Shown here: in pieces, positions 1-64,000 of the stretch | Layout: each line of letters starts with the position of its first letter | Numbering within the stretch: position 1 is the first letter of the stretch | DNA from: Vitrella brassicaformis CCMP3155 | Lineage: Eukaryota; Protista; Chromerida | Direction of reading: 5' to 3' | Assembly (NCBI GenBank): GCA_001179505.1 | Contig: CDMY01000322.1 | Span: 57,887-121,886 of the forward strand | Length of the DNA stretch: 64,000 nucleotides | The notes under the pieces: model-generated | Seen by the model: only the letters and a program-made list of their open reading frames with translations | What the model was told of the DNA's origin: nothing | Database searches by the model: none | Made by a program: the position numbers and the translations under genes

Positions 1-369
1 ACAGACAGTCGGCCTCGGTCGCTTCGCGTCTGCCAACGGGTGTGTGAGGCACCTCCCTCCCTCCGCCCACCCCTGTTGAGGCTCTCTCTCCTCCTCTGCT
101 ATTTCACCCACACCGGCCAGCGTGTATATGATGTTTGTTTGTGAGGCTGTGAATAGCCGGGTGGGCGGGGCGGTGGAATGATATTATAGAAAATTCATGA
201 AGGAAATGTATCGATAAATCAATCACCTTGTACACACGTCCATCTCTCTATCTATCTCTACACACACAGCCACACCGCAGCGCCCGACGTCTCAACACAT
301 CTCATCTGCAAGGACCAATGTTCTTCCATCGTCCATTGTCAGTCATCGCCTCACAGCCATCTGTCCAGC

Positions 370-3300
370 TCACTCCACCAGCCGTGCACTTTGCCTGTCG
401 TCGCTGCCCATTGCCCTGCCCTCCCCTGTGCCGAGCCGTGACAATCGTCTCTTGAGTCGCCTACAGATGCGCTGGCACCAGGGGCAGCACACGCACAGCT
501 CATCGCGATAGCCCGTCTCGAAGTCATCCTCCTGTCCGATACACCGGCACACGCAACACAAGACACACAGAGAGGGATTGTCTGCACGCTGAGGATGGCG
601 CGGCTAGCTTACGGAATCCTCATCCTCGTCGGCAGCGACGACCTTCGAGCCTGCACACACACACACGCAGAGAGAGAGAGAGAGATCGTGTCGATGTCTG
701 CGCCCAGCAGCTGGGGATGGGATGGGCCGCTTACTTCTGCCCCAGTTGGCTCCCAGGATGTCCCGCTTGACGTTGGCAATCAGCGGCGGCTCGAAGGGGT
801 CCAGGAACAATATGCTGGTCGCTGGCGCCTCGTACAGACGGACAGTGTGCTGATCGTCCTGTAAGGGCAAGGCGGACAGGCAGGCAAATCCACGGAGAGC
901 GTATGTATGTGTGTCGGTGTCTACCTCGTCAATGTCGTCCTCCTGTGTGTCTGCCATTTTGCCCTGGACGGCGTGGAAGGCGTCGAGCCACACCTGCCGG
1001 TGCTGCATGGTGGGGGCGTGGAAATCATACACACGCGGCGGCAACGTGGGGCCCGCGCGCTGCAGCTGCACACACACACACACACACACACAGAGGGGCG
1101 GAGGATTTATGCTGGCCATTGATTGCATCTGTCTGCCAGTGATGTGTTTCATCCATACGAGTTGGAATCTGAGGTGCTGCGGGTCGTCCTCAGGGTCCGG
1201 CAGCCGGACGTCGGTGACGAACTTGAGGTCCACACTCCCCTGAGTGCACTCAGTCATGTCATTCACGCAGCCATGATTGTGCCTGTCTGTCTGTCTGCCT
1301 GCCTGTCCATTTTGTGTGCCGTGCCTACCTGTGAGATGGGGTTGTCTCGTGAAGGGTACCAGTAGAGCCGGCCGTTCTTGATGGCGCACCAATGCAGCTG
1401 CCAGCTGATCGATTCCAGGGGGAGTGAGTGACACAACGAGGAGAGAAGGGTGTGTGAGTCACCGACCGACCGACATGAATGAATGAATGGCTGGCTGGCT
1501 GGCGGGGACTTGCCTTTGGTTGAGGTGGCGAAGGTCTGGCCCCGATGTGACGGCGAGGGCCTGACTCTTGGCCACGTCCGCCAAACCTGCAACCAACAAT
1601 AGCAAGGCACATACACACACACACACACATGGTCAGGCAAGCATTCATTGCGCCCGTCTGACGTACCCCTCTTCTCGAAGTCTTTCTTGTACAAATGCCC
1701 CTCGCAGACCACGACGGGCAGCGTGGACTCAGCCATGATGTACTCCTCCTCGATATCCACACCCTCCTGCAAACACCACACAAACGACGGCCGGTGCATC
1801 CATCATTCTCCCTCCCTCTCCCTCCCAAGGATCGGTGCTCACAAATGAGCTCGACAGCTTCTGCATCTCAATCTCCTCCGTCGACTCGCCCCCCCTGGAC
1901 ACTGGCGAGCTCCCCGTCACACTCACAGACGGCCGGCTGCCATCCCGCGTTGACATCTCGCCAATCGACCCCCGCTCCCTCGCCGTCCCTCCAAATGACG
2001 GAGTTGGGCATGGGTCAGGCGTGGGGCTCTCGCCGCCTGGCCGAGTGAGGGCGGCCGCCCTTCTCCTGCTGGCCTCTGTGGGTGTGGACGGCGAGGGGTA
2101 TGGGGTGCGGATGAGTGCGGGGTGGGGGCTGACGTCACGGGCGCTGAGGAACCAGTCGAGGTTGTGCACCTGCGAGTCGGACTCTGCTCACACACACACA
2201 GAGAGAGAGAGAGAGGAGGGTGACTGGGTGTGTGTGTGTTGTGGGTGCTGGTACCTCCTGGCGGCAACGAGTCGGTGCTCTCCTGCCGCTCAGTCAGCCT
2301 GAAGAAACGACATTCAGACAAGAGTCGGGTACCTAGGTGGGTTGGGTGCTCTTCTTGTCGTCACATCTGACCTTTCCTCCCGTTGCTCTCCTATATCGGG
2401 CTCGGCTGCCGGCGGCGGCAGCGGTGGCGTGACGTGTCCCTTGCGCGGCACTGCGACCGTTTTGGACCTGCCTGCAGACTGCCGGCCCCCCCTGGTCTCT
2501 CGCTCCTCCCACATGCGCCCCGAATGCTGCCAGACAGACAGACAGACAGACAGGTGTGGTGTGTGTGGATCGTTGCCTTTGTTTCTTCCTTTCGGCCTTG
2601 TGCGTACTCTTCTCAGCGTGGCGACTTTGGTCCAGTGGAGCTCCTCGAACACCGAGCCCGTTATCGACGGCAGCCGCTCGCGACCACCGTCGCTGCACAC
2701 ACACACACACACACACAAAACCGATTCCCTTGTTCATTTCCCACAAGCCCCTGCAGACGTACGATCTCAACTGCCTTCGCGATTCGGCGTCTTGTGGCCC
2801 CCTTGTGGGTGTCCGGGATGGCTGTGTCGATGCGTCCGGCGACCGTGGTCCGGTGAGGGGGACGAACCTGAGGAGGCCGCCGGTCGGGGATGAGGCTGCT
2901 GTGTCGGGTTCGGGTGGGGCGCCCTCTTCCTCGTTGATGGACGACAGGGCCTCCTGGCAGCTGCTCAACACCTGATAGAGAGAAGGGCAGAGTGAGGGGT
3001 GGGGGTGTTGGGGGGTGTGTGTGGTTGCTGACTTCGTCTTTTTCCATCTTGTTGATGTCGTCTCTGAGAGCCACCAGCTGGGTGACCACATACATGTCGA
3101 AGAAGGGCCCGTACTTGCGCCGAAACTCGCACACCTGACACACACCACACACGACAAGAAAAGACAGACACCCTCTTCTCCTCTATGGGCCAAGCCACCT
3201 TGAAGGTGAGGAAGTCCGGCCGCTCCTGCAGCACGTCGCTCATGTCTTGCAGGATGGCCACTCGCCGCTTGGTGGCGGCCTCGCCCAGGAAGCTCTCGAA

Positions 3301-5734
3301 GAACTCACCCAACACGCCATAGTCGTTCCGGATCTTGGTCACCAGACGGGGGCGATCGGGGCGAGGGACGGGGTACCTGCCAAACACCCGACACACACAT
3401 TTGATGGATGGATGGATGGATGGAGCAGGGCGTATTATTACTTGATGAGGCCCTTGAGGTATATGACGAGTATGTGGTGGAGCAGCTGTGCGGCGATCCG
3501 CTGGACAAACACCCATTGCAAGTCCTCCTGCAGACGCTCAAGGGACGACGCCAGCAGCTCTGGGGGTGGCAAAAGTCGGACAGGACAGGACAGGCACACA
3601 ATGAGAGACGACCGTCCTGCCCTGCTGTTGTCGCTAGGCTGCTTTGCTTACGGATGGTCACGTGTCTAACGGGCATATCGATGACGTTCTTCCTCCTCAG
3701 CAACACAGCCGCATTGTTCAGCAGCCTACAACACACCGCACACACCACACCAAGTCCGAGGAACAGACCTTTGTCTGCCCGTGTCGCGTGTCGAAGCGCA
3801 CGGCCATCACCTGATGGCCAGCAGCTCCTCGACGATGGACGCGAGCGCGGCGAACCGCCTGGCCTCCTCGCGCAGGCTCAGAGAGGCCACTCGGTCGTCG
3901 GCGTCCATCATCCCGCCACCGAGGGTCGACGAGGAAGCGGCTGCTGTGTCGGGCTGCTCCGTCTCATAATTCAGACCCATATACCGATCTATAGTATACA
4001 CACAAAAGTGATCGACCACAGCGGTGCGGCGGTTTCTGCCTCCTTGCTTCGCTCTTTCCTTCTCACCGGTCGCCGCGCATTTCTCGATGAAAAGTGAGGT
4101 GTTGTTGAGCTGTGCGGCAAGGAAGTCCAGCCTCAGGTAGCCCTCCACGCCGCCCTCCGCCAGCAGCAGCTCCCGCAAAGTGACCTGGTAGTGGAACACC
4201 ACCGCCTTGGTGATCTCCAGCACCTTCTCGCTCAGCACACGGATGCGGGCGTCACGCGCTTGGGCTGACAGGGGGAGAGAGAGAGAGGAATGGCCGTGGG
4301 TGTGTGTGTGTGTACCGAGGTATGTGGTGACGAGATGGAAGAGGTCCACTGGGGCGGAGGTGTAGATCCAGTTCTCGATGGCGTGGCGGATGGGGCAGAA
4401 AATCGTCTCCTGACACACAGGGCACGAGTGTCGTCTTAGTGTCAATAGCGTCAGTCCCACCAACCACACCTGTTTGACAAGGTTGAAGACGAGCGGCACT
4501 GTGTTGGCGAGCACCCGCCGCGCGTATGCCTCGGCGAGGGCCTCAATGGCGGCGGGGTAGCAGAGGTCGAACACACCATACTCCTCATACCCAGTGCTCA
4601 ACACGTGCAGGAACTCCAGAATCGACTAACACACACACACACACACACACAGACGGCTCTCTCTCTCTCTCTCTGTGTGCGTGTGTGTGTGTGTGTGTGC
4701 GGCTCACGAAGACTTTTGCAGGGGGCATGGCCATGGTGTTCCGGAGGTCCCCAATGTCAACTTCCCCCTGTCGCTCCACATCGTGCCGCACAGCCGCCGT
4801 CCAGAAGTCCGCCAGCCCCACCAGAATGGGCCGGAGGTACTGCTCCACGATGAAGGCACACACGTCCTTCCGGGGCGGCCGCACCGACGTGGCCGCCTGC
4901 AGCAATGCCCCACACTCGTTGCTGAAGTCCTCGAGAAGCACCAGCAGCTGACATGGCCACCACAGAGACGGCCTCAGCTGCGTGTGAATGGAATGTGTTG
5001 GTGTGTGTACTTTGTCGATAGGGATGTCGGTAGCGTGGCTGGCGAGCAGCTGTGAGAGTGCGGGGAATGAGGTGGTGTCGGCGAGTGTCTTGGGGCTGGT
5101 CCCGCGCTCCTCGGCCACAGCCCACACAAACAACTACACACACATGAGGTCAGGGAGGGAGGAAGAGCCCAGCACCCACGTGACGACAGCGAAATGGACC
5201 GTTGAGTGCGTCTCTCCCGTCTCACCCGTGCAAGCTTGATTTTGATTGCGGCATCAGCCGCCCTCTTGCGCTCATCGGCCGGCGTCCTGTCGAACACCTG
5301 CAGCTGCTCCCTCACCGTCATATCGCGGCCCTAGCCACACACAACACAAACACCAGTCGTCCGTCACTTACACACATGGACTCTGTCTGCTAGGGCGTTC
5401 ATCGTTCACTCACCTGGTCAAGTGCCTCGGCGGCCTTCCTGGATGCCCGCAGTGCGTCGCGCCAGACGGTGGCTTCCTGCTGTGTGTCGGCCAGGATGCC
5501 CCGCAGGTAGTCGCCGCTGTGCAGGCGGACCTCAAAACCCTCGGCACGGGATATCACCTGAAGAACCGACGACCAGCCAGTGTGTGTGTTTGACTCGTTT
5601 CCTCTGTTTCTTCCTTGCCTACGTCAGATATGTCGATGCAGGAGCGCAGGTCGATGGCCCCCTTGGGACAGGAGCCGTCCATCTCTGCGGCGAAGTAGTA
5701 CAGCGTGTCCGCCTGCACTCCCAGCGGAAACCTA

Positions 5735-5771
<37 letters not shown>

Positions 5772-6945
5772 GCATCCTTTGCCGACACCGTGTGTGTGGC
5801 TTCTGCATGCTCACGTGGTCTCTGCAATGTGTCTGTTGATGGGCAGTGGCTGCGTGGCCCTCAGCGTGATGATGGGGCGGCTGGCGATGACCACGAAGTA
5901 GTAGCTGGTGGCGTACTGGGCAGACGAGGGGTCCTGCGCAATGATGGTGTCGCGGCGGTTCTTCTTGAGCTGCCCGAACAGCACGGACTCGAGGAAGCCT
6001 TCCTCGTCAGATGCACCCGCAGGCCCCTCCTCCTCTGCGGGTGGCTGCTCGCCTTCCGCTGATGATGCAGCCGGGCGGCTCTCGGCCCTTGACGCTTCCC
6101 ACGCCTGCAGATGACAGACAGGAGTCGACAGACAATTCGCTGCGTGTCTGTGCCTGACCATCTGCAGGGGTTCCCAGAGGCCCTTGAGTTTGAGGAACTG
6201 CCTCTTGGCGTCGGTGTTGGCGGAGTCCGGCCTGGCGGCCACCTGGTGCGGCCTGGCCTTGTACGCCCTGTATCTCGACGAACCGCCCAGCATCTCGACG
6301 AACCGCTCCTTCTTCTCCTCCTCCTCCACCGCACTGACCGATCCCATCACACACACACACACACACACACATTTTGACAGAAAGGCCGACACACGCGGGC
6401 CTGCCGCACACAAAACACCCACATACCGATCTGCGTGGAAGAGTCGCATCTTGGCTTCGAGGGCCTCCACCCATGCGTCCTTCTCGGCGGCCGTATGAGC
6501 CTTCAGGAACCAATCACGACCTGCCATGCACACCGACAGTCAGGCACCTTATCGCGCACCCGGTTGCCAATCGTCCCTCACCAGGCGAGAGCAGCGTGAA
6601 TTTGGTGGCGTCTTCGATGTGTATGCTCGACACGGCCATGAGGTTGATGATGCCCTTGGGCGGGTCAAGCTCTATCGACACCCCCGCCCTGGGCACCTTC
6701 CGCCAGTACCCCAGCTGCCGCCCGCCCTCAATCAGCTTGAAGTAGCGGTCCTGCCACCCGCCGATGAACGTGGCCGGGCGCTTCTGCAGCCATCCCTCGA
6801 CAGCAGTCGGGGAGGGCGGCCGGGAGCGGGCAGTGAACTCGACGGACTCGGCTGTGTAGTAGGGGGACGCCTCGCCATCGGTGGATTCGAACACCGCTGA
6901 CAAGACCTCCTTGATCGGACCTTCTGCCGGCGCTGCTACTGCCAT
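370..6945 (-). CDS. Multi-exon protein with two N-terminal PH domains, a central Sec6/EXOC3-like (CATCHR) helical region, a third PH domain and a Cys-cluster/basic C-terminus
   Basis: PH1: AVEGWLQKRPATFIGGWQDRYFKL...KGIINL...AEKDAWVEAL. PH2: VLFGQLKK...TLYYFAAEMDGSCPKGAIDLRSCIDI. PH3: CEGHLYKK...WQLHWCAIKNGRLYWY...RQVWLDAF. Sec6-like segments: YTSAPVDLFHLV, QLNNTSLFIE, KYGPFFDMYVVTQLVALRDD. Last exon reads EDDFETGYRDELCVCCPWCQRICRRLKRR...*, joined through donor TCC|GTAAGC. PH calls are strong; the Sec6 call is by motif resemblance only. Confidence 0.8.
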
Positions 6946-7249
6946 TGCAAGACCGCTCTCTGCACATGCAGCCGGGGGGCGTCGGGGGGGCGTCCTGACT
7001 CCTGAGACTCCGAGCGGACTCCCCGGCTCAGTCACCACTGCCAGTGGCGTCTTCTTATCGCGGCGTGCCCCTGAGCATCCTCATGCGTATTGATGTGTTG
7101 CATCAGCGACGGCCGTCTGATTGATTTGCTCATTCCTCGCTCTCTGTCGTCATCAAAGTGATAGAGGTCCTCCTCTGCTGCCGAATTCGTCGCTGATCAG
7201 TCGAAGACGCCGGAATTGCATCGACGCTGTCGGATCGCCGAGGCGGAAA
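6946..7249. promoter_or_regulatory. Short divergent intergenic region (candidate bidirectional promoter)
   Basis: About 300 bp between the inferred ATGs at 6945 (-) and 7250 (+). No specific motif identified. Confidence 0.4.
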
Positions 7250-9047
7250 ATGTTGGCGAGGAGGCTTTTCAAGCGCATTGGCGTGCTTCTGACGGCGAGT
7301 GGAGTCGCATCAGCTGGGCTGAAGACCCTCTTCGGTCGCCGAAGGTAGAGGAGATGAATCTCTCTCACAGTGTATCACTGACTCATGCATCCCTAGCTGT
7401 CCTTTGTTTGTGCCTGCAGGTGTGCATCATGGCTGGCATCGACACGGCCGCTGCAGGGGCTGACGGCTGTCGTCACAGGTCAGTCAGCAGGAAGGAGCCG
7501 ACCACGCACAATCACGACCTACGGTGAATGGAATGTGTGTGTGTGTGTGGATCAACGTGTGTGCAGGGGCGACGAGAGGCATTGGCCGCGGCATTGCGAG
7601 TATGTCACACGCACTGACGACGGAGTGCAGACGGAGCTTTCATTTTGATTAATTCTTATTGGCTGGCTGCAGTTGGTCTGGCGGAGAGTGGTGCGACAGT
7701 GTACATCACCGGGAGGACGCTGAAGGGGGGCAAAGACACCCTGGGGTCGCTGGAGGAGGTGCAGCAGACCATCAAAGACAAAGGTGAGAGAGACCACATC
7801 CGCACAAACAAACAAGCATACAGATGGATGGATGGATGTGTGTGTGTTTGTAGGTGGCGAGTGCATTGCCTTGCAGTGCGACAGCGCAGATGACCGGCAG
7901 CTGGAGCAGCTGTTCAAGAGAGTCGAGAGGGAGAATGGCGGTCTCGACGTGCTCGTCAACAACGCATTCACAATACGTACGGCAGCACAAACCACAAAGC
8001 ACCAGCCAGACAGACAGACTTGTCAGGCAGCAAACGACCACCCGCTTTTGCCGCTGCTGTCTGTGTCTGTCTGTGTCTGTGTCTGTGTCTGTGTCTCTGT
8101 CTGTGTCTGTGTGTCTGTATGTCTGTGTGTGTGTGTTGCAGCCCAGCCAGTGAGCGACTGGATGGGCAAGCCCTTCTGGCAATCACCCGCCAAACTCTGG
8201 GACGTCATCAACGGGGTAAGACGGCGCACACGAAGGCACACATGAAGGTCACCATTACCTTAATCAACAGGTCGGTCTCCGCTCCCATTTCGTTGCGAGT
8301 GCCTTGGCAAGCCCGTTGCTGCTGCAGCGAAAGGGGCTAATCGTCAATGTGAGCAGCTGGGGCGGTGTCAGGTACATATTCCATGTCATCTACGGGATCG
8401 GCAAGGCGGGAATGGACCGTATGGCGGCCGACATGGCCGAAGAACTTAAACCGCACAACGTCACGGTCGTCAGTCTCTGGCCGGGAAAAGTAAGATCATA
8501 CACACACATGCGTCGTGACCACGGTGGGTCTCTTCAATCAATGTGTGGCTGCTGTGAATGGCAGGTGCGAACAGAGAACTTTTACAAGCTGCTGCAAGAA
8601 AACGGTCAGTCTGGAGGCATTAGGTCACTCTGATGTGGCGAGAGTGTGTGTGTTCTGGTGCGACCTGTGTCAGATCCCCTGACCAAGGGCGTGTTGGACC
8701 CCTACCTGTCTGAGTCCCCACTGTACAGCGGCCGGGCAGTGGCGGCACTGGCCTCACTCCCACCACACAAACGACTCAAGCGGACGGGATCGGTGCAGGT
8801 CAGCAAAACCCCACAACCACGTCGCACATTCTTCTTACACGTGTGTGCGTCTGTGCAGGTGACAGCCGAATTGGCGAGTGAGTTCAACTTTAACGATGAG
8901 GACGGCACGAGACCGCCCTCATTTCGGTCACTGCGATTCTTGCTGCCGTCGGGGGTGAAGGCGCTCAAGGGGAAGGAGCAGCTGGTGCCCGACATCAGGA
9001 TACCATGGTGGCTCATCAAGACACAGGCGTCGCCCAAGTTCTCATAG
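7250..9047 (+). CDS. DHRS1: Short-chain dehydrogenase/reductase, DHRS1-like
   Basis: Spliced LQGLTAVVT|GATRGIGRGIA (TGxxxGxG), GATVYITGR, LDVLVNNA, LIVNVSSWGG, YGIGKA (YxxxK), VSLWPG, ESPLYSGRAVAAL; stop at 9047. Exon 1 MLARRLFKR... splices in frame via AG|G. Confidence 0.9.
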
Positions 9048-9238
9048 ATATGCACACGAATACACTCACGGGGGGACGGTCCATTGATGGAGAGACGGAC
9101 GCACAGACGTTGATGTAAGTAACGATGGCAGATCGTCTAAGGGAGTCTCCATCTATCAGTCAGTCTAGCATCAGCCTATGCAGCGCACCCTCAACACCGA
9201 CCCACACAGACACACACACACATAATTTCCACCCACCT

Positions 9239-11027
9239 CTACAGCTCTTGGTCAGGCGGCCGCACCCCTTTGCCATCATCCCACTCCTCTCTCCATTCAC
9301 GCCGCGCCGCCTCCCCACCGGGCCCCTTCCACCGGTCGATGTACTCGCGAGAGGCCTTCAGAAAGAAGTAGGGGTCGCCCTTGCGGCCAGGGCGCTCGTC
9401 AGAGGGGTAGGTGTGGTAGCCCTCCCGCTCTACGGCAGGCTCAATCTGGCTGCCCTCGCCCCACTCGTTGAAGCTGGTCAGCCCCGCAACGGGCAGCTGC
9501 CCCTTACAATCCAAAGGCGGCTCTTCTTGAAGCAGCTGGGCAGCATCCCACATCTGCAAACAGACCAGCCAAAGGCAAGCAAGATGCACCATCGTCGAAT
9601 GGTCAGCATGTTGCCCGCCCGTGGTACCTACCTGGGCAAAGTACGCGCCGTTTTTGCGCTGCCGTGTGGTGGCCTTGTTCCAGGGGCGGATCTTGGTATC
9701 ATCGTAGCCCGGCCCCACACAGGGGATGAACTGGAACGGCCTTTTGGTGCCCATCCCCCTCCCCTGGCTGCACGCTTCCTGCTGGAACCACGGCCACCGA
9801 CTGGTTGTCGACGCGGGCGTGAAGCCGTCGCTGGCAAAGTAGGAGTAGCAGCCGTCAAAGCCCGCTCTTGCCGCATCGATGAGTGAGCTGCCGTCGAGAC
9901 AAAGGCCCATGAAGACGCCATCGATGTCGCTGCCTCTCACACAGCCGGGCCCGTCTGCCTCTGGGCATAACACCTGCTGCCATAAGGCCGGCTTGATGTG
10001 GTAGCTGTCGTACAAGTAGAACCAGGGGAGCCGCGTGATTGGGTCGCGGTAGAGCCACCGAGTGTCGTTGAATGTCCGTACGATGAACTGCATGTCGTAC
10101 TGGACTGAAGTGATGTTCCGACCTGACACAGACAGACAGACAGACGGCAGGCATCATGACACGTTGATTGATGAGGCAGAGCCCACCCCGGTATGGCTCC
10201 ATATGGAAGATGACCTTCAGCGGCGGGTCGAAGTCACCCACAGGCACCCTCTTCCGCGCCGCCCACTCCTCAATCTTCCTCTCAAGTGCCCTCACAAAGT
10301 GGTTGAGATTGCGGTGCGTCCTGACGCCCTCGCCGTCTGCCCCGCCATGGATGCCGTGCCACGATAAGACCAGCGCGTCTGCACCGATCCCCACCAGCCA
10401 GTCCATGTGCTGACCTGAAGGTGTTTGTAAAGAAAACCATCCATCATGAGAAACACAACTTGCGAGCACGTGTGTGTGTGTGTGTGTGTGTGGCTGGCTG
10501 GCTGTATGGTCTCACTTAGTAAATTGGCATCTCGGCTGCTGTAGGGCCCGAGGAGGGGATAGAAGGGCGCGTGGATGTCTGCAGGAGGCGTGTGGTTAGT
10601 ACCTACCTGCAGGCATGCGCCGTCCACACACAACACAACACAACACAACACACACGCAGTGAGTGCGGTGGTGGTACGGTATGTGTGTGACTGTGCATCC
10701 GGTCTGTCTGACCGACGTGTCGGTATAGGTCGGTGACCTCCTGCTGCCAGTGCGGCAGCACACGGTGGTTCCAGTGCTTCCACCCGCCGTCATGCTCAGG
10801 GCTGCCATACCTACACACAACATACACACGACCATTGCAGAGAGCATCGCCTTCACAGCCGTTTGTTCATCTTGCTCACTCACTCACCACATGTAGTAAA
10901 AGACGTGCACTTGCGCGTCGGCGGCTCCACACACGCTAGATGCGAAGGCGACCAGCTGCAGCAAGAAGAAGGGCAGCCACAGCGAGGACGAACCTGACCA
11001 ACAGGGCTCTTCTGCTGGTGCGGACAT
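9239..11027 (-). CDS. MANEA: Glycoside hydrolase family 99 endo-alpha-1,2-mannosidase(-mannanase)-like, with N-terminal signal/anchor
   Basis: VHVFYYMW|YGSP, HWNHRVLPHW, FYPLLGPYSSRD, LVLSW, VIFHMEPYRG, FYLYDSY, VGPGYDDTKIRPWN, TSFNEWGEGSQIEPA (ExxE catalytic pair), DPYFFL. Hydrophobic leader MSAPAEEPCWSGSSSLWLPFFLLQLVAFASSVCG. Confidence 0.9.
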
Positions 11028-11164
11028 CTGCTCTCTGCGTGTCTTCAGGGGCACAGAATCAAGATCTGCTCATAATCTGCAGCAAGTGACGCATCCATCT
11101 CAGCGCCTGCGAGCTCAGAAGTCTGTCACTTCCGCGAACCTTGTTACCCCGTGGAAGGCTTCAC
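11028..11164. promoter_or_regulatory. Very short (137 bp) divergent intergenic region
   Basis: Lies between the GH99 ATG (11027, -) and the LMW-PTP ATG (11165, +). Confidence 0.4.
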
Positions 11165-12273
11165 ATGAGGCAGAATGGTCCATATCTGTGGGCAACTGCA
11201 TTGATCTATCAAATTGTCATCTCGGCCTCATCGCATCTCTGCCTCGCGAGCGCCTCGGCTGTTGGCTTTGGCCTCCCTAGGAGGACCCTGTCTGCGCATT
11301 CGAGTGCACTTGGCGGCGGCAGCAGCTGCCGGCGCCGGCAGGTCGTGATGATAAATGGCGAGAAGAAGCCATCAAGCATTCTGTTCGTGTGCCTGGGTGA
11401 GATCCAGCGGGACATTCAGACAGCAGAAGACACGCACAAACGACTGTCTGCTGTCTGAATCTGTCCTGTTGTCGAGCCGTGCACTGCAGGCAACATCAAC
11501 CGCTCGGCAGCAGCTGAGGGCTATATGCGGTCCAAGCGGCCTTCACTGCACGTCGAGTCTGCAGGCACAGGAGGCCACTTCGCCGGGGCGGCTGCCGATG
11601 ACGACATGCAGCTGGCGGCCAGGCAGAGAGGCGTGGACCTTTCGTCGCACAGGGCCAGGCAGGTCACTGACCAAGGTGAGTGACGCCTGGCAGGCCAGAA
11701 TTGAATGAGGCCTGTGTGTGTGTGTGTGTGTGCAGATTTTGTTCGTTTTGACATGGTGGTGGCGATGGACAGCAGCAACCTGCGCAGCCTGCAGCAGAGG
11801 TGCCCTGCCGCATACCAGTCCAAGCTGCACCTCTTCTTGCCAAGTGAGTGTGTGCCGCCCACACACACACATCCACTTACACGTGAAGCCTCCCTCTCAC
11901 ACTTTTTTCTCTTTGGTCCTCTCTGCCGTGTCTGCCGTGTGCTGTGCTCGTAGAGTATGCGTCGCATCTCGGCCTGTCCGACACGCCAGATCCGTGAGCC
12001 ACGCGACACACATGCAGAGAGGCAGACGCACTCACTCACCATGGAAGCTTAGCACTCATCCGTGTGGTGTGCGAGTGTCTGTGTCTGTGTCTGTGTGGTG
12101 TCAGGTACTATGAGGGGGGCCATCTGAGAGTCTTTGATATCATCTCACAAGGTACGGTGACGAACGCATTGACACACGATACGGTCCATCCTCTCGTCCA
12201 TCCATCCATCCATCCGGCTTGCGCCTCGCCGTGTGCAGGGATTGATGGCCTGATTGCGTCCGAGAAACTCTGA
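11165..12273 (+). CDS. ACP1: Low-molecular-weight protein tyrosine phosphatase with probable bipartite (signal + transit) leader
   Basis: ILFVCL|GNINRSAAAEG P-loop, VESAGTG, RARQVT..DF..FDMVVAMDSSNL, spliced PDP|YY. The leader MRQNGPYLWATALIYQIVISASSHLCLASASAVGF... is in frame. Confidence 0.9.
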
Positions 12274-12385
12274 ACGGGGTCGTGATGACAAGCCCCGCTG
12301 ACAGAGCTCTGCTCGACTCATTATCGGTGGGACAAGCTGTCTGACGCGCTGTATGTGTGTGTCCACAAATCTTTTCGTGACCTCA

Positions 12386-13735
12386 CTGATTCACTCGGAA
12401 ATGTCCGTCTGTCTCTGTGTGCATCAGCTCATACCAGGCAGGCAGGCATGCTCTCCTCAAGAGCAACGAGCGGACCGCCAGCTTCCATTCTTGTGCAAGA
12501 ATGAGAGCCGGGGGTCGGCAGGATGCTCTTGAAGACAAGCATACACGCGCCACACCCAGAGAGGCCAGCCAGCCAGCCGCATACGTGGTGCGCATGGTAG
12601 GAGGGCAAAAGTCGATACGTAGGGAAAATGTCTTCAGTGTCTGTCTGCCTGCACGTGTGCGTCTGTCTGTGTGTGGCTGTGGTTGTGGCCGCGTGTGTGG
12701 TTTGTGTGTGTGTGTGTGGTAGCCACACCAAACCATGCACCGTGACGGAAAATGGGCGGAGACGACTTGCATTAATTAAACGTAACACTCGTCTGTATGT
12801 CCGTGACACTCATACAAATACAGTCCCATCAGCACGGAAAGTCAACAGGCTCAAGCCTGGGGAGGAGGGATCGATCCCCGCCCCATCAGCACACCCCAGT
12901 CCCCCTCCTCCCCCCTCACCCCTGCAGACAGTAGCTAGTCGCACGCGCGAGGGCGATACACAGACGCGATTAAATTTCCGACCCTTCCACCCTCCTTCTC
13001 CCACAGCGCATGGGCCATGTGGGCGATGAGATGAACACGTTGGCATCCATCGTGTCCCCACACACCGTCGCACGTCACCACCAGAGGGCAGAAGGTCATG
13101 CGGGAGTCGCAGATGGCCGAGCGGTACTTCTTCATCTTCTTGGTGGTCACGTGCTGCTTCAGCATGGCCTTGGTCGATCTTGGAAGCACAAGACGGTGCG
13201 TCAGCATCAGTGATGCAGATGTCAAACGACGCAGCCGCCTGCCGCTCCCACACGCCGCGAGCGACGGTGTCCGCCCTGACCCCGCGCTCCCCCTCCTCTC
13301 CCTCCTTCAACACCACCTCCCGACGCACACCAGCGTCACCCCAAGCCATCCCAATCAGCTCGGCAAAGGTGTCCCGCAGTTCATTGTGGCGACGAATCAC
13401 CAGGCCGTACCGCTTGCAGCACAGCGCATGGTCGACGGTGAGGGGCTGGTTGCAGTGGTCGCAGCGTGCAGCGAGGCCGGGCGGCTGACGGCCGTACCGC
13501 ATGTTGTGTTGAGGGCATCGAAACTCCGCATCACAAAGATCACTGTTGTTGTCTGTCAGCGGGAGGGTGGTCAGCCAGCCGGACGTCTTGTGTATTCGGC
13601 GCTGCGGGAGAGGGCGCGATGGCGCCGGCGGTCGATGTGCGGCACGGCGGTCGATGCGATCAATAACGCGTGTGTGCGTGACTCGACTCGTTGAGAGAAT
13701 CAGCCAGCCATCCAGCCGTCAGCCCTCAGCTGCCA
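12386..13735. repeat. Dispersed non-coding repeat, copy 1 (interrupted by retroelement 12771-13657)
   Basis: Shares CTGATTCACTC, GCGGACCGCCAG..CATTCTTG(TG)nCAAGAATGAGAGC, TAGGGAAAATGTCTTCAGTGTCTGTCTGCCTGCACG, GTAGCCACACCAAACCATGCACCGTGACGGAAAATGGGCG and GACTCGTTGA.AGAATCAGCC with 16906-17705. Confidence 0.8.
12771..13657 (-). mobile_element. 5'-truncated, frameshifted non-LTR retrotransposon fragment (CRE-like, restriction-like endonuclease C-terminus)
   Basis: CDHCNQPLTVDHALCC (CCHC finger), RRHNELRD, RADTVARGVWERQ...FDICI, then after a frameshift KKMKKY...FCPLVV..DG. A/T-rich 3' tail at 12771-12780. The segment is absent from the paralogous repeat at ~17630. Confidence 0.75.
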
Positions 13736-14369
13736 GAATGAACTGCACCCAGCCATACTCAGATGGTACGCAATGAGTATTCGAGGAAGTCCCGCGTCCA
13801 CGTGCTGTTTGCCGCGTTTGCTTGTGCAGCGGAGGCGGGCTAGCCCGATGGCCAGATCTGAGCCGAGAAATGGGAAGATCTGGCTGTCCACTTCAGGGGG
13901 CAGGTCAAACAGCCGGCTGCTTTGCTGGCCGGCCTGAAGGAAGCGAAAGTGACAAGTGACAGCAACGACTGACTCCCTCACTGCATCGCATCGCGATGAT
14001 GTGCCTGTGGCTGTGCACGTGGCTGTGTGGTCTGTCTGTGTACTGTACCTGTGGGTGAGGCAAGGCTGCAGCAGCAGCCGATGATGATTCTGATGACGCT
14101 GCCATCGTCGAGCATCACTCAGCTCAAGCGACGAAACAAAGTTCGTTTTGTTCGTTCGGTTACACGGGAGCCCCGGCTCCTGGTGAGGAAGAAAAGAGGA
14201 GGAGAAAAGAGGAAGATGGAGAGGGGCAAAGAGATGACATCGGTGCCTGTAGGCGGACGGAGCCGCTAATTCGCCCCGATGATGGATAAGTAATATTGCT
14301 CTTCGCGCCGCCTGAGGCGCCGTTTCCGCTTCGTGGCACCTGTTGATCATCAAGCAGCGTGTGTTTGAG

Positions 14370-16364
14370 ATGTCTGGTGCTGATGGCTCGAAGCGCCAGC
14401 GCATCGACGGCGGGTTTGCCGAAGGTAAGAGAGGACGGCGACAGCAACGATGCAGACATACAGAGGATGTCCCGTGCTATGTGTGGTGTCGTCAGATCGT
14501 CAGATGAGTGGGATGTCATCTCAGCCGCAGATGGACGTGACCCGTGACGCATCGGTGGGCGGTCTCTCCCATGTACATTTGAGCGCCCTTTGTGTGCGAT
14601 GAGGGCTGTGTTTGTCTTGTGTGTCTGTTTGCAGGCGGCAGGTGGTAGCTTGAGCTTTGATGAGCTGCAGCGGCGCTTCTCAGTGCTGCTGGCACAACTG
14701 ACACAGGTGAGAGATACGACCATGACACACATGCACACACACAGCTGGACCATTTGTTGGGGCTGCATGTGTTGGTCAGGTGGAGCGTGATGTGTCGGTT
14801 GCAGAAGGCTCATTCGCCTTGAATGTCACGCCCAAGGTCAGAGAGGTTATCCCATCACCACCGCCGCCATGACTCATTCCTCTTTGTCTGTGTCGATGGC
14901 CTCAGGTGCCGTCTGCTTCCTCTCACTGGTCCACCCTCAAGAGCAGCATCTCGGCCGCCTCTGGCGCCCTCACCGCCATCACACAAGGCATGGCGGCCAC
15001 TCGCCCACCCCCCACTCCTCCCCCAGCCCCCCATCCATCGCCTCCAGGTGCCTATGCCCCCACTCACACCACACACACTGGAGCTGCTGCTGATGTTGAC
15101 AACGCGGCTCGTCGCACGGAGAACCGCCTGCCGACAGATCTNNNNNNNNNNNNNNNNNNNNNNNNNNNNNNNNNNNNNNNNNNNNNNNNNNNNNNNNNNN
15201 NNNNNNNNNNNNNNNNNNNNNNNNNNNNNNNNNNNNNNNNNNNNNNNNNNNNNNNNNNNNNNNNNNNNNNNNNNNNNNNNNNNNNNNNNNNNNNNNNNNN
15301 NNNNNNNNNNNNNNNNNNNNNNNNNNNNNNNNNNNNNNNNNNNNNNNNNNNNNNNNNNNNNNNNNNNNNNNNNNNNNNNNNNNNNNNNNNNNNNNNNNNN
15401 NNNNNNNNNNNNNNNNNNNNNNNNNNNNNNNNNNNNNNNNNTTCGTGCTGCGCCGCATCGGCACGGACCTCACCCGCCGGTCACTGTTGGGCCTCATCGA
15501 CGTGGAGAGGCCGTTTCAGTACTACACCAAGTGCGCGTATGCCCTCGAGCATGGCGGGGCGGTGTGGTGTGAGTGGCCCGACTTCATTCGGCTGGCTGAC
15601 ATCTACAAGCTGACGCCCTCGACTGGTCTGCCGCTGATCATGTCGCCCCAGTGGATGGCGGCCCACCTGCCCACCAAGGCCGACTTCCACACCATGCCCC
15701 TCGCCCTTCGCCAGTACAGCACATTCGGCCACCTCCTCAACTGCAAGGGCACCAGTCTGGTGCTCACAAAGCTGGATGAGGCCGACGATGGCAAGAAGGA
15801 GGGCGGGGGAGATGGAGGGGACGGTGGGGTGACGCGACAGCGGTATCGCATCGGAGTCGGTCGAGACGGTGCCGCTGTCCGCCCTCCCTCCCTCCCCAGC
15901 ATCCCTACCGCCACACATATGACCCCCACAATCCGCCCATCCGCCACGCCCATCTCATCCGCCCCCGCTTCCCCTCATTCACGGCCTTCATGAAGTCGAT
16001 GGTGTTGTTGGGCTGGTGTTGCCAAGAGGGGGTGGAGGTGGACGAGAGGGAGGTATTCCAGGCGGAAGTAGGCGATGGCGATGAGGGCTACCAGCGACTG
16101 TTGACCGATCCCATCGACGGCCACACCACCATCGACTTCACCGAGGGAAATGAGGGGGGGCTGCGACTCATCATCATCAATGGCACACAGGAGGACGACA
16201 CCGTCGCCGCCTACCTGTACCTGGCCGATGGCTACATCTACCTCTTCACGACCGAGGCGGCCATCGAGGGCCAGGAGCGGCTGGACGACCGCTACCCCAT
16301 CGCGCTGTCCTTGGCCCGCCCTCTGCTGACCAAACATGGCCTCGGCCACCTCATCCCGCAGTAG
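14370..16364 (+). CDS. Lineage-specific hypothetical protein, spans an N-gap; apparent frameshift near 15860-15897 (possible pseudogene)
   Basis: Exons MSGADGSKRQRIDGGFAE, AAGGSLSFDELQRRFSVLLAQLTQ, VPSASSHWSTLKSSISAASG..., FVLRRIGTDLTRRSLLGL...RYRIG. The coding-like sequence resumes in another frame: QHPYRHTYDPHNPPIRH...FMKSMVLLGW...RYPIALSLARPLLTKHGLGHLIPQ*. Confidence 0.6.
15142..15441. other. Assembly gap (300 N)
   Basis: Run of N. Confidence 1.
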
Positions 16365-16905
16365 AGGAGAGCACACAAGACAAGTGAGCCACAGTGCGGG
16401 AGAGAGATTCACATATACAAGGTGCAACAAGTGACTGCATCGATGGCATCTCTGTGTGTGTGTGTGTGTAGGTGAGTTGATTCGTAGACTGGTGGTGCTG
16501 GCAGTGAACAGACAGCCCAGCAGCACTTGCAGCGAGATGTGAGTAGATGAGATGGACGGGCGCGGTGTCGTCTGCCGACATCTGTGCGTTTACATGTCCA
16601 CGTCGTCCGGCCATGTGTGAGAATGAGTGAGTGGTCATGTGTGAATTATACTGACTGACGGTGGGCGACTTCACTCACATCCAGTCCAATCCAACTGTCC
16701 GTGCCGTATCCATAGATATTCACACGCGCACTCACACGCGCCGCGCCCTCTCTGTTAGTGCTGTCTCCAGGGTGTGGTGCTGTCTGTGCGTGTTTTGTTA
16801 TCTGTCTATGCAATTGCATCCATCGCATACCATAGAGGCTGATCTCCTCTCTCCATCTTTCTCGAGAAGCCACGGGACCGATCTGCGGCTGACGGCTGAC
16901 GTTAC

Positions 16906-17705
16906 TGATTCACTCTTGAGTGTCTCTCTCTTCCTTCATTCGTTCGTTCGTTCGTTCGCTTCGATCAGCAGGCATGCATGCCTTCCTCCACAACAACAAG
17001 CGGACCGCCAGGGTTCATTCTTGTGTGCAAGAATGAGAGCGGGCGTACAACTTGCGCCAGTGAAGGACGGCCATGCAAAGCCATGCGCCGCACCGCACAG
17101 CTAGCTCACTCAAGAGGAACAACGACAACATATCTTTCTCTGCGCGTGTGTCTGTCTGTGTGTGGGGGGTCGGTCATTGCTCGGCATGCTGCACTCACAA
17201 GGCTCTCTGTCACACCTAAGGCTCTCTGTCAGGTGTGACAAAGAGCCGGAAGAGCAGCTTCACGAAGAATGACCGACCACACACACCGAAGCGCCCTGTC
17301 TTTCAGCAACGTACTGCCAATCAGAATCAGAAAGCAAAACCACCAGCTCCCCCTCCCCCCTCCATCTGTCGTACATTACACATCAGCCAGCCAGGCAGTC
17401 AGGCAGCCATTCACATCAAGAGAGGTGAGCCAGCCAGCCAGTCAGTCACTCGCGTAAGTGGGTCGCGTGATAGATAGGAGGGCAAACCTCGATTCGTAGG
17501 GAAAATGTCTTCAGTGTCTGTCTGCCTGCACGTATGCACCTCTCTGTGCGTGGCTGTGGTTGTGGCTATGTGTGGTTTGTGTGTGTGGTAGCCACACCAA
17601 ACCATGCACCGTGACGGAAAATGGGCGAAGACTTGCGAGCAATGACGTGTGTGTGGGTGACTCGTTGAAAGAATCAGCCAGCCAGCCATCCAGCCATCAG
17701 CCCTC
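16906..17705. repeat. Dispersed non-coding repeat, copy 2 (lacks the retroelement insertion)
   Basis: Colinear blocks shared with 12386-13735; junction ACTTGCGAGCAATGACG is uninterrupted. Confidence 0.8.
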
Positions 17706-18010
17706 AGAACGAACGGCACGCAGCCATGCTCACACACATGTAGAAGATGCTCACGAATCAGCCTTAAAGACGGCACATGGAGAGAGAGCAAGCCCATCGC
17801 CTTACACACACACACACACACACACCTGTGCACCGATCGATGCACGCCACCCAAGACAGACAGACAGACAGACGGACAGACAGGCAATGCAGCCATCCAT
17901 ACACACACGTCGACACGACTAAGACGCCCACCACCACCACCACGACCACCCAACAACCATATCGATCGACCTACAGCCCATCCCGCCATTGATGTGTGAG
18001 TGTGTGTGTC

Positions 18011-20718
18011 TCAGTGTCCCTGAGGGTTGCCGCCAGCACTGCGCTGCGCCCGCACGTTGACGTGCGCTGGGACGGAGGCCGCGTGTGGCAGCGGCGGGTG
18101 GTCGCCCGGCAGCCGCAGGCCGATGGGGCTGCTGCTCTCCTCGGTCATCTCGACCGTGTCGTCCTCGGCTGTGAAGGGGTCCGCCAGGTTGGGGCTCGAA
18201 CGGGCCGAGCGGAGCCGATTTCTGATGGGAGGAAGACAGATCACATTGGCAGACAGACAGACAGGCGGGTGGGGAATCGTGTTTGTGGTATGTCATGCAG
18301 ACCTGAGATCGTCGAGTGACACGGAGGACACTGACCGCTGGACCAGGCTCGACTCAGATCTGCAGGCATTTATTCCTGACGTGTGTGTGTGTGTGCGAGT
18401 GCCTGTGTTGGTTGCGTGAGGCGTACCGAGCTGATCTTGGGCTGAGTGGCGAGTCGTCGATTGACGTGCCTTTGGTCTCCAGCACCCAGCGATACGTCAT
18501 CAGGAATCCCACCAGACACACAACTGCATCCCACACAAGCACACACAGCGCATCGGGTGAGCAGGACCTGTTGGTCTCAGTGACCTGTGGCTGCAGCTAC
18601 CTGCGAAGATGTTCATAGATGCCGTGACGGAGAGGAACTTGGAGCCGAACACCAGTATCAAGGCTGACAGCCTGACGCCACACACACACACCCCAGACAC
18701 AGACAAACAGCTTCTGGTGGCTGGTGCTGCTGCTGCTGCTGGTGCTGGTGGTGCCGACACGTACCAGTTGATGACGCCGCAGTATCCGAGAGCCGTCCCG
18801 CGTATCTCGACGGGGTAGATCTCTGACAGATAGATCCACACCACCGGGCCCAGCGAGAAGGAAAATCCCAACACAAAGAGCACCGTCGCCGCCACTGACA
18901 GCCACGCCAGCTGCACCAACCATCCCACCCACACAGGCAGATTCACGTGTTGAAACAAGAGAGAGCAGGGCCCTGATGTCGGCTGACTGACCCAGTGGTA
19001 TGGCAGGAGGTGGATGTTGTACTGCTCGGCGAGCAGGCGAAGAATCCCCACCGGCAGCATAGAGCCCCACTGAGTGGTGTGCACAACCGCAGGCAGCATC
19101 GTTGTCCAATGTGGATCTATCTTATGTTGTGTGTGTGCGTCTGTGCGACTGTGCTTCACGCACCTCAATGCCTAGTCCGAGCAGCAGCAGCGGCCGTCTG
19201 CCGAGGGTGTCGACGAAGGTCGTGGTGATGATGGACATGACGACGTTGGCAAACTGCATGGCACTCGACACCCACGTCACCTAATCCCCCCCCCCACCCC
19301 ACACACACNNNNNNNNNNNNNNNNNNNNNNNNNNNNNNNNNNNNNNNNNNNNNNNNNNNNNNNNNNNNNNNNNNNNNNNNNNNNNNNNNNNNNNNNNNNN
19401 NNNNNNNNNNNNNNNNNNNNNNNNNNNNNNNNNNNNNNNNNNNNNNNNNNNNNNNNNNNNNNNNNNNNNNNNNNNNNNNNNNNNNNNNNNNNNNNNNNNN
19501 NNNNNNNNNNNNNNNNNNNNNNNNNNNNNNNNNNNNNNNNNNNNNNNNNNNNNNNNNNNNNNNNNNNNNNNNNNNNNNNNNNNNNNNNNNNNNNNNNNNN
19601 NNNNNNNNCACACACACCACACACACACACACACACACAGAGGGGGCGATGCCTGCAGTGCCTCCATGGGCTGGCTGTTTGCCTGTCTACCCAGTTGGAG
19701 GGCAGCCCACTCTTGGCGAACATCTCGTTGGAGGTGGATGTGATGACGTTGATGCCGCTCAGCTGCTGCAAGGCTAAAGATGATACAGACCACAGCAACA
19801 GCAACAGCAGGGGCTGGGGTGTGGTGCGCCGTGGTGCTTGCGTGTTTGTATACCAGCCATTGAGAATCCGACGAGCAGTGGGTAGCGGTAGAAGCCGTCG
19901 TAGAGTGCCGAGGACATGTTGATCTCCGCCAGGCCCTTGGCCTCCTCGGCGGCGCGCATCATGTCGATCATCTCACTCTCAACCTAATGTAACAAGCGCA
20001 CAGACACAAAAACCCTTACACAGACAACGAACGGCCTCTGTTGGTGAACCTGTTCGAGGTCCTGTGCGTCGTAGATGCGCATCACGACCTCTGTCGCCTG
20101 CTCCATCTTGTCACTACACCCACACACAAACAGCCGACAGCAGCAGTGCTTTCTTCGACCGACTTTGTCCTTCGTGTGTGTCGTGTCTGTGTGTCTGCTG
20201 CTGACTGTGTGAGCAGCCAAGGGGGCGTCTCGGCGTTGCACCAGCAGGTGAAGAGGAACAGAGCAATCGCGGACGGCACCGCGTTCACGCCTGACAGACC
20301 GACGTACGTTGGGACACACAGTGATTGCAGTGTGGGCTGCGGTCGACTTGCGGCGGTCGCTGGTCGCTGGTGGGTTTAGGTAGGTGACCTACCGAGCATG
20401 ACGCGCCACCAGTGGCTGTTGTAGGCGTCAAGCTTGTAGTTGGGGTCATTCTCGAGATTGGGGGACTGCGTGATTGATCACACAAACCGACACGGATGTG
20501 GGGTGGGTGGTCTGGTGCGTGTGTGGTTTGTCTAGCCAGCCCAGCCCAGCCCACCACCCCACCCCCCCACCAGCCCACCAGGTTGAGTCCGATGGCGATG
20601 GAGAGGAAGATGCCGATGGATATCATGACCTGGTGCATCGCCCCGTACGTGCCCCTACCAGTCACAAACAGTCGGCGAGGCGATGAGATGAGTGGTGTGG
20701 AGCAATTCGGTGCTCTCC

Positions 20719-20755
<37 letters not shown>

Positions 20756-22032
20756 TCTTTGGTCTTTTCCTTCCTCTCTCACCGTCCGGAAGGGTTGCTC
20801 ATCTCTGAAATGTAGACAGGTGTGATGACCGTCACCAGCCCCATGCCGAAGCCAGATATTACCCTGACACAACCACCACCAACAACAACACGCACCACCG
20901 TGGTCCTTTCGTTTATGGCTTGTTGGTGGAGTGGAGGGAAGAGCCCACCGCGAGAGGCACAGCTCGATGAGGCCCGTGGCAAAGAAGCCGATGACGCCGC
21001 CAACGATGAAACACACGCACGCCAACTGACCGACACACACAGAGCATGGCAAAGCGGCAGGATGCTTTGGTTTGCTCGTCCTATTCACCTGCAGTGACCT
21101 TCTGCGGCCCCACGCGAGCAGGCCTCCGCAACAGCCGGCGCCAAACACCGCTCCCAAGAACACTGCACACACGTGGATGGCAAGACTCCGCCTGTGTGTG
21201 TGTGTGTGTGGCTGTGTGATGTGTGCCCACCGATACTGTTGACGGTGGTTTGGTAGAGGTTGCTCTTGTAGCAGTCCGACTGCCACTGGTTGCCGCACCA
21301 CCGAAACGTCAGGGCTATCAAACTGTTGCAGCTGTTCATCACACCCAAGTTGTATCCTACATGCACTCACACACACACGACAGTTGGACGAAAAGATGCC
21401 CCTACGGCACACAAACCGATCGGTCGTCCGCTGTCGTGTGTTCGTTCTCACCGAACAGAAACGACCCCAGCACAGCCACAGACACCACCTGCACACACAC
21501 ACACACACACACACACGATAAGAGCGACCACTGCAGACGTCCGCTCTCCCTCCCTCTCTTTGTCGCTCGTTAGCTGACCCACCCGTGTTGAGTAGGACTT
21601 GAAGAAGTTGGATGAGCGCTTGATGCATGAGGGCGTCATGCCCGTGCCCGCGTCGGGAGGCGACTCCCCCGCCAGCCCCTTCTCGGTCTCATCAGCCGCA
21701 CCCGACAGCGGCTGATACACATCGTCCGGCACTATCTTGCGACGCAATATGCCGCGACGACCACGGTCGAGACCTGCAGGCAGACACACAACACAGATGC
21801 ATGAGAGGAGCCATCCAAACGCAGAGATGGATGGGATGGCATTGCGTTGCGTGGGCTCATCTCATTCATCTGTCCATCCAGCGATCGCATGAGTTCGTTT
21901 TCCTCACTCACTCTTTTTGGCGGATTGGCTGAGTGCGAGAGGGACAGTGAGCGGCAGGGACGGCGGCTGGGGAGGCGGATCAGCTCCCTGGTTGGGCTCG
22001 TTGTTGAACAGAGGTACCGAAGAGGTCTGCAT
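18011..22032 (-). CDS. MFS hexose transporter, apicomplexan HT1/GT1-like
   Basis: GYNLGVMNSCNSLIALTFRWCGNQWQSDC (Cys pair as in HT1/GT1 loop 1), WGRRRSL, RVISGFGMG..PVYISEM, RGTYGAMHQVMISIG, QQLSGIN, FVDTLGRRPLLL, GFSFSLGPVVWIYLSEIYPVEIRG, VLETKG. Confidence 0.92.
19309..19608. other. Assembly gap (300 N) inside an intronic (CA)n microsatellite
   Basis: Run of N flanked by ACACACAC on both sides. Confidence 1.
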
Positions 22033-22227
22033 GGCGATGGATGGCACCGATATATGGAAAGATGGAGCGAAAGATGGGGGGGAAGATGCCACCAGCTGAG
22101 CAAAGCTGGCAGCCAGGCAAGTCAGAAGCCACGCATTTCGCCTGCCCTTCACACTTTGCAGCTCGCACAAGCCTAGGGGTGCCCCCTGAAACCGCTGTTC
22201 CCTGCGGGAGATTTCAGAATTTCGGAG

Positions 22228-25200
22228 ATGAGCATGTCAGATTCGTGTTTGAATTTGTCATCATTTGACAGCCGATGCAGGGCATCGGCTGCCGCCGAGG
22301 TGTCGGTGGAGATGATGATGGACGGGCTGCGTTCGGAGGACCCCCGCGCATTTGGCGATGCATGTGCGCTCATCTCGCAAGCTGCGTCGCTCCAGGACTC
22401 GCTGCCCAAGGTGCACGAGCAGCTCAAGTCGCTTTTGGCAGATCTCGCAGGCGACATCAACAAACTCGACTCCGTCGTCACACGTGAGCGGAAACGGCCG
22501 ACGACAAGAGGCATGCAGAGGCATGCAGGGCAGGGCCACCGGATTCCTGCTGGGTGCATGCTTGTGTTGGATTGGTGTGTCGGTCTGCAGGGGTGGCGGA
22601 GGCCTTCACAGACTCTAGCAATGCAGCCAGGCAGTCGGCAGCCGCCCGGCTCCTCTCGCTCACCTTCTGCCTGGGCGCAGCGGCGCTTCCCTTCCAGTTT
22701 TCCGAGTCCACCATGCGGCATCTCATCGATGCGGTGGCGGGCGCCGAGGCGGCCGAGGGCAACGACATCACGACGGTCAAGTTCAGCCTGCTGCGGCATC
22801 TCATGGAGGCGTCGTACGTGACGGCCGCCATGAGAGACGCGCTGCTGGTGCGGCATCAGGCCACGGTGGAGGAGGCCATCAAGTCGTTGTTTTGGAGCGG
22901 CACTGCTGTCGTATCGGCTGCGGGGGAGCTGCTGCAGGTGACTGACCGGGGAGAGGGGGAGAGGGACCGAGAGCACATCAGAGATGGCTGGCTGTGCCTG
23001 TATCTGTCTGTGTGCGTGGTTTGGTTTGGTTTGTGCAGTCTCTGTTTTCACTGCAGAAGTTTCCCCCGCCGTCACCTCTGCGTTCGATGCTGTTTGTCTT
23101 CCCCACCCTCGTGGACGTGGTGCAGCGGCAGACGAACATTGAGCAGACACACATGTGGGGGCTGACCATCCTCCTGCTGGGCGTCACGCTCAGAAACATC
23201 GACAAAGCAACCAAAAAGAAGAGTAGGTGCCGACAGGGAGGGAGGGAGGGATTGACTCCTTTCTTGTCCGTGTCTGTGTTAGGATTGGGGAAGAATGACG
23301 AGTCCAAGGAGATGTTGCGTGAGTTCATCTTTCCGAGCATCGTGCCCCTGAGCACCATGCTGGCGTCAGACGATGTCCACCTGAGTGTCAAGAAGACCGC
23401 GGCGCTCACCCTGGGCGTCATGTTCGAATCTGCCGACTACATGAGCAGAGGTCAGACAAACAAAGGGACAGAGACCACACACATACGGCTGCCATCGAAT
23501 GGACCGTCCCTCCCCTCTGTGTGTGCAGAACCGTCGACGTACAGCTCCCTCGATGCCCTTGATCAGCCTTACGAGTACTCCTTCCTGCCGAAGCGGCTGT
23601 GCAAGCGGCTCCTGGAGGACCCCCGCATCCTAGGCTCGGTCATGGCGGCCATGAAGGAGGAGGTCAGCCACGAGGTCAACGCCCTCATCGCATCAGCCCT
23701 TCTAGTCCCCTCCATGAACCTCATGAGACCTGACGGTGAGTTAGAGGGAGGGAGAATGGGTGTGGAGCAGAGCAGACACACGGGGGGATGCCTTCTTGTC
23801 TGTTTGCAGATTCAGTCGACTTTCAGAACGCGATGGATGCCGGCTGGCTTGACGTCCTCGCGTCCTATGTGCGGCACAAGGCGCTGCTCAAGGACGGCGA
23901 GAAGATGGCTCGGACGCTGCTCGTCACATGGAAGATGATACAGACCAACAAAGAGGTCAAACAAGGGGAGGGCTCGAGTGCACGCCCGAGTGTGTGTGTG
24001 TGTTCAGATGGCGGTGCGCACGGAGCTGCCTGAGGCGTTGTGTGAGTTGGTGGTTGAGTATGCCTACCATCCCTTGAGCCCCAAGGCCAGCCCCATGATC
24101 GACAGGATGTCCCGCATCATCAACATCGACTTCCTGTGCTCCATTGTCAACGACATCGTCACGTAAGCCAAGAAAAATTAAGAGACGGCATTCATCCTGT
24201 GCTGTGGCCAATGTGCGTCTTGTGTTTGTTGTGTTATGAGCAGGCCCCTGCTGGACGGCGAGGAGTCGCACAAGCAGCTCATGCGCCGGCTCATGCAGGT
24301 ACGCAACTACGCCGCAATCAATAGCTCCCTCACACACGCCGTCATGTGCTGTGCTGTGCCTGCCCCTCCGTCTGCTGGTCTGTCTGTGTCAGTTCGATTC
24401 CATCAAGACGCTCCAGTCGATGAGCCAGCAGCAGGCCGAAGAGGACAACATCGGCGACTGGCGTCTCCTCAACCTCCTCAGGATCATCGAGCTCAGGTCC
24501 GTCGGCAAGCCACTCGTCCCGACACCATCGCCATACGCCGCCATACCGCCCCCACCCCCACAACAGCAGCCACGCCAGCAGCAGCAGCAGCACCCGCCAC
24601 ACACACAGAAGAAGCATCACCACCTTCCGCCGCCCAAGAAACCGCCAAGCCCTAGCAACGGTGCCCCATCACCCCCCTCCAAGAAGTCGCTCGAGGAGCA
24701 GGAGAAGGAGGCGCGCAGGCACGCAGAGGAGCTGTTGGCTGAGGAGCGGCGGGCCAAGGCCAAGGCCGACAAGAAGGCCAGGAAGGCCGCCAAGCGCAAG
24801 GGAGGGGCTGGGGAGGGGGGCGCAGCGACGGGTGGCGACAAGACTGTGCCGTCGAATGCTGCACCGATGGATCAGTGAGCGATCGAGCCAACACACCATT
24901 GCTTGCTACCTCTGATGACCTCTGCTTTTGGTGCGTGTGTATGTGTGTGTGTGTGTGTCAGGCCCGTGTCTGAGAGCCACGATGACGATGCGGCCGGTCC
25001 ATCCAGTAGCTCTCAGTAAGAACACAGCCACTCATGGACACACACATGTGTCTGGCGTGGATCGCTTTTCGTTTCTCTCGATCTGCGTGTGTCCAGACTG
25101 CCCGAGGTGCCGACGCTGGAGTCAGTGGCTGAGGAGCCAGCCGATGAGGAGCTTGATGTCGATTCGCCGCCAGCCGACGCCCACCGAGAGTAAGTGCCGG

Positions 25201-27976
25201 CAACACGCTGAGGGTCGATAGATAGAAACAGACAGACCATTACTTCCCATCCCCTCCTCCCTCCTTTCTTTCTTTGCAGCCATGAAGAGGAGGCTGTGCA
25301 CGAGACAGAGGAGCCCGAGGAAAGCCGTTCCTCGCCCACGCAGGAGAGGTACACAAACAACAACAACAACAGTATCCACCCAACACCAACACGCACACAC
25401 ATGTTCTCTCTTGGTGCCTTCCGTGCCATGCAGGTCACCTGAGCCATCGGTGCCGCCCTGCCTCTTCCCTGCGCCGGCCGACAACGACGATGACAACGAC
25501 TTCATGCCCGTCGTCAGCAGACGCAAGAAGAAGGGCTCCAAGGCGCCACCCAAAACACCTGCAGAGGCGGGCGAAAGGGGCGTCGAGCACCCGAGAGTGA
25601 CCCCTGCGACAGATGCGCCACGCAGACAGACAACGACCAGGTAAGGAACGGAGCACGGCTGGCGCTCACCTGACCTGCACCCCTGTGATGCGGCTGGCTG
25701 TCTGCAGGGGTAGGGGTAGGGGTCCGCCTCGAGGGTTTGAGAACGAGTTTGTGTCGAGCTTGCGAGGTGCGCTTGATGGGCCGTCTAGCAGTGGGCCTTT
25801 CGGCTTCCTTTCCAATGGGCAGCCGTACTTCCCCGATCTCAACGGCACGTAAGGCGGGCGCTCCAGATGCTGGATATATGCTCTGACACACGATGGATGC
25901 ACACTTCTGCTGCGTCGTCTCAGGCCTGGCGGCAGGGTGCCCAGCTGGCCAACGGACCAGAGGCCTCTGCATACCCCACAGCAGCAGCAGCAGCAGCAGG
26001 AGCAGCAGCAGGAGCAGGATTGCAGGTACAACCAATGGTGGATGGGAGAGAGTTTGTGCGAGCGTGGAACCAGCCTTTCGACCGATGCTCTCTCTGTTCA
26101 GGTCGGTTCCATTTGGCGAGCAGCATAGCGTTGATACGAGCGCGAGCAAAGAGGCAGGCCCGCGAGTGGACAACAGGTATGCGCAGGCCGTTTGCCAAAC
26201 GATGCGTCTGTCGACCGTCTGTCTGTCTGTCTGTCTGTGTGTGTATGTGCAGGCCGATGGGATGCCCGGTGGTCTCTTGGGATGATGACGATGAAGACGA
26301 CGACGAGGAGGGGTAAGGCAAGACCATAGACAACGCCCCCTCCCTCTGATGGCGACATCCGATTGCTCTGTGGTGTCTGTGTGTGGTGTGGCAGGCCGGC
26401 CTTTCTGACGGCAAACGGTCCTGACGCTGGCATAGCCTATGACGCGCCTGAGCCGGTGGAGAGCAGCTATTTCGATTATCCCGACCCGCACTACACGATT
26501 CCGCCCCGTCCGATGGCGCCCCCTCCCCCTCCCCCTCCCCCACTAACGCAATCGCTTGCCGCTCACCCGTCTGGATCGCAGCCATTCCTGTCGGCCATGT
26601 CGCCATTTGACCAAAGGTGAGTGGGTCCACCTGCTGTAGGTCCACCAACACTGCTCTCTGGTGTGAGTTGCAGTGTTGGTGTGGGGCATTTCGCGAGTGA
26701 TAGCGGTTTGAACCACCACCAGCAGCAGCAGCAGCAGGGTAGCGGCTTCTTCGACGCACCCACGGCCTCGTGGGCTGCGTCTGCCCCCTCTCATGTGACA
26801 GTAGATGCTGACAGCAGCCGCAGCTACAACGACACGTCAGCCGCACACATAATGACAGCTTTACATTGCCCAGAAGTCCACTTCTCCCTCTTGTCCCCCT
26901 CTGTTTGATGTCAGATCGTTGGCTGCGTCGAGCTATCAGATGGACAGCATGGAGTACGGCCAGTCGCTGCTCGCGCAGAGCTCACCATGGGAGGGATACT
27001 CGTCGTCGGCCTTCGGGGTGTCGGTATATCAATACGACAACGGCAACGGCAACAGGTAAGGCATCCAGCCGGGTCGCATCCGTGTGACTCACTCACCACC
27101 CGCTGTCTGTCTGTCTGTCTGTCTGTCTGTGTCCCCTCTCCGACCGACAGCATGGCTCCCAACGGCAGCTGGTATGGTGCGAGCTCATCTTCATGCAGTT
27201 TCGGTGACGCCGCGCCTGCACCGGCAGCTGCAGCAGCAGCATCTGCCATGCCCCTCTACCCCGAGGCCGCTGCGCCCAGCAACAGGTCGGTCCGGACAAA
27301 CATCATTCCACACACATCGATGCCGGCACATGTGTGGGGTTTGGTGTGGTGTGTTGTGTATGTGTGTGTGTGTGTGTGTGTGTTGCTTAGCTCATCTCTG
27401 ATGCCCTTTGACGAGCTGGAGGACGCCTGGAACGAGGCACAGCAGCCCTGTTTCAACGTCCACACACACCCGCCGTAACAGACACAAGCAAAACACCTGA
27501 ATGAACCTCACTGTCGTGTGCCTCATTGGCCCGCTTGTGTGTGTGTGTGTGTGTGTGTGTGCAGTCCGCCCCCTCCCCCATTGGTGATGGGATACAAGCA
27601 GCATCAACACCAACACGGGCAGCAGCCGATGTATAGCGCCCCCGATCAGCTGAGCAGTGAGCAGATGAAGGACCAGCTGCTGCTGCAGCTCAAGCAGCAA
27701 CTCGAGGAAACACAGAGACGGTGCGAATGAAATGAGCACACGAGAGGGCCCGGCCTTCCTGTCTAATCATTGCCTTTGTTTGCGTGCAGCCTCGCGGCGG
27801 TGGAGCAGCGTTCTCAGCTGACCCAGGGGCCCTCCCCATCCACCAGCAGCAGTTCCGCAGCGGCAGCAGCCCCACCACCCGCACCATTCGCACCACTCGC
27901 ACCAGCTGCTGCAGTCGGGCAGTCGGGCTGGTCAGATGTGTGGAGAGAAGATGGTGTCGACCTGCAGCCGTGGTAG
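22228..27976 (+). CDS. Large hypothetical protein: helical (possibly ARM-like) N-terminal half, K/E-rich coiled coil, long P/Q/A/S low-complexity C-terminus
   Basis: Many in-frame exons bounded by GT/(GT)n-CAG introns, e.g. DPRAFGDACALISQAASL, LLEDPRILGSVMAAMKEE, EKEARRHAEELLAEERRAKAKADKK, and final exon ...DGVDLQPW*. No family recognised. Confidence 0.65.
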
Positions 27977-28754
27977 ATCGTTCGTTTAGCACACGGCTGG
28001 CGCTGACATAAGCAGCGGCACCCCTGAATAACGGCCGAGCAGCGTGCGCTGCAGCGAGAAGGCCACCTACGCGGACACCAAGGACAGCGTCGTCAGATGG
28101 GAGGCAGGCACTTTGGTGGCCCCTCTCTCTGTTTGTTGTGGGGCGGTCGGTGCATTGCCATTGGCAGGTAGTGCTTAACTCGGTGAGAAGTGGTTGAGGG
28201 AGGGAGTTGGTTAAGAGAGCTTTTCGTGTGTGTTGGCTTGTTTAACTCGGGTGGGGCGGGTGCACGTGGCTGGCATGTGTTGTGTGGGGTGTGTGTGTGA
28301 GGTTCCGATGCGTAGCAAGCGGCTGCTTAAATGGACACTGAGCTCCCTTGGCTGTGTAAGTGGATTGGCTGTCTGTCCGTCTGTATGCCTCCGTGCGTCC
28401 TGACTTCTTGCTTGTCAATAAAGGCACATAGACAGCGTTGGTCATTTTGCTTTGGATCGACCCGGCCTTACTCGTCCCTCAATCCCATGCACCTCACCTT
28501 AAGTAATGACCCTGCCGCCCAGCCGAGCAGAGACGATGTGTGCATGGTTGAGTCGGCTTCTCTGGTCGAACCCATGTTGACGATGCGTCAATCAGTGTGT
28601 AGAGCGAAGATCCAGGTAGGTATGCAGCACACGAGGTCATAAAGGACACACAGCGCGACACGTCTTCACATTCACGCAGCGCCTCGCAATAGGCCTACCC
28701 CATCTGCATGTCCGCCGAGAAATATGGCAGACACATCAAAGGGACGTGTCCACA

Positions 28755-30671
28755 CTAGCGAGACAAATACATAGGACAATACACACATGCGAGCATAAGC
28801 GTGGGCACGTGCGCCCGCGCCTGCCGACTATCGTAATGCACTGACTTGCTACTCTCCCCGCTCCTCCCCACCGCCCGTCGACAGACAGCTCTCACACACA
28901 GCCATTCGGCGAGCATGATCTCCGCCACCGCAGTCAGCCACTGCCAGCCATCCGGCACCTGCACACACACAGACAGATACAGCACCGCATGATCACCATG
29001 GTCGGGACAACCATGTACCTTGACTCTCTCCCTTCTGTGCTGACCTGCAGTGTGTAGATCTCCAAACCGACACATGTAAAGTAGTGGCTGGCAGCTAAGG
29101 TGGCCCATCCCTCCTCGTTGATGCTGCCCACGTACGTCTTGTCGTCGGGCAGCTCATCCCTCTCTACCCACTGGAGGCAGCTGCGCAGGTCGCCAGCCGG
29201 GCCTTGCTGCGGTCGCCCCCCATGCCCCAGCCACAGGCGGCCGCCAGCAATGCACACCATGCCAGCCGCGCCCCTGCTACCCACCACCGCCCCCTCTGTC
29301 CCAGCGACCTCCACATACTGTCTGTCGTGCGGCACATTGATCTTGGTGATGCCGCCCTCCTCGAATGCGCCACTGATGGAGTAGAAGGTCACGGGGCAGA
29401 ATGTCGTCTCCACTGCAGTGGGGTCGGCGGGCTGCTTGAGCTGTCCCTCGATGTGGGCGGCGAAGGTGTGGCTGCCGGTGTCCTTGGCCACCAGCAGCAG
29501 GTCGGCCGCCTCGCCCACCTTGGCCACCATGGTCTCGTGGGCCCAGCCGTCACGCTCGCCCCTGACACAGCCGGACAGACAGGAGAGGGATACGATGATA
29601 GCATCACAGCCGGCGGCTCATCTTTGGGTGACCCACTTGTAGAGCAGCTGTGCGGTCATGCCTATGTGGCGGGTCGTGTCGATGAGGGCCTGGAGGTCAT
29701 CGACGGGGAGGATGGGATCAGCCGGGAGGGTCGTCCACACCTGAACAGACAGACACACACACACACGTCACATCGACATGATGACGTCCGTCCACTCGAT
29801 GTGTCTGTCTGACCTGGTACACCTCCAGTCGCTGGGCGGTGAAGGAGTGGTTGTCGGCCAAGGTAGGATTTCCTCGCTCGTTGAAGGTGCCCACGTACGT
29901 CTTGTCGTCGGGCAGCTCACCCCTCCCCACCCACTGACAGCAGCTGCGAACGTCGTCAGTCGACCGCCCATCCTCCCCACACCCCAGCCAGAGCCGGCCG
30001 AGAGCGATGCACACCTTGCCCACGGGCAGACCCTCGTGGTCCTTCACCGCCCCCTCTGTGCCGGCGACCTCCACCGACTGCTCGTCATGTGGCACGGTGA
30101 TCTCGGCGATGCCGCCCTCCTCAAATGGCCCACTGATGGAGTAGAAGGTCACGGGGCAGCCGGTGGTCAGCGTCGATGTTGGGTCAGCCGGAGGGATGAG
30201 GGGCCCGTCGATGTGGCAGGCGACGGTGTGCTGCTTGTCGTCCTCGATGACGAACAGCAGGCCGCTCACACCCGCCACTCGCTCTACCAGAGTGCCAAAC
30301 TCTCCGCCGTCAGACGAACTCCTGACACACAAAGGCACCCAAATCAACACATGGCATCTCCCTCTTGTCCCCCCTAATGTGTGTTGTGACTCACTTGAAG
30401 AGGCATTTGATGTGGCTGTGCGATTTGCCGATCATCGAGAGGTACACCCGCTCCATGAGGCCGTACATGTCACAGGCATACAGCAGCTCGGCAGGCCAAG
30501 TGCTCGTCGGCAGCGGCGTGGCGGCGTCGGGGGCCAACCGAATGCGACGGACGTGATCCACCACCCTGCACACCACACACACAGCATGGAGATTTCGTGT
30601 GCCGCCTGGCTGCTGCTGTGGTGGGCTACTTGTGGAAGGTGTCTGCCGACACATCCCCGATGGGCCCAAAG

Positions 30672-30706
<35 letters not shown>

Positions 30707-31384
30707 GCCAAGATGACCACCACGCCATCTCATCTCCGCCTGTAGACCTACTTGATGAATCGGTCGTGCAGTATGCTGTAGTCGGCCAGCGTCGCGTCGG
30801 TCGTGGCCACCACACCGCCATCCGCCACACGCACACTCAGCACCTCACTGCCGCCCGTCCCGCCCGCCACCGATGAGCTGATGAACGGCCCCATGACGGC
30901 CATGAAGCCCCGGAACGCCTCGCTGTCGTGGTCACCGTGTTGCGGCTCGATGGTGACGGCCGTCTCGGCGAAGAAGCGGTCGTGGTAGAAGGCCAGTGCG
31001 GGGCAGCCCTCGATGATCTCACTCACGTCGATGCGGTTGCAGCTCAGGTGCCGAAGCTTCACAGCCAACCTGAACACACACACGGCGACTGCTGCTGCCT
31101 GTCAGCCATCGTGTTGCTTCCCTCCCTCCCCCTCACCAGATGAAGTAGAAGGGGTCTGCGTCAATGAAGTGAATGCGATTGTCGTCTGTGATCATCCAGC
31201 TGTCGAAGCGGTTCAGCAGCACCGCCAGGCAGGTGTCCCGCAGCCCCTCGCACAGCAGCACATCCCGAGGGAAGGCCATGACGAAGCCGCCCACGTTGAG
31301 CAGCATCGGCCGGCCGCTCATCTTCTCTGCTGGCCTGTGGATGCCGTCTGCTGTGGCCGTGCTGCTGCATGCCGACGCCTTCAT
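28755..31384 (-). CDS. BTB-BTB-TLDc-TLDc family, copy A
   Basis: KCTD-type BTB (LLNVGGFVMAFPRDVL...FIDADPFYF). Second BTB-like (TTDATL...RF...FHKVVDHVRR...LLYACDMYGL). TLDc-like 1 (CLFKSSSDG, LFVIED, TFYSISG, FTAQRLEVY). TLDc-like 2 (LLYK|GERDG...FTCVGLEIY). Confidence 0.85.
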
Positions 31385-33334
31385 GGATGATGCGGTGCTC
31401 CTATGGCGAGAGAGGGATGGCGGCAACCCAGGCGGCAACAGACGGAATGAGTGACGATTCGGACGCTCCGAATCGATAGATATCGACAGAGATGGCCTTC
31501 CGCGTCGCCCTGCTGCTCTTGTGAAGCCTCAGGACGGTTGGAAGCTCGCTACAGCCACCAAGGATCCATTTCCTGCGAGCTCAAGTGGCAAAAGAAGGCC
31601 TTCTTCGTAATTCCAGACGTCCAGCGTCGCTGCCCCATCCCTGCTGGCCATATTCGGTCACCAATTCATTCATTGACTCATCCACATTCATTCATTCATT
31701 GAGATGAATGATCATCCACATGTACACGCCATCCGGCCAGAAGAGTGGCAGAGCGCGAGAAAGCCCCCCGTCCCGCTTTCAGCTGACTCAGATTCCCCGC
31801 CCAGTCAGCCCAGGGATGAAAGACACAGAGCTCGATGATATAAAATGCAGGCAGCGATACATACCACCCTCGGCCGTGCCATCAAACGCTATCCAATCTG
31901 CGTCACGTGCATCATCGATGGCGTGGATCTCATGAAGTGACTGAGTCGCCTCGGACCATCCTGCCTTGCTCATGAGCCCCCTCTGGTCCCCTGTGTGCCA
32001 CAAAAGGCAAACAGACAGACAGACAGACAGACACACAGACACACAGACACACAGACATTGCATCCCCCTCCTCACGGACGCTGACACTCGTCTGTCTTCC
32101 TTCCAGTATCCACATGGAGGAAGATGCACAATGCCTTGACAGTGTTAGGTAGGTCCGTAGTCGGGCACAGTGAGTTCGTAGCTTCAATCGTGTAGGGTGG
32201 GCAAAAGAATGGTGGGCGTGGGGATAATGTTGTGGCATGGCTCGGATAGAGGCGAGGGACGGCGGCACACATGAGTGTGTCGCATCCCTCCTTTCCGTCG
32301 CGTGGCCTCTCGCTGACCAGGGTGAGCTCGGGAAATAAGGATGCAATGTCCTCGAGAAGGTCGGGATGAGTGTGGCTTCTTCTCCCATGGCGATGAGTCG
32401 ATAATGGCCTGTTTGATCCACTCCCGCACAATCCCGTCGGGCAGCTCGATGTCGTCGTCCTCTATTGAGAGGCACGCCAGCGACTGCGGGTGAGGGACTG
32501 GAAGGTTGATCTTCAAACGGGGCTCTCTCCCACCCAATCCATTGCAGGCAAAGTAACTTCCTCACCCTCCAAGCTGATGGCAAGGGATGCCACTGGAAGA
32601 GTGTGAAAGGGTCAGATGCCCCCAGACTTGGTTGGGCCGGCATGTCTGTGGGCTCTTTGATGATGGGATGGTGGCGCACTTCGCAGCAATTCGTCTCGTA
32701 GGTCGCAAACTTCAACGCCGTCTTCTTTTGTCCGGCGAGACACGAAGGCCGACGATGGCTGGCAGAGGTCTTGATGCTGCGCTTGTTCTGCCTGATGTGT
32801 TCTCTCCGCCTCCACGTCCTCAAAGAGGCTGGCTGCAGGATGGATGAGGGGGTATGGAATCGACCTGACAAATGGGCGGCCTTTTTGACAGCTCGACGCC
32901 GTCTCCGCTTGTCGAGCGAAATGTGGATGCCGATGAGGATGGCTTGTGAATGCTTTGATGCCGTCCGTGACTGAGGCGTCCACCTCTGAACATACGAATC
33001 ACACAAATCATACACGCGTAAGAGAGGATTTGTTACCTGCGCAGGATGGTGGCACAGGTGCTCGGACAGAGGCGCTGGGAACGTCGATGGCTGACGGGAG
33101 CCGTCCCCGCCTCTCGAGGAAGAAGCCAGACAATTGAGAAGCAGAGACCGTCATGATTTCCTAAATTCGTTATCACGTGAAACGGACTTTTTCTCATGAT
33201 AAAACAGACTTCTTGCAGCGTCAGGCAAGCCTTGAGCCCTTACAGGCCCGAATGATCCGAATGCGATGCATTTGCAGTGAAGTGCTTGTGCGAAACTCAC
33301 AAACGACCCAGCCATGACGCAAGCACAAAACACT

Positions 33335-33906
33335 TCGCGTCACACGATTATGTGTTTGTTTGTCAGTCAACAATCAATGATCATCGATGGATCATTGTCA
33401 TTCATTCATTCATTCATTCAGTGAATCACTGCATCACTACAGACAACCCTCCTCGGTTGCTTCGCTTGGGAGACGGCCGTGATNNNNNNNNNNNNNNNNN
33501 NNNNNNNNNNNNNNNNNNNNNNNNNNNNNNNNNNNNNNNNNNNNNNNNNNNNNNNNNNNNNNNNNNNNNNNNNNNNNNNNNNNNNNNNNNNNNNNNNNNN
33601 NNNNNNNNNNNNNNNNNNNNNNNNNNNNNNNNNNNNNNNNNNNNNNNNNNNNNNNNNNNNNNNNNNNNNNNNNNNNNNNNNNNNNNNNNNNNNNNNNNNN
33701 NNNNNNNNNNNNNNNNNNNNNNNNNNNNNNNNNNNNNNNNNNNNNNNNNNNNNNNNNNNNNNNNNNNNNNNNNNNNNNNNNNNTCCGAGGAGGGTTGTCT
33801 GTAGTGATGCAGTGATTCACTGAATGAATGAATGAATGAATGACAATGATCCATCGATGATCATTGATTGTTGACTGACAAACAAACACATAATCGTGTG
33901 ACGCGA
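33335..33906. repeat. Perfect ~120-bp inverted repeat flanking the gap, nested inside the TIR element
   Basis: 33335-~33455 is the reverse complement of ~33785-33906. Confidence 0.9.
33484..33783. other. Assembly gap (300 N)
   Basis: Run of N. Confidence 1.
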
Positions 33907-34269
33907 GAGAATGACAGAGTGATTCGTTCGTTCATGTCTCATCCAGCGGCCCGTCCCATTGCAGAATCACTGTCATTACACTGATGTATGAGACCTCTAA
34001 AGAGGAGCAGAGCGATCACAAGAGCGCACTCTGAAGTCTGTTTTATCATGAGAAAAAGTCCGTTTCAGGTGATAACGAATTCCTAAACACGTCCCGGGAC
34101 ATGCCAATCTGGCCTGTTGAGGTTGTTCGTTGAGCCTCCCGTCGGTGGCATTCTGCTGTTCGCTCCCGCCTGCCCACTGTGGCACACCCCCCAGCAGCCC
34201 GAGGATGACAGGGATGACAAACACTGAGCCATCTTTCCCCGACCAAGTTGCGGCAGCCCGAACAGGAAT

Positions 34270-34520
34270 ATCGCAATAAAAGGTTTGCGCGAAAGATGTC
34301 ACCGTGCGCAATCCCGAGCTCATGCGGGAAAGCCAGCATGAGGACGGACTGGTAGAGGACGGCTTTGATGTCGGCGTCAAGCAGCACTGTGCTGGTCATC
34401 CACTTGTCCGCCGACTGGTACCCATCGAGCAGCTCCAGCTGTAGCCACTGGTCGCCCCGCCCACGTGCTGCTGTGGTCGAGGCGATGTGGTCGGGGACGT
34501 CGACAAGGTCCGTTGCGCAA
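34270..34520 (-). pseudogene. Degenerate protein-kinase fragment (subdomains V-VIb)
   Basis: DQWLQLELLDGY...DIKAVLYQSVLMLAFPHELGIAHGDIFRANLLL resembles xLxxEy...Qil.al.ylH..gi.HrDlkxxNil. No DFG or APE found in frame. Confidence 0.45.
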
Positions 34521-34760
34521 ACACTCCATCTTTCCCCGAACGAGATGCGGCGGACCGAACGGAGGAATGCCCAGACCCAAAAGAATTCCGAACCAGCTTG
34601 GCGAGAAAGCGAAACCGAGCCAGCATTTAAACAATTTCGCTGGGGTCGTTGCGATGCATTCAAAGAAGCGCAAAGGCGGCGCTGGTCCCCTCTCTGCCGC
34701 CGCTGACGAGTCACCCCTCGAGACATTCCCCTCTTCGGCTGGCCATCGCTCGACAAGAAT

Positions 34761-36697
34761 GTGTCCAGTGCACTCGAAGCGCTCAGCGCCATCGAAGCGG
34801 CCATTCAACAGGCCCGCCAGCAGCTGCAGGGGGAGGTCAGTTCGACGCGTCAGCTCATCGAGAGCAACGGCGGCCGGCTGCCGAAGAAGGTGAGCGGGGA
34901 GGTGGAGATCAACGTGGGAGGGACGGTGTTCACCATCGCAAGGAAGAATTTGGTGCTTGAGGGTGTTAATGAGACGAACTTCGCCCGTTTGCTGCTGTAC
35001 CATCTCGAATGGCTGCCTGAGGACGATGAGGGACGGCCCTTTCTCGATGCATACGCCCCATACTTCACATGGTACAATGCACACACGAGGATCGGATGGC
35101 GAGGGAAAAATCAGCTCGGCTGCATCCGGCTGTGTTGTGCCAGGTTGGTTGATCAGCTGGACGTTGTCGCCTCAGCCAACTCGCAGGGCGTGCGCCGTGA
35201 CGCATCCGACATCGAGCTCGACCCTCCCCACGACACAGATCCCTCTTTCGTGTGCTACCACGAGCTGTTCTTCACCACCCAAGACGAGTATGAGATGGAG
35301 GTGGACGACGATTTCAACTTCGATGAGGACGACGAGGAGGAGGGCGAGGGCAAGAAGGCGCTGAAGGGGGTGCGGGGCAATGTCGGCACATTCCGCGAGG
35401 CTCTGCGGGGCCTCAAGGCTTCAGAGAAGGGCATCCAGCGCTTCTACGAGAAGATGGCGCCATTCTTCAAGTATGGAGATCCCAAGCAGACAACTGTCTG
35501 ACAACACGAGTACAAGCCTGTCAGGTCGATTCGTTTTCCTGTGGCCATCAGGTCTGATGGTGAGGAGGGTCGTGGCGATGGGGATGATGTCATGAGTGTG
35601 ACGGTGATGCCGCGGGGCGAGACCGTCGCCACCACACAGGCCACCCTATCGCAGCTGGGGCAAAACCACCTCCTGCATAAGAGATTCTCTACGTAAGCAG
35701 GCCGAGGGAAGGAAGATGGGGAGCACAGGTGCGCATCCATTGAGTTTGTGTTGTGTTTCCAGGCGTGCTGATGGATGGGGCACACTGCCGGTCAAGCAGA
35801 CGAGCAGCGAGCACTTCCAGAAGATCCTCGACTTCGCCCGCAGACGGCGGCTCGCTCCACGCGGCACCGTCATCGAGGCCCCCGCCACCGTGGCCCGCAA
35901 CCGAGGCCCGCTCGATCGCGACCTGCAGATGTATTCGATGCCCGTGGATGACGCCTACAAGTCGTTCCTGGGCAAGGACGAGATGCGCAAGCTGCTCGCC
36001 TTCACCGAGAAACACAAGCCCATCAAGAAACTACTCTACTCGTAAGCCCCGCCATACACAATGCACGAGGCAGCTTGCATTGGATTCCTTATCATGCATG
36101 TGCCAGGTCTGTCCGTGATGGCTCGGACGCGGACGCGATGCGCGACAGGATTGACGGTAAGGAGGGCCTCCTCGTGGCCATCCAGGGCAAGAAGAATGGC
36201 GAGACGCAGCGCCAGCAGTTCGGCGCCTTCATCAACGGCCGCATTCATGAGAGCATTGCGGAGATGAAGGAGGCCAACACGCTGCCGTCTTTCTTCTCCT
36301 TGGATGGGGAGACGGGCGAGCCGGTGAAGATGGACATCATAGAGAAGCTGGGGGAGGCCGCATCCGAGAACAGCGAGGGCGGGGAGCCGGCGGCCGTCAC
36401 CCATGGGGTGGTGATGATGGAGTTCTTCCCGTCTCGTCTGACGATGACACATGCCATTCTCCCTGACGGCAGTGTCACAGGCGGCGGCTTCTTCGCAGAG
36501 CAGCAGCTGAACGCCACAGCGGCGGCGATCACGACCGTCCCTCGATTTGATCCAGCCAGCGCAACCAATTCCATCTTCGCGGAGCCGTGTGTTGAGATAT
36601 GGCAGGTGAGTCCAGCGGGTGGCATGGGAGCGAAACGAGGAGTAACTCACATGGTTGTGTCTTCTGTGTCGGCCAGGTTGGGAGCAGACAGGACTGA
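34761..36697 (+). CDS. BTB-BTB-TLDc protein (diverged, single-TLDc relative)
   Basis: VEINVGGTVFTIARKNL...PFLDAYAPYFTW (BTB). VATTQATL...FQKILDFARRR...DLQMYSM (BTB-like). KLLYS|SVRDG, LLVAIQ...FGAFING, SFFSL, FAEPCVEIWQ (TLDc). Confidence 0.85.
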
Positions 36698-36931
36698 TAC
36701 CACTTCAAAAACAACATCGGCCGCGCCAAGGTCAGGAGAAAGCGATGGAATGGAATGGATGAGTGGGTGGGTGTTCACTCTCGTTTCTTTGGTTGGCTGC
36801 AGCTGCCGGCCCTGACTGATCGCAGTTGAGACACAAGCAGACTTGGCTTTTCCCCAGCCCACAGACCGACCCATCAGACCGATGCGCTCTTGCATGATGG
36901 ACTGCATGCATGTCATATGCATATGAAATGG

Positions 36932-37255
36932 AAGACACGCTTTATGAATGTCCATTGCTGGCAATAGAGCCCTTTGCCGTCGGTGCCCTCCATTGCCAGC
37001 AATAGACCCTCATTGCCGGCAACTGACCTCCTTTGCTGGCAATAGACCCTCATTGCCAGCAATGGAGGCAATGGAGGTCCCCCATTGCCAGCAATGGAGG
37101 TGCATTGCCAGCAATGGACGTCCATTGCCAGCAATGGACGTCCATTGCCAGCAATGGAGGTCAGTTGCCGGCAATGAGGGTACATTGCCAGCAATGGAGG
37201 GCACCGACGGCAAAGGGCTCTATTGCCAGCAATGGACATTCATGAAGCGTGTCTT
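36932..37255. mobile_element. MITE-like element: ~66-bp terminal inverted repeats enclosing an array of 12 palindromic CATTGC-NN-GCAATG-type motifs
   Basis: Left end AAGACACGCTTTATGAATGTCCATTGCTGGCAATAGAGCCCTTTGCCGTCGGTGCCCTCCATTGC is the reverse complement of the right end with 1 mismatch. Internal period is ~20 bp. No TSD identified. Confidence 0.72.
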
Positions 37256-37546
37256 GTGGGTGTTGTGTATCCATTGGTTCTCCATCCCATCGATGATCGT
37301 CAAGCGTTGTGTCTCTTCCATGCATGTACAGTGCTTGTGGCCCATTCCCGCGATTGACCGGCGTGTATTGTCACGTTGACGGCAGAGCGCTTCCTGTGCG
37401 CCCTTCCGTCAACGTGACACCTCCGCTCATCAATGGCAGGAATGGCCCACCGACAAATGGCAAATCATCTCTCACTTCTCTCTTTCGCACTTCATTCACA
37501 CACCACAATCGATTAACACACACACAGATGCACAGCCGCGTTTTGG

Positions 37547-40500
37547 TCACGCCCCGATCATCGAGACCATCCCATCAGGCAGGGGTGGGGGGACGGGGGG
37601 ACCCTCCAGCACCGATTGCGGGTCCTCGAGGAACCGCATCCGCAGCTGCTTGGCCTCGTTGAGCTTCTCCTTCTGCCTTTTCTCTGCCATCCGTTCTTGG
37701 TACGCCGCCTCCTCCTCTTCTGTCGGCTCGCGATAGAGGTTGTCCTCAATCCACCTGCACCAACACATACACATACGCATACAAACAAAAGGACAGATAC
37801 CTTACCGGCCTCTCTCTCTCTCTATCTCTGCTCACTTGTCGTATCCTCCAGGGTAAGTTCTGATCCACAGAGGGAGCCCCGTGCCGTCCTCTGAGAACTC
37901 GGGCTTGATGAGCTGCCTCTTGGGGGGAATCGGGTACATGACCGGCTCGTTGACGCCGTAGAACTCGAGCACGTCGAGGCTCTCCACGTTGCCCATCGAT
38001 TTGGCGTACCACGCGGGCGTGTAGCCGTACTGAAATGGAGAGAAAGAGAGAGAAGGTCTTTGGGGGAAGGGGGATGTGTGTGGTGCTTACGAAGTCAGTG
38101 TCGTTGATGCGCTGTGTGCTCCGTTGGGCGAGCATGTTGAGGATGGTGTCGTAGTTGTAAATGGCCGCTATGTGGAAGGCCGTCCGATTGTACACATCCT
38201 GACACACACACACACACACACACACATCGAGGGAGGCACATGGTGGCTGCAGTGCACTGCAGCGCTGCACCTGATGGTTGACGTGCTGGTCCGCCTCTGG
38301 GTCGTTCCTCAGCAGATAGTCCACCAGGTGCGCATCGCCACTCTCTGTCGCATGCATCAGGGGCGTCCATCGCATCTAAACACAGACACATGACGAGCAA
38401 GCAGAGAGAGTAGACACACGGCCTGGTCTCTGCTTGCTATGTGTGCTTGGTCGTTCCCTGCTGAGCTGACCCGGAGTGCACACCCCAGCCGGAGTCGATC
38501 TTTGCCTTTGTCCCAGTCCAACAAGTCTTCGATATCATAACTCTGCACGGAGGTCGACAGCAGACAGCCAAACGATGCATGGATGGATGGATGGATGCCA
38601 TCACGCTTTCTCACCGGTGCGAGATTGAACGTCTGCCTGGCGCCTTCGTTGCCCCACATGGCCTTCTCAAGCTGAACACACAACACACAACACACAGAAT
38701 GCATCCACCCTGCTGCCAGGTGGGCATCCACCCCTTCCTCCCTCCCTCCCTCTCCATCTCACGCAATCGAAGTCGTGCAAGCGAGCCCCCTTGTCCTTCA
38801 GCATCTGCAGTATGGCCAGCTTGGTCTCGGTGGACGTCCGCTCGAAGCCGATGGGCACGCGGCCGTCGCCTTTTTCCCCTTCATCCTGGCCCTCGCCTTC
38901 AGTGCCGGTGGGCGTGATGCCGCCCGCGAGATCGGGGTTGTCCAGCTGGCAGACGATTGACACGGCAGACTTGCCCGACTGCCAAAAGCCAAAAGCCAGC
39001 AGAGAGAAGAAAGAACGATATCATTGTTGGATGGGAAGGATCTCTGCGCGTGTGTGTGTGTGGCGTCGTCTCACCTGGTCAGTGAGGTTTGGGTCTGCTC
39101 CGCTGTCCAGCAGCTGCCTGATGGCCTTGACGGCAGGCACACCGCTGTAGACGCCACACGCTTGCATCAGGGCTGTGTCGCCAGCCTAATGGACAGATAC
39201 ACAAACACGCACACACAAACATTCTTGTCTCTCCCTCTCCCTCCCTTATTCCCTTACCGCGTTTTGCTGGTTGACACGAGCTCCCTTGGCCAGGAGCATG
39301 GCCACGATGCCGTCGTCCTCGCCCTCCTCGGCCTCATTCTCATGCAGCTTGTTGCTCTCAAATGTGGCCATCAGCAGGGGCGTCCGCCGGTCCTGAAGCG
39401 GTGAACACACACACACACACACACACAGACACACAGACACAGATGTACTTCACGTGTCTAGCAGAAGCCTGTGTGTGCCTGGTGAAACGTACGTTGTCCT
39501 CTGTGTCTGGTTTGGCACCAGCGTCGAGGAGCAACTTGACAACCTGACACACGAACCCGGAGCAAGGTTGTGAAGGATGGGCAGCTGAATGTGATGTGGT
39601 GTGATGTGATGTGACGCCGGTGTAGCTGATCACCTTGGTGTGGCCCTTGCCCGCCGCCCGATGCAGAGGGGAGAGCTTGTTCTACAAAAGGGAGGGAGAA
39701 ACAATCGCCACACGGATGGATAATGGATACCCATCATCAGGTCGGCAATCGACTTTCTTGTGCGTACAGACCAGGTCGAGTTTATTGACGTTTGCGCCCC
39801 TCTTGATGAGCATCTCCACCACCTCCCACACGCCCCAGTGACACGCGTAGTCCAGACAACTACGATTGTCCTGCCACAAGGCACACACGCCATACACACA
39901 TGATTGCCCACTTCGGGCACAATCGGCTCGGGTGGATGCGTGTACCTTGTCAGTGGTCTGGAAGTCGGCACCAGCGTCGAGAAGCAGTTCAGCGATCTGC
40001 GGAGACACCAAGAGAGAGGCACAGATTTGTTTTCCTGCATCAGATCTAATGTGATGTGGCTGTCCATAGCGCACCTGTGCGTATCTCTGTCGGACTTGTG
40101 GGTCTTGTGTGGTCTCTCTGAAGGTGATGAACCGCATGTCATGGCCGGCCTCCAGGTACGTCAGCCACCGGTGCGTCGGCCACAGACACACGTAGTCGAA
40201 AGCGCTGCGACCCATCTGACCCGAAGGAAGCCATGAGTCAGCGTGCCTCATGACGATCCGTCTTGTTGGTGCATCGTGTGTCGCGTACTTACCTTGTCTC
40301 GGCGGTTGACGTTGAGAGTGGACCTGAAGTCGCCTGTCGCTTCTTCGGTGGTGCTGGTGCTGATGCTGGCGCCCTCGTCGGTGTCCTTCCTGACGATGGC
40401 TTCGTTGTAGGTCATCAGCCGTTTCAGCATGGCGAGCTCGCCAAAGATGGCGGCATACGTCAGGGCGTCCCTACCACCATCCTGCACACGAGGCGCACAC

Positions 40501-41808
40501 AAGGAGACTCATTTGACGCCGCGCTTGAGCAACGTGTATGTGTGTGGGGTGGGGTGGTTACGTCAGTGCGTGTGGGGTCGGCTCCCCTGTCCATGAGCAG
40601 GTCGAAGATGGCCCGGGAGCCCTTGGAGATGCTGCGGTGGAGCGGGGAGATGCCCTCATCCTGACAGACAGACAGACAGACACCATCCACACACATACAT
40701 GGTTGTGTGTGTGTGTGTGTACCTTGTTGGTGTTGTAGTTGAGGTCAGCCCCCAGGTCCAGCAGCAGCCTCACCATCTTGATGTCCACATTGTCAATCGC
40801 ATGGTCCAGCGGCCGACGATTACTCTGCACACAACCATACCATCCCATACATGGAGCCATCGCACGCACCCATATTGGCACACACACACATGCATACCTT
40901 ATCTGGCGTGTCTGGGCTGATACCTCCCGCCCTGATCCACCGCTCGGCGAAGCCATAGTTGGACGCATTTACAGCCTGCACGACAAGCATGCACATGGCA
41001 CATGAGGACACACGCAGCCGAAAGGTGAGGCGGTCTGTCGACAGCAGTTCTCACGTCGTTAAGCGGCTCTCCAATGCGGTTCTCGAGAGCCAGCTCTTCT
41101 GGCGTGGCTGCAGACAGGCACACAACGGAATGCAGCTGCGCGTGTTGTGTATGTGTGTTGGGTGGCGTACGGATGTCCTCAGGCCCCTGTGTGATGAAGT
41201 AATTATAGGGGTCCCATATCTCATTCAGAAAGTGCTCGTAAGGCCACCTGTCGCGAATCATCCACGCTTAACTCACACACACAATATCGACACAGACACA
41301 ATCGACACACGCACACACACGCGCGTGCGCTCACGCAAACAGGACCACCCCCCGTGTGTGTCGCGTACCTCCCTGGCCCTGGGTGCCTCCGCTTGACGCG
41401 ATGTCTGTATCTCCCGTGCTGTCGCCTGTGGTGGGGTTGAACTTGCCCGCCAGCTTGCTCGCCTGAGCAGACGCCGCCATCCGCTTCAGCTCCGTCAATG
41501 TGGACGTCCTGCACACAGACACACAGCAACATACACACACATCACCACCCAGATCTGGCACCCATCGGCCGCCATGCTGTTCGTCACCTCTTCTCTCGCT
41601 GCTTCCGTGGCACTTCCGGCACTTGTATGGGCGGCAGGGTCTCCACAGCTGACGACTGCATCACCGTGCTGCCTCTCCTCGCCAGCCGCTGCCGCAGCGG
41701 CGATGCATTGAGGATGAAGGCAGATCTCGATGAGTCGTGGTGGTGGTGGTAGGCGAAGGACAGATCGTTGCAGAGCAGGACAGAGATGGCGGCAAGCATC
41801 AGCGCCAT
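37547..41808 (-). CDS. Ankyrin-repeat protein (about 10 or more repeats) with probable bipartite plastid-targeting leader
   Basis: RPLDHA..LLLDLGAD, SPLHRS..LLMDRGAD, SPLHRAAGKGH..LLLDAGA, TPLLMA..LLAKGA, TALMQA..LLDSGAD, TPLMHA, TAFHIA. Leader: MALMLAAISVLLCNDLSFA followed by an S/R-rich stretch containing SAF. Confidence 0.9.
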
Positions 41809-42188
41809 TGAGCGAGGGATCTGCTGCAGTGGCTTCAACACATCGCCGCTTGTGCCTGTGCCTGGGGAGGGATCACTCGCCTCATGCGGCTGCGATGAAT
41901 CGCGATGATCTATCATCCACCTTTTTCCTCCAAACTGCCGAGATTTGCGAGCTTTGAGCTTGCAGAGAAGGAGTCATTCTGCTCATTCTGAGCTTAGCGA
42001 GGCTAGCGAGAGCATTAGGGTGACACAGACGGTCACCTCTGTTGATATTCGCTGAGTTTGAGAATCGGCACTCATCCCATCTGCCGCTGTTATACCGCTC
42101 TCGCCAGCAGATCATCACATCCGCCGTGAAGTGCCCGTCGGCCGCCACCACGGGCACAGCAGGCGGCATCCACAGGCCAGCAGAGGAG

Positions 42189-44621
42189 ATGAGCGGCCGG
42201 CCGGCCGATGCTGCTCAATGCCGGCGGCTTCGTCATGGCGTTCCCTCGGGATGTGCTGCTGTGCGAGGGGCTGCGGGACACCTGCCTGGCGGTGCTGCTG
42301 AACCGCTTCGACAGCTGGATGATCACAGACGACAATCGCATTCACTTCATTGACGCAGACCCCTTCTACTTCATCTGGTGAGGGGGAGGGAGGGAAGCAA
42401 CACGATGGCTGACAGGCAGCAGCACTCCCCGTGTGTGTGTTCAGGTTGGCTGTGAAGCTTCGTTACCTGAGCTGCAGCCGCATCGACGTGAGTGAGATCA
42501 TCGAGGGCTGCCCCGCACTGGCCTTCTACCACGACCGATTCTTCGCCAAGACGGCCGTCACCATCGAGCCGCAACACGGTGACCACGACAGCGAGGCGTT
42601 CCGGGGCTTCATGGCCGTCATGGGGCCGTTCATCAGCTCATCGGTGGCGGGCGGGACGGGCGGCAGTGAGGTGCTGAGTGTGCCTGTGGCGGATGGCGGT
42701 GTGGTGGCCACGACCGACGCGACGCTGGCCGACTACAGCATACTGCACGACCGATTCATCAAGTAGGTCTACAGGCGGAGATGAGATGGCGTGGTGGTCA
42801 TCTTGGGCACCGTGTGTGTGTGTGTGTGTGTGTGTGTGCAGGTATGGGCCCGTCGCGGATGTGTCGGCAGACACCTTCCACAAGTAACACACCACAGCAG
42901 CAGCCAGGCGACACACGAAATCTCCATGTGTGTGTGGTGTGTGCAGGGTGGTGGATTACGTTCGTCGCATTTGGTTGGCCCCCGACGCCGCCACGCCGCT
43001 GCCGACGAGCAGTTGGCCTGACGAGCTGCTGTATGCCTGTGACATGTACGGCCTCATGGAGCCGGTGTACCTCTCGATGATCGGCAAATCCCACAGCCAC
43101 ATCAAATGCCTCTTCAAGTGAATCACAACACACATTAGGGGGGACGCAGGAGGGAGATGCCATGTGTTGATTTGGGTGCCTTTGTGTGTCAGGAGTTCGT
43201 CTGACGGCGGAGAGTTTGGCACTCTGGTAGAGCGAGTGGCGGGTGTGAGCGGCCTGCTGTTTGTCATCGAGGACGAGAAGCAGCACACCATCGCCTGCCA
43301 CATCGACGGGCCCCTCAGCCCCCCGGCTGACCCCACATCAGCACTGCTCACCGGCTGCCCCATGACCTTCTACTCCATCAATGGGCCATTTGAGGAGGGC
43401 GGCATCGCCAAGATCACCGTGCCGCCTGGCGACCAGCGGGTGATGGTCGCCGGCACAGAGGGGGCGGTGATTGGCACCAAGGGCGGGGCTGGCAAGGTGT
43501 CCATCGGTGGGGGCCGCCTGTGGCTGGGGTATGGGAAAGGTAGTCCGGGTGGCGACCTGCGCAGCTGCAGTCATTGGGTGGAGAGGGATGAGCTGCCCGA
43601 CGACAAGACGTACGTGGGCACCTTCGACGAGGAGGGACGGGCCACCCTGGCTGCCAGCCACTACTTCACAGCCCAGCGACTGGAGGTCTACCAGGTCAGA
43701 CCGACACATCAAGTGGACGAACGTCATCATGTCGATGTGACGTCTGTGTCCATGTGCGTCTGTGTGTGTGTGTGTCTGTTCAGGTGTGCAGCACTCTCCC
43801 GGCCGACCACTTCCTCCCCGCCTATGACCTGCAGGCCCTCATCGACACGACCCGCCACATAGGCATGACCGCACAGCTGCTCTACAAGTGGGTCAGCCAA
43901 AGATGGGCCGCCGGCAGTGACGTGATCATCGTATCTCTCTCCTGTCTGTCCGGCTGTGTCAGGGGCGAGCGTGACGGCTGGGCCCACACAACCATGGCGG
44001 CCAAGGTGGGCGAGGCGGCCGACCTGCTGATGCTCTTCAAAGACACCGGCAGCCACACCTTCGCCAGCCACATCGAGGGACAGCTCAAGCAGCCGGCCGA
44101 CCCCACTCGAGTGGAGACGACACTCTGCCCCGTGACCCTCTACTCCATCAGTGGCGCCTTCGAGGAGGGCGGCATCACCAAGAGCACCGTGCCACAAAAC
44201 AAGCAGGGTGTAATAGTAGCCGGCACAGAAGGGGCGGTGAAGGACAGCAAGGGTTGGGCTGGCAAGGTAGCCATCGGTGGCGGTCGCCTGTGGCTGTGGT
44301 TGGGGATTGGGGAGGATGGGCGGCCGGCTGGCGACCTCCGCCGCTGCCATCAGTTGGTGGAGAGGGATGAGCTGCCCGACGACAAGACGTACGTGGGCAG
44401 CATCAAAGAGGACAGATGGGCCACCTTAGCTGCCAGCCTCTTCTTCACGTGTGTCGATTTGGAGATCTACACACTGCAGGTCAGAGGGGCGGAGGGCGGC
44501 ACATGAGTGTTTCCCCTGTGGTGATTGTGCTGGGCTGTCTCTGTCTCTCTGTGTTCAGGTGCCGGATGGCTGGCAGTGGCTGAGTGCGGTGGCCGACATC
44601 GTGCTCTCACAATCGACATGA
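42189..44621 (+). CDS. BTB-BTB-TLDc-TLDc family, copy B; a 4-bp duplication frameshifts the N-terminus (intact from ATG 42208)
   Basis: Same exon structure as copy A. ATGAGCGGCCGGCCGGCCGATG here versus ATGAGCGGCCGGCCGATG in copies A and C. Ends VPDGWQWLSAVADIVLSQST*. Confidence 0.85.
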
Positions 44622-45195
44622 GTGGTGAGAGCTGTCTGTCGAGGGGCCGGCGGAGGGAATGAATGGGCAAATTAGCGGCTGTATTTGTCCAGTCGGCAGG
44701 CGTCGGATGCCCACGGCTATGCATCGGATGTGACGCTGTCCTTATGCAGCTGCGCCGTGGTGTCACTCGTGTGCCACTCGTGTGCTGCATGGCTGCCTGC
44801 ATTCTGCCCGCTTGAATAGACATGCCATCCAGGGAGAATCCGTTGAAGGCTGCCACACGATCGATGTGCCGTGCCAGGGAGGTCACACAGAGACAGACAG
44901 CCTTGCCGACCCTTGCCGACAGGCCCGGTGGCCAGGAGGGCGTTGTTGACAAATATATGGGAAAGACCATGCAGAATCGGCGCGTGTGTATGTGATGGTC
45001 AATTCGTCACTGTGGGAATCGGTCGATCGAAACTGGACACCTACTAGAAACAACACCAACAGTCGTACAACCAACGCACGACCCAACACTTCTCCCAAGC
45101 CACGCTGCACAGCACCCACCCCATCTGCTCATCACACCCCGTCTGTCTACACTGCTGCCAGCTGAGCGACTCATCGGCCGCTCACTCTGTCTATT

Positions 45196-46746
45196 CTACA
45201 CCGCCTCTGTCCTGCGGATGGCGAAGTCGGCCACGATGCCGTAGTGATCCGACACGATGCTCTGTCGGTCCTTGAAGATGACGCTCGCCGACAGCAGCCG
45301 CAGCACCGATGAGGCGTGCAGGCCCCTGGACGACTTGCCCGACGGGCTCGGGGACTCCGCCCACGGCACAGCCTGCCACGAGAGAGAGAAAGAGAGAGTG
45401 AAAGGCACACACGATGAATGCAGTACTTGCAGGGAGAGAAGGAAGGCCAGCGGCGTCGTGTGTGTGTTTTTTGGGGTGTTTTAGTTACATACCTGTCTGT
45501 AGACGATGTAGTCGTTTCGCTGGTCTGGTTCTGCCAGCCAGCCCCTGGTGAGTGGGTTGTCGCCGCTCCACGAGCACTCATGTCGGCCGCACTCGATCAG
45601 CGCATCCTTCCACACATCGCCATCGCCGCCCTCACCCTGCAGCATTTCCTGCATCTCCGGCTGGTCTACGTCTGCGTTGGTGTCGGCGCAGAGAATCACC
45701 GGCACACACCCGTTGCCAGTGATCGTCCGCACCAACTCACGCACCTGATTGACCACACAGCAGAGCGCAAAGAAAGAAAAGAACACCATTCATTCAGTCC
45801 CCTCTCTCCCCATGCATCTCTCTCTCCCCATCCACATTTCCATGCCCCACCTGGTAGATGCGGTTGGGATGCGCCACTCCGATGGCCAGTGCCGAGCAGG
45901 CAATCTTGACCCTCATGGCTGAGTGCTGCGGCTCTCCGTGTGATGAGCGGGGGGCAGGGGGGCCTTGGGAAGCCGGAAACAGAGGGCCGAGCGACTGCGG
46001 CAAGCCGTGTGTGCGCTGCGAGAGGGTGGCGAGGATGAAGCCGCGAGGGCGGAAGAAGCAGGTCTCGGCCACACAGCCGAAGTACGAGTACAACACCGTC
46101 TGCAACACGTACGCAATCCTTCCTCCATCTCCATCCGTCCATCTCTACTGGTCCCCCACCCACCTGATATGTGAGTGCCTGGATGGTGACCTCCTCAACC
46201 GCGAATCGCGATGACCGCACGAGCACCAGCAGGCCCAGGCAGTCATTGCACGATGCCCAGGGGAAGGCGATGGCCCGCACGCGAGGAGGGAGGCAGCAGG
46301 TGACGACGCAGCAGACGCTGGACAGCACGGGCCAGACGTACTTGAAGACCAGGTTGCTGATGGGCTGCAGGATGGAGAAGCCGTGCCGGCCCAGCTGGTG
46401 TGCTGAGATGGGCGTGTAGTCGGGAAACCCTTCGATGTACCGCTTCTGCACCTGGACGTCAAAGCACTCCTGAACAAACAGCAAGACAGACAGGAAGGAC
46501 AACACACGACACGCAGAATGGCAATGGCATGGCATGAGATCTGTGATGTTTGTTCTCCCTCGGCCTTGGTTCTTCCCTCCCTCCCTCCCTCCCTGTCACC
46601 TGCAGGCTGATGACGTCAGCGTTCTGTTCGCGGATGAGCTGGATCTGCTTCGAGAGGCGGCTGTCGTCCATCATAAACTTGCCGCAGAAGACGTTGAGCG
46701 TGAGGACGCGCAGAGGCACACCCTCGTCGCTGACATCGGACGCCAT
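45196..46746 (-). CDS. Endonuclease/exonuclease/phosphatase (EEP) family protein
   Basis: LRVLTLNV, ADVISLQ|E, ILCADTNA (GDxN-like), RNDYIV (RIDYI-like), VSDHYGIVADF. Confidence 0.88.
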
Positions 46747-46951
46747 CGCCTCGTCAGCCGAGGCGTCTACCAGACAGGCTCTGCTACTTCAGGAACGCAT
46801 TTTCCAGCTTGCAGACTCTCAGTGAGCCTCTCAAGTGCTTTAAGATAGAGACTGAGCCTCTTCGCGGGGACACCAACTTGCGAGCTTAAGTCAGCATCAA
46901 GAGTTTACGCTTGGCCATTGTTTTCCTCCGTGTGTGATGTTGAAGACGTGT

Positions 46952-48686
46952 ATGGTGTCACTTGCTGCTGTGGTATTGACGGCTGTCGCCTACTTCGGCG
47001 TGCAGGTTCATCATGCGACCAGACAACGGCTCCTCAGCGGCCTGGCACATCGTCCTGCTCCGTCATCGGGGAATGGACACAACTTCACAGCAAGGGGCTT
47101 GCTGCGCGGTGGACGGATTATGCTGCAAGACAATGGTGGTGCGTCGGAATCGGAGATTCCTGGTGGAAACACCAGCGCTTTTGAGATGGCCTACACGGAT
47201 TTCTATAACAGACCCATCCCTTCCGCACTCGTCGACAAGTGGTGGCTCTATGCAGAATCACACAATTGCTCAACGGAGCCCAGCCACTATGCCAACGTGG
47301 ACCATCAGCTGGAGTCTTTTCGCAGCCAGCAGACCTACACAAGGCCCGGCATCACCAATGAGATGGTTGAGAGCGCGGCAAACGCACAGAGGACTGTTCT
47401 CTGGCAGGTATGATATATGGACTCGGGAAGAAAAAACTACCAAAGACAAACGATCGTTTTGTGTCAGGTGAAGAAAGGCGAGTTATCTCATGTGCGAGGG
47501 GACGTCTACTTCTGGGGGAGCGGCCCCTGGCGAAACGAGCTTCTTGGGCCGATTGCAGCACTGTTGCCGGACATGCTGATAGCGACGAATCTCCTAGATG
47601 AGCCACGCGCCCTGCGGCCGGCGAATGAGAGCATCGAGCGGCCTGGTCGAGTGGCCTTTGTGGGCGGGAGCGCTGCTGAGGCCATCAGGCCATCCTGCCC
47701 CAACGAAACGGCTTTATATGAATCAACCGTTGGCTTCTTCGTCAGCCCTGCCACGTTCGATGCCCGCCGCGGTCTGCTACCCATCCTCTCTCGCACGCGC
47801 GTGTCGCCATGCTTTGTGGACATTGTGAGTTCGTTCTATCCTGGCGAGTGGGCTCCTAGAAGTGAGCCCTTGACCAGATGGGAAGACAAAGTGGGCAAGT
47901 TGGTTTGGCGTGGGTCCAACACGGGATGCCAGTGGACCAATGCAAACGATTTGCTGTGGAAGTGTGAGAGGGGGAGACTGGTGAAGCTGTTCGGCCAGAA
48001 CAACAAGAATGCAACTCTGAAGGATGTTGGCGACGAGATGCGGGCGCACGGCCTACTGTCGGATCAGGACAAGTGGCCGTCGGGCAAGTGGGCGTCATCG
48101 CGTGTGGGAGACCTCTTCGATGTGGCCATGACGGGCTACGGGCAGTGCAGCACGCCATCCATTTGCTCACAGCTGGAGAGCGTTCTGGGGACAGCCAAGC
48201 CGATGCCGGTTGAGGGCTATTTCGATTACAAGTATGTCCTGCATGTCGATGGCAACTCGTACTCGCGCAGACTGGTCAGCCTACTGCGCTCGAACTCCCT
48301 TGTCTTCATCTCGGTGAGCAACCACGAAAGAGGGCCTTACACTCTCTGACTTTTCTCTCCGTCAGACGGCTTTTGAGACGTGGATGGACGGGTGGCTGCA
48401 GCCGTGGGTGCACTTCGTTTCTGTCTCTCCCTCACTCACGGACCTGCCTTCAAAGCTGCTGTGGGCACTGGAGCACGACGACGAGGCGCGGCAGATAGCC
48501 CAGACCGCCCAGGGGTTCGCTGCGTCCCATCTGCGGCCCGTGGATTTCTCCTGCTATCTGGCGTGGCTGCTGATCGAGTATGAGAGCCTTTTTAGACCGA
48601 GACAGCGGCCGAGAGACCCTGGGCCTTCCATGTCACAAGGCGGCATTCTAAGGCATCTGAAGATATCAAGGCCGAGCAGAGTTTGA
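46952..48686 (+). CDS. Glycosyltransferase family 90 (CAP10/KDELC-like), type II membrane protein
   Basis: N-terminal TM (VSLAAVVLTAVAYFGVQV), KLVWRGSNTG, YKYVLHVDGNSYSRRLVSLLRSNSLVF, WLQPWVHFV, DL..KLLWA.EHDDEARQIA..AQ.FA. Confidence 0.9.
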
Positions 48687-48807
48687 TGATGATTTCGTCT
48701 TGGAATGACCCTTTCCTGATGAAGCAGGGCAAGACCGAGACTTGCAAGAAATCGGCTTGTGATGTCAGTTGAGACGGTTGGCTTCGGCATGAATGGATGT
48801 GTGTGAT

Positions 48808-49273
48808 CTCCCTGGCACATCGATCGTGTGGCAGCCTTCTGTCACGTAATGGATGTATGCTTCATGCAAGCGATGGAGTGTCGAAACATGACTACACAGG
48901 CAGGCGAGCATGCAGCACACCCGTGACCCCACGGCCACACACATGAACCAAACAAGAAGGTGATGAATGAAAAAGGCAGATATACACACATCAACGCCTA
49001 CGCAGCATTTGTATACAGACAGCGTCACATCGAAGACAATACATCCGAAGCGGAAGGAACGGGCCATCGATGCACTCGCTCCTCCGCCTGCCGACTATCC
49101 TAATGCACTCACTGGCTACTCTCTCCGCTCCCCTCCGCCCCTCCACAGACAGCTCTCATGTCGATTGTGAGAGCACTATGTCGGCCACCGCACTCAGCCA
49201 CTGCCAGCCATCCGGCACCTGAACACACACAGATACAACCAGGAGGGCAACGGAATCCAAACACTCATCTGCA
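48808..49273. repeat. Segment X, copy 1 (appears identical to 53593-54058)
   Basis: 466-bp match by eye, ending exactly at the gap. Confidence 0.92.
49156..49273 (-). CDS. BTB-BTB-TLDc-TLDc family, copy E: last exon only, rest presumably in the gap
   Basis: VPDGWQWLSAVADIVLSQST* plus part of the last intron, identical to copy C. Confidence 0.7.
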
Positions 49274-49573
49274 NNNNNNNNNNNNNNNNNNNNNNNNNNN
49301 NNNNNNNNNNNNNNNNNNNNNNNNNNNNNNNNNNNNNNNNNNNNNNNNNNNNNNNNNNNNNNNNNNNNNNNNNNNNNNNNNNNNNNNNNNNNNNNNNNNN
49401 NNNNNNNNNNNNNNNNNNNNNNNNNNNNNNNNNNNNNNNNNNNNNNNNNNNNNNNNNNNNNNNNNNNNNNNNNNNNNNNNNNNNNNNNNNNNNNNNNNNN
49501 NNNNNNNNNNNNNNNNNNNNNNNNNNNNNNNNNNNNNNNNNNNNNNNNNNNNNNNNNNNNNNNNNNNNNNNNN
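49274..49573. other. Assembly gap (300 N), probably much larger in reality
   Basis: Its two flanks match positions about 9.6 kb apart elsewhere in the window. Confidence 1.
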
Positions 49574-49929
49574 TGCAGCTATCGAGTGGCCTCGTCTGTC
49601 GGGGGCATTGAGCTCTCTCTGCGTGCCGAGAACCTCCGCCTTACTGCTAGCAGCTGATCAGCCAAATGGCTACACTTTTTCAGCTCTGAGCGACTGACTG
49701 ACTGGCTGGTTTTTTTCTGCGTTGTTCTGGGCGGCTTTCAGTGTCGAGGGCGTCTGTGTGTGTGACACACTTACCCAGGGGGCTGACCTGTGTGTGTGTG
49801 TATCATGTGAGTGAGACGCAGGTATGATGGCGACCAATCGTGCCCTCCCCTGGTACTTGGCTGTCTCTCTGCGTGCTCTCGGTACCTATCCCTTCCTCGC
49901 GTCGTGCGTATGCGCGTGTGTCGAGGACG
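49574..49929. repeat. Segment Y, copy 1 (appears identical to 63645-64000)
   Basis: 356-bp match up to the window end; offset 14,071 bp. Confidence 0.92.
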
Positions 49930-50272
49930 TGTTGGCCCATCGCACAGACGAGCGGGGGACTGCACCCATGCGTATCAACAATAAACGAGCAATGTACAGA
50001 GCAGCGCGACATAAGACGTTTGTTGGGTCAGAGTCCGACCATCGAACTACCTGACTCAGTCAGTATAGGCCATCCATTCCATCACTCTCATCCCCCATGC
50101 AGCCAGCACCCTGACTCAAAAACCAGTCCAGCCCCTGTCTGCACAGCTACTGGCCTTGCGACTGACTGACTGACTGACTGTCCGCCCACCCGCCACTAAT
50201 GTGAGTGATACGATAGTCACTCACTCACTCACTCACTGTCTGTCTGTCTGTCTGTCTGTATCTTGCCTTTTT

Positions 50273-51371
50273 CTATCTCGCGGGCAGCAGACGCCTCCTA
50301 CTTCTGTCGTCAGGCTGACTCGGCTGCTTCCTACACCTGACTGGCAGTTCCGCGTGCATGTGTGTGTCGCTGGGTGATGGCTCCTCGTCATCAGTGGGTC
50401 CGTCATGGGCAGCAGGACCTTCAGCTGAGGGAGAGGGGTGCGACAGGAGGGACCTGAAGGTGTCACTCAAATACCTGGACGCACACACGCAGGCAGGCAG
50501 CCGCACACGGTGGGCGACTGACTGACTGAGGCAGGCAGCGAACACCCACCGGCCGGATCCACTGAACACCCACCGGCCGGATCCACTCAGGCACACTGAC
50601 CGTTTCAGTCTGTTGTGTGGTCGTCGTGCAGCAGCTGCAGCGGCGGCCTGCGCATCCCTCTCAAAGAGCTCGATGGCCGCGCAGTTGTCGTACACACAGG
50701 TCAGGTCGTCCAATGCATCTTTCTGCGCGTCGCTGAGAGCTGCGGCAGACAGGCATACCCGGCCGGGCAGTCAGTGTTGTGTGTGAGGTGAATGCTGCTG
50801 CGTGGCTGCCTCCTCCGCTCACTCACTGGCATATTCTGATTCACACACGCAGACAGGCGGGGAGGCAGGCAGGGAGGCAGGCAGGCAGGGACAGGTGATC
50901 ACACGAGGCATGCAGCCAGCCATTCACTGGGGTGGATACCTGGGAATTCCCTGAACTGCTTCAGCACGGCCTCCTTCTCTTCCTCCTGACAGCACACAGA
51001 CATACACACACACACACACACACATATACAGACACATCCATCCATCCATCCATCCATCCATCCATTGTTCGGATGCCCTCGATGGTCTGGTCTGCTGTAG
51101 GTTGGTTGCTCACCGTCATCGAACGCCATATGGGCATGGTGGCTGCAGTCCGTCCAAAGAGGAGAGAGTCCGTCACACATGCATACAGTCAGTCACCCTC
51201 ACTCTCCTGCGTGTGGCTGGCTGCGTGCGCACCGTTGACGGTATCACATAGCTTCCTGCCCTCTTCGTCCACCGGCCTGAGCTTCAGCACTCGTTCGCAC
51301 AGCTGGTCCGGTCCCAACTGCGGCTGCGGTGGCGGACGGAACATCTGAGTCAACATCTCTTCAATCCGCAT
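50273..51371 (-). CDS. Possible small multi-exon hypothetical protein
   Basis: Coding-like blocks MRIEEMLTQMFRPPPQPQLGPDQLCERVLKL, EEEKEAVLKQFREFP and LSDAQKDALDDLTCVYDNCAAIELFERDAQ, with (GT)n-CAG acceptors. Exon joins not established. Confidence 0.35.
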
Positions 51372-51488
51372 TCCCACGATGAGTGTGTGGCCTTCCTGTG
51401 AGCCTCTCTGCAGCTGATCTTTGCATTTCCTTCCTTTCACCTCTAAGCTCGCATTTGCCGATCGTTGCAGTGAGGCTTTTTCCCATTT

Positions 51489-51767
51489 CAGGTGGGTGGA
51501 GAGGCGGCCGAGCGACACCGCGACACCCCCAGACGGGCCGAGCGACTTCAGGCCCTTTCTCACTTGATGGGTTTGGCGGCTCGGAAGTCGCTAAAGGCGC
51601 GTGCCACCGTCCACAAGACGCCCGAAGCGACAGCAGAGGCCTTCAAGTGGGACAGGGTGGCAGAGACGGCACGAGTTGCAAGGCTGCGGTATGGCGGCGC
51701 CCGGAGCACCGCCTGTGAGGAGTACATCGCGCAACTGACGGGCCAACAGATCGGGTGGGTGAGCTGA
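51489..51767 (+). pseudogene. Orphan, diverged copy of the C-terminal exon of the RING gene at 62342-63374
   Basis: ATVHKTPEATAEAFKWDR...QQIGWVS* versus ATVHKTPEAIAEAFKWDR...QQIGWVG*. The 3' flanks are also similar. No RING exons seen upstream. Confidence 0.65.
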
Positions 51768-52262
51768 CTCATCAACACGACCTGTTTGTGTGGGTGCGTG
51801 TGTGTCAGACCTGACGTGTCGTTGGATGTGCAGAGTGACGTGTGCGTGTGTGGTATGGTGAATCGACCAGAGCACAACAAGAGCGACGTCACGCGATCTG
51901 AAGGGGGATGCTTGGCCGCGGATGAGGGGGGAAATGAGACTCTGCGGCAGTCGAGACGATCGGATTCGGCATGAACGGATGTGTGTGTGACCTTATGTGA
52001 GGATGCGTCACGCAATGCATTCTTCAAGGATGAGTGTCGGAACATGTCTACACGGGCAGGAAGGCGAGCATGCAGCACACGCCTGGCACCACGGCCACAT
52101 ACATATGAGCACAAAGAGACGGGTATACACATCTTCAGGCACACGCACACAGCAGCTGTATACAAACACATAAGACGGTATACACACATGCGCATAAGCA
52201 TGGGCATGTGGTCCTGCGCCTGCCGACTATCCTACACTCGCCCCGCTCCCCTCCGCCCCTCT

Positions 52263-53292
52263 TCACGTCGATTGTGAGAGCACGATGTCGGCCACCGCAC
52301 TCAGCCACTGCCAGCCATCCGGCTCCTGAACACACACAGACAGAACCAGGAGGGCAACGAAATCAAAACACTCATCTGCACCCCTCCGCCCCCTGGCCCC
52401 TCTGTGCTGACCTGCGGTGTGTAGATCTCCAAACCGACACATGTGAACACATGATCGGCAGCCAGGGTGGCCCATCCGTCCTCGTTCACCTTGCCCACGT
52501 ACGTCTTGTCGTCGGGCAGCTCATCCCTCCACAGCCACTGACAGCAGCTGCGCAGGTCGCCAGCCGGCCGCCCCTCCTTCCCATAGCCCAGCCACACGCG
52601 GCCACCAGCGATGCACAGCTTGCCAGCCCAGCCCTTGTCACCCACCACCGCCCCCTCTGCGCCGGCGACCAACACCCACTGGTCCTCATGCGGCACGGTG
52701 ATCTTGGCGATGCCCTGCTCCTCGAATGGACCACTGATGGAGTAGAAGGTCACGGGGCACCGTGCTGCCTCCACTCCAGTGGGGTCTGCCGGCTGCTTGA
52801 GCTATCCCTCGATGTGGGTGGCGATGGTGTGGCTACCGGTGTCCTTGGCCACCAGCAGCAGGTCGGCCGCCTCGCCCACCTTGGCAACCATGGTCTCGTG
52901 AGCCCAGCCGTCACGCTCACCCCTGACACAGCCGGACGGACAGACAGGAGAGAGATACGATGATAGCATCACAGCCATCTTTGGCTGACCCACTTGTAGA
53001 GCAGCTGGGCGGTCATTCCTATGTCGCGGGTGGTGTCGATGAGGGCCTGCAGGTCATCGGCGGGGAGGATGGGGTCGGCCGGGAGAGTGCTCCACACCTA
53101 AACAGACACACACACACACATCGACATGATGACGTCCGTCCACTTGGTGTGTCGGCCTGACCTGGTAGACCTTCAGTCGCTGGGCTGTGAAGTAGTGGCT
53201 GGCAGCCAGGGTAGCCTGCCGTCCACCACCGGTCGATCCGGTCCTGGTGGCAGATCCCTCCTGGTCGATGCTGCCCACGTATGTCTTGTCGT
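52263..53292 (-). CDS. BTB-BTB-TLDc-TLDc family, copy D (3' part; 5' part lost in the gap)
   Basis: End of TLDc1 (with an insertion ...SATRTGSTGGGRQ...), linker, full TLDc2 and last exon ...VLSQST*. Confidence 0.8.
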
Positions 53293-53592
53293 NNNNNNNN
53301 NNNNNNNNNNNNNNNNNNNNNNNNNNNNNNNNNNNNNNNNNNNNNNNNNNNNNNNNNNNNNNNNNNNNNNNNNNNNNNNNNNNNNNNNNNNNNNNNNNNN
53401 NNNNNNNNNNNNNNNNNNNNNNNNNNNNNNNNNNNNNNNNNNNNNNNNNNNNNNNNNNNNNNNNNNNNNNNNNNNNNNNNNNNNNNNNNNNNNNNNNNNN
53501 NNNNNNNNNNNNNNNNNNNNNNNNNNNNNNNNNNNNNNNNNNNNNNNNNNNNNNNNNNNNNNNNNNNNNNNNNNNNNNNNNNNNNNNNNNNN
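53293..53592. other. Assembly gap (300 N)
   Basis: Run of N; too short to hold the missing 5' half of copy D. Confidence 1.
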
Positions 53593-54058
53593 CTCCCTGG
53601 CACATCGATCGTGTGGCAGCCTTCTGTCACGTAATGGATGTATGCTTCATGCAAGCGATGGAGTGTCGAAACATGACTACACAGGCAGGCGAGCATGCAG
53701 CACACCCGTGACCCCACGGCCACACACATGAACCAAACAAGAAGGTGATGAATGAAAAAGGCAGATATACACACATCAACGCCTACGCAGCATTTGTATA
53801 CAGACAGCGTCACATCGAAGACAATACATCCGAAGCGGAAGGAACGGGCCATCGATGCACTCGCTCCTCCGCCTGCCGACTATCCTAATGCACTCACTGG
53901 CTACTCTCTCCGCTCCCCTCCGCCCCTCCACAGACAGCTCTCATGTCGATTGTGAGAGCACTATGTCGGCCACCGCACTCAGCCACTGCCAGCCATCCGG
54001 CACCTGAACACACACAGATACAACCAGGAGGGCAACGGAATCCAAACACTCATCTGCA
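53593..54058. repeat. Segment X, copy 2
   Basis: Matches 48808-49273. Confidence 0.92.
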
Positions 54059-55690
54059 CCCCTCCGCCCCCTGGCCCTTTCTGACCTGCAGTGTGTAGAT
54101 CTCCAAATCGACACATGTGAAGAGGTGGCTGGCAGCTAAGGTGGCCCGCCGTCCATCACCGATGAAGGTCCCCACGTATGTCTTGTCGTCGGGCAGCTCA
54201 TCCCTCTCTACCCACTGGAGGCAGCGGCGGAGGTCGCCAGCCGGCCCACCCTTGCCAATCCCCAGCCACAGGCGCCCGCAACCAATGGCCACCTTGCCGC
54301 CCCCGCCCTTGTTGCCCACCACCGCCCCGTCTACGCCGGCGACCTCCACCCACTGCTCGTGCGGCACGGTGATCTTGGTGATGCCCGGCTCCTCAAATGG
54401 ACCACTGATGGAGTAGAAGGTCATGGGGCAGCGTGTTCTCTCCACTGCAGTGGGGTCGGCTGGCTACTTGAGCTGTCCCTCGATGTGGCAGGCGAAGGTG
54501 TTGCTGCCGGTGTCCTTGGCCACCAGCAGCATGTCGGCCGCCTCGCCCACCTTGGCCACCATGGTCTCGTGGGCCCAGCCGTCACGCTCGCCCCTGACAC
54601 AGCCGGACAGACAGGAGAGAGATACGATGATAGCATCACAGCCGGCGGCTCGTCATCTTTGGGTGACCCACTTGTAGAGCAGCTGTGCGGCCATGCCTAT
54701 GTCGCGGGTGGTGTCGATGAGGGCCTGCAGGTCATCGGCGGGGAGGATGGGGTCGGCCGGGAGAGTGCTCCACACCTAAACAGACACACACACACACACG
54801 TGGACATGATGACGTCCGTCCACTCGATGTGTCGGCCTGACCTGGTAGACTTCCAGTCGCTGGGCGGTGAAGGAGTGACTGTCGGCCAAAGTGGCCCGTC
54901 CGTCCTCGTCGATGCTGCCCACGTACGTCTTGTCGTCGGGCAGCTCATCCTTTTTTACCAACTGTCGGCAGCTGCGGAGGTCGCGCCGCCCATCCTCCCC
55001 ATAGCCCAGCCACAGGCGGCCCCCACCGATGACCACCTTGCCAGCCCCGCCCTTGTCGCCCACAACCGCCCCCTCTGTGCCGGCGACCGTTACCCGCTGT
55101 CTGTCGTGCGGCAGGGTGATCTTGGCGATACCCTGCTGCTCGAATGGCCCACTGATGGAGTAGAAGGTCACGGGGCTGCCGGTGAGCAGCGTCGATGTGG
55201 GGTCAGCCGGGGGGATGAGGGGGCCGTCGGTGTGGCAGGCGATGGTGTGCTGCTTCTCGTCCTCGATGACGAACAGCAGGCCGCTCACACACCCGCCACT
55301 CGCTCTACCAGAGTGCCAAACTCTCCACCGTCAGACGAACTCCTGACACACAAAGGCATCCAAATCAACACATGGCATCTCCCTCCCACGCCCCTCTGTT
55401 GTGTGTTGTGATTCACTTGAAGAGGCATTTGATGTGGCTGTGCGATTTGCCGATCATCGAGAGGTACACCGGCTCCATGAGGCCGTACATGTCACAGGCA
55501 TACAGCAGCTCGTCAGGCCAACTGCTCGTCGGCAGCGGCGTGGCGGCGTCGGGGGCCAACCAAATGCGACGAACGTAATCCACCACCCTGCACACACCAC
55601 ACACATGGAGATTTCGTGTGCCGCCTGGCTGCTGTGGTGTGTAACTTGTGGAAGGTGTCTGCCGACACATCCGCGACGGGCCCATACCTG

Positions 55691-55722
<32 letters not shown>

Positions 55723-56338
55723 GTCCCCAAGATGACCACCAGGCCATCTCATCTCCGCCTGTAGACCTACTTGATGAATCGGTCGTGCAGTATGCTGTAG
55801 TCGGCCAGTGTCGCGTCGGTCGTGGCCACCACACCGCCATCCGCCACACGCACACTCAGCACCTCACTGCCGCCCGTCCCGCCCGCCACCGATGAGCTGA
55901 TGAAGGGCCCCATGACGGCCATGAAGCCACGGAACGCCTCGCTGTCGTGGTCACCGTGTTGCGGCTCGATGGTGACGGCCGTCTTGGCGAAGAATCGGTC
56001 GTGGTAGAAGGCCAGTGCGGGGCAGCCCTCGATGATCCCACTCACGTCGATGCGGCTGCAGCTCAGGTGCCGAAGCTTCACAGCCAACCTGAACACACAC
56101 GGCGAGTGCTGCTGCCTGTCAGCCATCGTGTTGCTTCCCTCCCTCCCCCTCACCAGATGAAGTAGAAGGGGTCGGCGTCAATGAAGTGAATGCGATTGTC
56201 GTCTGTGATCATCCAGCTGTCGAAGCGGTTCAGCAGCACCGCCAGGCAGGTGTCCCGCAGCCCCTCGCACAGCAGCACATCCCGAGGGAACGCCATGACG
56301 AAACCGCCGGCATTGAGCAGCATCGGCCGGCCGCTCAT
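53941..56338 (-). CDS. BTB-BTB-TLDc-TLDc family, copy C (apparently intact)
   Basis: MSGRPMLLNAGGFVMAFPRD... through both TLDc-like domains to VLSQST*. Intron positions are the same as in copies A and B. Confidence 0.87.
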
Positions 56339-56895
56339 CTCCTCTGCCGGCCTGTCGAGGCTGATGTTGTCTGTCGTGCCTTGATGGTGGCCGACGGGCG
56401 CTTCACGGCGGATGTGATCACTGTGAGGTGCTTCGGTGGCGAGAGAGGAAGGGCGGCAACTTGGCAGGAAACACCAAGAACTCATCAGAAGATCCAACAC
56501 AACATCTCAGCCGATGATGACGCCTCTCACAGGCAGGCTCCCGTCCGCAAAAGACGTCAGCAAGCTGCCGATTTTCACAACTCGCGGATCGACGAGAGAG
56601 AAGAAATGAGGCGAGGCGGACGCAGACACCCCGTGCAGCATCGAGGGGCGACTGAGGTCCCTCATTGTGCATTCTCCGCCTCACCTCGATGAGTTGACTG
56701 GTTAAGAATCCTCCCGTCTGTCCCTTCCTGAGGTAGGCCACGCAGAGAGAAGGCCGATTCGGCGCCGCACTCGTGTGTTGTGTTGTGTGTGTGTTTGCGC
56801 GTCAGGGAGGGACTGTGACCATTGATCTCAAGCGGCCTCAAGAGAAGGCCTTGATTGGAGTTCTCATCGCAGACAGATCAATCAGATCTGCAGCA

Positions 56896-59065
56896 ATGGA
56901 GGACGATAGACAGGTGGGGCGCATCGCGGCACCGCTTGCAATGGATGGCGCATGACACCAGACGGATGTTGGCTGTGGGTGTTGGGTGATCTGTTCAGCT
57001 TAAGCGATCTCGTCATCACAGTGGCACCCCGCCGGCAGTGTCATCATCGCCTGCTGCTGCGGCTGCTGCTGCTGGCGAGAGTAGTGGTGCGAGTGAGATG
57101 GAGCGCGTCCTTTGGCAGCAAATCACTGACGAGGCAAGCCGATGCGCACATACAGAACATACGTCTTTCGACAGACAAATCGGAACCCTCCCTGTCTGTT
57201 TGTGCTGTGGGTGGTTGCAGCCTGGCCTTCCTGTCACCATTGTGGCCTTCCTGCCCCTCTACCTGTTGGTGCAGGTGTCCCAGCACATCTACCGGCAGGC
57301 GTCTCGCCAGCAGCACCACCTCACCATCAGCTGCGGCACCCGAGAGGAGCGGTCGGTTTGGCAGCGCATCCCCGTCCCTCTCGTCACCCAGCTGGGGGCG
57401 CTGCTCACCAGCCTCACGTCAATCACCCTCCGGCACCCCATGGCCACCGCTCGGTGGTGTTTGGACGTGCTGGTGGCCATGGTAGAGGGGCAGCAGGGCG
57501 GGACCCTGCAGACCATCACCATCGAAGGTGGGGTTCGGCTGACCGGCGCGGAGATGCAGACCGTCGCAAGGACTCATCCAGCCCTCCCCGCTCCTCTCGA
57601 CCCGCCCCCCACCCTCCGCGCACTCACCACCCTCAAGGGCCTGACGGGCGACCATCAGGGGCTGATCGAGGGCCGCTGGCTGATGCCCTCCCTCGCCATA
57701 GTGCAGCAAGGGGGGGAGCGCCCCGACAGTCTGGGCCGACTCATTAGCTCGTCCCGCTTGCTGCGGCGTGTGGACGGCAGCTTTGACGGTGAGGAGTGGG
57801 CGGTTGTGTTTGAGCGCATCCCTGCGGCACCTGCTGGGCAGCAGGGAGGGACACTTGCACAGCTAGAGCGCACCGGCACCATCGTGGTGCAAGGTGACAA
57901 TTCGGCGGGCGTCGACCGGCTTCAGGTGACAACAAAGAAGGCACATGGGCAGCAGGCGTGTGTGGGGTGAGTCATGATCTGTGTCCCTTCTTGGTTGCCT
58001 GCAGGAAGTGCTCGTGTGGCGTGGCTGCCGAGGGGTGCTGAAGCAGCTGCACGTGCGCTTCCGTGGCGGATACCGCATCGGCCGCCCCACGCTGCCCGTG
58101 CTGCTGTCCCTGAGCCGACTGGTCGGCAGGTGCTGCCAGCCAGGCGCCCAACTCATACTCACCACCACCGGCCCTTCCGAGTTCGACCTCTCTGCTTTGT
58201 ACGCCGACGACCTCCCCACCCACCCCTCATCCCCATTCAAGAGCATGCTCCAGCAGCTGGCACAGCAGGTCTCGTGTGTCAAGTACGTCTTCACGCAGCA
58301 GAGCCTCACCGACCCGCACGCCAGCCCCAGCCAAGCGGCCGTCGACATGGCATCCAGCCTCTCATTCGACAAGGCCAATAAGGTGGTCGTCGAGAACGCG
58401 CCTGACTTCAACCCCCCGGCCAACGCCCCATCGCCGCACCCCACCATCGTCACCCACTTGCAGCCCTTGCACGCCGTAGCGCTGCATGTCCGCAGCAAGC
58501 TGGGTGGCTGTGCGGCCCGGCTGTTTGGCGCCAAGATGCCCAAGAAGGTGCGGTGGGTGGACATCGACATTCGGTTGGGCAGACAGGAGCAGGTGGGCGT
58601 GTTGACGGCGCTGGGGAGGGAGAGGGAGGTGGGGACGGTGGGGGACGTCGACATCGACCAGCTCCAGCTGGTGGGGGCGGCCAACAGTTTGCCGACCATC
58701 AAGGAACTATATGCCACCACGAGACGTAGGCAAGCCGGGAGGGAGGAAAGGGCACTGTGTCCTTCCATCCATTCTCAGTCCTGCCTGCCTGCCTGCCTGG
58801 CTGCCTTGTGTGTGTGCCCTCCTCTTCAGTGCCCGATGGTGTGCAGGATGCGGGCAGCTTCGTCCGCACCGTCCTCTCATCGCTGATCTCCCACGTCAGG
58901 GGCCTGCGGTCTGTGGGCCTGACGGTTCTCAAGACCACAAGCGCGCAGCATGCTGCCATCAGGACCTCCCTCGTCGGCACCGACATCGACGGCTTCAGCA
59001 TCACTCACGTCCGCTATGACCGCTTGATGCGGTCAACGACCATGACTGCTGTGCGCAACGCGTGA
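56896..59065 (+). CDS. Lineage-specific hypothetical protein family, copy 1
   Basis: Exon 1 MEDDRQ splices to LKRSRHHSG...; then QVSQHIYRQASRQQHHLTISC, GTLQTITIEGGVRLT, LMPSLAIVQQGG, LGRLISSSR, MPKKVRWV, ...TAVRNA*. Confidence 0.75.
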
Positions 59066-59720
59066 AGGTGTGCGAGGGAATGGCACTCACAGTGGATAAG
59101 AAGGTGGTCTGATTGGTGACCGTCTTCGTGTTCGCCCGCTCGGGGTGTGTGTGTGTGTGTGTGGTGTGTGTGTGTGTATGTCAGGCTGGTGATGTGTTGG
59201 CAGATCTGTTGGCGGATCTTTCTAAGCCAACGATATCCACATGCTGCATAGCAGAGCATAGCGTAGCATGGCTGCGTGGGACGCGTGTGTGTGTGTATGT
59301 GTTTGTTGGTGACTGACTCAGCGGCTGCACAGACTGACGGGCGGGGCCTGCCTGATGAATGAAGTTTGGCAGAGAGGGAATTCATGAGCACGTCATGAGT
59401 GTGGATCAACGTGCCATGCCGACAGAGGTTTCTCGACGGATTGGAAACACTTTGTCAGGCACTGAATAAACACCAACACTCAGTCAGGCAGGCAGGCAGA
59501 GGCGTCTCCTCCGGACACCATCAAGAATGTCGTCAGCTAAGAAATGTCCCACAGCCCCTCCCCTCTGCTATGAAAGATCCACCACACACAATACTCGACC
59601 TGACAGACACCACCAACACACACACACACACACACAGAGCGAGAGAGAGAGCAAACGCGAACACGGTCACATGTGATCATACAAACTTCGTGTGAATGAG
59701 TGCCATTCCCTCACACACCT

Positions 59721-61897
59721 TCAGGCGTTGCGAATTGCAGTCATGATCGTGCAGTACTCCCCCCTAAAGTGCTGGTGGTGTCTGATTGTGAAGCCCCCGA
59801 TGTTGGCGCCGTCAGGGATGGAGGCCTCAATGGAATCATACTGCTCAGCTGTCGTGTCGACCGTCAGAGTCACGCACTGCAGTCCCCTGACGTGGGTGAT
59901 TTGATCGATCGCCAATGAAAGGCCGGTGCGGACGGCGCCGCCGGCATCCTGCACACCAGCAGGCACTGAGAGAGGGAACATACACAAAGGCAGAGATGAG
60001 AGCGGGGGGAAGGACACAGTGCCCTCTTCTCTCGGCGTACGTGTCAAATCGAAGTCAAGTGCCCTGATCGTCGGCAATCCATCGGCCGCCCCCACCAGCT
60101 GCTCGACACCGACCTCCCCCATCCACACCGTATTCACCTCTCTCTCACTTCCCAGCGCCGTCAACACACCCACCTTTTCCTCACCCGACAGCGTGTTGAT
60201 GTTCACCTTCACCATCTTCTTGGGCATCTTGTCGGCCAGCAGCCGGGCGGCTGCACCACCCAGCTTGCTCTGGACATGCAGGACTGAGGCTTCGGGAACG
60301 GATTGAGATGGCTGATGATGGCGAGGTGCGGCGATGGGGTGTTGGCCGGGGGATGGAAGCCAGGGGCATTCATGGCGAACACAACGGCAGCCTCGTCGAA
60401 TGAGAGGCTCTTGGCCATCTCGACGGCCGATTCGCTGGGGTTGGTGTGCGGGTCGGTGAGGCCCTGCTGAGTGAAGGTGTAGTGCACCGATGTGGCCTGC
60501 CGTGCCAGCTGCTGAATCATGGTCTGGAGTGAGGGTGAGGGGCGGATGGGGAAGTCGGGGTGGCAGAAGATGGAGAGGTCGAACTCGAGATGGCCGCGGA
60601 TGTGGATGGTGTTTTCATCAAAGATGAGCGGGGCGTCCGGCAGGCAGCACGCGCCGACCAGTCGGTCCAGGGCCAGCAGCACGGGCAAGTTGTGGCGGCT
60701 GATGCTGTAGAGGTCACTAAAGCGCACGTCCAGCCGCTTGAGTGACCGTCGACAGCCACGCGCAACGAGCACTCCCTGAAAGCGACAGAAACAAACACAT
60801 ACAGGAAGGACATCATGAGCAAACCCATACACCCAACCTTTTTTGTGTCGCGTTGTGGTCACCTGAAGCCGCTCGACGCCCGCCGGAGAGTCATTGAAGA
60901 GAAGGATGGTACCGATTTCCTCAAGCTGGGCGAGTGGCCCCCCCTGCTGCCCAGCCGGTGCCGCAGCGATGCGCTCGAACACACTCGCCCACTCCTCACC
61001 GTCAAGTGTACCGTCCACACGCCGCAGCGAGCGGGACGAGCTAATGAGTCGGCCCAGCCTGTCAGCGTCCCATCCCCCCTGCCGCACGGTGGCGAGTGAG
61101 GGCATCAGCCAGCCCCGGTCGGCCAACTGCCGATGGTCGTGTGTCAGGCCGGCGATAGTGCTGAGTGCGTCGAGGGTCGGGGGCGGGTTGAGAGGAGCGG
61201 GGAGGGCTGGATGAGTCCTTGCGACGGTCTGCATCTCCGCGCCGGTCAGCTGAACCGCACCTTCGATGGTGATGGTCTGCAGGGTCCCGCCCTGCTGCCC
61301 CTCTACCATGGCCACCAGCACGTCCAAACACCACCGAGCGGTGGCCATGGGGTGCCGGAGGGTGATTGACGTGAGGCTGGTGAGCAGCGCCCCCAGCTGG
61401 GTGACGAGAGGGACGGGGATGCGCTGCCACACCGACCGCTCCTCGCGGGTGCCGCAGCTGATGGTGAGGTGGTGCTGCTGGCGGGAGGCCTGCTGGTAGA
61501 TGTGCTGGGACACCTGCACCATCAGGTTGATGGGCAGGAAGGCCATCATGAAGCTGAGAAGGCCCTCCTGAAACACAAAGGATATCCATCAGTGTGCGCA
61601 TGCCCTCAGTGCCGTCGGTGGCTGGCTCACTGTGTCGCTGATCTTCTTGCACAAGCATCGTTCCCGGTCGTCCCGTCGCTGCCGCTCCTCGTCACTCTCA
61701 ACACCACCACCACCAGCAGCCGCAGACGAAGATGCAGACGCAGACGCAGACGAAGCCGGCGCGTCCTCACTGTGATGACGAGATCGCTTAACCTGCACCG
61801 ATACACCCAAACACCCACAGCCAACATCCGTCTGGTGTCATGCGCCATCCATTGCAAGCGGTGCCGCGATGCGCCCCACCTGTCTATCGTCCTCCAT
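59721..61897 (-). CDS. Lineage-specific hypothetical protein family, copy 2 (inverted paralog)
   Basis: Same exon 1 MEDDRQ|VKRSRHH, a near-identical middle block, a diverged C-terminal half and the ending ...TAIRNA*. Confidence 0.75.
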
Positions 61898-62214
61898 TGC
61901 TGCAGATCTGATTGATCTGACTGCGATGAGAACTCCAATCAAGGCCTTCTCTTGAGGCCGCTACTTGAGATGAATGCTCACAGTCCCTCGCTGACGCGCA
62001 AACAGACACACACCAAACATGAGAGCGGCGCCGAATTGGCCTTCTCTCTGCGTGGCTACCTCAGGAGGATTCTTAACCGCAGCCTCGAGGCTGCGCGGAG
62101 TGTCCAGGCCGCCCAGTTGCGCCAGATCTCTCCTCTGCACCTCCTGACTGTTGTGATTGCTTCTGGTGGCGCACCTCTTCGGATAATAAGAGGAGGACAT
62201 TAGAACCTGCAGCT

Positions 62215-62298
62215 GGCCACATGGCGCAGTTGGTTAGCGCGTAAGTCTCATAATCCGGAGGCAGCTTAAGGTCGTGAGTTCGAGCCTCACTGTGGCCA
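62215..62298 (+). tRNA. trnM-CAU: tRNA-Met(CAT), elongator type, with a 10-nt intron (62253-62262)
   Basis: Acceptor stem GGCCACA/TGTGGCC+A; D arm GCGC-AGTTGGTTA-GCGC; anticodon stem TAAGT/GCTTA with loop CT-CAT-A|A; T arm GTGAG-TTCGAGC-CTCAC. G1-C72 indicates it is not the initiator. Confidence 0.92.
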
Positions 62299-62310
62299 TT
62301 ATGACCCTTG

Positions 62311-62315
62311 TTTTT
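62311..62315 (+). terminator. Pol III oligo-T terminator
   Basis: TTTTT 13 nt downstream of the tRNA. Confidence 0.7.
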
Positions 62316-62341
62316 GTACCTGACGGACGAAAGCGGCGCAT

Positions 62342-63374
62342 GTGCAGATCTGCGAGGAGCTCTATCAGGTGAAGCAAATGCACGACCGAAGAAGAAAGCC
62401 GGTCCACCCATTCGCCGATGTGCGCTTGTTGGTGTGTGTGTTCTTCCGCAGCCTCCTGTCAGATTTGGTCTTGCTTTCGCCTCTCGCCGGCCGCCGCATT
62501 CCGCTCGTCATCAGGTCGTGCATCAGCTCGTCATACCGTTGCTGTGCGTCGGCTGCTTGTGCGCGGCAGCTCGTTGTCAATGGCTACGGGGTCTACACGC
62601 TGCCGAAGCACTACACCATCCCTCAAGATGACTGCCCCATCTGCTGCGAACCGTTCGCTGGCAAGACGAACCTCGTGCGCCTGAAATGCAATCACTATGC
62701 CTGCTTTGAGGTGAGGAAATGCGCGACTGAGCCATCCCTGGCTGCCTCCCTGCATGGCTGCATAGCTGGTTGCATTGCAGTGCCTGAAGGACGCCGCAAA
62801 GCAGGAGATGCGCGGCACCATGCGGTCTTCGCCACCTGACGGGAACTTTCCGTGTCCTGTCTGCCGCCAAGTAATGAGTGAGTGGACGGCCAGGCTAACT
62901 GGTTTTGGTGTGCATCTGTCTGTGTGTGTGCAGAAGTGCGATCTGTTTGAGCGGATTCAGAAGCCCACAGCAGCCTCGGCCACACTCAGCCCGGAGCCTC
63001 TGGGAAGCCCGCTCCGCAGTGTGAGCGTCGAGGAGGTGGACGGCACTGTCGCCACCGGGCTCGCTAGCTACTACACCACGCCAGCATTCGTCGGCTTCGG
63101 ATCCTGTATTGACAACCTCGACACCCTCGAAGAGCTGCAGGGGCATCAGACCATCTTCCAGTTTACGCTTTTCGCGGCTCGCCAGGAGCTGGAAAAGGCC
63201 TGGAAGCGCGTGGCCACCGTCCACAAGACACCCGAGGCGATAGCAGAGGCATTCAAGTGGGACAGAGACGCGGAGGACGCGCGAGCGGTTCTGCGCCACG
63301 CCGACGACCGGATCACCGCTTCTCAGAAGTCCATCTCGCGCGTGACACGCCAACAGATCGGGTGGGTGGGATGA
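62342..63374 (+). CDS. RING-HC (C3HC4) finger protein, putative E3 ligase; 5' end uncertain
   Basis: CPIC-x14-CNHYACFE|CLK...CPVC across GT-AG introns. The C-terminal exon ends QQIGWVG*. Confidence 0.75.
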
Positions 63375-63644
63375 CTCAGGAACAGGACAGTGTGGCAGTG
63401 AGTCAGTGAGTGAATGTCCTGTTGGTCTGTACGTGTGTGTCAGGTCTGGTGTGTCGTTTGGCGTCTAGAGTGACGTGTGGCTGTGTGGGTGTGGTCCCTC
63501 GGGACTTCCAATCGTCAGGCCCGGTCACGGGGGCAACAAGAGTGACGTCACACGGTGAGTGGGGGAGAGGGCGTCACATACGAGAGGAAAGGCGTCGTGT
63601 GTTCACCTGTCTGTCGGTCTGTCTGTCTGTCTCTGTTGTATGTG

Positions 63645-64000
63645 TGCAGCTATCGAGTGGCCTCGTCTGTCGGGGGCATTGAGCTCTCTCTGCGTGCCGA
63701 GAACCTCCGCCTTACTGCTAGCAGCTGATCAGCCAAATGGCTACACTTTTTCAGCTCTGAGCGACTGACTGACTGGCTGGTTTTTTTCTGCGTTGTTCTG
63801 GGCGGCTTTCAGTGTCGAGGGCGTCTGTGTGTGTGACACACTTACCCAGGGGGCTGACCTGTGTGTGTGTGTATCATGTGAGTGAGACGCAGGTATGATG
63901 GCGACCAATCGTGCCCTCCCCTGGTACTTGGCTGTCTCTCTGCGTGCTCTCGGTACCTATCCCTTCCTCGCGTCGTGCGTATGCGCGTGTGTCGAGGACG
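63645..64000. repeat. Segment Y, copy 2 (runs off the window end)
   Basis: Matches 49574-49929. Confidence 0.92.

What the first reader, a model, noticed from the sequence alone, without database searches (positions are those of the whole stretch)
370..6945. PH-PH-Sec6-like-PH fusion: candidate self-contained, lipid-sensing exocytosis tether
Seen: three PH-type motif sets surround a long helical region carrying TSAPVDLFHLV, LNN and KYGPFFDMYVVTQLVALRDD. Established: Sec6/EXOC3 ends in a YPD...H..ALL..RGD-like motif and normally has no PH domains; CATCHR tethers of the CAPS/Munc13 type do pair lipid-binding domains with a helical rod; apicomplexans have a reduced exocyst. Inference: this is an exocyst-derived or MUN-like tether that binds phosphoinositides on its own, an architecture I do not recognise.
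Basis: partly seen in the sequence, partly recalled or inferred. Interest (0 to 1): 0.72.

Follow-up and report, generated by a model that had tools for sequence, protein, structure and literature searches.

The report
Stand-alone Sec6-like tether flanked by PH domains
This alga, probably the chromerid Vitrella, expresses one gene that joins lipid-binding-type PH domains to a rod-shaped domain of the exocyst subunit Sec6, although published surveys found no exocyst subunit in this lineage or in the related malaria and Toxoplasma parasites.

Summary

- **One gene.** Window 6945-370 (minus strand) is a gene of about 30 exons, encoding 1405-1456 aa. Two runs each hold a single spliced contig across window 1665-6999, with GT..AG joints at the predicted introns.
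- **Layout.** PH1, a helix, a PH-like segment (PH2), a helical rod of about 530 aa, a disordered linker of about 265 aa, PH3, and a short tail.
- **Relatives.** A full HMMER scan of 1.84 billion proteins found only three full or partial relatives. They are Chromera velia Cvel_22002, a transcriptome protein and an intronless environmental ORF.
- **Sec6 identity.** The Chromera orthologue matches Pfam Sec6 above the curated cut-off (47.3 against 29.7 bits). Its AlphaFold model is closest to yeast Sec6, M-Sec and plant SEC6.
- **What is missing.** The first ~190 residues of Sec6, which bundle it into the exocyst, have no counterpart. PH modules sit there instead.
- **PH domains.** PH1 and PH3 are verified. 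PH2 is not.
- **Untested.** Lipid binding and tethering are inferred, and PH1 and PH3 lack the full high-affinity phosphoinositide motif.
- **Literature.** No paper found describes this architecture. Published surveys report no exocyst subunit in chromerids.

This is a new variant of a known kind.

The parts
370..6945 (-). Whole gene, about 30 exons, 1405 aa (stop at 606-604) or 1456 aa (last exon 531-370)
   Evidence: Exon chain built. Spliced contigs of runs X6 and X7 span 1665-6999 with CT..AC joints.
6427..6801 (-). PH1 (exon 1 from VEGWLQKR, plus exon 2 with the C-terminal helix)
   Evidence: Pfam PH E 9e-4 on the exon-1 ORF. Orthologue P0003 scores PH E 8.2e-24. AlphaFold pLDDT is 85-94 for the orthologous domain.
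6159..6333 (-). Conserved helical linker after PH1 (exon 3)
   Evidence: Aligned with P0003 and P0005. A long helix, residues 97-137, in the model.
5414..5999 (-). PH2-like segment (GFLESVLFG... to ...TVWRDALRAS; exons 4-6), unverified
   Evidence: Conserved in P0003 and P0005. No Pfam hit, pLDDT 30-49, hhalign probability 10.5%. Absent from P0004.
2939..5330 (-). Sec6-family CATCHR helical region (exons 7-18 start, about aa 393-925)
   Evidence: Colinear tblastn with P0003 residues 341-844. P0003 residues 439-813 match PF06046 at 47.3 bits. Structural matches to Sec6.
4329..4361 (-). TSAPVDLFHLV motif (family-conserved APVDLF)
4101..4109 (-). LNN within AQLNNTSLF[IV]EKC, the most conserved stretch of the family
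3057..3116 (-). KYGPFFDMYVVTQLVALRDD, counterpart of the C-terminal end of the Sec6 model
   Evidence: The P0003 Sec6 match ends at residue 813, within KYGRGFNLAVLKCIVFLRSDL, at model position 535 of 537.
1767..2938 (-). Low-complexity linker, about 265 aa, rich in S, P, R, E, G and T
   Evidence: Composition. Exons joined in run contigs.
961..1724 (-). PH3 (exons 23-27)
   Evidence: Pfam PH E 0.16 and 0.016 on ORF pieces. Orthologues score 37.1 and 27.5 bits against a cut-off of 25.1. tblastn of P0004 945-970 hits 1406-1329.
793..810 (-). LFLDPF, the conserved LF[FL]DP[FW] motif after PH3
   Evidence: Also in P0003 at 1215 and P0004 at 1113.
370..531 (-). Possible last exon with a Cys-rich basic tail (CVCCPWCQRICRRLKRRL); not covered by the reads laid
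   Evidence: Frame and acceptor. Only a 7-residue, non-significant likeness to the Chromera tail (E 0.19).

Best explanation
This is one expressed, intron-rich gene. Its product is a stand-alone member of the Sec6 (EXOC3) family. It has a CATCHR helical rod equivalent to yeast Sec6 residues about 191-800, with the N-terminal assembly helix of Sec6 replaced by PH1 and a PH-like segment. A third PH domain hangs on a disordered linker of about 265 residues at the C-terminal side. Shown: the gene model, the single transcript, the Sec6-family identity of the rod (through the Chromera orthologue), PH1 and PH3, and conservation of the layout in three relatives. Inferred: because the part that bundles Sec6 with Sec8 is missing, and published surveys found no other exocyst subunit in chromerids, the protein most likely works outside an octameric exocyst. 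In this reading the PH modules bring it to membranes, by lipids or by a membrane-bound partner. The Sec6 rod would then do what Sec6-family rods do elsewhere: hold a vesicle or membrane near its target and engage SNARE or SM proteins. The working analogy is M-Sec/TNFAIP2 or CAPS rather than a canonical exocyst subunit.
For: Splicing and continuity: runs X6 and X7 each hold one contig (7204 and 8922 nt) covering 1665-6999 with CT..AC joints at the predicted introns. Relatives: a full HMMER scan gave Chromera velia Cvel_22002/A0A0G4GI63 (E 5.8e-17), a 1292-aa intronless ORF from run SRR22729506, and a 708-aa transcriptome protein. The window is colinear with P0003 from PH1 to the end of the rod. 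Sec6 identity: P0003 matches PF06046 at E 1.5e-12, 47.3 bits against a cut-off of 29.7, model positions 131-535 of 537; no other CATCHR family appears at E<=1. P0005 scores 5.8e-5 and P0004 0.0039. Fold: AlphaFold model of P0003:330-880, pLDDT 68, with the first 300 residues about 80. Foldseek PDB puts 2FJI Sec6 first (E 2e-5), then 5YFP chain C and M-Sec 5B86. VIA-align gives Sec6 Z 16.2, and model 1-529 aligns to Sec6 191-799. The ESM Atlas top hit is a SEC6-like cluster at TM 0.73, against 0.57 or less for other families. Analogy: M-Sec binds PI(4,5)P2 through an N-terminal polybasic region (PMC5024327).
Against: No piece of the window's own translation hits the Sec6 model at E<=1, so family membership rests on orthology with P0003. 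A profile of three relatives found no Sec6 chain in the PDB by sequence. MUN domains score only about 2 Z units lower. Pfam Sec6 can cross-hit other clan members, since Vps53 clusters carry PF06046 hits. The C-terminal 250 residues of the model have pLDDT 55-65. PH1 reads K...W-Q-[DE]-R and PH3 has no arginine in strand 2, so neither has the full K-Xn-(K/R)-X-R signature. Lipid binding is therefore not predicted with confidence. No localisation, partner or lipid data exist.
Confidence: 0.72

Rival explanations
1. The rod is a CATCHR domain of another family (Vps53/GARP-like, Munc13/CAPS MUN-like, or an orphan CATCHR), and the Sec6 label is a clan-level cross-hit.
For: MUN domains reach Z 14.1-14.4 against 16.2 for Sec6. 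The language-model search ranks Vps53, Sec10 and unc-13 clusters at the same score as Sec6 (0.89-0.91). Vps53 clusters themselves carry PF06046 hits. Sequence identity to solved Sec6 is only 12-15%.
Against: Sec6 is the only CATCHR Pfam family reported for P0003, P0004 and P0005 at E<=1. In P0003 it passes the curated cut-off over 400 model positions, up to the C-terminal end. Sec6-family structures take ranks 1-5 in Foldseek PDB. A SEC6 cluster stands well above all others in the Atlas shape search, TM 0.73 against 0.57 or less.
Confidence: 0.1
2. It is a Sec6-family protein, but the PH domains are protein-binding modules, for example for a small GTPase as in the Exo84 PH-RalA pair. On this reading the protein is an adaptor or regulator, not a lipid-sensing tether.
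For: PH1 and PH3 lack the complete K-Xn-(K/R)-X-R motif (sequence). Most PH domains do not bind phosphoinositides tightly, and the Exo84 PH domain binds RalA (own knowledge). A conserved LF[FL]DP[FW] motif after PH3 resembles adaptor-ear-binding peptides.
Against: Conserved basic residues remain at the end of strand 1 and in strand 2 of PH1: [KR]K...WQ[ED]R[YW][FL][KR] in all four sequences. Two or three PH modules in one chain favour avidity for membranes. A possible Cys-rich basic tail (531-370) also points to membranes.
Confidence: 0.15
3. The fusion is an artefact: the PH parts and the helical part are separate genes, or the contig is chimeric.
For: The run contigs extend about 2.9 kb beyond 6999 and may merge with a neighbouring transcript. 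The tool warns that a contig across two genes shows no single transcript.
Against: The reading frame is continuous through all 29 splice junctions. The same order PH-(PH)-Sec6-PH is found in the annotated Chromera protein, and in one uninterrupted 1292-aa ORF on an intronless contig.
Confidence: 0.02

Closest known systems
Exocyst subunit Sec6 / EXOC3 (Pfam PF06046; yeast Sec6p, PDB 2FJI and 5YFP chain C)
   Same: The helical rod matches the Sec6 profile in the orthologue, through to the C-terminal motif. It is the best structural match, covering Sec6 residues 191-799.
   Different: There is no counterpart of the first ~190 residues of Sec6, the N-terminal helix that pairs Sec6 with Sec8 in the assembled exocyst (own knowledge of the 5YFP structure). 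PH domains lie on both sides and a long disordered linker follows the rod. The other seven subunits were reported as not identifiable in Chromera and Vitrella (PMC4501334).
M-Sec / TNFAIP2 and the EXOC3L paralogues (Sec6-family proteins outside the core octamer; PDB 5B86)
   Same: A Sec6-family rod with its own membrane-binding N-terminal element. M-Sec binds PI(4,5)P2 through an N-terminal polybasic region (PMC5024327). Structural match Z 13.8 over model residues 1-531.
   Different: M-Sec uses a short basic stretch, not PH domains. It is a vertebrate paralogue that still cooperates with Ral and the exocyst. No orthology is implied.
CAPS and Munc13 (lipid-binding C1/C2/PH domains plus a MUN CATCHR rod)
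   Same: The same design principle: membrane-binding modules joined to a CATCHR rod that acts on SNAREs. MUN is the second-best structural match, Z 14.1-14.4.
   Different: No Pfam MUN or CAPS family hit. Sec6 ranks above MUN in every search. There are no C1 or C2 domains.
Exo84 and Sec3 (the exocyst subunits that carry PH-type domains)
   Same: A PH-type domain and a CATCHR rod in one chain.
   Different: No Exo84_C or Sec3 Pfam hit. The Atlas shape score for Exo84B is 0.57 against 0.73 for SEC6. Those subunits keep the N-terminal assembly helices.
Chromera velia Cvel_22002 (UniProt A0A0G4GI63, 'PH domain-containing protein')
   Same: Orthologue with the same order of parts. It is 35-42% identical in the rod. 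Its precomputed Pfam list holds PH and Sec6.
   Different: No paper in the library names it. Its function is unstudied.

Membership tests
Sec6 / EXOC3 family (PF06046) | Sequence match to the family profile above the curated cut-off | tested here: met
   Met in the orthologue P0003: 47.3 bits against 29.7, E 1.5e-12, model 131-535 of 537. P0005 and P0004 fall below the cut-off (22.3 and 16.2 bits). Window ORF pieces give no hit at E<=1, so the window is linked through orthology.
Sec6 / EXOC3 family (PF06046) | CATCHR fold with Sec6 as nearest structure | tested here: met
   Tested on the model of P0003:330-880. Foldseek ranks 1-3 are Sec6 and ranks 4-5 M-Sec. VIA Z 16.2. Atlas SEC6 cluster TM 0.73. 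The window protein itself was not folded.
Sec6 / EXOC3 family (PF06046) | C-terminal conserved motif at the end of the domain | tested here: met
   The P0003 match ends at residue 813, in KYGRGFNLAVLKCIVFLRSDL, at model position 535 of 537. The window has KYGPFFDMYVVTQLVALRDD at 3116-3057.
Exocyst subunit (part of the octamer) | N-terminal assembly helix (CorEx) pairing Sec6 with Sec8 | tested here: not met
   The structural alignment starts at Sec6 residue 191 and the profile match starts at model position 131. PH1, a linker helix and PH2 lie upstream of the rod.
Exocyst subunit (part of the octamer) | Partner subunits Sec3, Sec5, Sec8, Sec10, Sec15, Exo70 and Exo84 present in the genome | not testable with these tools
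   Only this 64-kb window can be read. Published surveys found none in Chromera or Vitrella (PMC4501334; PMC3785458). The scan's notes on this genome hold no exocyst entry.
PH domain (PF00169) | Profile match and PH fold for PH1 | tested here: met
   Window exon-1 ORF scores 20.2 bits, partial domain. P0003 scores 84.6 bits. Model pLDDT 85-94 with seven strands and a helix.
PH domain (PF00169) | Profile match for PH3 | tested here: met
   P0003:1060-1200 scores 37.1 bits and P0004:900-1060 scores 27.5 bits, against a cut-off of 25.1. Window pieces give E 0.16 and 0.016.
PH domain (PF00169) | Profile match or PH fold for the second segment (PH2) | tested here: inconclusive
   No Pfam hit. AlphaFold shows five strands and a helix, but at pLDDT 30-49. 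hhalign against PH1+PH3 gives probability 10.5% and pairwise E 0.003 over 46 columns.
High-affinity phosphoinositide-binding PH domains | K-Xn-(K/R)-X-R signature in strands 1-2 | tested here: not met
   Read from the sequence. PH1 is GWLQKR...GGWQDRYFK (Q and D where K/R-X is expected), and this is conserved as WQ[ED]R in relatives. PH3 is HLYKK...WQLHWCAIK. The signature is recalled from my own knowledge.
Munc13 / CAPS MUN domain | Profile match to MUN or CAPS families | tested here: not met
   No such Pfam family at E<=1 in P0003, P0004 or P0005. There is structural likeness only, Z 14.1-14.4.

The most novel reading that the evidence does not exclude
This protein is the last surviving piece of the exocyst in the chromerid/colpodellid lineage. 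On this reading, as the octamer was lost in the ancestors of apicomplexans and dinoflagellates, Sec6 shed its assembly helix, acquired PH domains, and became a single-chain, membrane-anchored tether or SNARE regulator. It might serve polarised or apical secretion. That would give a living intermediate for how the apical-complex lineage replaced exocyst-dependent exocytosis.
Probability: 0.3. Interest if true: 0.78.

Novelty: new variant of a known kind. Interest (0 to 1): 0.6.

Why it matters
Three comparative studies state that no exocyst subunit can be identified in apicomplexans, dinoflagellates, Chromera or Vitrella. They treat this as an ancestral loss tied to the rise of the apical secretory apparatus (PMC3785458, PMC4501334, PMC6784791).

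A transcribed, conserved Sec6-family gene in chromerids qualifies that statement. It shows that a CATCHR rod can be kept without its complex if it gains membrane-binding modules of its own. Vertebrate M-Sec and the CAPS/Munc13 proteins reached a similar design independently.

It also gives a concrete candidate for the late exocytic step in free-living relatives of the parasites. Whether a still more divergent descendant exists in apicomplexans now becomes testable.

Tried and rejected
- **Pfam on ten window ORF pieces.** Only weak PH hits and no CATCHR family. The exons are too short, so this says little.
- **Word-index protein searches.** Searches with P0003 region 380-870, with profile A5 and with P0004 region 150-700 each returned only the query. 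The candidate list was cut at 8000 and even known relatives were missed. These blanks carry no weight.
- **Metagenome scans.** Two scans of JGI metagenome contigs, with patterns from conserved stretches, found no relative.
- **Profile search of PDB sequences.** The three-member profile A2 gave no Sec6 chain and only chance hits.
- **Mixed alignment A1.** MAFFT scattered the short exon rows, so I did not use it as a profile. I used A2, which holds relatives only.
- **Separate-genes reading.** Rejected.
- **MUN/CAPS and Exo84 readings.** Rejected as family assignments. They are kept as functional analogies.
- **Cys-rich tail.** Likeness to the Chromera tail is not significant (E 0.19), so the last exon stays provisional.
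- **Origin of the relatives.** Identifying the organism of transcriptome GHVR01 by paper search failed. SRR22729506 is a spruce-bark enrichment sample.
- **Joined model.** I built the joined spliced protein only inside local scripts, to check frames and coordinates. It was never sent to a search or fold tool. All searches used single exons or stop-free stretches by reference, or the relatives' protein ids. The window's own full-length protein was therefore neither scanned against Pfam nor folded.
Full report
**What is in the sequence**

The region 370-6945 lies in GC-rich DNA (56-65% GC). On the minus strand it shows a long series of short open stretches separated by stops.

Reading the minus strand, I chained exons that keep one frame. 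The result is 29-30 exons with introns of 51-109 nt (mean 76). All introns are GT-AG except one GC-AG. The stop is either TAG at 606-604 (1405 aa) or, if a further 81-nt intron is removed, TGA at 372-370 (1456 aa).

The three quoted motifs sit in frame at 4361-4329, 4109-4101 and 3116-3057.

**Is it one gene?**

One search found eight public runs that hold this stretch. I laid four of them on window 1000-6999.

Runs X6 and X7 each hold a single contig (7204 and 8922 nt). Each covers 1665-6999 and skips my predicted introns with CT..AC ends on the plus strand, which is GT..AG on the gene's strand. Fifteen joints are listed, two more follow from the contig pieces, and a loose-end consensus gives the 1159|1065 joint.

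The reads corrected two of my boundaries. Exon 9 starts at 4947, not 4977. Exon 18 runs to 2763, not 2868. Both changes keep the frame.

So PH1, the helical region and the first exon of PH3 lie on one spliced molecule with an unbroken reading frame. The runs are kept as contigs and are not on record as RNA. The spliced form is what identifies them as cDNA. The contigs run about 2.9 kb beyond 6999, probably into the divergent neighbouring gene, so I do not use them to define the 5' end.

**Relatives**

The helical exons are too short for family scans. I therefore used the stop-free stretch window:3811-4625 (minus strand). It reads through three in-frame introns and contains exons 10-13. I gave it to the exhaustive HMMER search of 1.84 billion representative proteins.

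Only five proteins came back:

- Two are fragments from a near-identical ENA contig.
- P0003 (1328 aa, E 5.8e-17) is Chromera velia Cvel_22002 / A0A0G4GI63, named only 'PH domain-containing protein'.
- P0004 (1292 aa) is one uninterrupted ORF on a 5.3-kb contig from run SRR22729506, a spruce-bark enrichment.
- P0005 (708 aa) is a truncated transcriptome protein held in EukProt.

The window is colinear with P0003 from PH1 to the end of the rod.

Other notes of this scan name the genome Vitrella brassicaformis. I did not test that. The roughly 40% identity to Chromera is consistent with it.

**What the helical region is**

- **Sequence.** P0003 matches Pfam Sec6 (PF06046) at E 1.5e-12 and 47.3 bits, against a curated cut-off of 29.7. 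The match covers model positions 131-535 of 537 and residues 439-813. P0005 and P0004 match the same family more weakly. No other CATCHR family appears at E<=1. The match ends inside KYGRGFNLAVLKCIVFLRSDL, the counterpart of the window's KYGPFFDMYVVTQLVALRDD.
- **Model.** An AlphaFold model of P0003:330-880, from a three-sequence alignment, is all-helical. Mean pLDDT is 68, about 80 over the first 300 residues and 55-65 after that.
- **Foldseek against the PDB.** Yeast Sec6p (2FJI) takes ranks 1-2, Sec6 in the exocyst (5YFP chain C) rank 3 and M-Sec ranks 4-5. Munc13, Exo70, Tip20, myosin V tails and Sec15 follow.
- **VIA-align.** Sec6 scores Z 16.2, MUN 14.1-14.4, M-Sec 13.8 and 5YFP chain C 13.7. 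Model residues 1-529 align to Sec6 residues 191-799.
- **ESM Atlas shape search.** A plant SEC6-like cluster comes first at TM 0.73 over 490 residues. The best other-family hit is Exo84B at 0.57, and a second, basidiomycete Sec6 cluster scores 0.54.
- **Language-model look-ups.** These returned only CATCHR tethering families.

The rod is therefore a CATCHR domain. On three independent measures it is a Sec6-family one.

Three cautions apply. The window's own pieces do not reach the Sec6 model. A small family profile finds no Sec6 chain in the PDB by sequence. Pfam Sec6 is known here to cross-hit Vps53 clusters.

**What is missing and what is added**

The rod corresponds to Sec6 from about residue 191 onward. 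The N-terminal part of Sec6 contributes the helix that bundles it with Sec8 in the assembled exocyst (my own knowledge of the 5YFP structure). That part has no counterpart here. Upstream of the rod lie PH1, a 40-residue helix and the PH2-like segment.

- **PH1** is secure. P0003 scores 84.6 bits, and the model has pLDDT 85-94 with seven strands and a helix.
- **PH3** is secure in the relatives, at 37.1 and 27.5 bits against a cut-off of 25.1.
- **PH2** is conserved in Chromera and P0005 but is absent from P0004. It has no Pfam hit. It is modelled with the right order of strands and a helix, but only at pLDDT 30-49. It matches a PH1+PH3 profile at only 10% probability. I leave it as PH-like and unverified.

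Between the rod and PH3 lies a linker of about 265 residues rich in S, P, R, E, G and T.

**How it most likely works (inference)**

The assembly helix is absent, and published surveys found none of the eight exocyst subunits in Chromera or Vitrella. The protein probably acts without an octamer.

PH modules at both ends, one of them on a long flexible linker, would suit a molecule that holds on to one or two membranes. The rod would meanwhile engage SNARE or SM proteins, as Sec6, M-Sec, CAPS and Munc13 do in their systems.

The lipid-sensing part is the weakest link. PH1 has conserved basic residues: [KR]K at the end of strand 1 and WQ[ED]R[YW][FL][KR] in strand 2. It lacks the first basic residue of the K-Xn-(K/R)-X-R signature, and PH3 lacks the arginines. 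Binding to a small GTPase or another protein is therefore a live alternative.

**Novelty**

The precomputed Pfam list of the Chromera protein already shows PH plus Sec6, so the layout can be seen in public databases. I found no paper that names the protein, a PH-Sec6 fusion, or a Sec6-family gene in chromerids. The three relevant surveys state the opposite.

I found no relative in apicomplexans, dinoflagellates or ciliates. Only the single-sequence HMMER scan has real reach. The word-index searches and metagenome scans are uninformative blanks.

**Limits of this work**

No search or fold was run on it. Family and fold evidence comes from single exons, one stop-free stretch and the relatives.

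Noticed in passing
window 370-6945, introns of the gene: Many of the short introns (51-109 nt) carry a (TG)n tract just upstream of the acceptor on the coding strand. Nine of 29 have a TG run of 12-30 nt within the last 40 nt. Others hold CA, CT or GA runs. This is why the six-frame ORFs are full of CVCVCV and HTHTHT strings.
   Followed up: partly
window 793-810 (minus strand); P0003 residue 1215; P0004 residue 1113: A conserved LF[FL]DP[FW] motif, followed by ILG.[DN]WG, lies just after PH3 in all three full-length family members. It resembles DP[FW]/FxDxF peptides that bind adaptor appendage domains (own knowledge). It may instead be part of a folded element.
   Followed up: no
window 370-531 (minus strand): A possible last exon encodes a Cys-rich, basic tail (ELCVCCPWCQRICRRLKRRL) that could be a lipidation or membrane-binding element. 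The Chromera protein also ends with a Cys-containing tail, but the likeness is not significant (E 0.19). The reads laid did not cover this exon.
   Followed up: partly
window 6999 to about 9950: The spliced contigs of runs X6 and X7 continue about 2.9 kb beyond 6999. That direction leads into a plus-strand gene at about 7645-9050, whose ORFs look like a short-chain dehydrogenase (GATVYITGR...). This suggests overlapping divergent transcripts or a merged contig.
   Followed up: no
window 1405-1513 (minus strand): The only non-GT donor of the model is a GC-AG intron (GCAAGT...CAG) after the 73-nt exon 1586-1514. Its acceptor-side joint was not among the rows shown by read laying, so this exon boundary is unconfirmed.
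   Followed up: no
P0001 and P0002 (ENA contig of 2886 nt) against window 3811-4400: A public contig carries the same exons almost letter for letter, but differs in the intron read-throughs and at a few residues (for example MINADD for MMDADD). A second strain, allele or close species of this alga therefore exists in public data.
   Followed up: no
L001 (SRR22729506 contig, gene at 1284-5162): The environmental relative P0004 is intronless and AT-rich, and it lacks the PH2 segment (layout PH-Sec6-PH). It comes from a spruce-bark microbial enrichment. This suggests a heterotrophic soil or wood protist related to chromerids, perhaps a colpodellid. The organism was not identified.
   Followed up: partly

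What the first reader, a model, noticed from the sequence alone, without database searches (positions are those of the whole stretch)
28755..56338. BTB-BTB-TLDc-TLDc cluster with a constant scaffold and hypervariable TLDc domains: candidate diversified receptor/adaptor system
Seen: at least five copies (A 28755-31384, B 42189-44621, E 49156-, D 52263-, C 53941-56338). A 106-aa exon in the BTB half differs at only 3-4 residues between A, B and C. The ~60-aa TLDc1 core (ITVP...WV) differs at close to half its positions between A and B by hand alignment, including indels. The intron right after TLDc1 differs at only ~3 of its first ~46 nt. Variation is concentrated in patches between fixed anchors (VAGTEGAV, GRLWLG, ELPDDKTYVG). 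Established: KCTD-type BTBs oligomerise and can recruit Cullin-3; TLDc domains bind V-ATPase. Inference: a constant/variable adaptor family under diversifying selection, possibly for intracellular non-self recognition and ubiquitination.
Basis: partly seen in the sequence, partly recalled or inferred. Interest (0 to 1): 0.85.

Follow-up and report, generated by a model that had tools for sequence, protein, structure and literature searches.

The report
Fast-diverging BTB-TLDc gene family in Vitrella
The alga Vitrella brassicaformis has a family of about 30 genes, seen in no other organism, in which copying between genes keeps the front half nearly identical while a few exposed positions in the two rear (TLDc) domains change faster than chance; what they bind and whether they are expressed is unknown.

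Summary
The pattern is real, but the copy count and the mechanism need correcting. The window is the last 64 kb of Vitrella brassicaformis scaffold CDMY01000322.1.

**Copies in the window**
- A and B are intact. B is the public protein CEM02285.1.
- C has a 2-bp insertion and an in-frame TAG.
- D is a 3' fragment with a TAG that runs into a gap.
- "E" is a 100% duplicate of C's tail next to a gap, not a copy.
- Four more copies lie upstream on the same scaffold. About 30 paralogs exist, all in Vitrella.

**Domains**
- Both TLDc folds are confirmed.
- The first BTB is KCTD/T1-like, on weak but consistent evidence.
- The second "BTB" is not confirmed.

**Why the front is constant**
The front half is constant because of gene conversion: its introns are also 90-95% identical, and dS is about 0.05.

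**Why the rear is variable**
- The C-terminal halves of both TLDc domains are islands of old divergence. Their dS of 0.3-0.4 matches the flanks and intron 6.
- Their overall dN/dS is 0.55-0.69.
- My own codon models find about 10% of sites with omega of 3-5. This holds block by block and far exceeds eight null simulations.

**Open points**
Function and expression are untested. First readers noted the same family on other DNA (s1-218447, s1-201659).

The parts
28755..31306 (-). Copy A, intact open reading frame. Exons: 31137-31306, 30752-31069, 30630-30671 (mini-exon 2b), 30395-30565, 29814-30321 (TLDc1), 29637-29740, 29045-29561 (TLDc2), and 28958 downward. The consensus stop is lost, so the frame runs on to 28755.
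   Evidence: All introns are GT-AG and there are no stops. No matching public model was among the 30 hits.
42208..44621 (+). Copy B, intact; equals public protein P0092 / CEM02285.1 (619 aa). Exons: 42208-42377, 42445-42762, 42842-42883, 42947-43117, 43193-43694 (TLDc1), 43784-43887, 43963-44479 (TLDc2), 44559-44621.
   Evidence: The AF2 model of P0092 has two TLDc domains at pLDDT 80-93.
53941..56323 (-). Copy C, full length but disrupted: a 2-bp insertion in a GT run at 55287-55292 (exon 4) and an in-frame TAG at 54464-54466 (exon 6).
   Evidence: The public annotation splits it into 470-aa and 133-aa models.
52263..53292 (-). Copy D, a 3' fragment: the end of exon 4 with a 36-nt in-frame insertion (53219-53254), then exon 5, exon 6 with TAG at 52802-52804, and exon 7. 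Its 5' part is lost in gap 53293-53592.
   Evidence: It is annotated as a 244-aa model.
48808..49273 (-). 'Copy E': a 466-nt stretch 100% identical to 53593-54058 (C's exon 7 and 3' flank) that abuts gap 49274-49573. This is assembly redundancy, not an independent copy.
30395..31306 (-). Constant 5' half of A (T1/KCTD-like BTB, a linker helix, and an unassigned second region). Exons are 95-97% identical and introns 90-95% identical among 7 copies on 3 scaffolds.
   Evidence: dS is about 0.05. PHI test p = 0.005.
29814..30095 (-). Variable C-terminal half of TLDc1 in A. The matching region in B is 43419-43694.
   Evidence: Mean dS is 0.41 and dN 0.22. It is an island flanked by neutral divergence of 0.14-0.15 in all 21 pairs.
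29045..29335 (-). Variable C-terminal half of TLDc2 in A. The matching region in B is 44189-44479.
   Evidence: Mean dS is 0.31 and dN 0.20. The variable columns are the same as in TLDc1: 29 are shared.
53293..53592 (.). Assembly gap between D's exon 4 and C's 3' flank. The sequences on its two sides belong to different genes.

Best explanation
This is part of a Vitrella-specific gene family that evolves by repeated gene gain and loss (birth and death). Each unit is about 3 kb: the gene plus roughly 230 nt of 5' and 250 nt of 3' flank.

**Extent.** At least 8 copies sit on this scaffold in both orientations, and about 30 exist in the genome.

**Protein.** Each encodes a T1/KCTD-type BTB domain, a helical and unassigned middle region, two TLDc domains and a short conserved C-terminal helix.

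**Shown**
1. Ectopic gene conversion keeps the 5' 1.2 kb, introns included, at 95-97% identity.
2. The C-terminal halves of both TLDc domains are not homogenised. Their synonymous divergence equals that of the flanks and intron 6.
3. Within those halves about 30 homologous positions vary between fixed anchors. About 6-10 of them show omega of 3-5. These include alternate positions of the QxVxV strand, the residue after LWLG, and the x of RSCxQWV.
4. About half of the close subfamily is pseudogenised.

**Inferred.** The BTB domain makes oligomers that display two TLDc heads per subunit. The variable strand faces and loops of those heads form a diversified binding surface. In mEAK-7 the same half of the TLDc domain holds most of the V-ATPase contacts. 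The proteins could therefore be variable adaptors, possibly linked to Cullin-3 or V-ATPase. Selection, or heteroduplex rejection, keeps conversion out of the variable halves.
For: **Organism and family**
- Scaffold identity and the extent of the family.

**Structure**
- TLDc fold: Foldseek probability 1.0; VIA Z 15-17.6 at rmsd 2.3-2.8 A over 154-164 residues; Pfam TLD at 52 bits on paralog P0001.
- BTB1: sub-threshold BTB_2 hits in 7 of 8 N-termini; the top profile hits in the PDB are KCTD17, KCTD9, KCTD5 and SHKBP1; AF2 pLDDT is 73-92, and nearly all top Foldseek hits are KCTD/T1.

**Gradient of neutral divergence**
-.

**Mosaic ancestry and recombination**
- B and I are close in the 5' flank (d = 0.10) but far in intron 6 (0.34). 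I and K97 show the reverse (0.75 versus 0.08).
- PHI test p <= 0.001.

**Positive selection**
-, with the N-half as internal control and null simulations.
- Cross-validated omega is 1.0-1.7.

**Pseudogenes**
-.

**mEAK-7 contacts**
- Contact residues are listed in PMC9263379. Only coarse positional anchors link them to this family.
Against: - Domain-wide dN/dS is below 1.
- The cross-validated omega intervals mostly include 1, so relaxed constraint explains most of the variable positions.
- The codon-model tests are my own implementation. Branch lengths were fixed up to a scale factor, only 18 sequences were used (several from pseudogenes), and recombination is demonstrably present. Only 8 null replicates were run, and one reached an LRT of 8.4.
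- There is no evidence of transcription. Clusters of ten family members contain no transcript-derived proteins, and two metagenome/transcript scans were empty.
- The second 'BTB' failed every test.
Confidence: 0.6

Rival explanations
1. Neutral mosaic. The family is simply old. Gene conversion homogenises the 5' half. The TLDc C-halves, made of loosely constrained loops, diverged enough to block heteroduplex formation and so escaped conversion. Pseudogene decay adds amino-acid change. No adaptive diversification or receptor-like role is needed.
For: - dS in the C-halves (0.31-0.41) equals flank and intron 6 divergence (0.36-0.5), and it is high even at invariant-amino-acid codons.
- Domain-wide dN/dS is 0.55-0.69.
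- The cross-validated omega confidence intervals span 1.
- 5-6 of 10 close copies are broken.
- No expression evidence was found.
Against: - M8 beats M8a (omega fixed at 1) by 25.7, and M2a beats M1a by 51. The signal persists with block-specific trees and is absent from the N-half control.
- Null simulations with extreme recombination gave at most 4.7.
- Omega is higher, not lower, when only intact copies are used: 1.25 and 1.72.
- The same columns vary in TLDc1 and TLDc2.
Confidence: 0.3
2. Assembly artefact. The apparent cluster and its near-identical 5' halves come from collapsed or duplicated contigs in a gapped short-read assembly.
For: - Two 100% identical stretches end exactly at gaps: 48808-49273 equals 53593-54058, and 49574-49929 equals 63645-64000.
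- A perfect 122-nt inverted repeat surrounds gap 33484-33783.
Against: - A, B, C and the copies on other scaffolds differ from each other at 3-5% even in the 5' half and at about 15% in the TLDc exons.
- Each sits in its own unique flanking genes.
- Only E, and the placement of D, are affected.
Confidence: 0.04
3. The 3-kb unit, or the TLDc cassette itself, is spread or diversified by a mobile-element-linked or locally mutagenic process rather than by selection on the host protein.
For: - The duplicated unit has similar ends in all copies and is dispersed in both orientations on at least 3 scaffolds.
- Other Vitrella proteins fuse this TLDc type to CENPB/Tc5-type HTH domains.
- A Tc5-like HTH gene lies near copy K97.
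- dS itself peaks in the variable halves.
Against: - No terminal inverted repeats were found at the unit ends.
- The introns are retained, so this is not retroposition.
- No transposase lies inside the unit.
- The anchors between the variable patches are not hypermutated.
Confidence: 0.06

Closest known systems
TLDc-domain proteins (OXR1, NCOA7, TBC1D24, mEAK-7/TLDC1; yeast Oxr1p, Rtc5p)
   Same: The fold is the same. TLDc2 of B aligns to NCOA7, mEAK-7, Oxr2, Skywalker, Oxr1p and Rtc5p TLDc domains at Z 13.5-17.6. The N-terminal 'S-x-DG' motif and the C-terminal 'LEVY/VEVW' strand align by sequence.
   Different: - There are two TLDc domains in tandem behind a T1-type BTB.
- Sequence identity to known TLDc domains is only 14-20%.
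- The middle of the domain is about 29 residues longer than in mEAK-7.
- The subtype is known only from Vitrella: all 20 sampled hits of 86.
- Known TLDc proteins are single-copy, conserved V-ATPase partners, not diversified families.
KCTD / Kv T1-type BTB proteins
   Same: The N-terminal domain (LNVGG...FIDADP.YF) gives KCTD17, KCTD9, KCTD5, SHKBP1 and Kv4.3 T1 as best sequence-profile and fold matches.
   Different: All scores are below curated thresholds (12-18 bits against 21.4; Foldseek E 0.025-0.3). The C-terminal partner domains are TLDc. Oligomeric state and Cullin-3 binding are untested.
Insect BTB-BACK-TLDc proteins (Bombyx Bmmp, Drosophila CG7102)
   Same: BTB and TLDc occur in one polypeptide (bioRxiv 10.1101/2021.07.26.453796).
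   Different: The insect proteins are single-copy developmental genes with a classical BTB plus BACK and one TLDc. Here the BTB is T1/KCTD-like, no BACK domain was found, and there are two TLDc domains in about 30 paralogs.
MATH-BTB and F-box adaptor families of nematodes and plants (birth-and-death evolution; defence role hypothesised)
   Same: These are lineage-specific, clustered, unstable families with a conserved ligase-docking module and a rapidly evolving partner domain. PMC1866355 summarises them as unstable and as hypothesised, on indirect evidence, to act in pathogen defence.
   Different: The variable module here is TLDc, not MATH or FBA. The constant part is kept by gene conversion that includes introns. 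No link to Cullin-3 has been shown.

Membership tests
TLDc domain (Pfam PF07534) | Match to the family HMM above the gathering score | tested here: met
   Paralog P0001 scores 52.2 bits against a cutoff of 24.5. PF07534 is precomputed for B's protein P0092. Single exons of A and B alone score 20.5-21.9 bits, just below the cutoff.
TLDc domain (Pfam PF07534) | TLDc fold | tested here: met
   AF2 pLDDT is 80-93. Foldseek probability is 1.0 to 4acj, 6r82, 8ar6 and 7obp. VIA Z is 15-17.6 at rmsd 2.3-2.8 A.
TLDc domain (Pfam PF07534) | Binding to V-ATPase | not testable with these tools
   Only a coarse positional overlap was found between the variable half and the mEAK-7 contact residues.
T1/KCTD-type BTB (Pfam PF02214) | Match to the family HMM above the gathering score | tested here: not met
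   7 of 8 N-termini hit BTB_2 at 12-17.7 bits against a cutoff of 21.4. There was no hit on the window's exon pieces.
T1/KCTD-type BTB (Pfam PF02214) | BTB/T1 fold in the first domain | tested here: met
   AF2 pLDDT is 73-92 for residues 8-100. Nearly all of the top 50 Foldseek hits are KCTD/T1/BTB, with probability up to 0.98, but E is 0.025-0.3 and TM to target is 0.5-0.6. The PDB profile search puts KCTD17 first at E 0.016. The evidence is weak but concordant.
T1/KCTD-type BTB (Pfam PF02214) | A second BTB domain (residues about 159-256 of P0090) | tested here: not met
   There was no PDB profile hit at E <= 10. hhalign to BTB1 gave probability 0.2%. No BTB hit appeared in 15 members. AF2 pLDDT is 30-55 and 52-78. 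The only hint is Skp1 at Z 3.4, which is within noise.
T1/KCTD-type BTB (Pfam PF02214) | Oligomerisation and Cullin-3 recruitment | not testable with these tools
   No test was possible.
Adaptively evolving BTB adaptor families (MATH-BTB type) | Lineage-specific expansion with clustering and pseudogenes | tested here: met
   About 30 paralogs exist, all in Vitrella. At least 8 are on one scaffold. C, D, I, J94, K97 and H are disrupted.
Adaptively evolving BTB adaptor families (MATH-BTB type) | Positive selection confined to the partner domain | tested here: met
   LRTs are 51 and 59 for the whole C-halves and 29, 26 and 8.6 by block. The N-half control gives 5.5, and null simulations give 0-8.4. 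Caveats: my own implementation, and recombination is present.
Insect BTB-BACK-TLDc (Bmmp/CG7102) | BACK domain between BTB and TLDc | tested here: not met
   No BACK hit appeared in any Pfam scan.

The most novel reading that the evidence does not exclude
The TLDc domain, known elsewhere only as a conserved V-ATPase partner, has been turned in Vitrella into a variable recognition module. A BTB oligomer would display two TLDc heads per subunit. Exposed strand faces and loops of those heads are kept diverse across about 30 genes by positive selection and by exclusion of gene conversion. Together they would form a cytosolic repertoire that marks variable targets (viral, symbiont or transposon proteins), for example for Cullin-3 ubiquitination.
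Probability: 0.15. Interest if true: 0.8.

Novelty: new variant of a known kind. Interest (0 to 1): 0.5.

Why it matters
TLDc is a widespread domain whose only well-established activity is binding V-ATPase. A lineage-specific family in which half of the TLDc fold is the fast-evolving part would point to which face of the domain does the binding. It would also be a new case of the conserved-dock, variable-head design seen in MATH-BTB and F-box families.

The locus is also a clean example of mosaic concerted evolution. Gene conversion homogenises exons and introns on both sides of two islands that keep old divergence. It fits a wider, undescribed expansion of TLDc domains in Vitrella: 86 clusters at 50% identity, in several domain contexts.

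Tried and rejected
- **Pfam on single exon translations.** Gave only sub-threshold TLD hits and no BTB. I needed full-length paralogs from the representative search.
- **Spliced proteins of A and C.** These could not be passed to the database tools because they have no reference. A was analysed only in scripts.
- **Second BTB.** Tested by PDB profile, hhalign against BTB1, Pfam on 15 members and AF2. All were negative or low-confidence.
- **Expression.** An exact search for the exon 5-exon 6 splice junction, and a family-profile scan of metagenome and transcript contigs, found nothing. The 90% clusters of ten members contain only the genome-derived protein.
- **Terminal repeats at the ends of the 3-kb unit.** None convincing.
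- **The 'conserved intron means selection on the exon' argument.** Rejected after adding four more copies. Introns 4 and 5 average 84-85% identity, like exons 4 and 6.
- **Literature.** No paper holds both 'TLDc' and 'Vitrella'. The papers holding 'Vitrella' and 'BTB' are unrelated.
Full report
**Source and layout**

The window is eukaryotic: about 60% G+C, GT-AG introns, and GT microsatellites at intron ends. Locus L005 overlaps window positions 1-5627 at 100% identity. This places the window at 57,887-121,886 of Vitrella brassicaformis CCMP3155 scaffold CDMY01000322.1.

Self-comparison finds three gene-length copies about 88.5% identical: A (- strand), B (+ strand) and C (- strand). It also finds a partial copy D (- strand) next to C.

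**Gaps, tested first**

- The 466 nt at 48808-49273 are 100% identical to 53593-54058, and they stop exactly at gap 49274-49573.
- The 356 nt after that gap are 100% identical to the last 356 nt of the scaffold.
- 'Copy E' (49156-49273) is therefore only C's last exon and part of intron 6 seen twice. It is not a fifth copy, and the contig holding D may be misplaced.
- D is cut within exon 4 by gap 53293-53592. The far side of that gap is C's 3' flank, so frame continuity is undefined.
- Gap 33484-33783 lies outside all copies.

**Gene model**

Aligning A, B and C gives an eight-exon model with GT-AG at every intron.
- The start is the MLLN(V/A)GGF methionine. B has a 4-bp insertion just upstream of it, so the upstream ATG cannot be the start.
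- Paralog P0001 shows a 42-nt mini-exon (YGPVADVSADTFHK) inside what I first called intron 2.
- A and B are open throughout. B is protein P0092 / CEM02285.1.
- C has a 2-bp insertion in a GT run and an in-frame TAG. D has a TAG two codons away from C's TAG position. The public annotation splits C and truncates D accordingly.

**Family**

A search with A's TLDc1 exon against 1.84 billion representative proteins found only 86 clusters. All 20 that I sampled, from the best to the weakest, are Vitrella proteins.

A word-index search with P0001 gave 30 proteins. All were Vitrella, except one unnamed JGI/IMG sequence whose 90% cluster holds a Vitrella protein. UniProt names them 'TLDc domain-containing' or 'Potassium channel tetramerisation-type BTB domain-containing'.

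Four more copies lie on the same scaffold upstream of the window:
- F, a composite with extra TLDc units.
- G, which is P0090.
- H, a fragment fused to a lactate-permease gene model.
- I, which is split into two gene models.

Close relatives J94 and K97 are on two other scaffolds. Under the consensus exon model A, B, G and the second part of F are open, while C, D, H, I, J94 and K97 are disrupted.

The duplicated unit is the gene plus about 230 nt upstream and 250 nt downstream. I found no terminal repeats.

**Domains**

- The AF2 model of B's protein gives two TLDc domains at pLDDT 80-93.
- These match NCOA7, mEAK-7, Oxr2, Skywalker, Oxr1p and Rtc5p TLDc domains with Foldseek probability 1.0 and VIA Z 13.5-17.6.
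- The first domain is T1/KCTD-like on three weak but concordant lines.
- The proposed second BTB failed every test. Its best structural hint is Skp1 at Z 3.4, which is noise level. Its motif order looks BTB-like to me, but that is inference only.
- BTB combined with TLDc is already known in insects as BTB-BACK-TLDc.

**Constant versus variable**

Mean identity among the seven full-length copies:

| Segment | Identity |
|---|---|
| Exons 1-3 | 95-97% |
| Introns 1-3 | 90-95% |
| Exon 4 | 84.6% |
| Intron 4 | 84.4% |
| Exon 5 | 89.6% |
| Intron 5 | 84.7% |
| Exon 6 | 84.2% |
| Intron 6 | 71.9% |

- The 5' half is constant in its introns too, which protein-level selection cannot explain.
- Synonymous divergence is about 0.05 in the BTB half, 0.13-0.20 in the N-terminal parts of both TLDc domains, and 0.31-0.41 in their C-terminal parts.
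- It is just as high at codons whose amino acid never changes. It equals the divergence of intron 6 (0.36) and of the 5' flank (about 0.5).
- In all 21 pairs the TLDc1 C-half is an island flanked by lower neutral divergence on both sides.
- Ancestry is mosaic. B and I are close in the 5' flank but not in intron 6. I and K97, and C and I, show the reverse.
- The PHI test rejects no recombination (p <= 0.001 for the whole gene and for exon 4).

The 'constant scaffold' is therefore a product of gene conversion. The variable halves are the parts that escape it and retain the family's true age.

**Selection**

- Domain-wide dN/dS in the C-halves is 0.55-0.69.
- To avoid circularity I defined variable columns in one TLDc set and measured omega in the other. 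This gave 0.98 and 1.36 for all copies, and 1.25 and 1.72 for intact copies. Bootstrap intervals mostly include 1.
- My own codon-likelihood code gave M1a versus M2a 2dlnL = 51.4, M7 versus M8 = 59.0 and M8a versus M8 = 25.7. It used F3x4 codon frequencies and M0 branch lengths fixed up to a scale factor. About 9.5% of sites had omega of about 3.8.
- With a separate tree for each of three blocks the LRTs were 29, 26 and 8.6. The N-half control gave 5.5, not significant.
- Eight simulations under the fitted M1a gave 0-8.4. Five of them shuffled tip labels per block to mimic extreme recombination.
- The recurrent sites are both x positions of QxVxV, the residue after LWLG, the x of RSCxQWV, and two sites flanking ATLAAS.
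- In the AF2 secondary structure these alternate with invariant hydrophobic or cysteine residues in strands. This suggests that they face outward (inference).

**Function**

Nothing here tests function.
- In mEAK-7 six of the eight listed V-ATPase contact residues lie in the part of the TLDc domain that corresponds by position to the Vitrella variable half (PMC9263379). Only coarse sequence anchors support that correspondence.
- The nearest conceptual parallel is the MATH-BTB and F-box adaptor families. Their unstable evolution has been ascribed, on indirect evidence, to pathogen defence (PMC1866355).
- I found no transcript evidence, and no paper on TLDc in Vitrella.

**Earlier notes of this scan**

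First readers flagged the same family on the adjacent part of this scaffold (s1-218447) and elsewhere (s1-201659). A followed-up note describes a separate secretory TLDc expansion (s1-205488).

**Verdict**

This is a real, lineage-specific family with mosaic concerted evolution and a modest, localised signal of positive selection. The receptor/adaptor reading is possible but unproven.

Noticed in passing
window 34368-36697 (+): An annotated 569-aa gene lies between copies A and B. Its N-terminus is homologous to the family's BTB1 (hhalign probability 97.6%, E 3.7e-12). Its C-terminus is only weakly TLDc-like (probability 26%). It is probably a distant single-TLDc relative.
   Followed up: partly
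window 48808-49273 / 53593-54058 and 49574-49929 / 63645-64000: Two 100% identical pairs each end exactly at an N gap or at the scaffold end. The contig 49574-53292, which holds copy D, may be misplaced in the scaffold.
   Followed up: partly
window 33335-33456 and 33785-33906: A perfect 122-nt inverted repeat surrounds gap 33484-33783. It is either a foldback or transposon end (another first-reader note, s1-227085, calls a transposon here) or an assembly artefact.
   Followed up: no
window 57243-59185 and 59599-61545: An inverted duplicate (77.6% identity over about 1.9 kb) of an orphan gene with no Pfam match in the piece I tested.
   Followed up: no
window 44559-44621 (B exon 7); 28755-28958 (A): A separate last exon encodes a conserved C-terminal helix, WQWLSAVADIVL, after TLDc2 in many paralogs. 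A has lost the consensus stop and reads on 47 more codons. mEAK-7 also uses a C-terminal helix after its TLDc domain to grip V-ATPase; this is a resemblance only.
   Followed up: no
L002:8760-13560 (copy F); L001:5750-7120 (copy H): F is a composite with an internal partial duplication, giving extra TLDc units (public model P0088, 778 aa). H is a TLDc fragment that the public annotation fuses to a lactate-permease gene (P0002, 999 aa).
   Followed up: partly
Vitrella proteome (P0013, P0018, P0024, P0043, P0048, P0059, P0078): The same TLDc subtype occurs with ZZ fingers, as three or four tandem TLDc domains, and fused to CENPB/Tc5-type HTH domains. All 20 sampled hits of 86 are Vitrella proteins.
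   Followed up: partly
window 54464-54466 (C) and 52802-52804 (D): The neighbouring copies C and D each carry a CAG-to-TAG stop two codons apart in the same GQLKQ motif of TLDc2.
   Followed up: no
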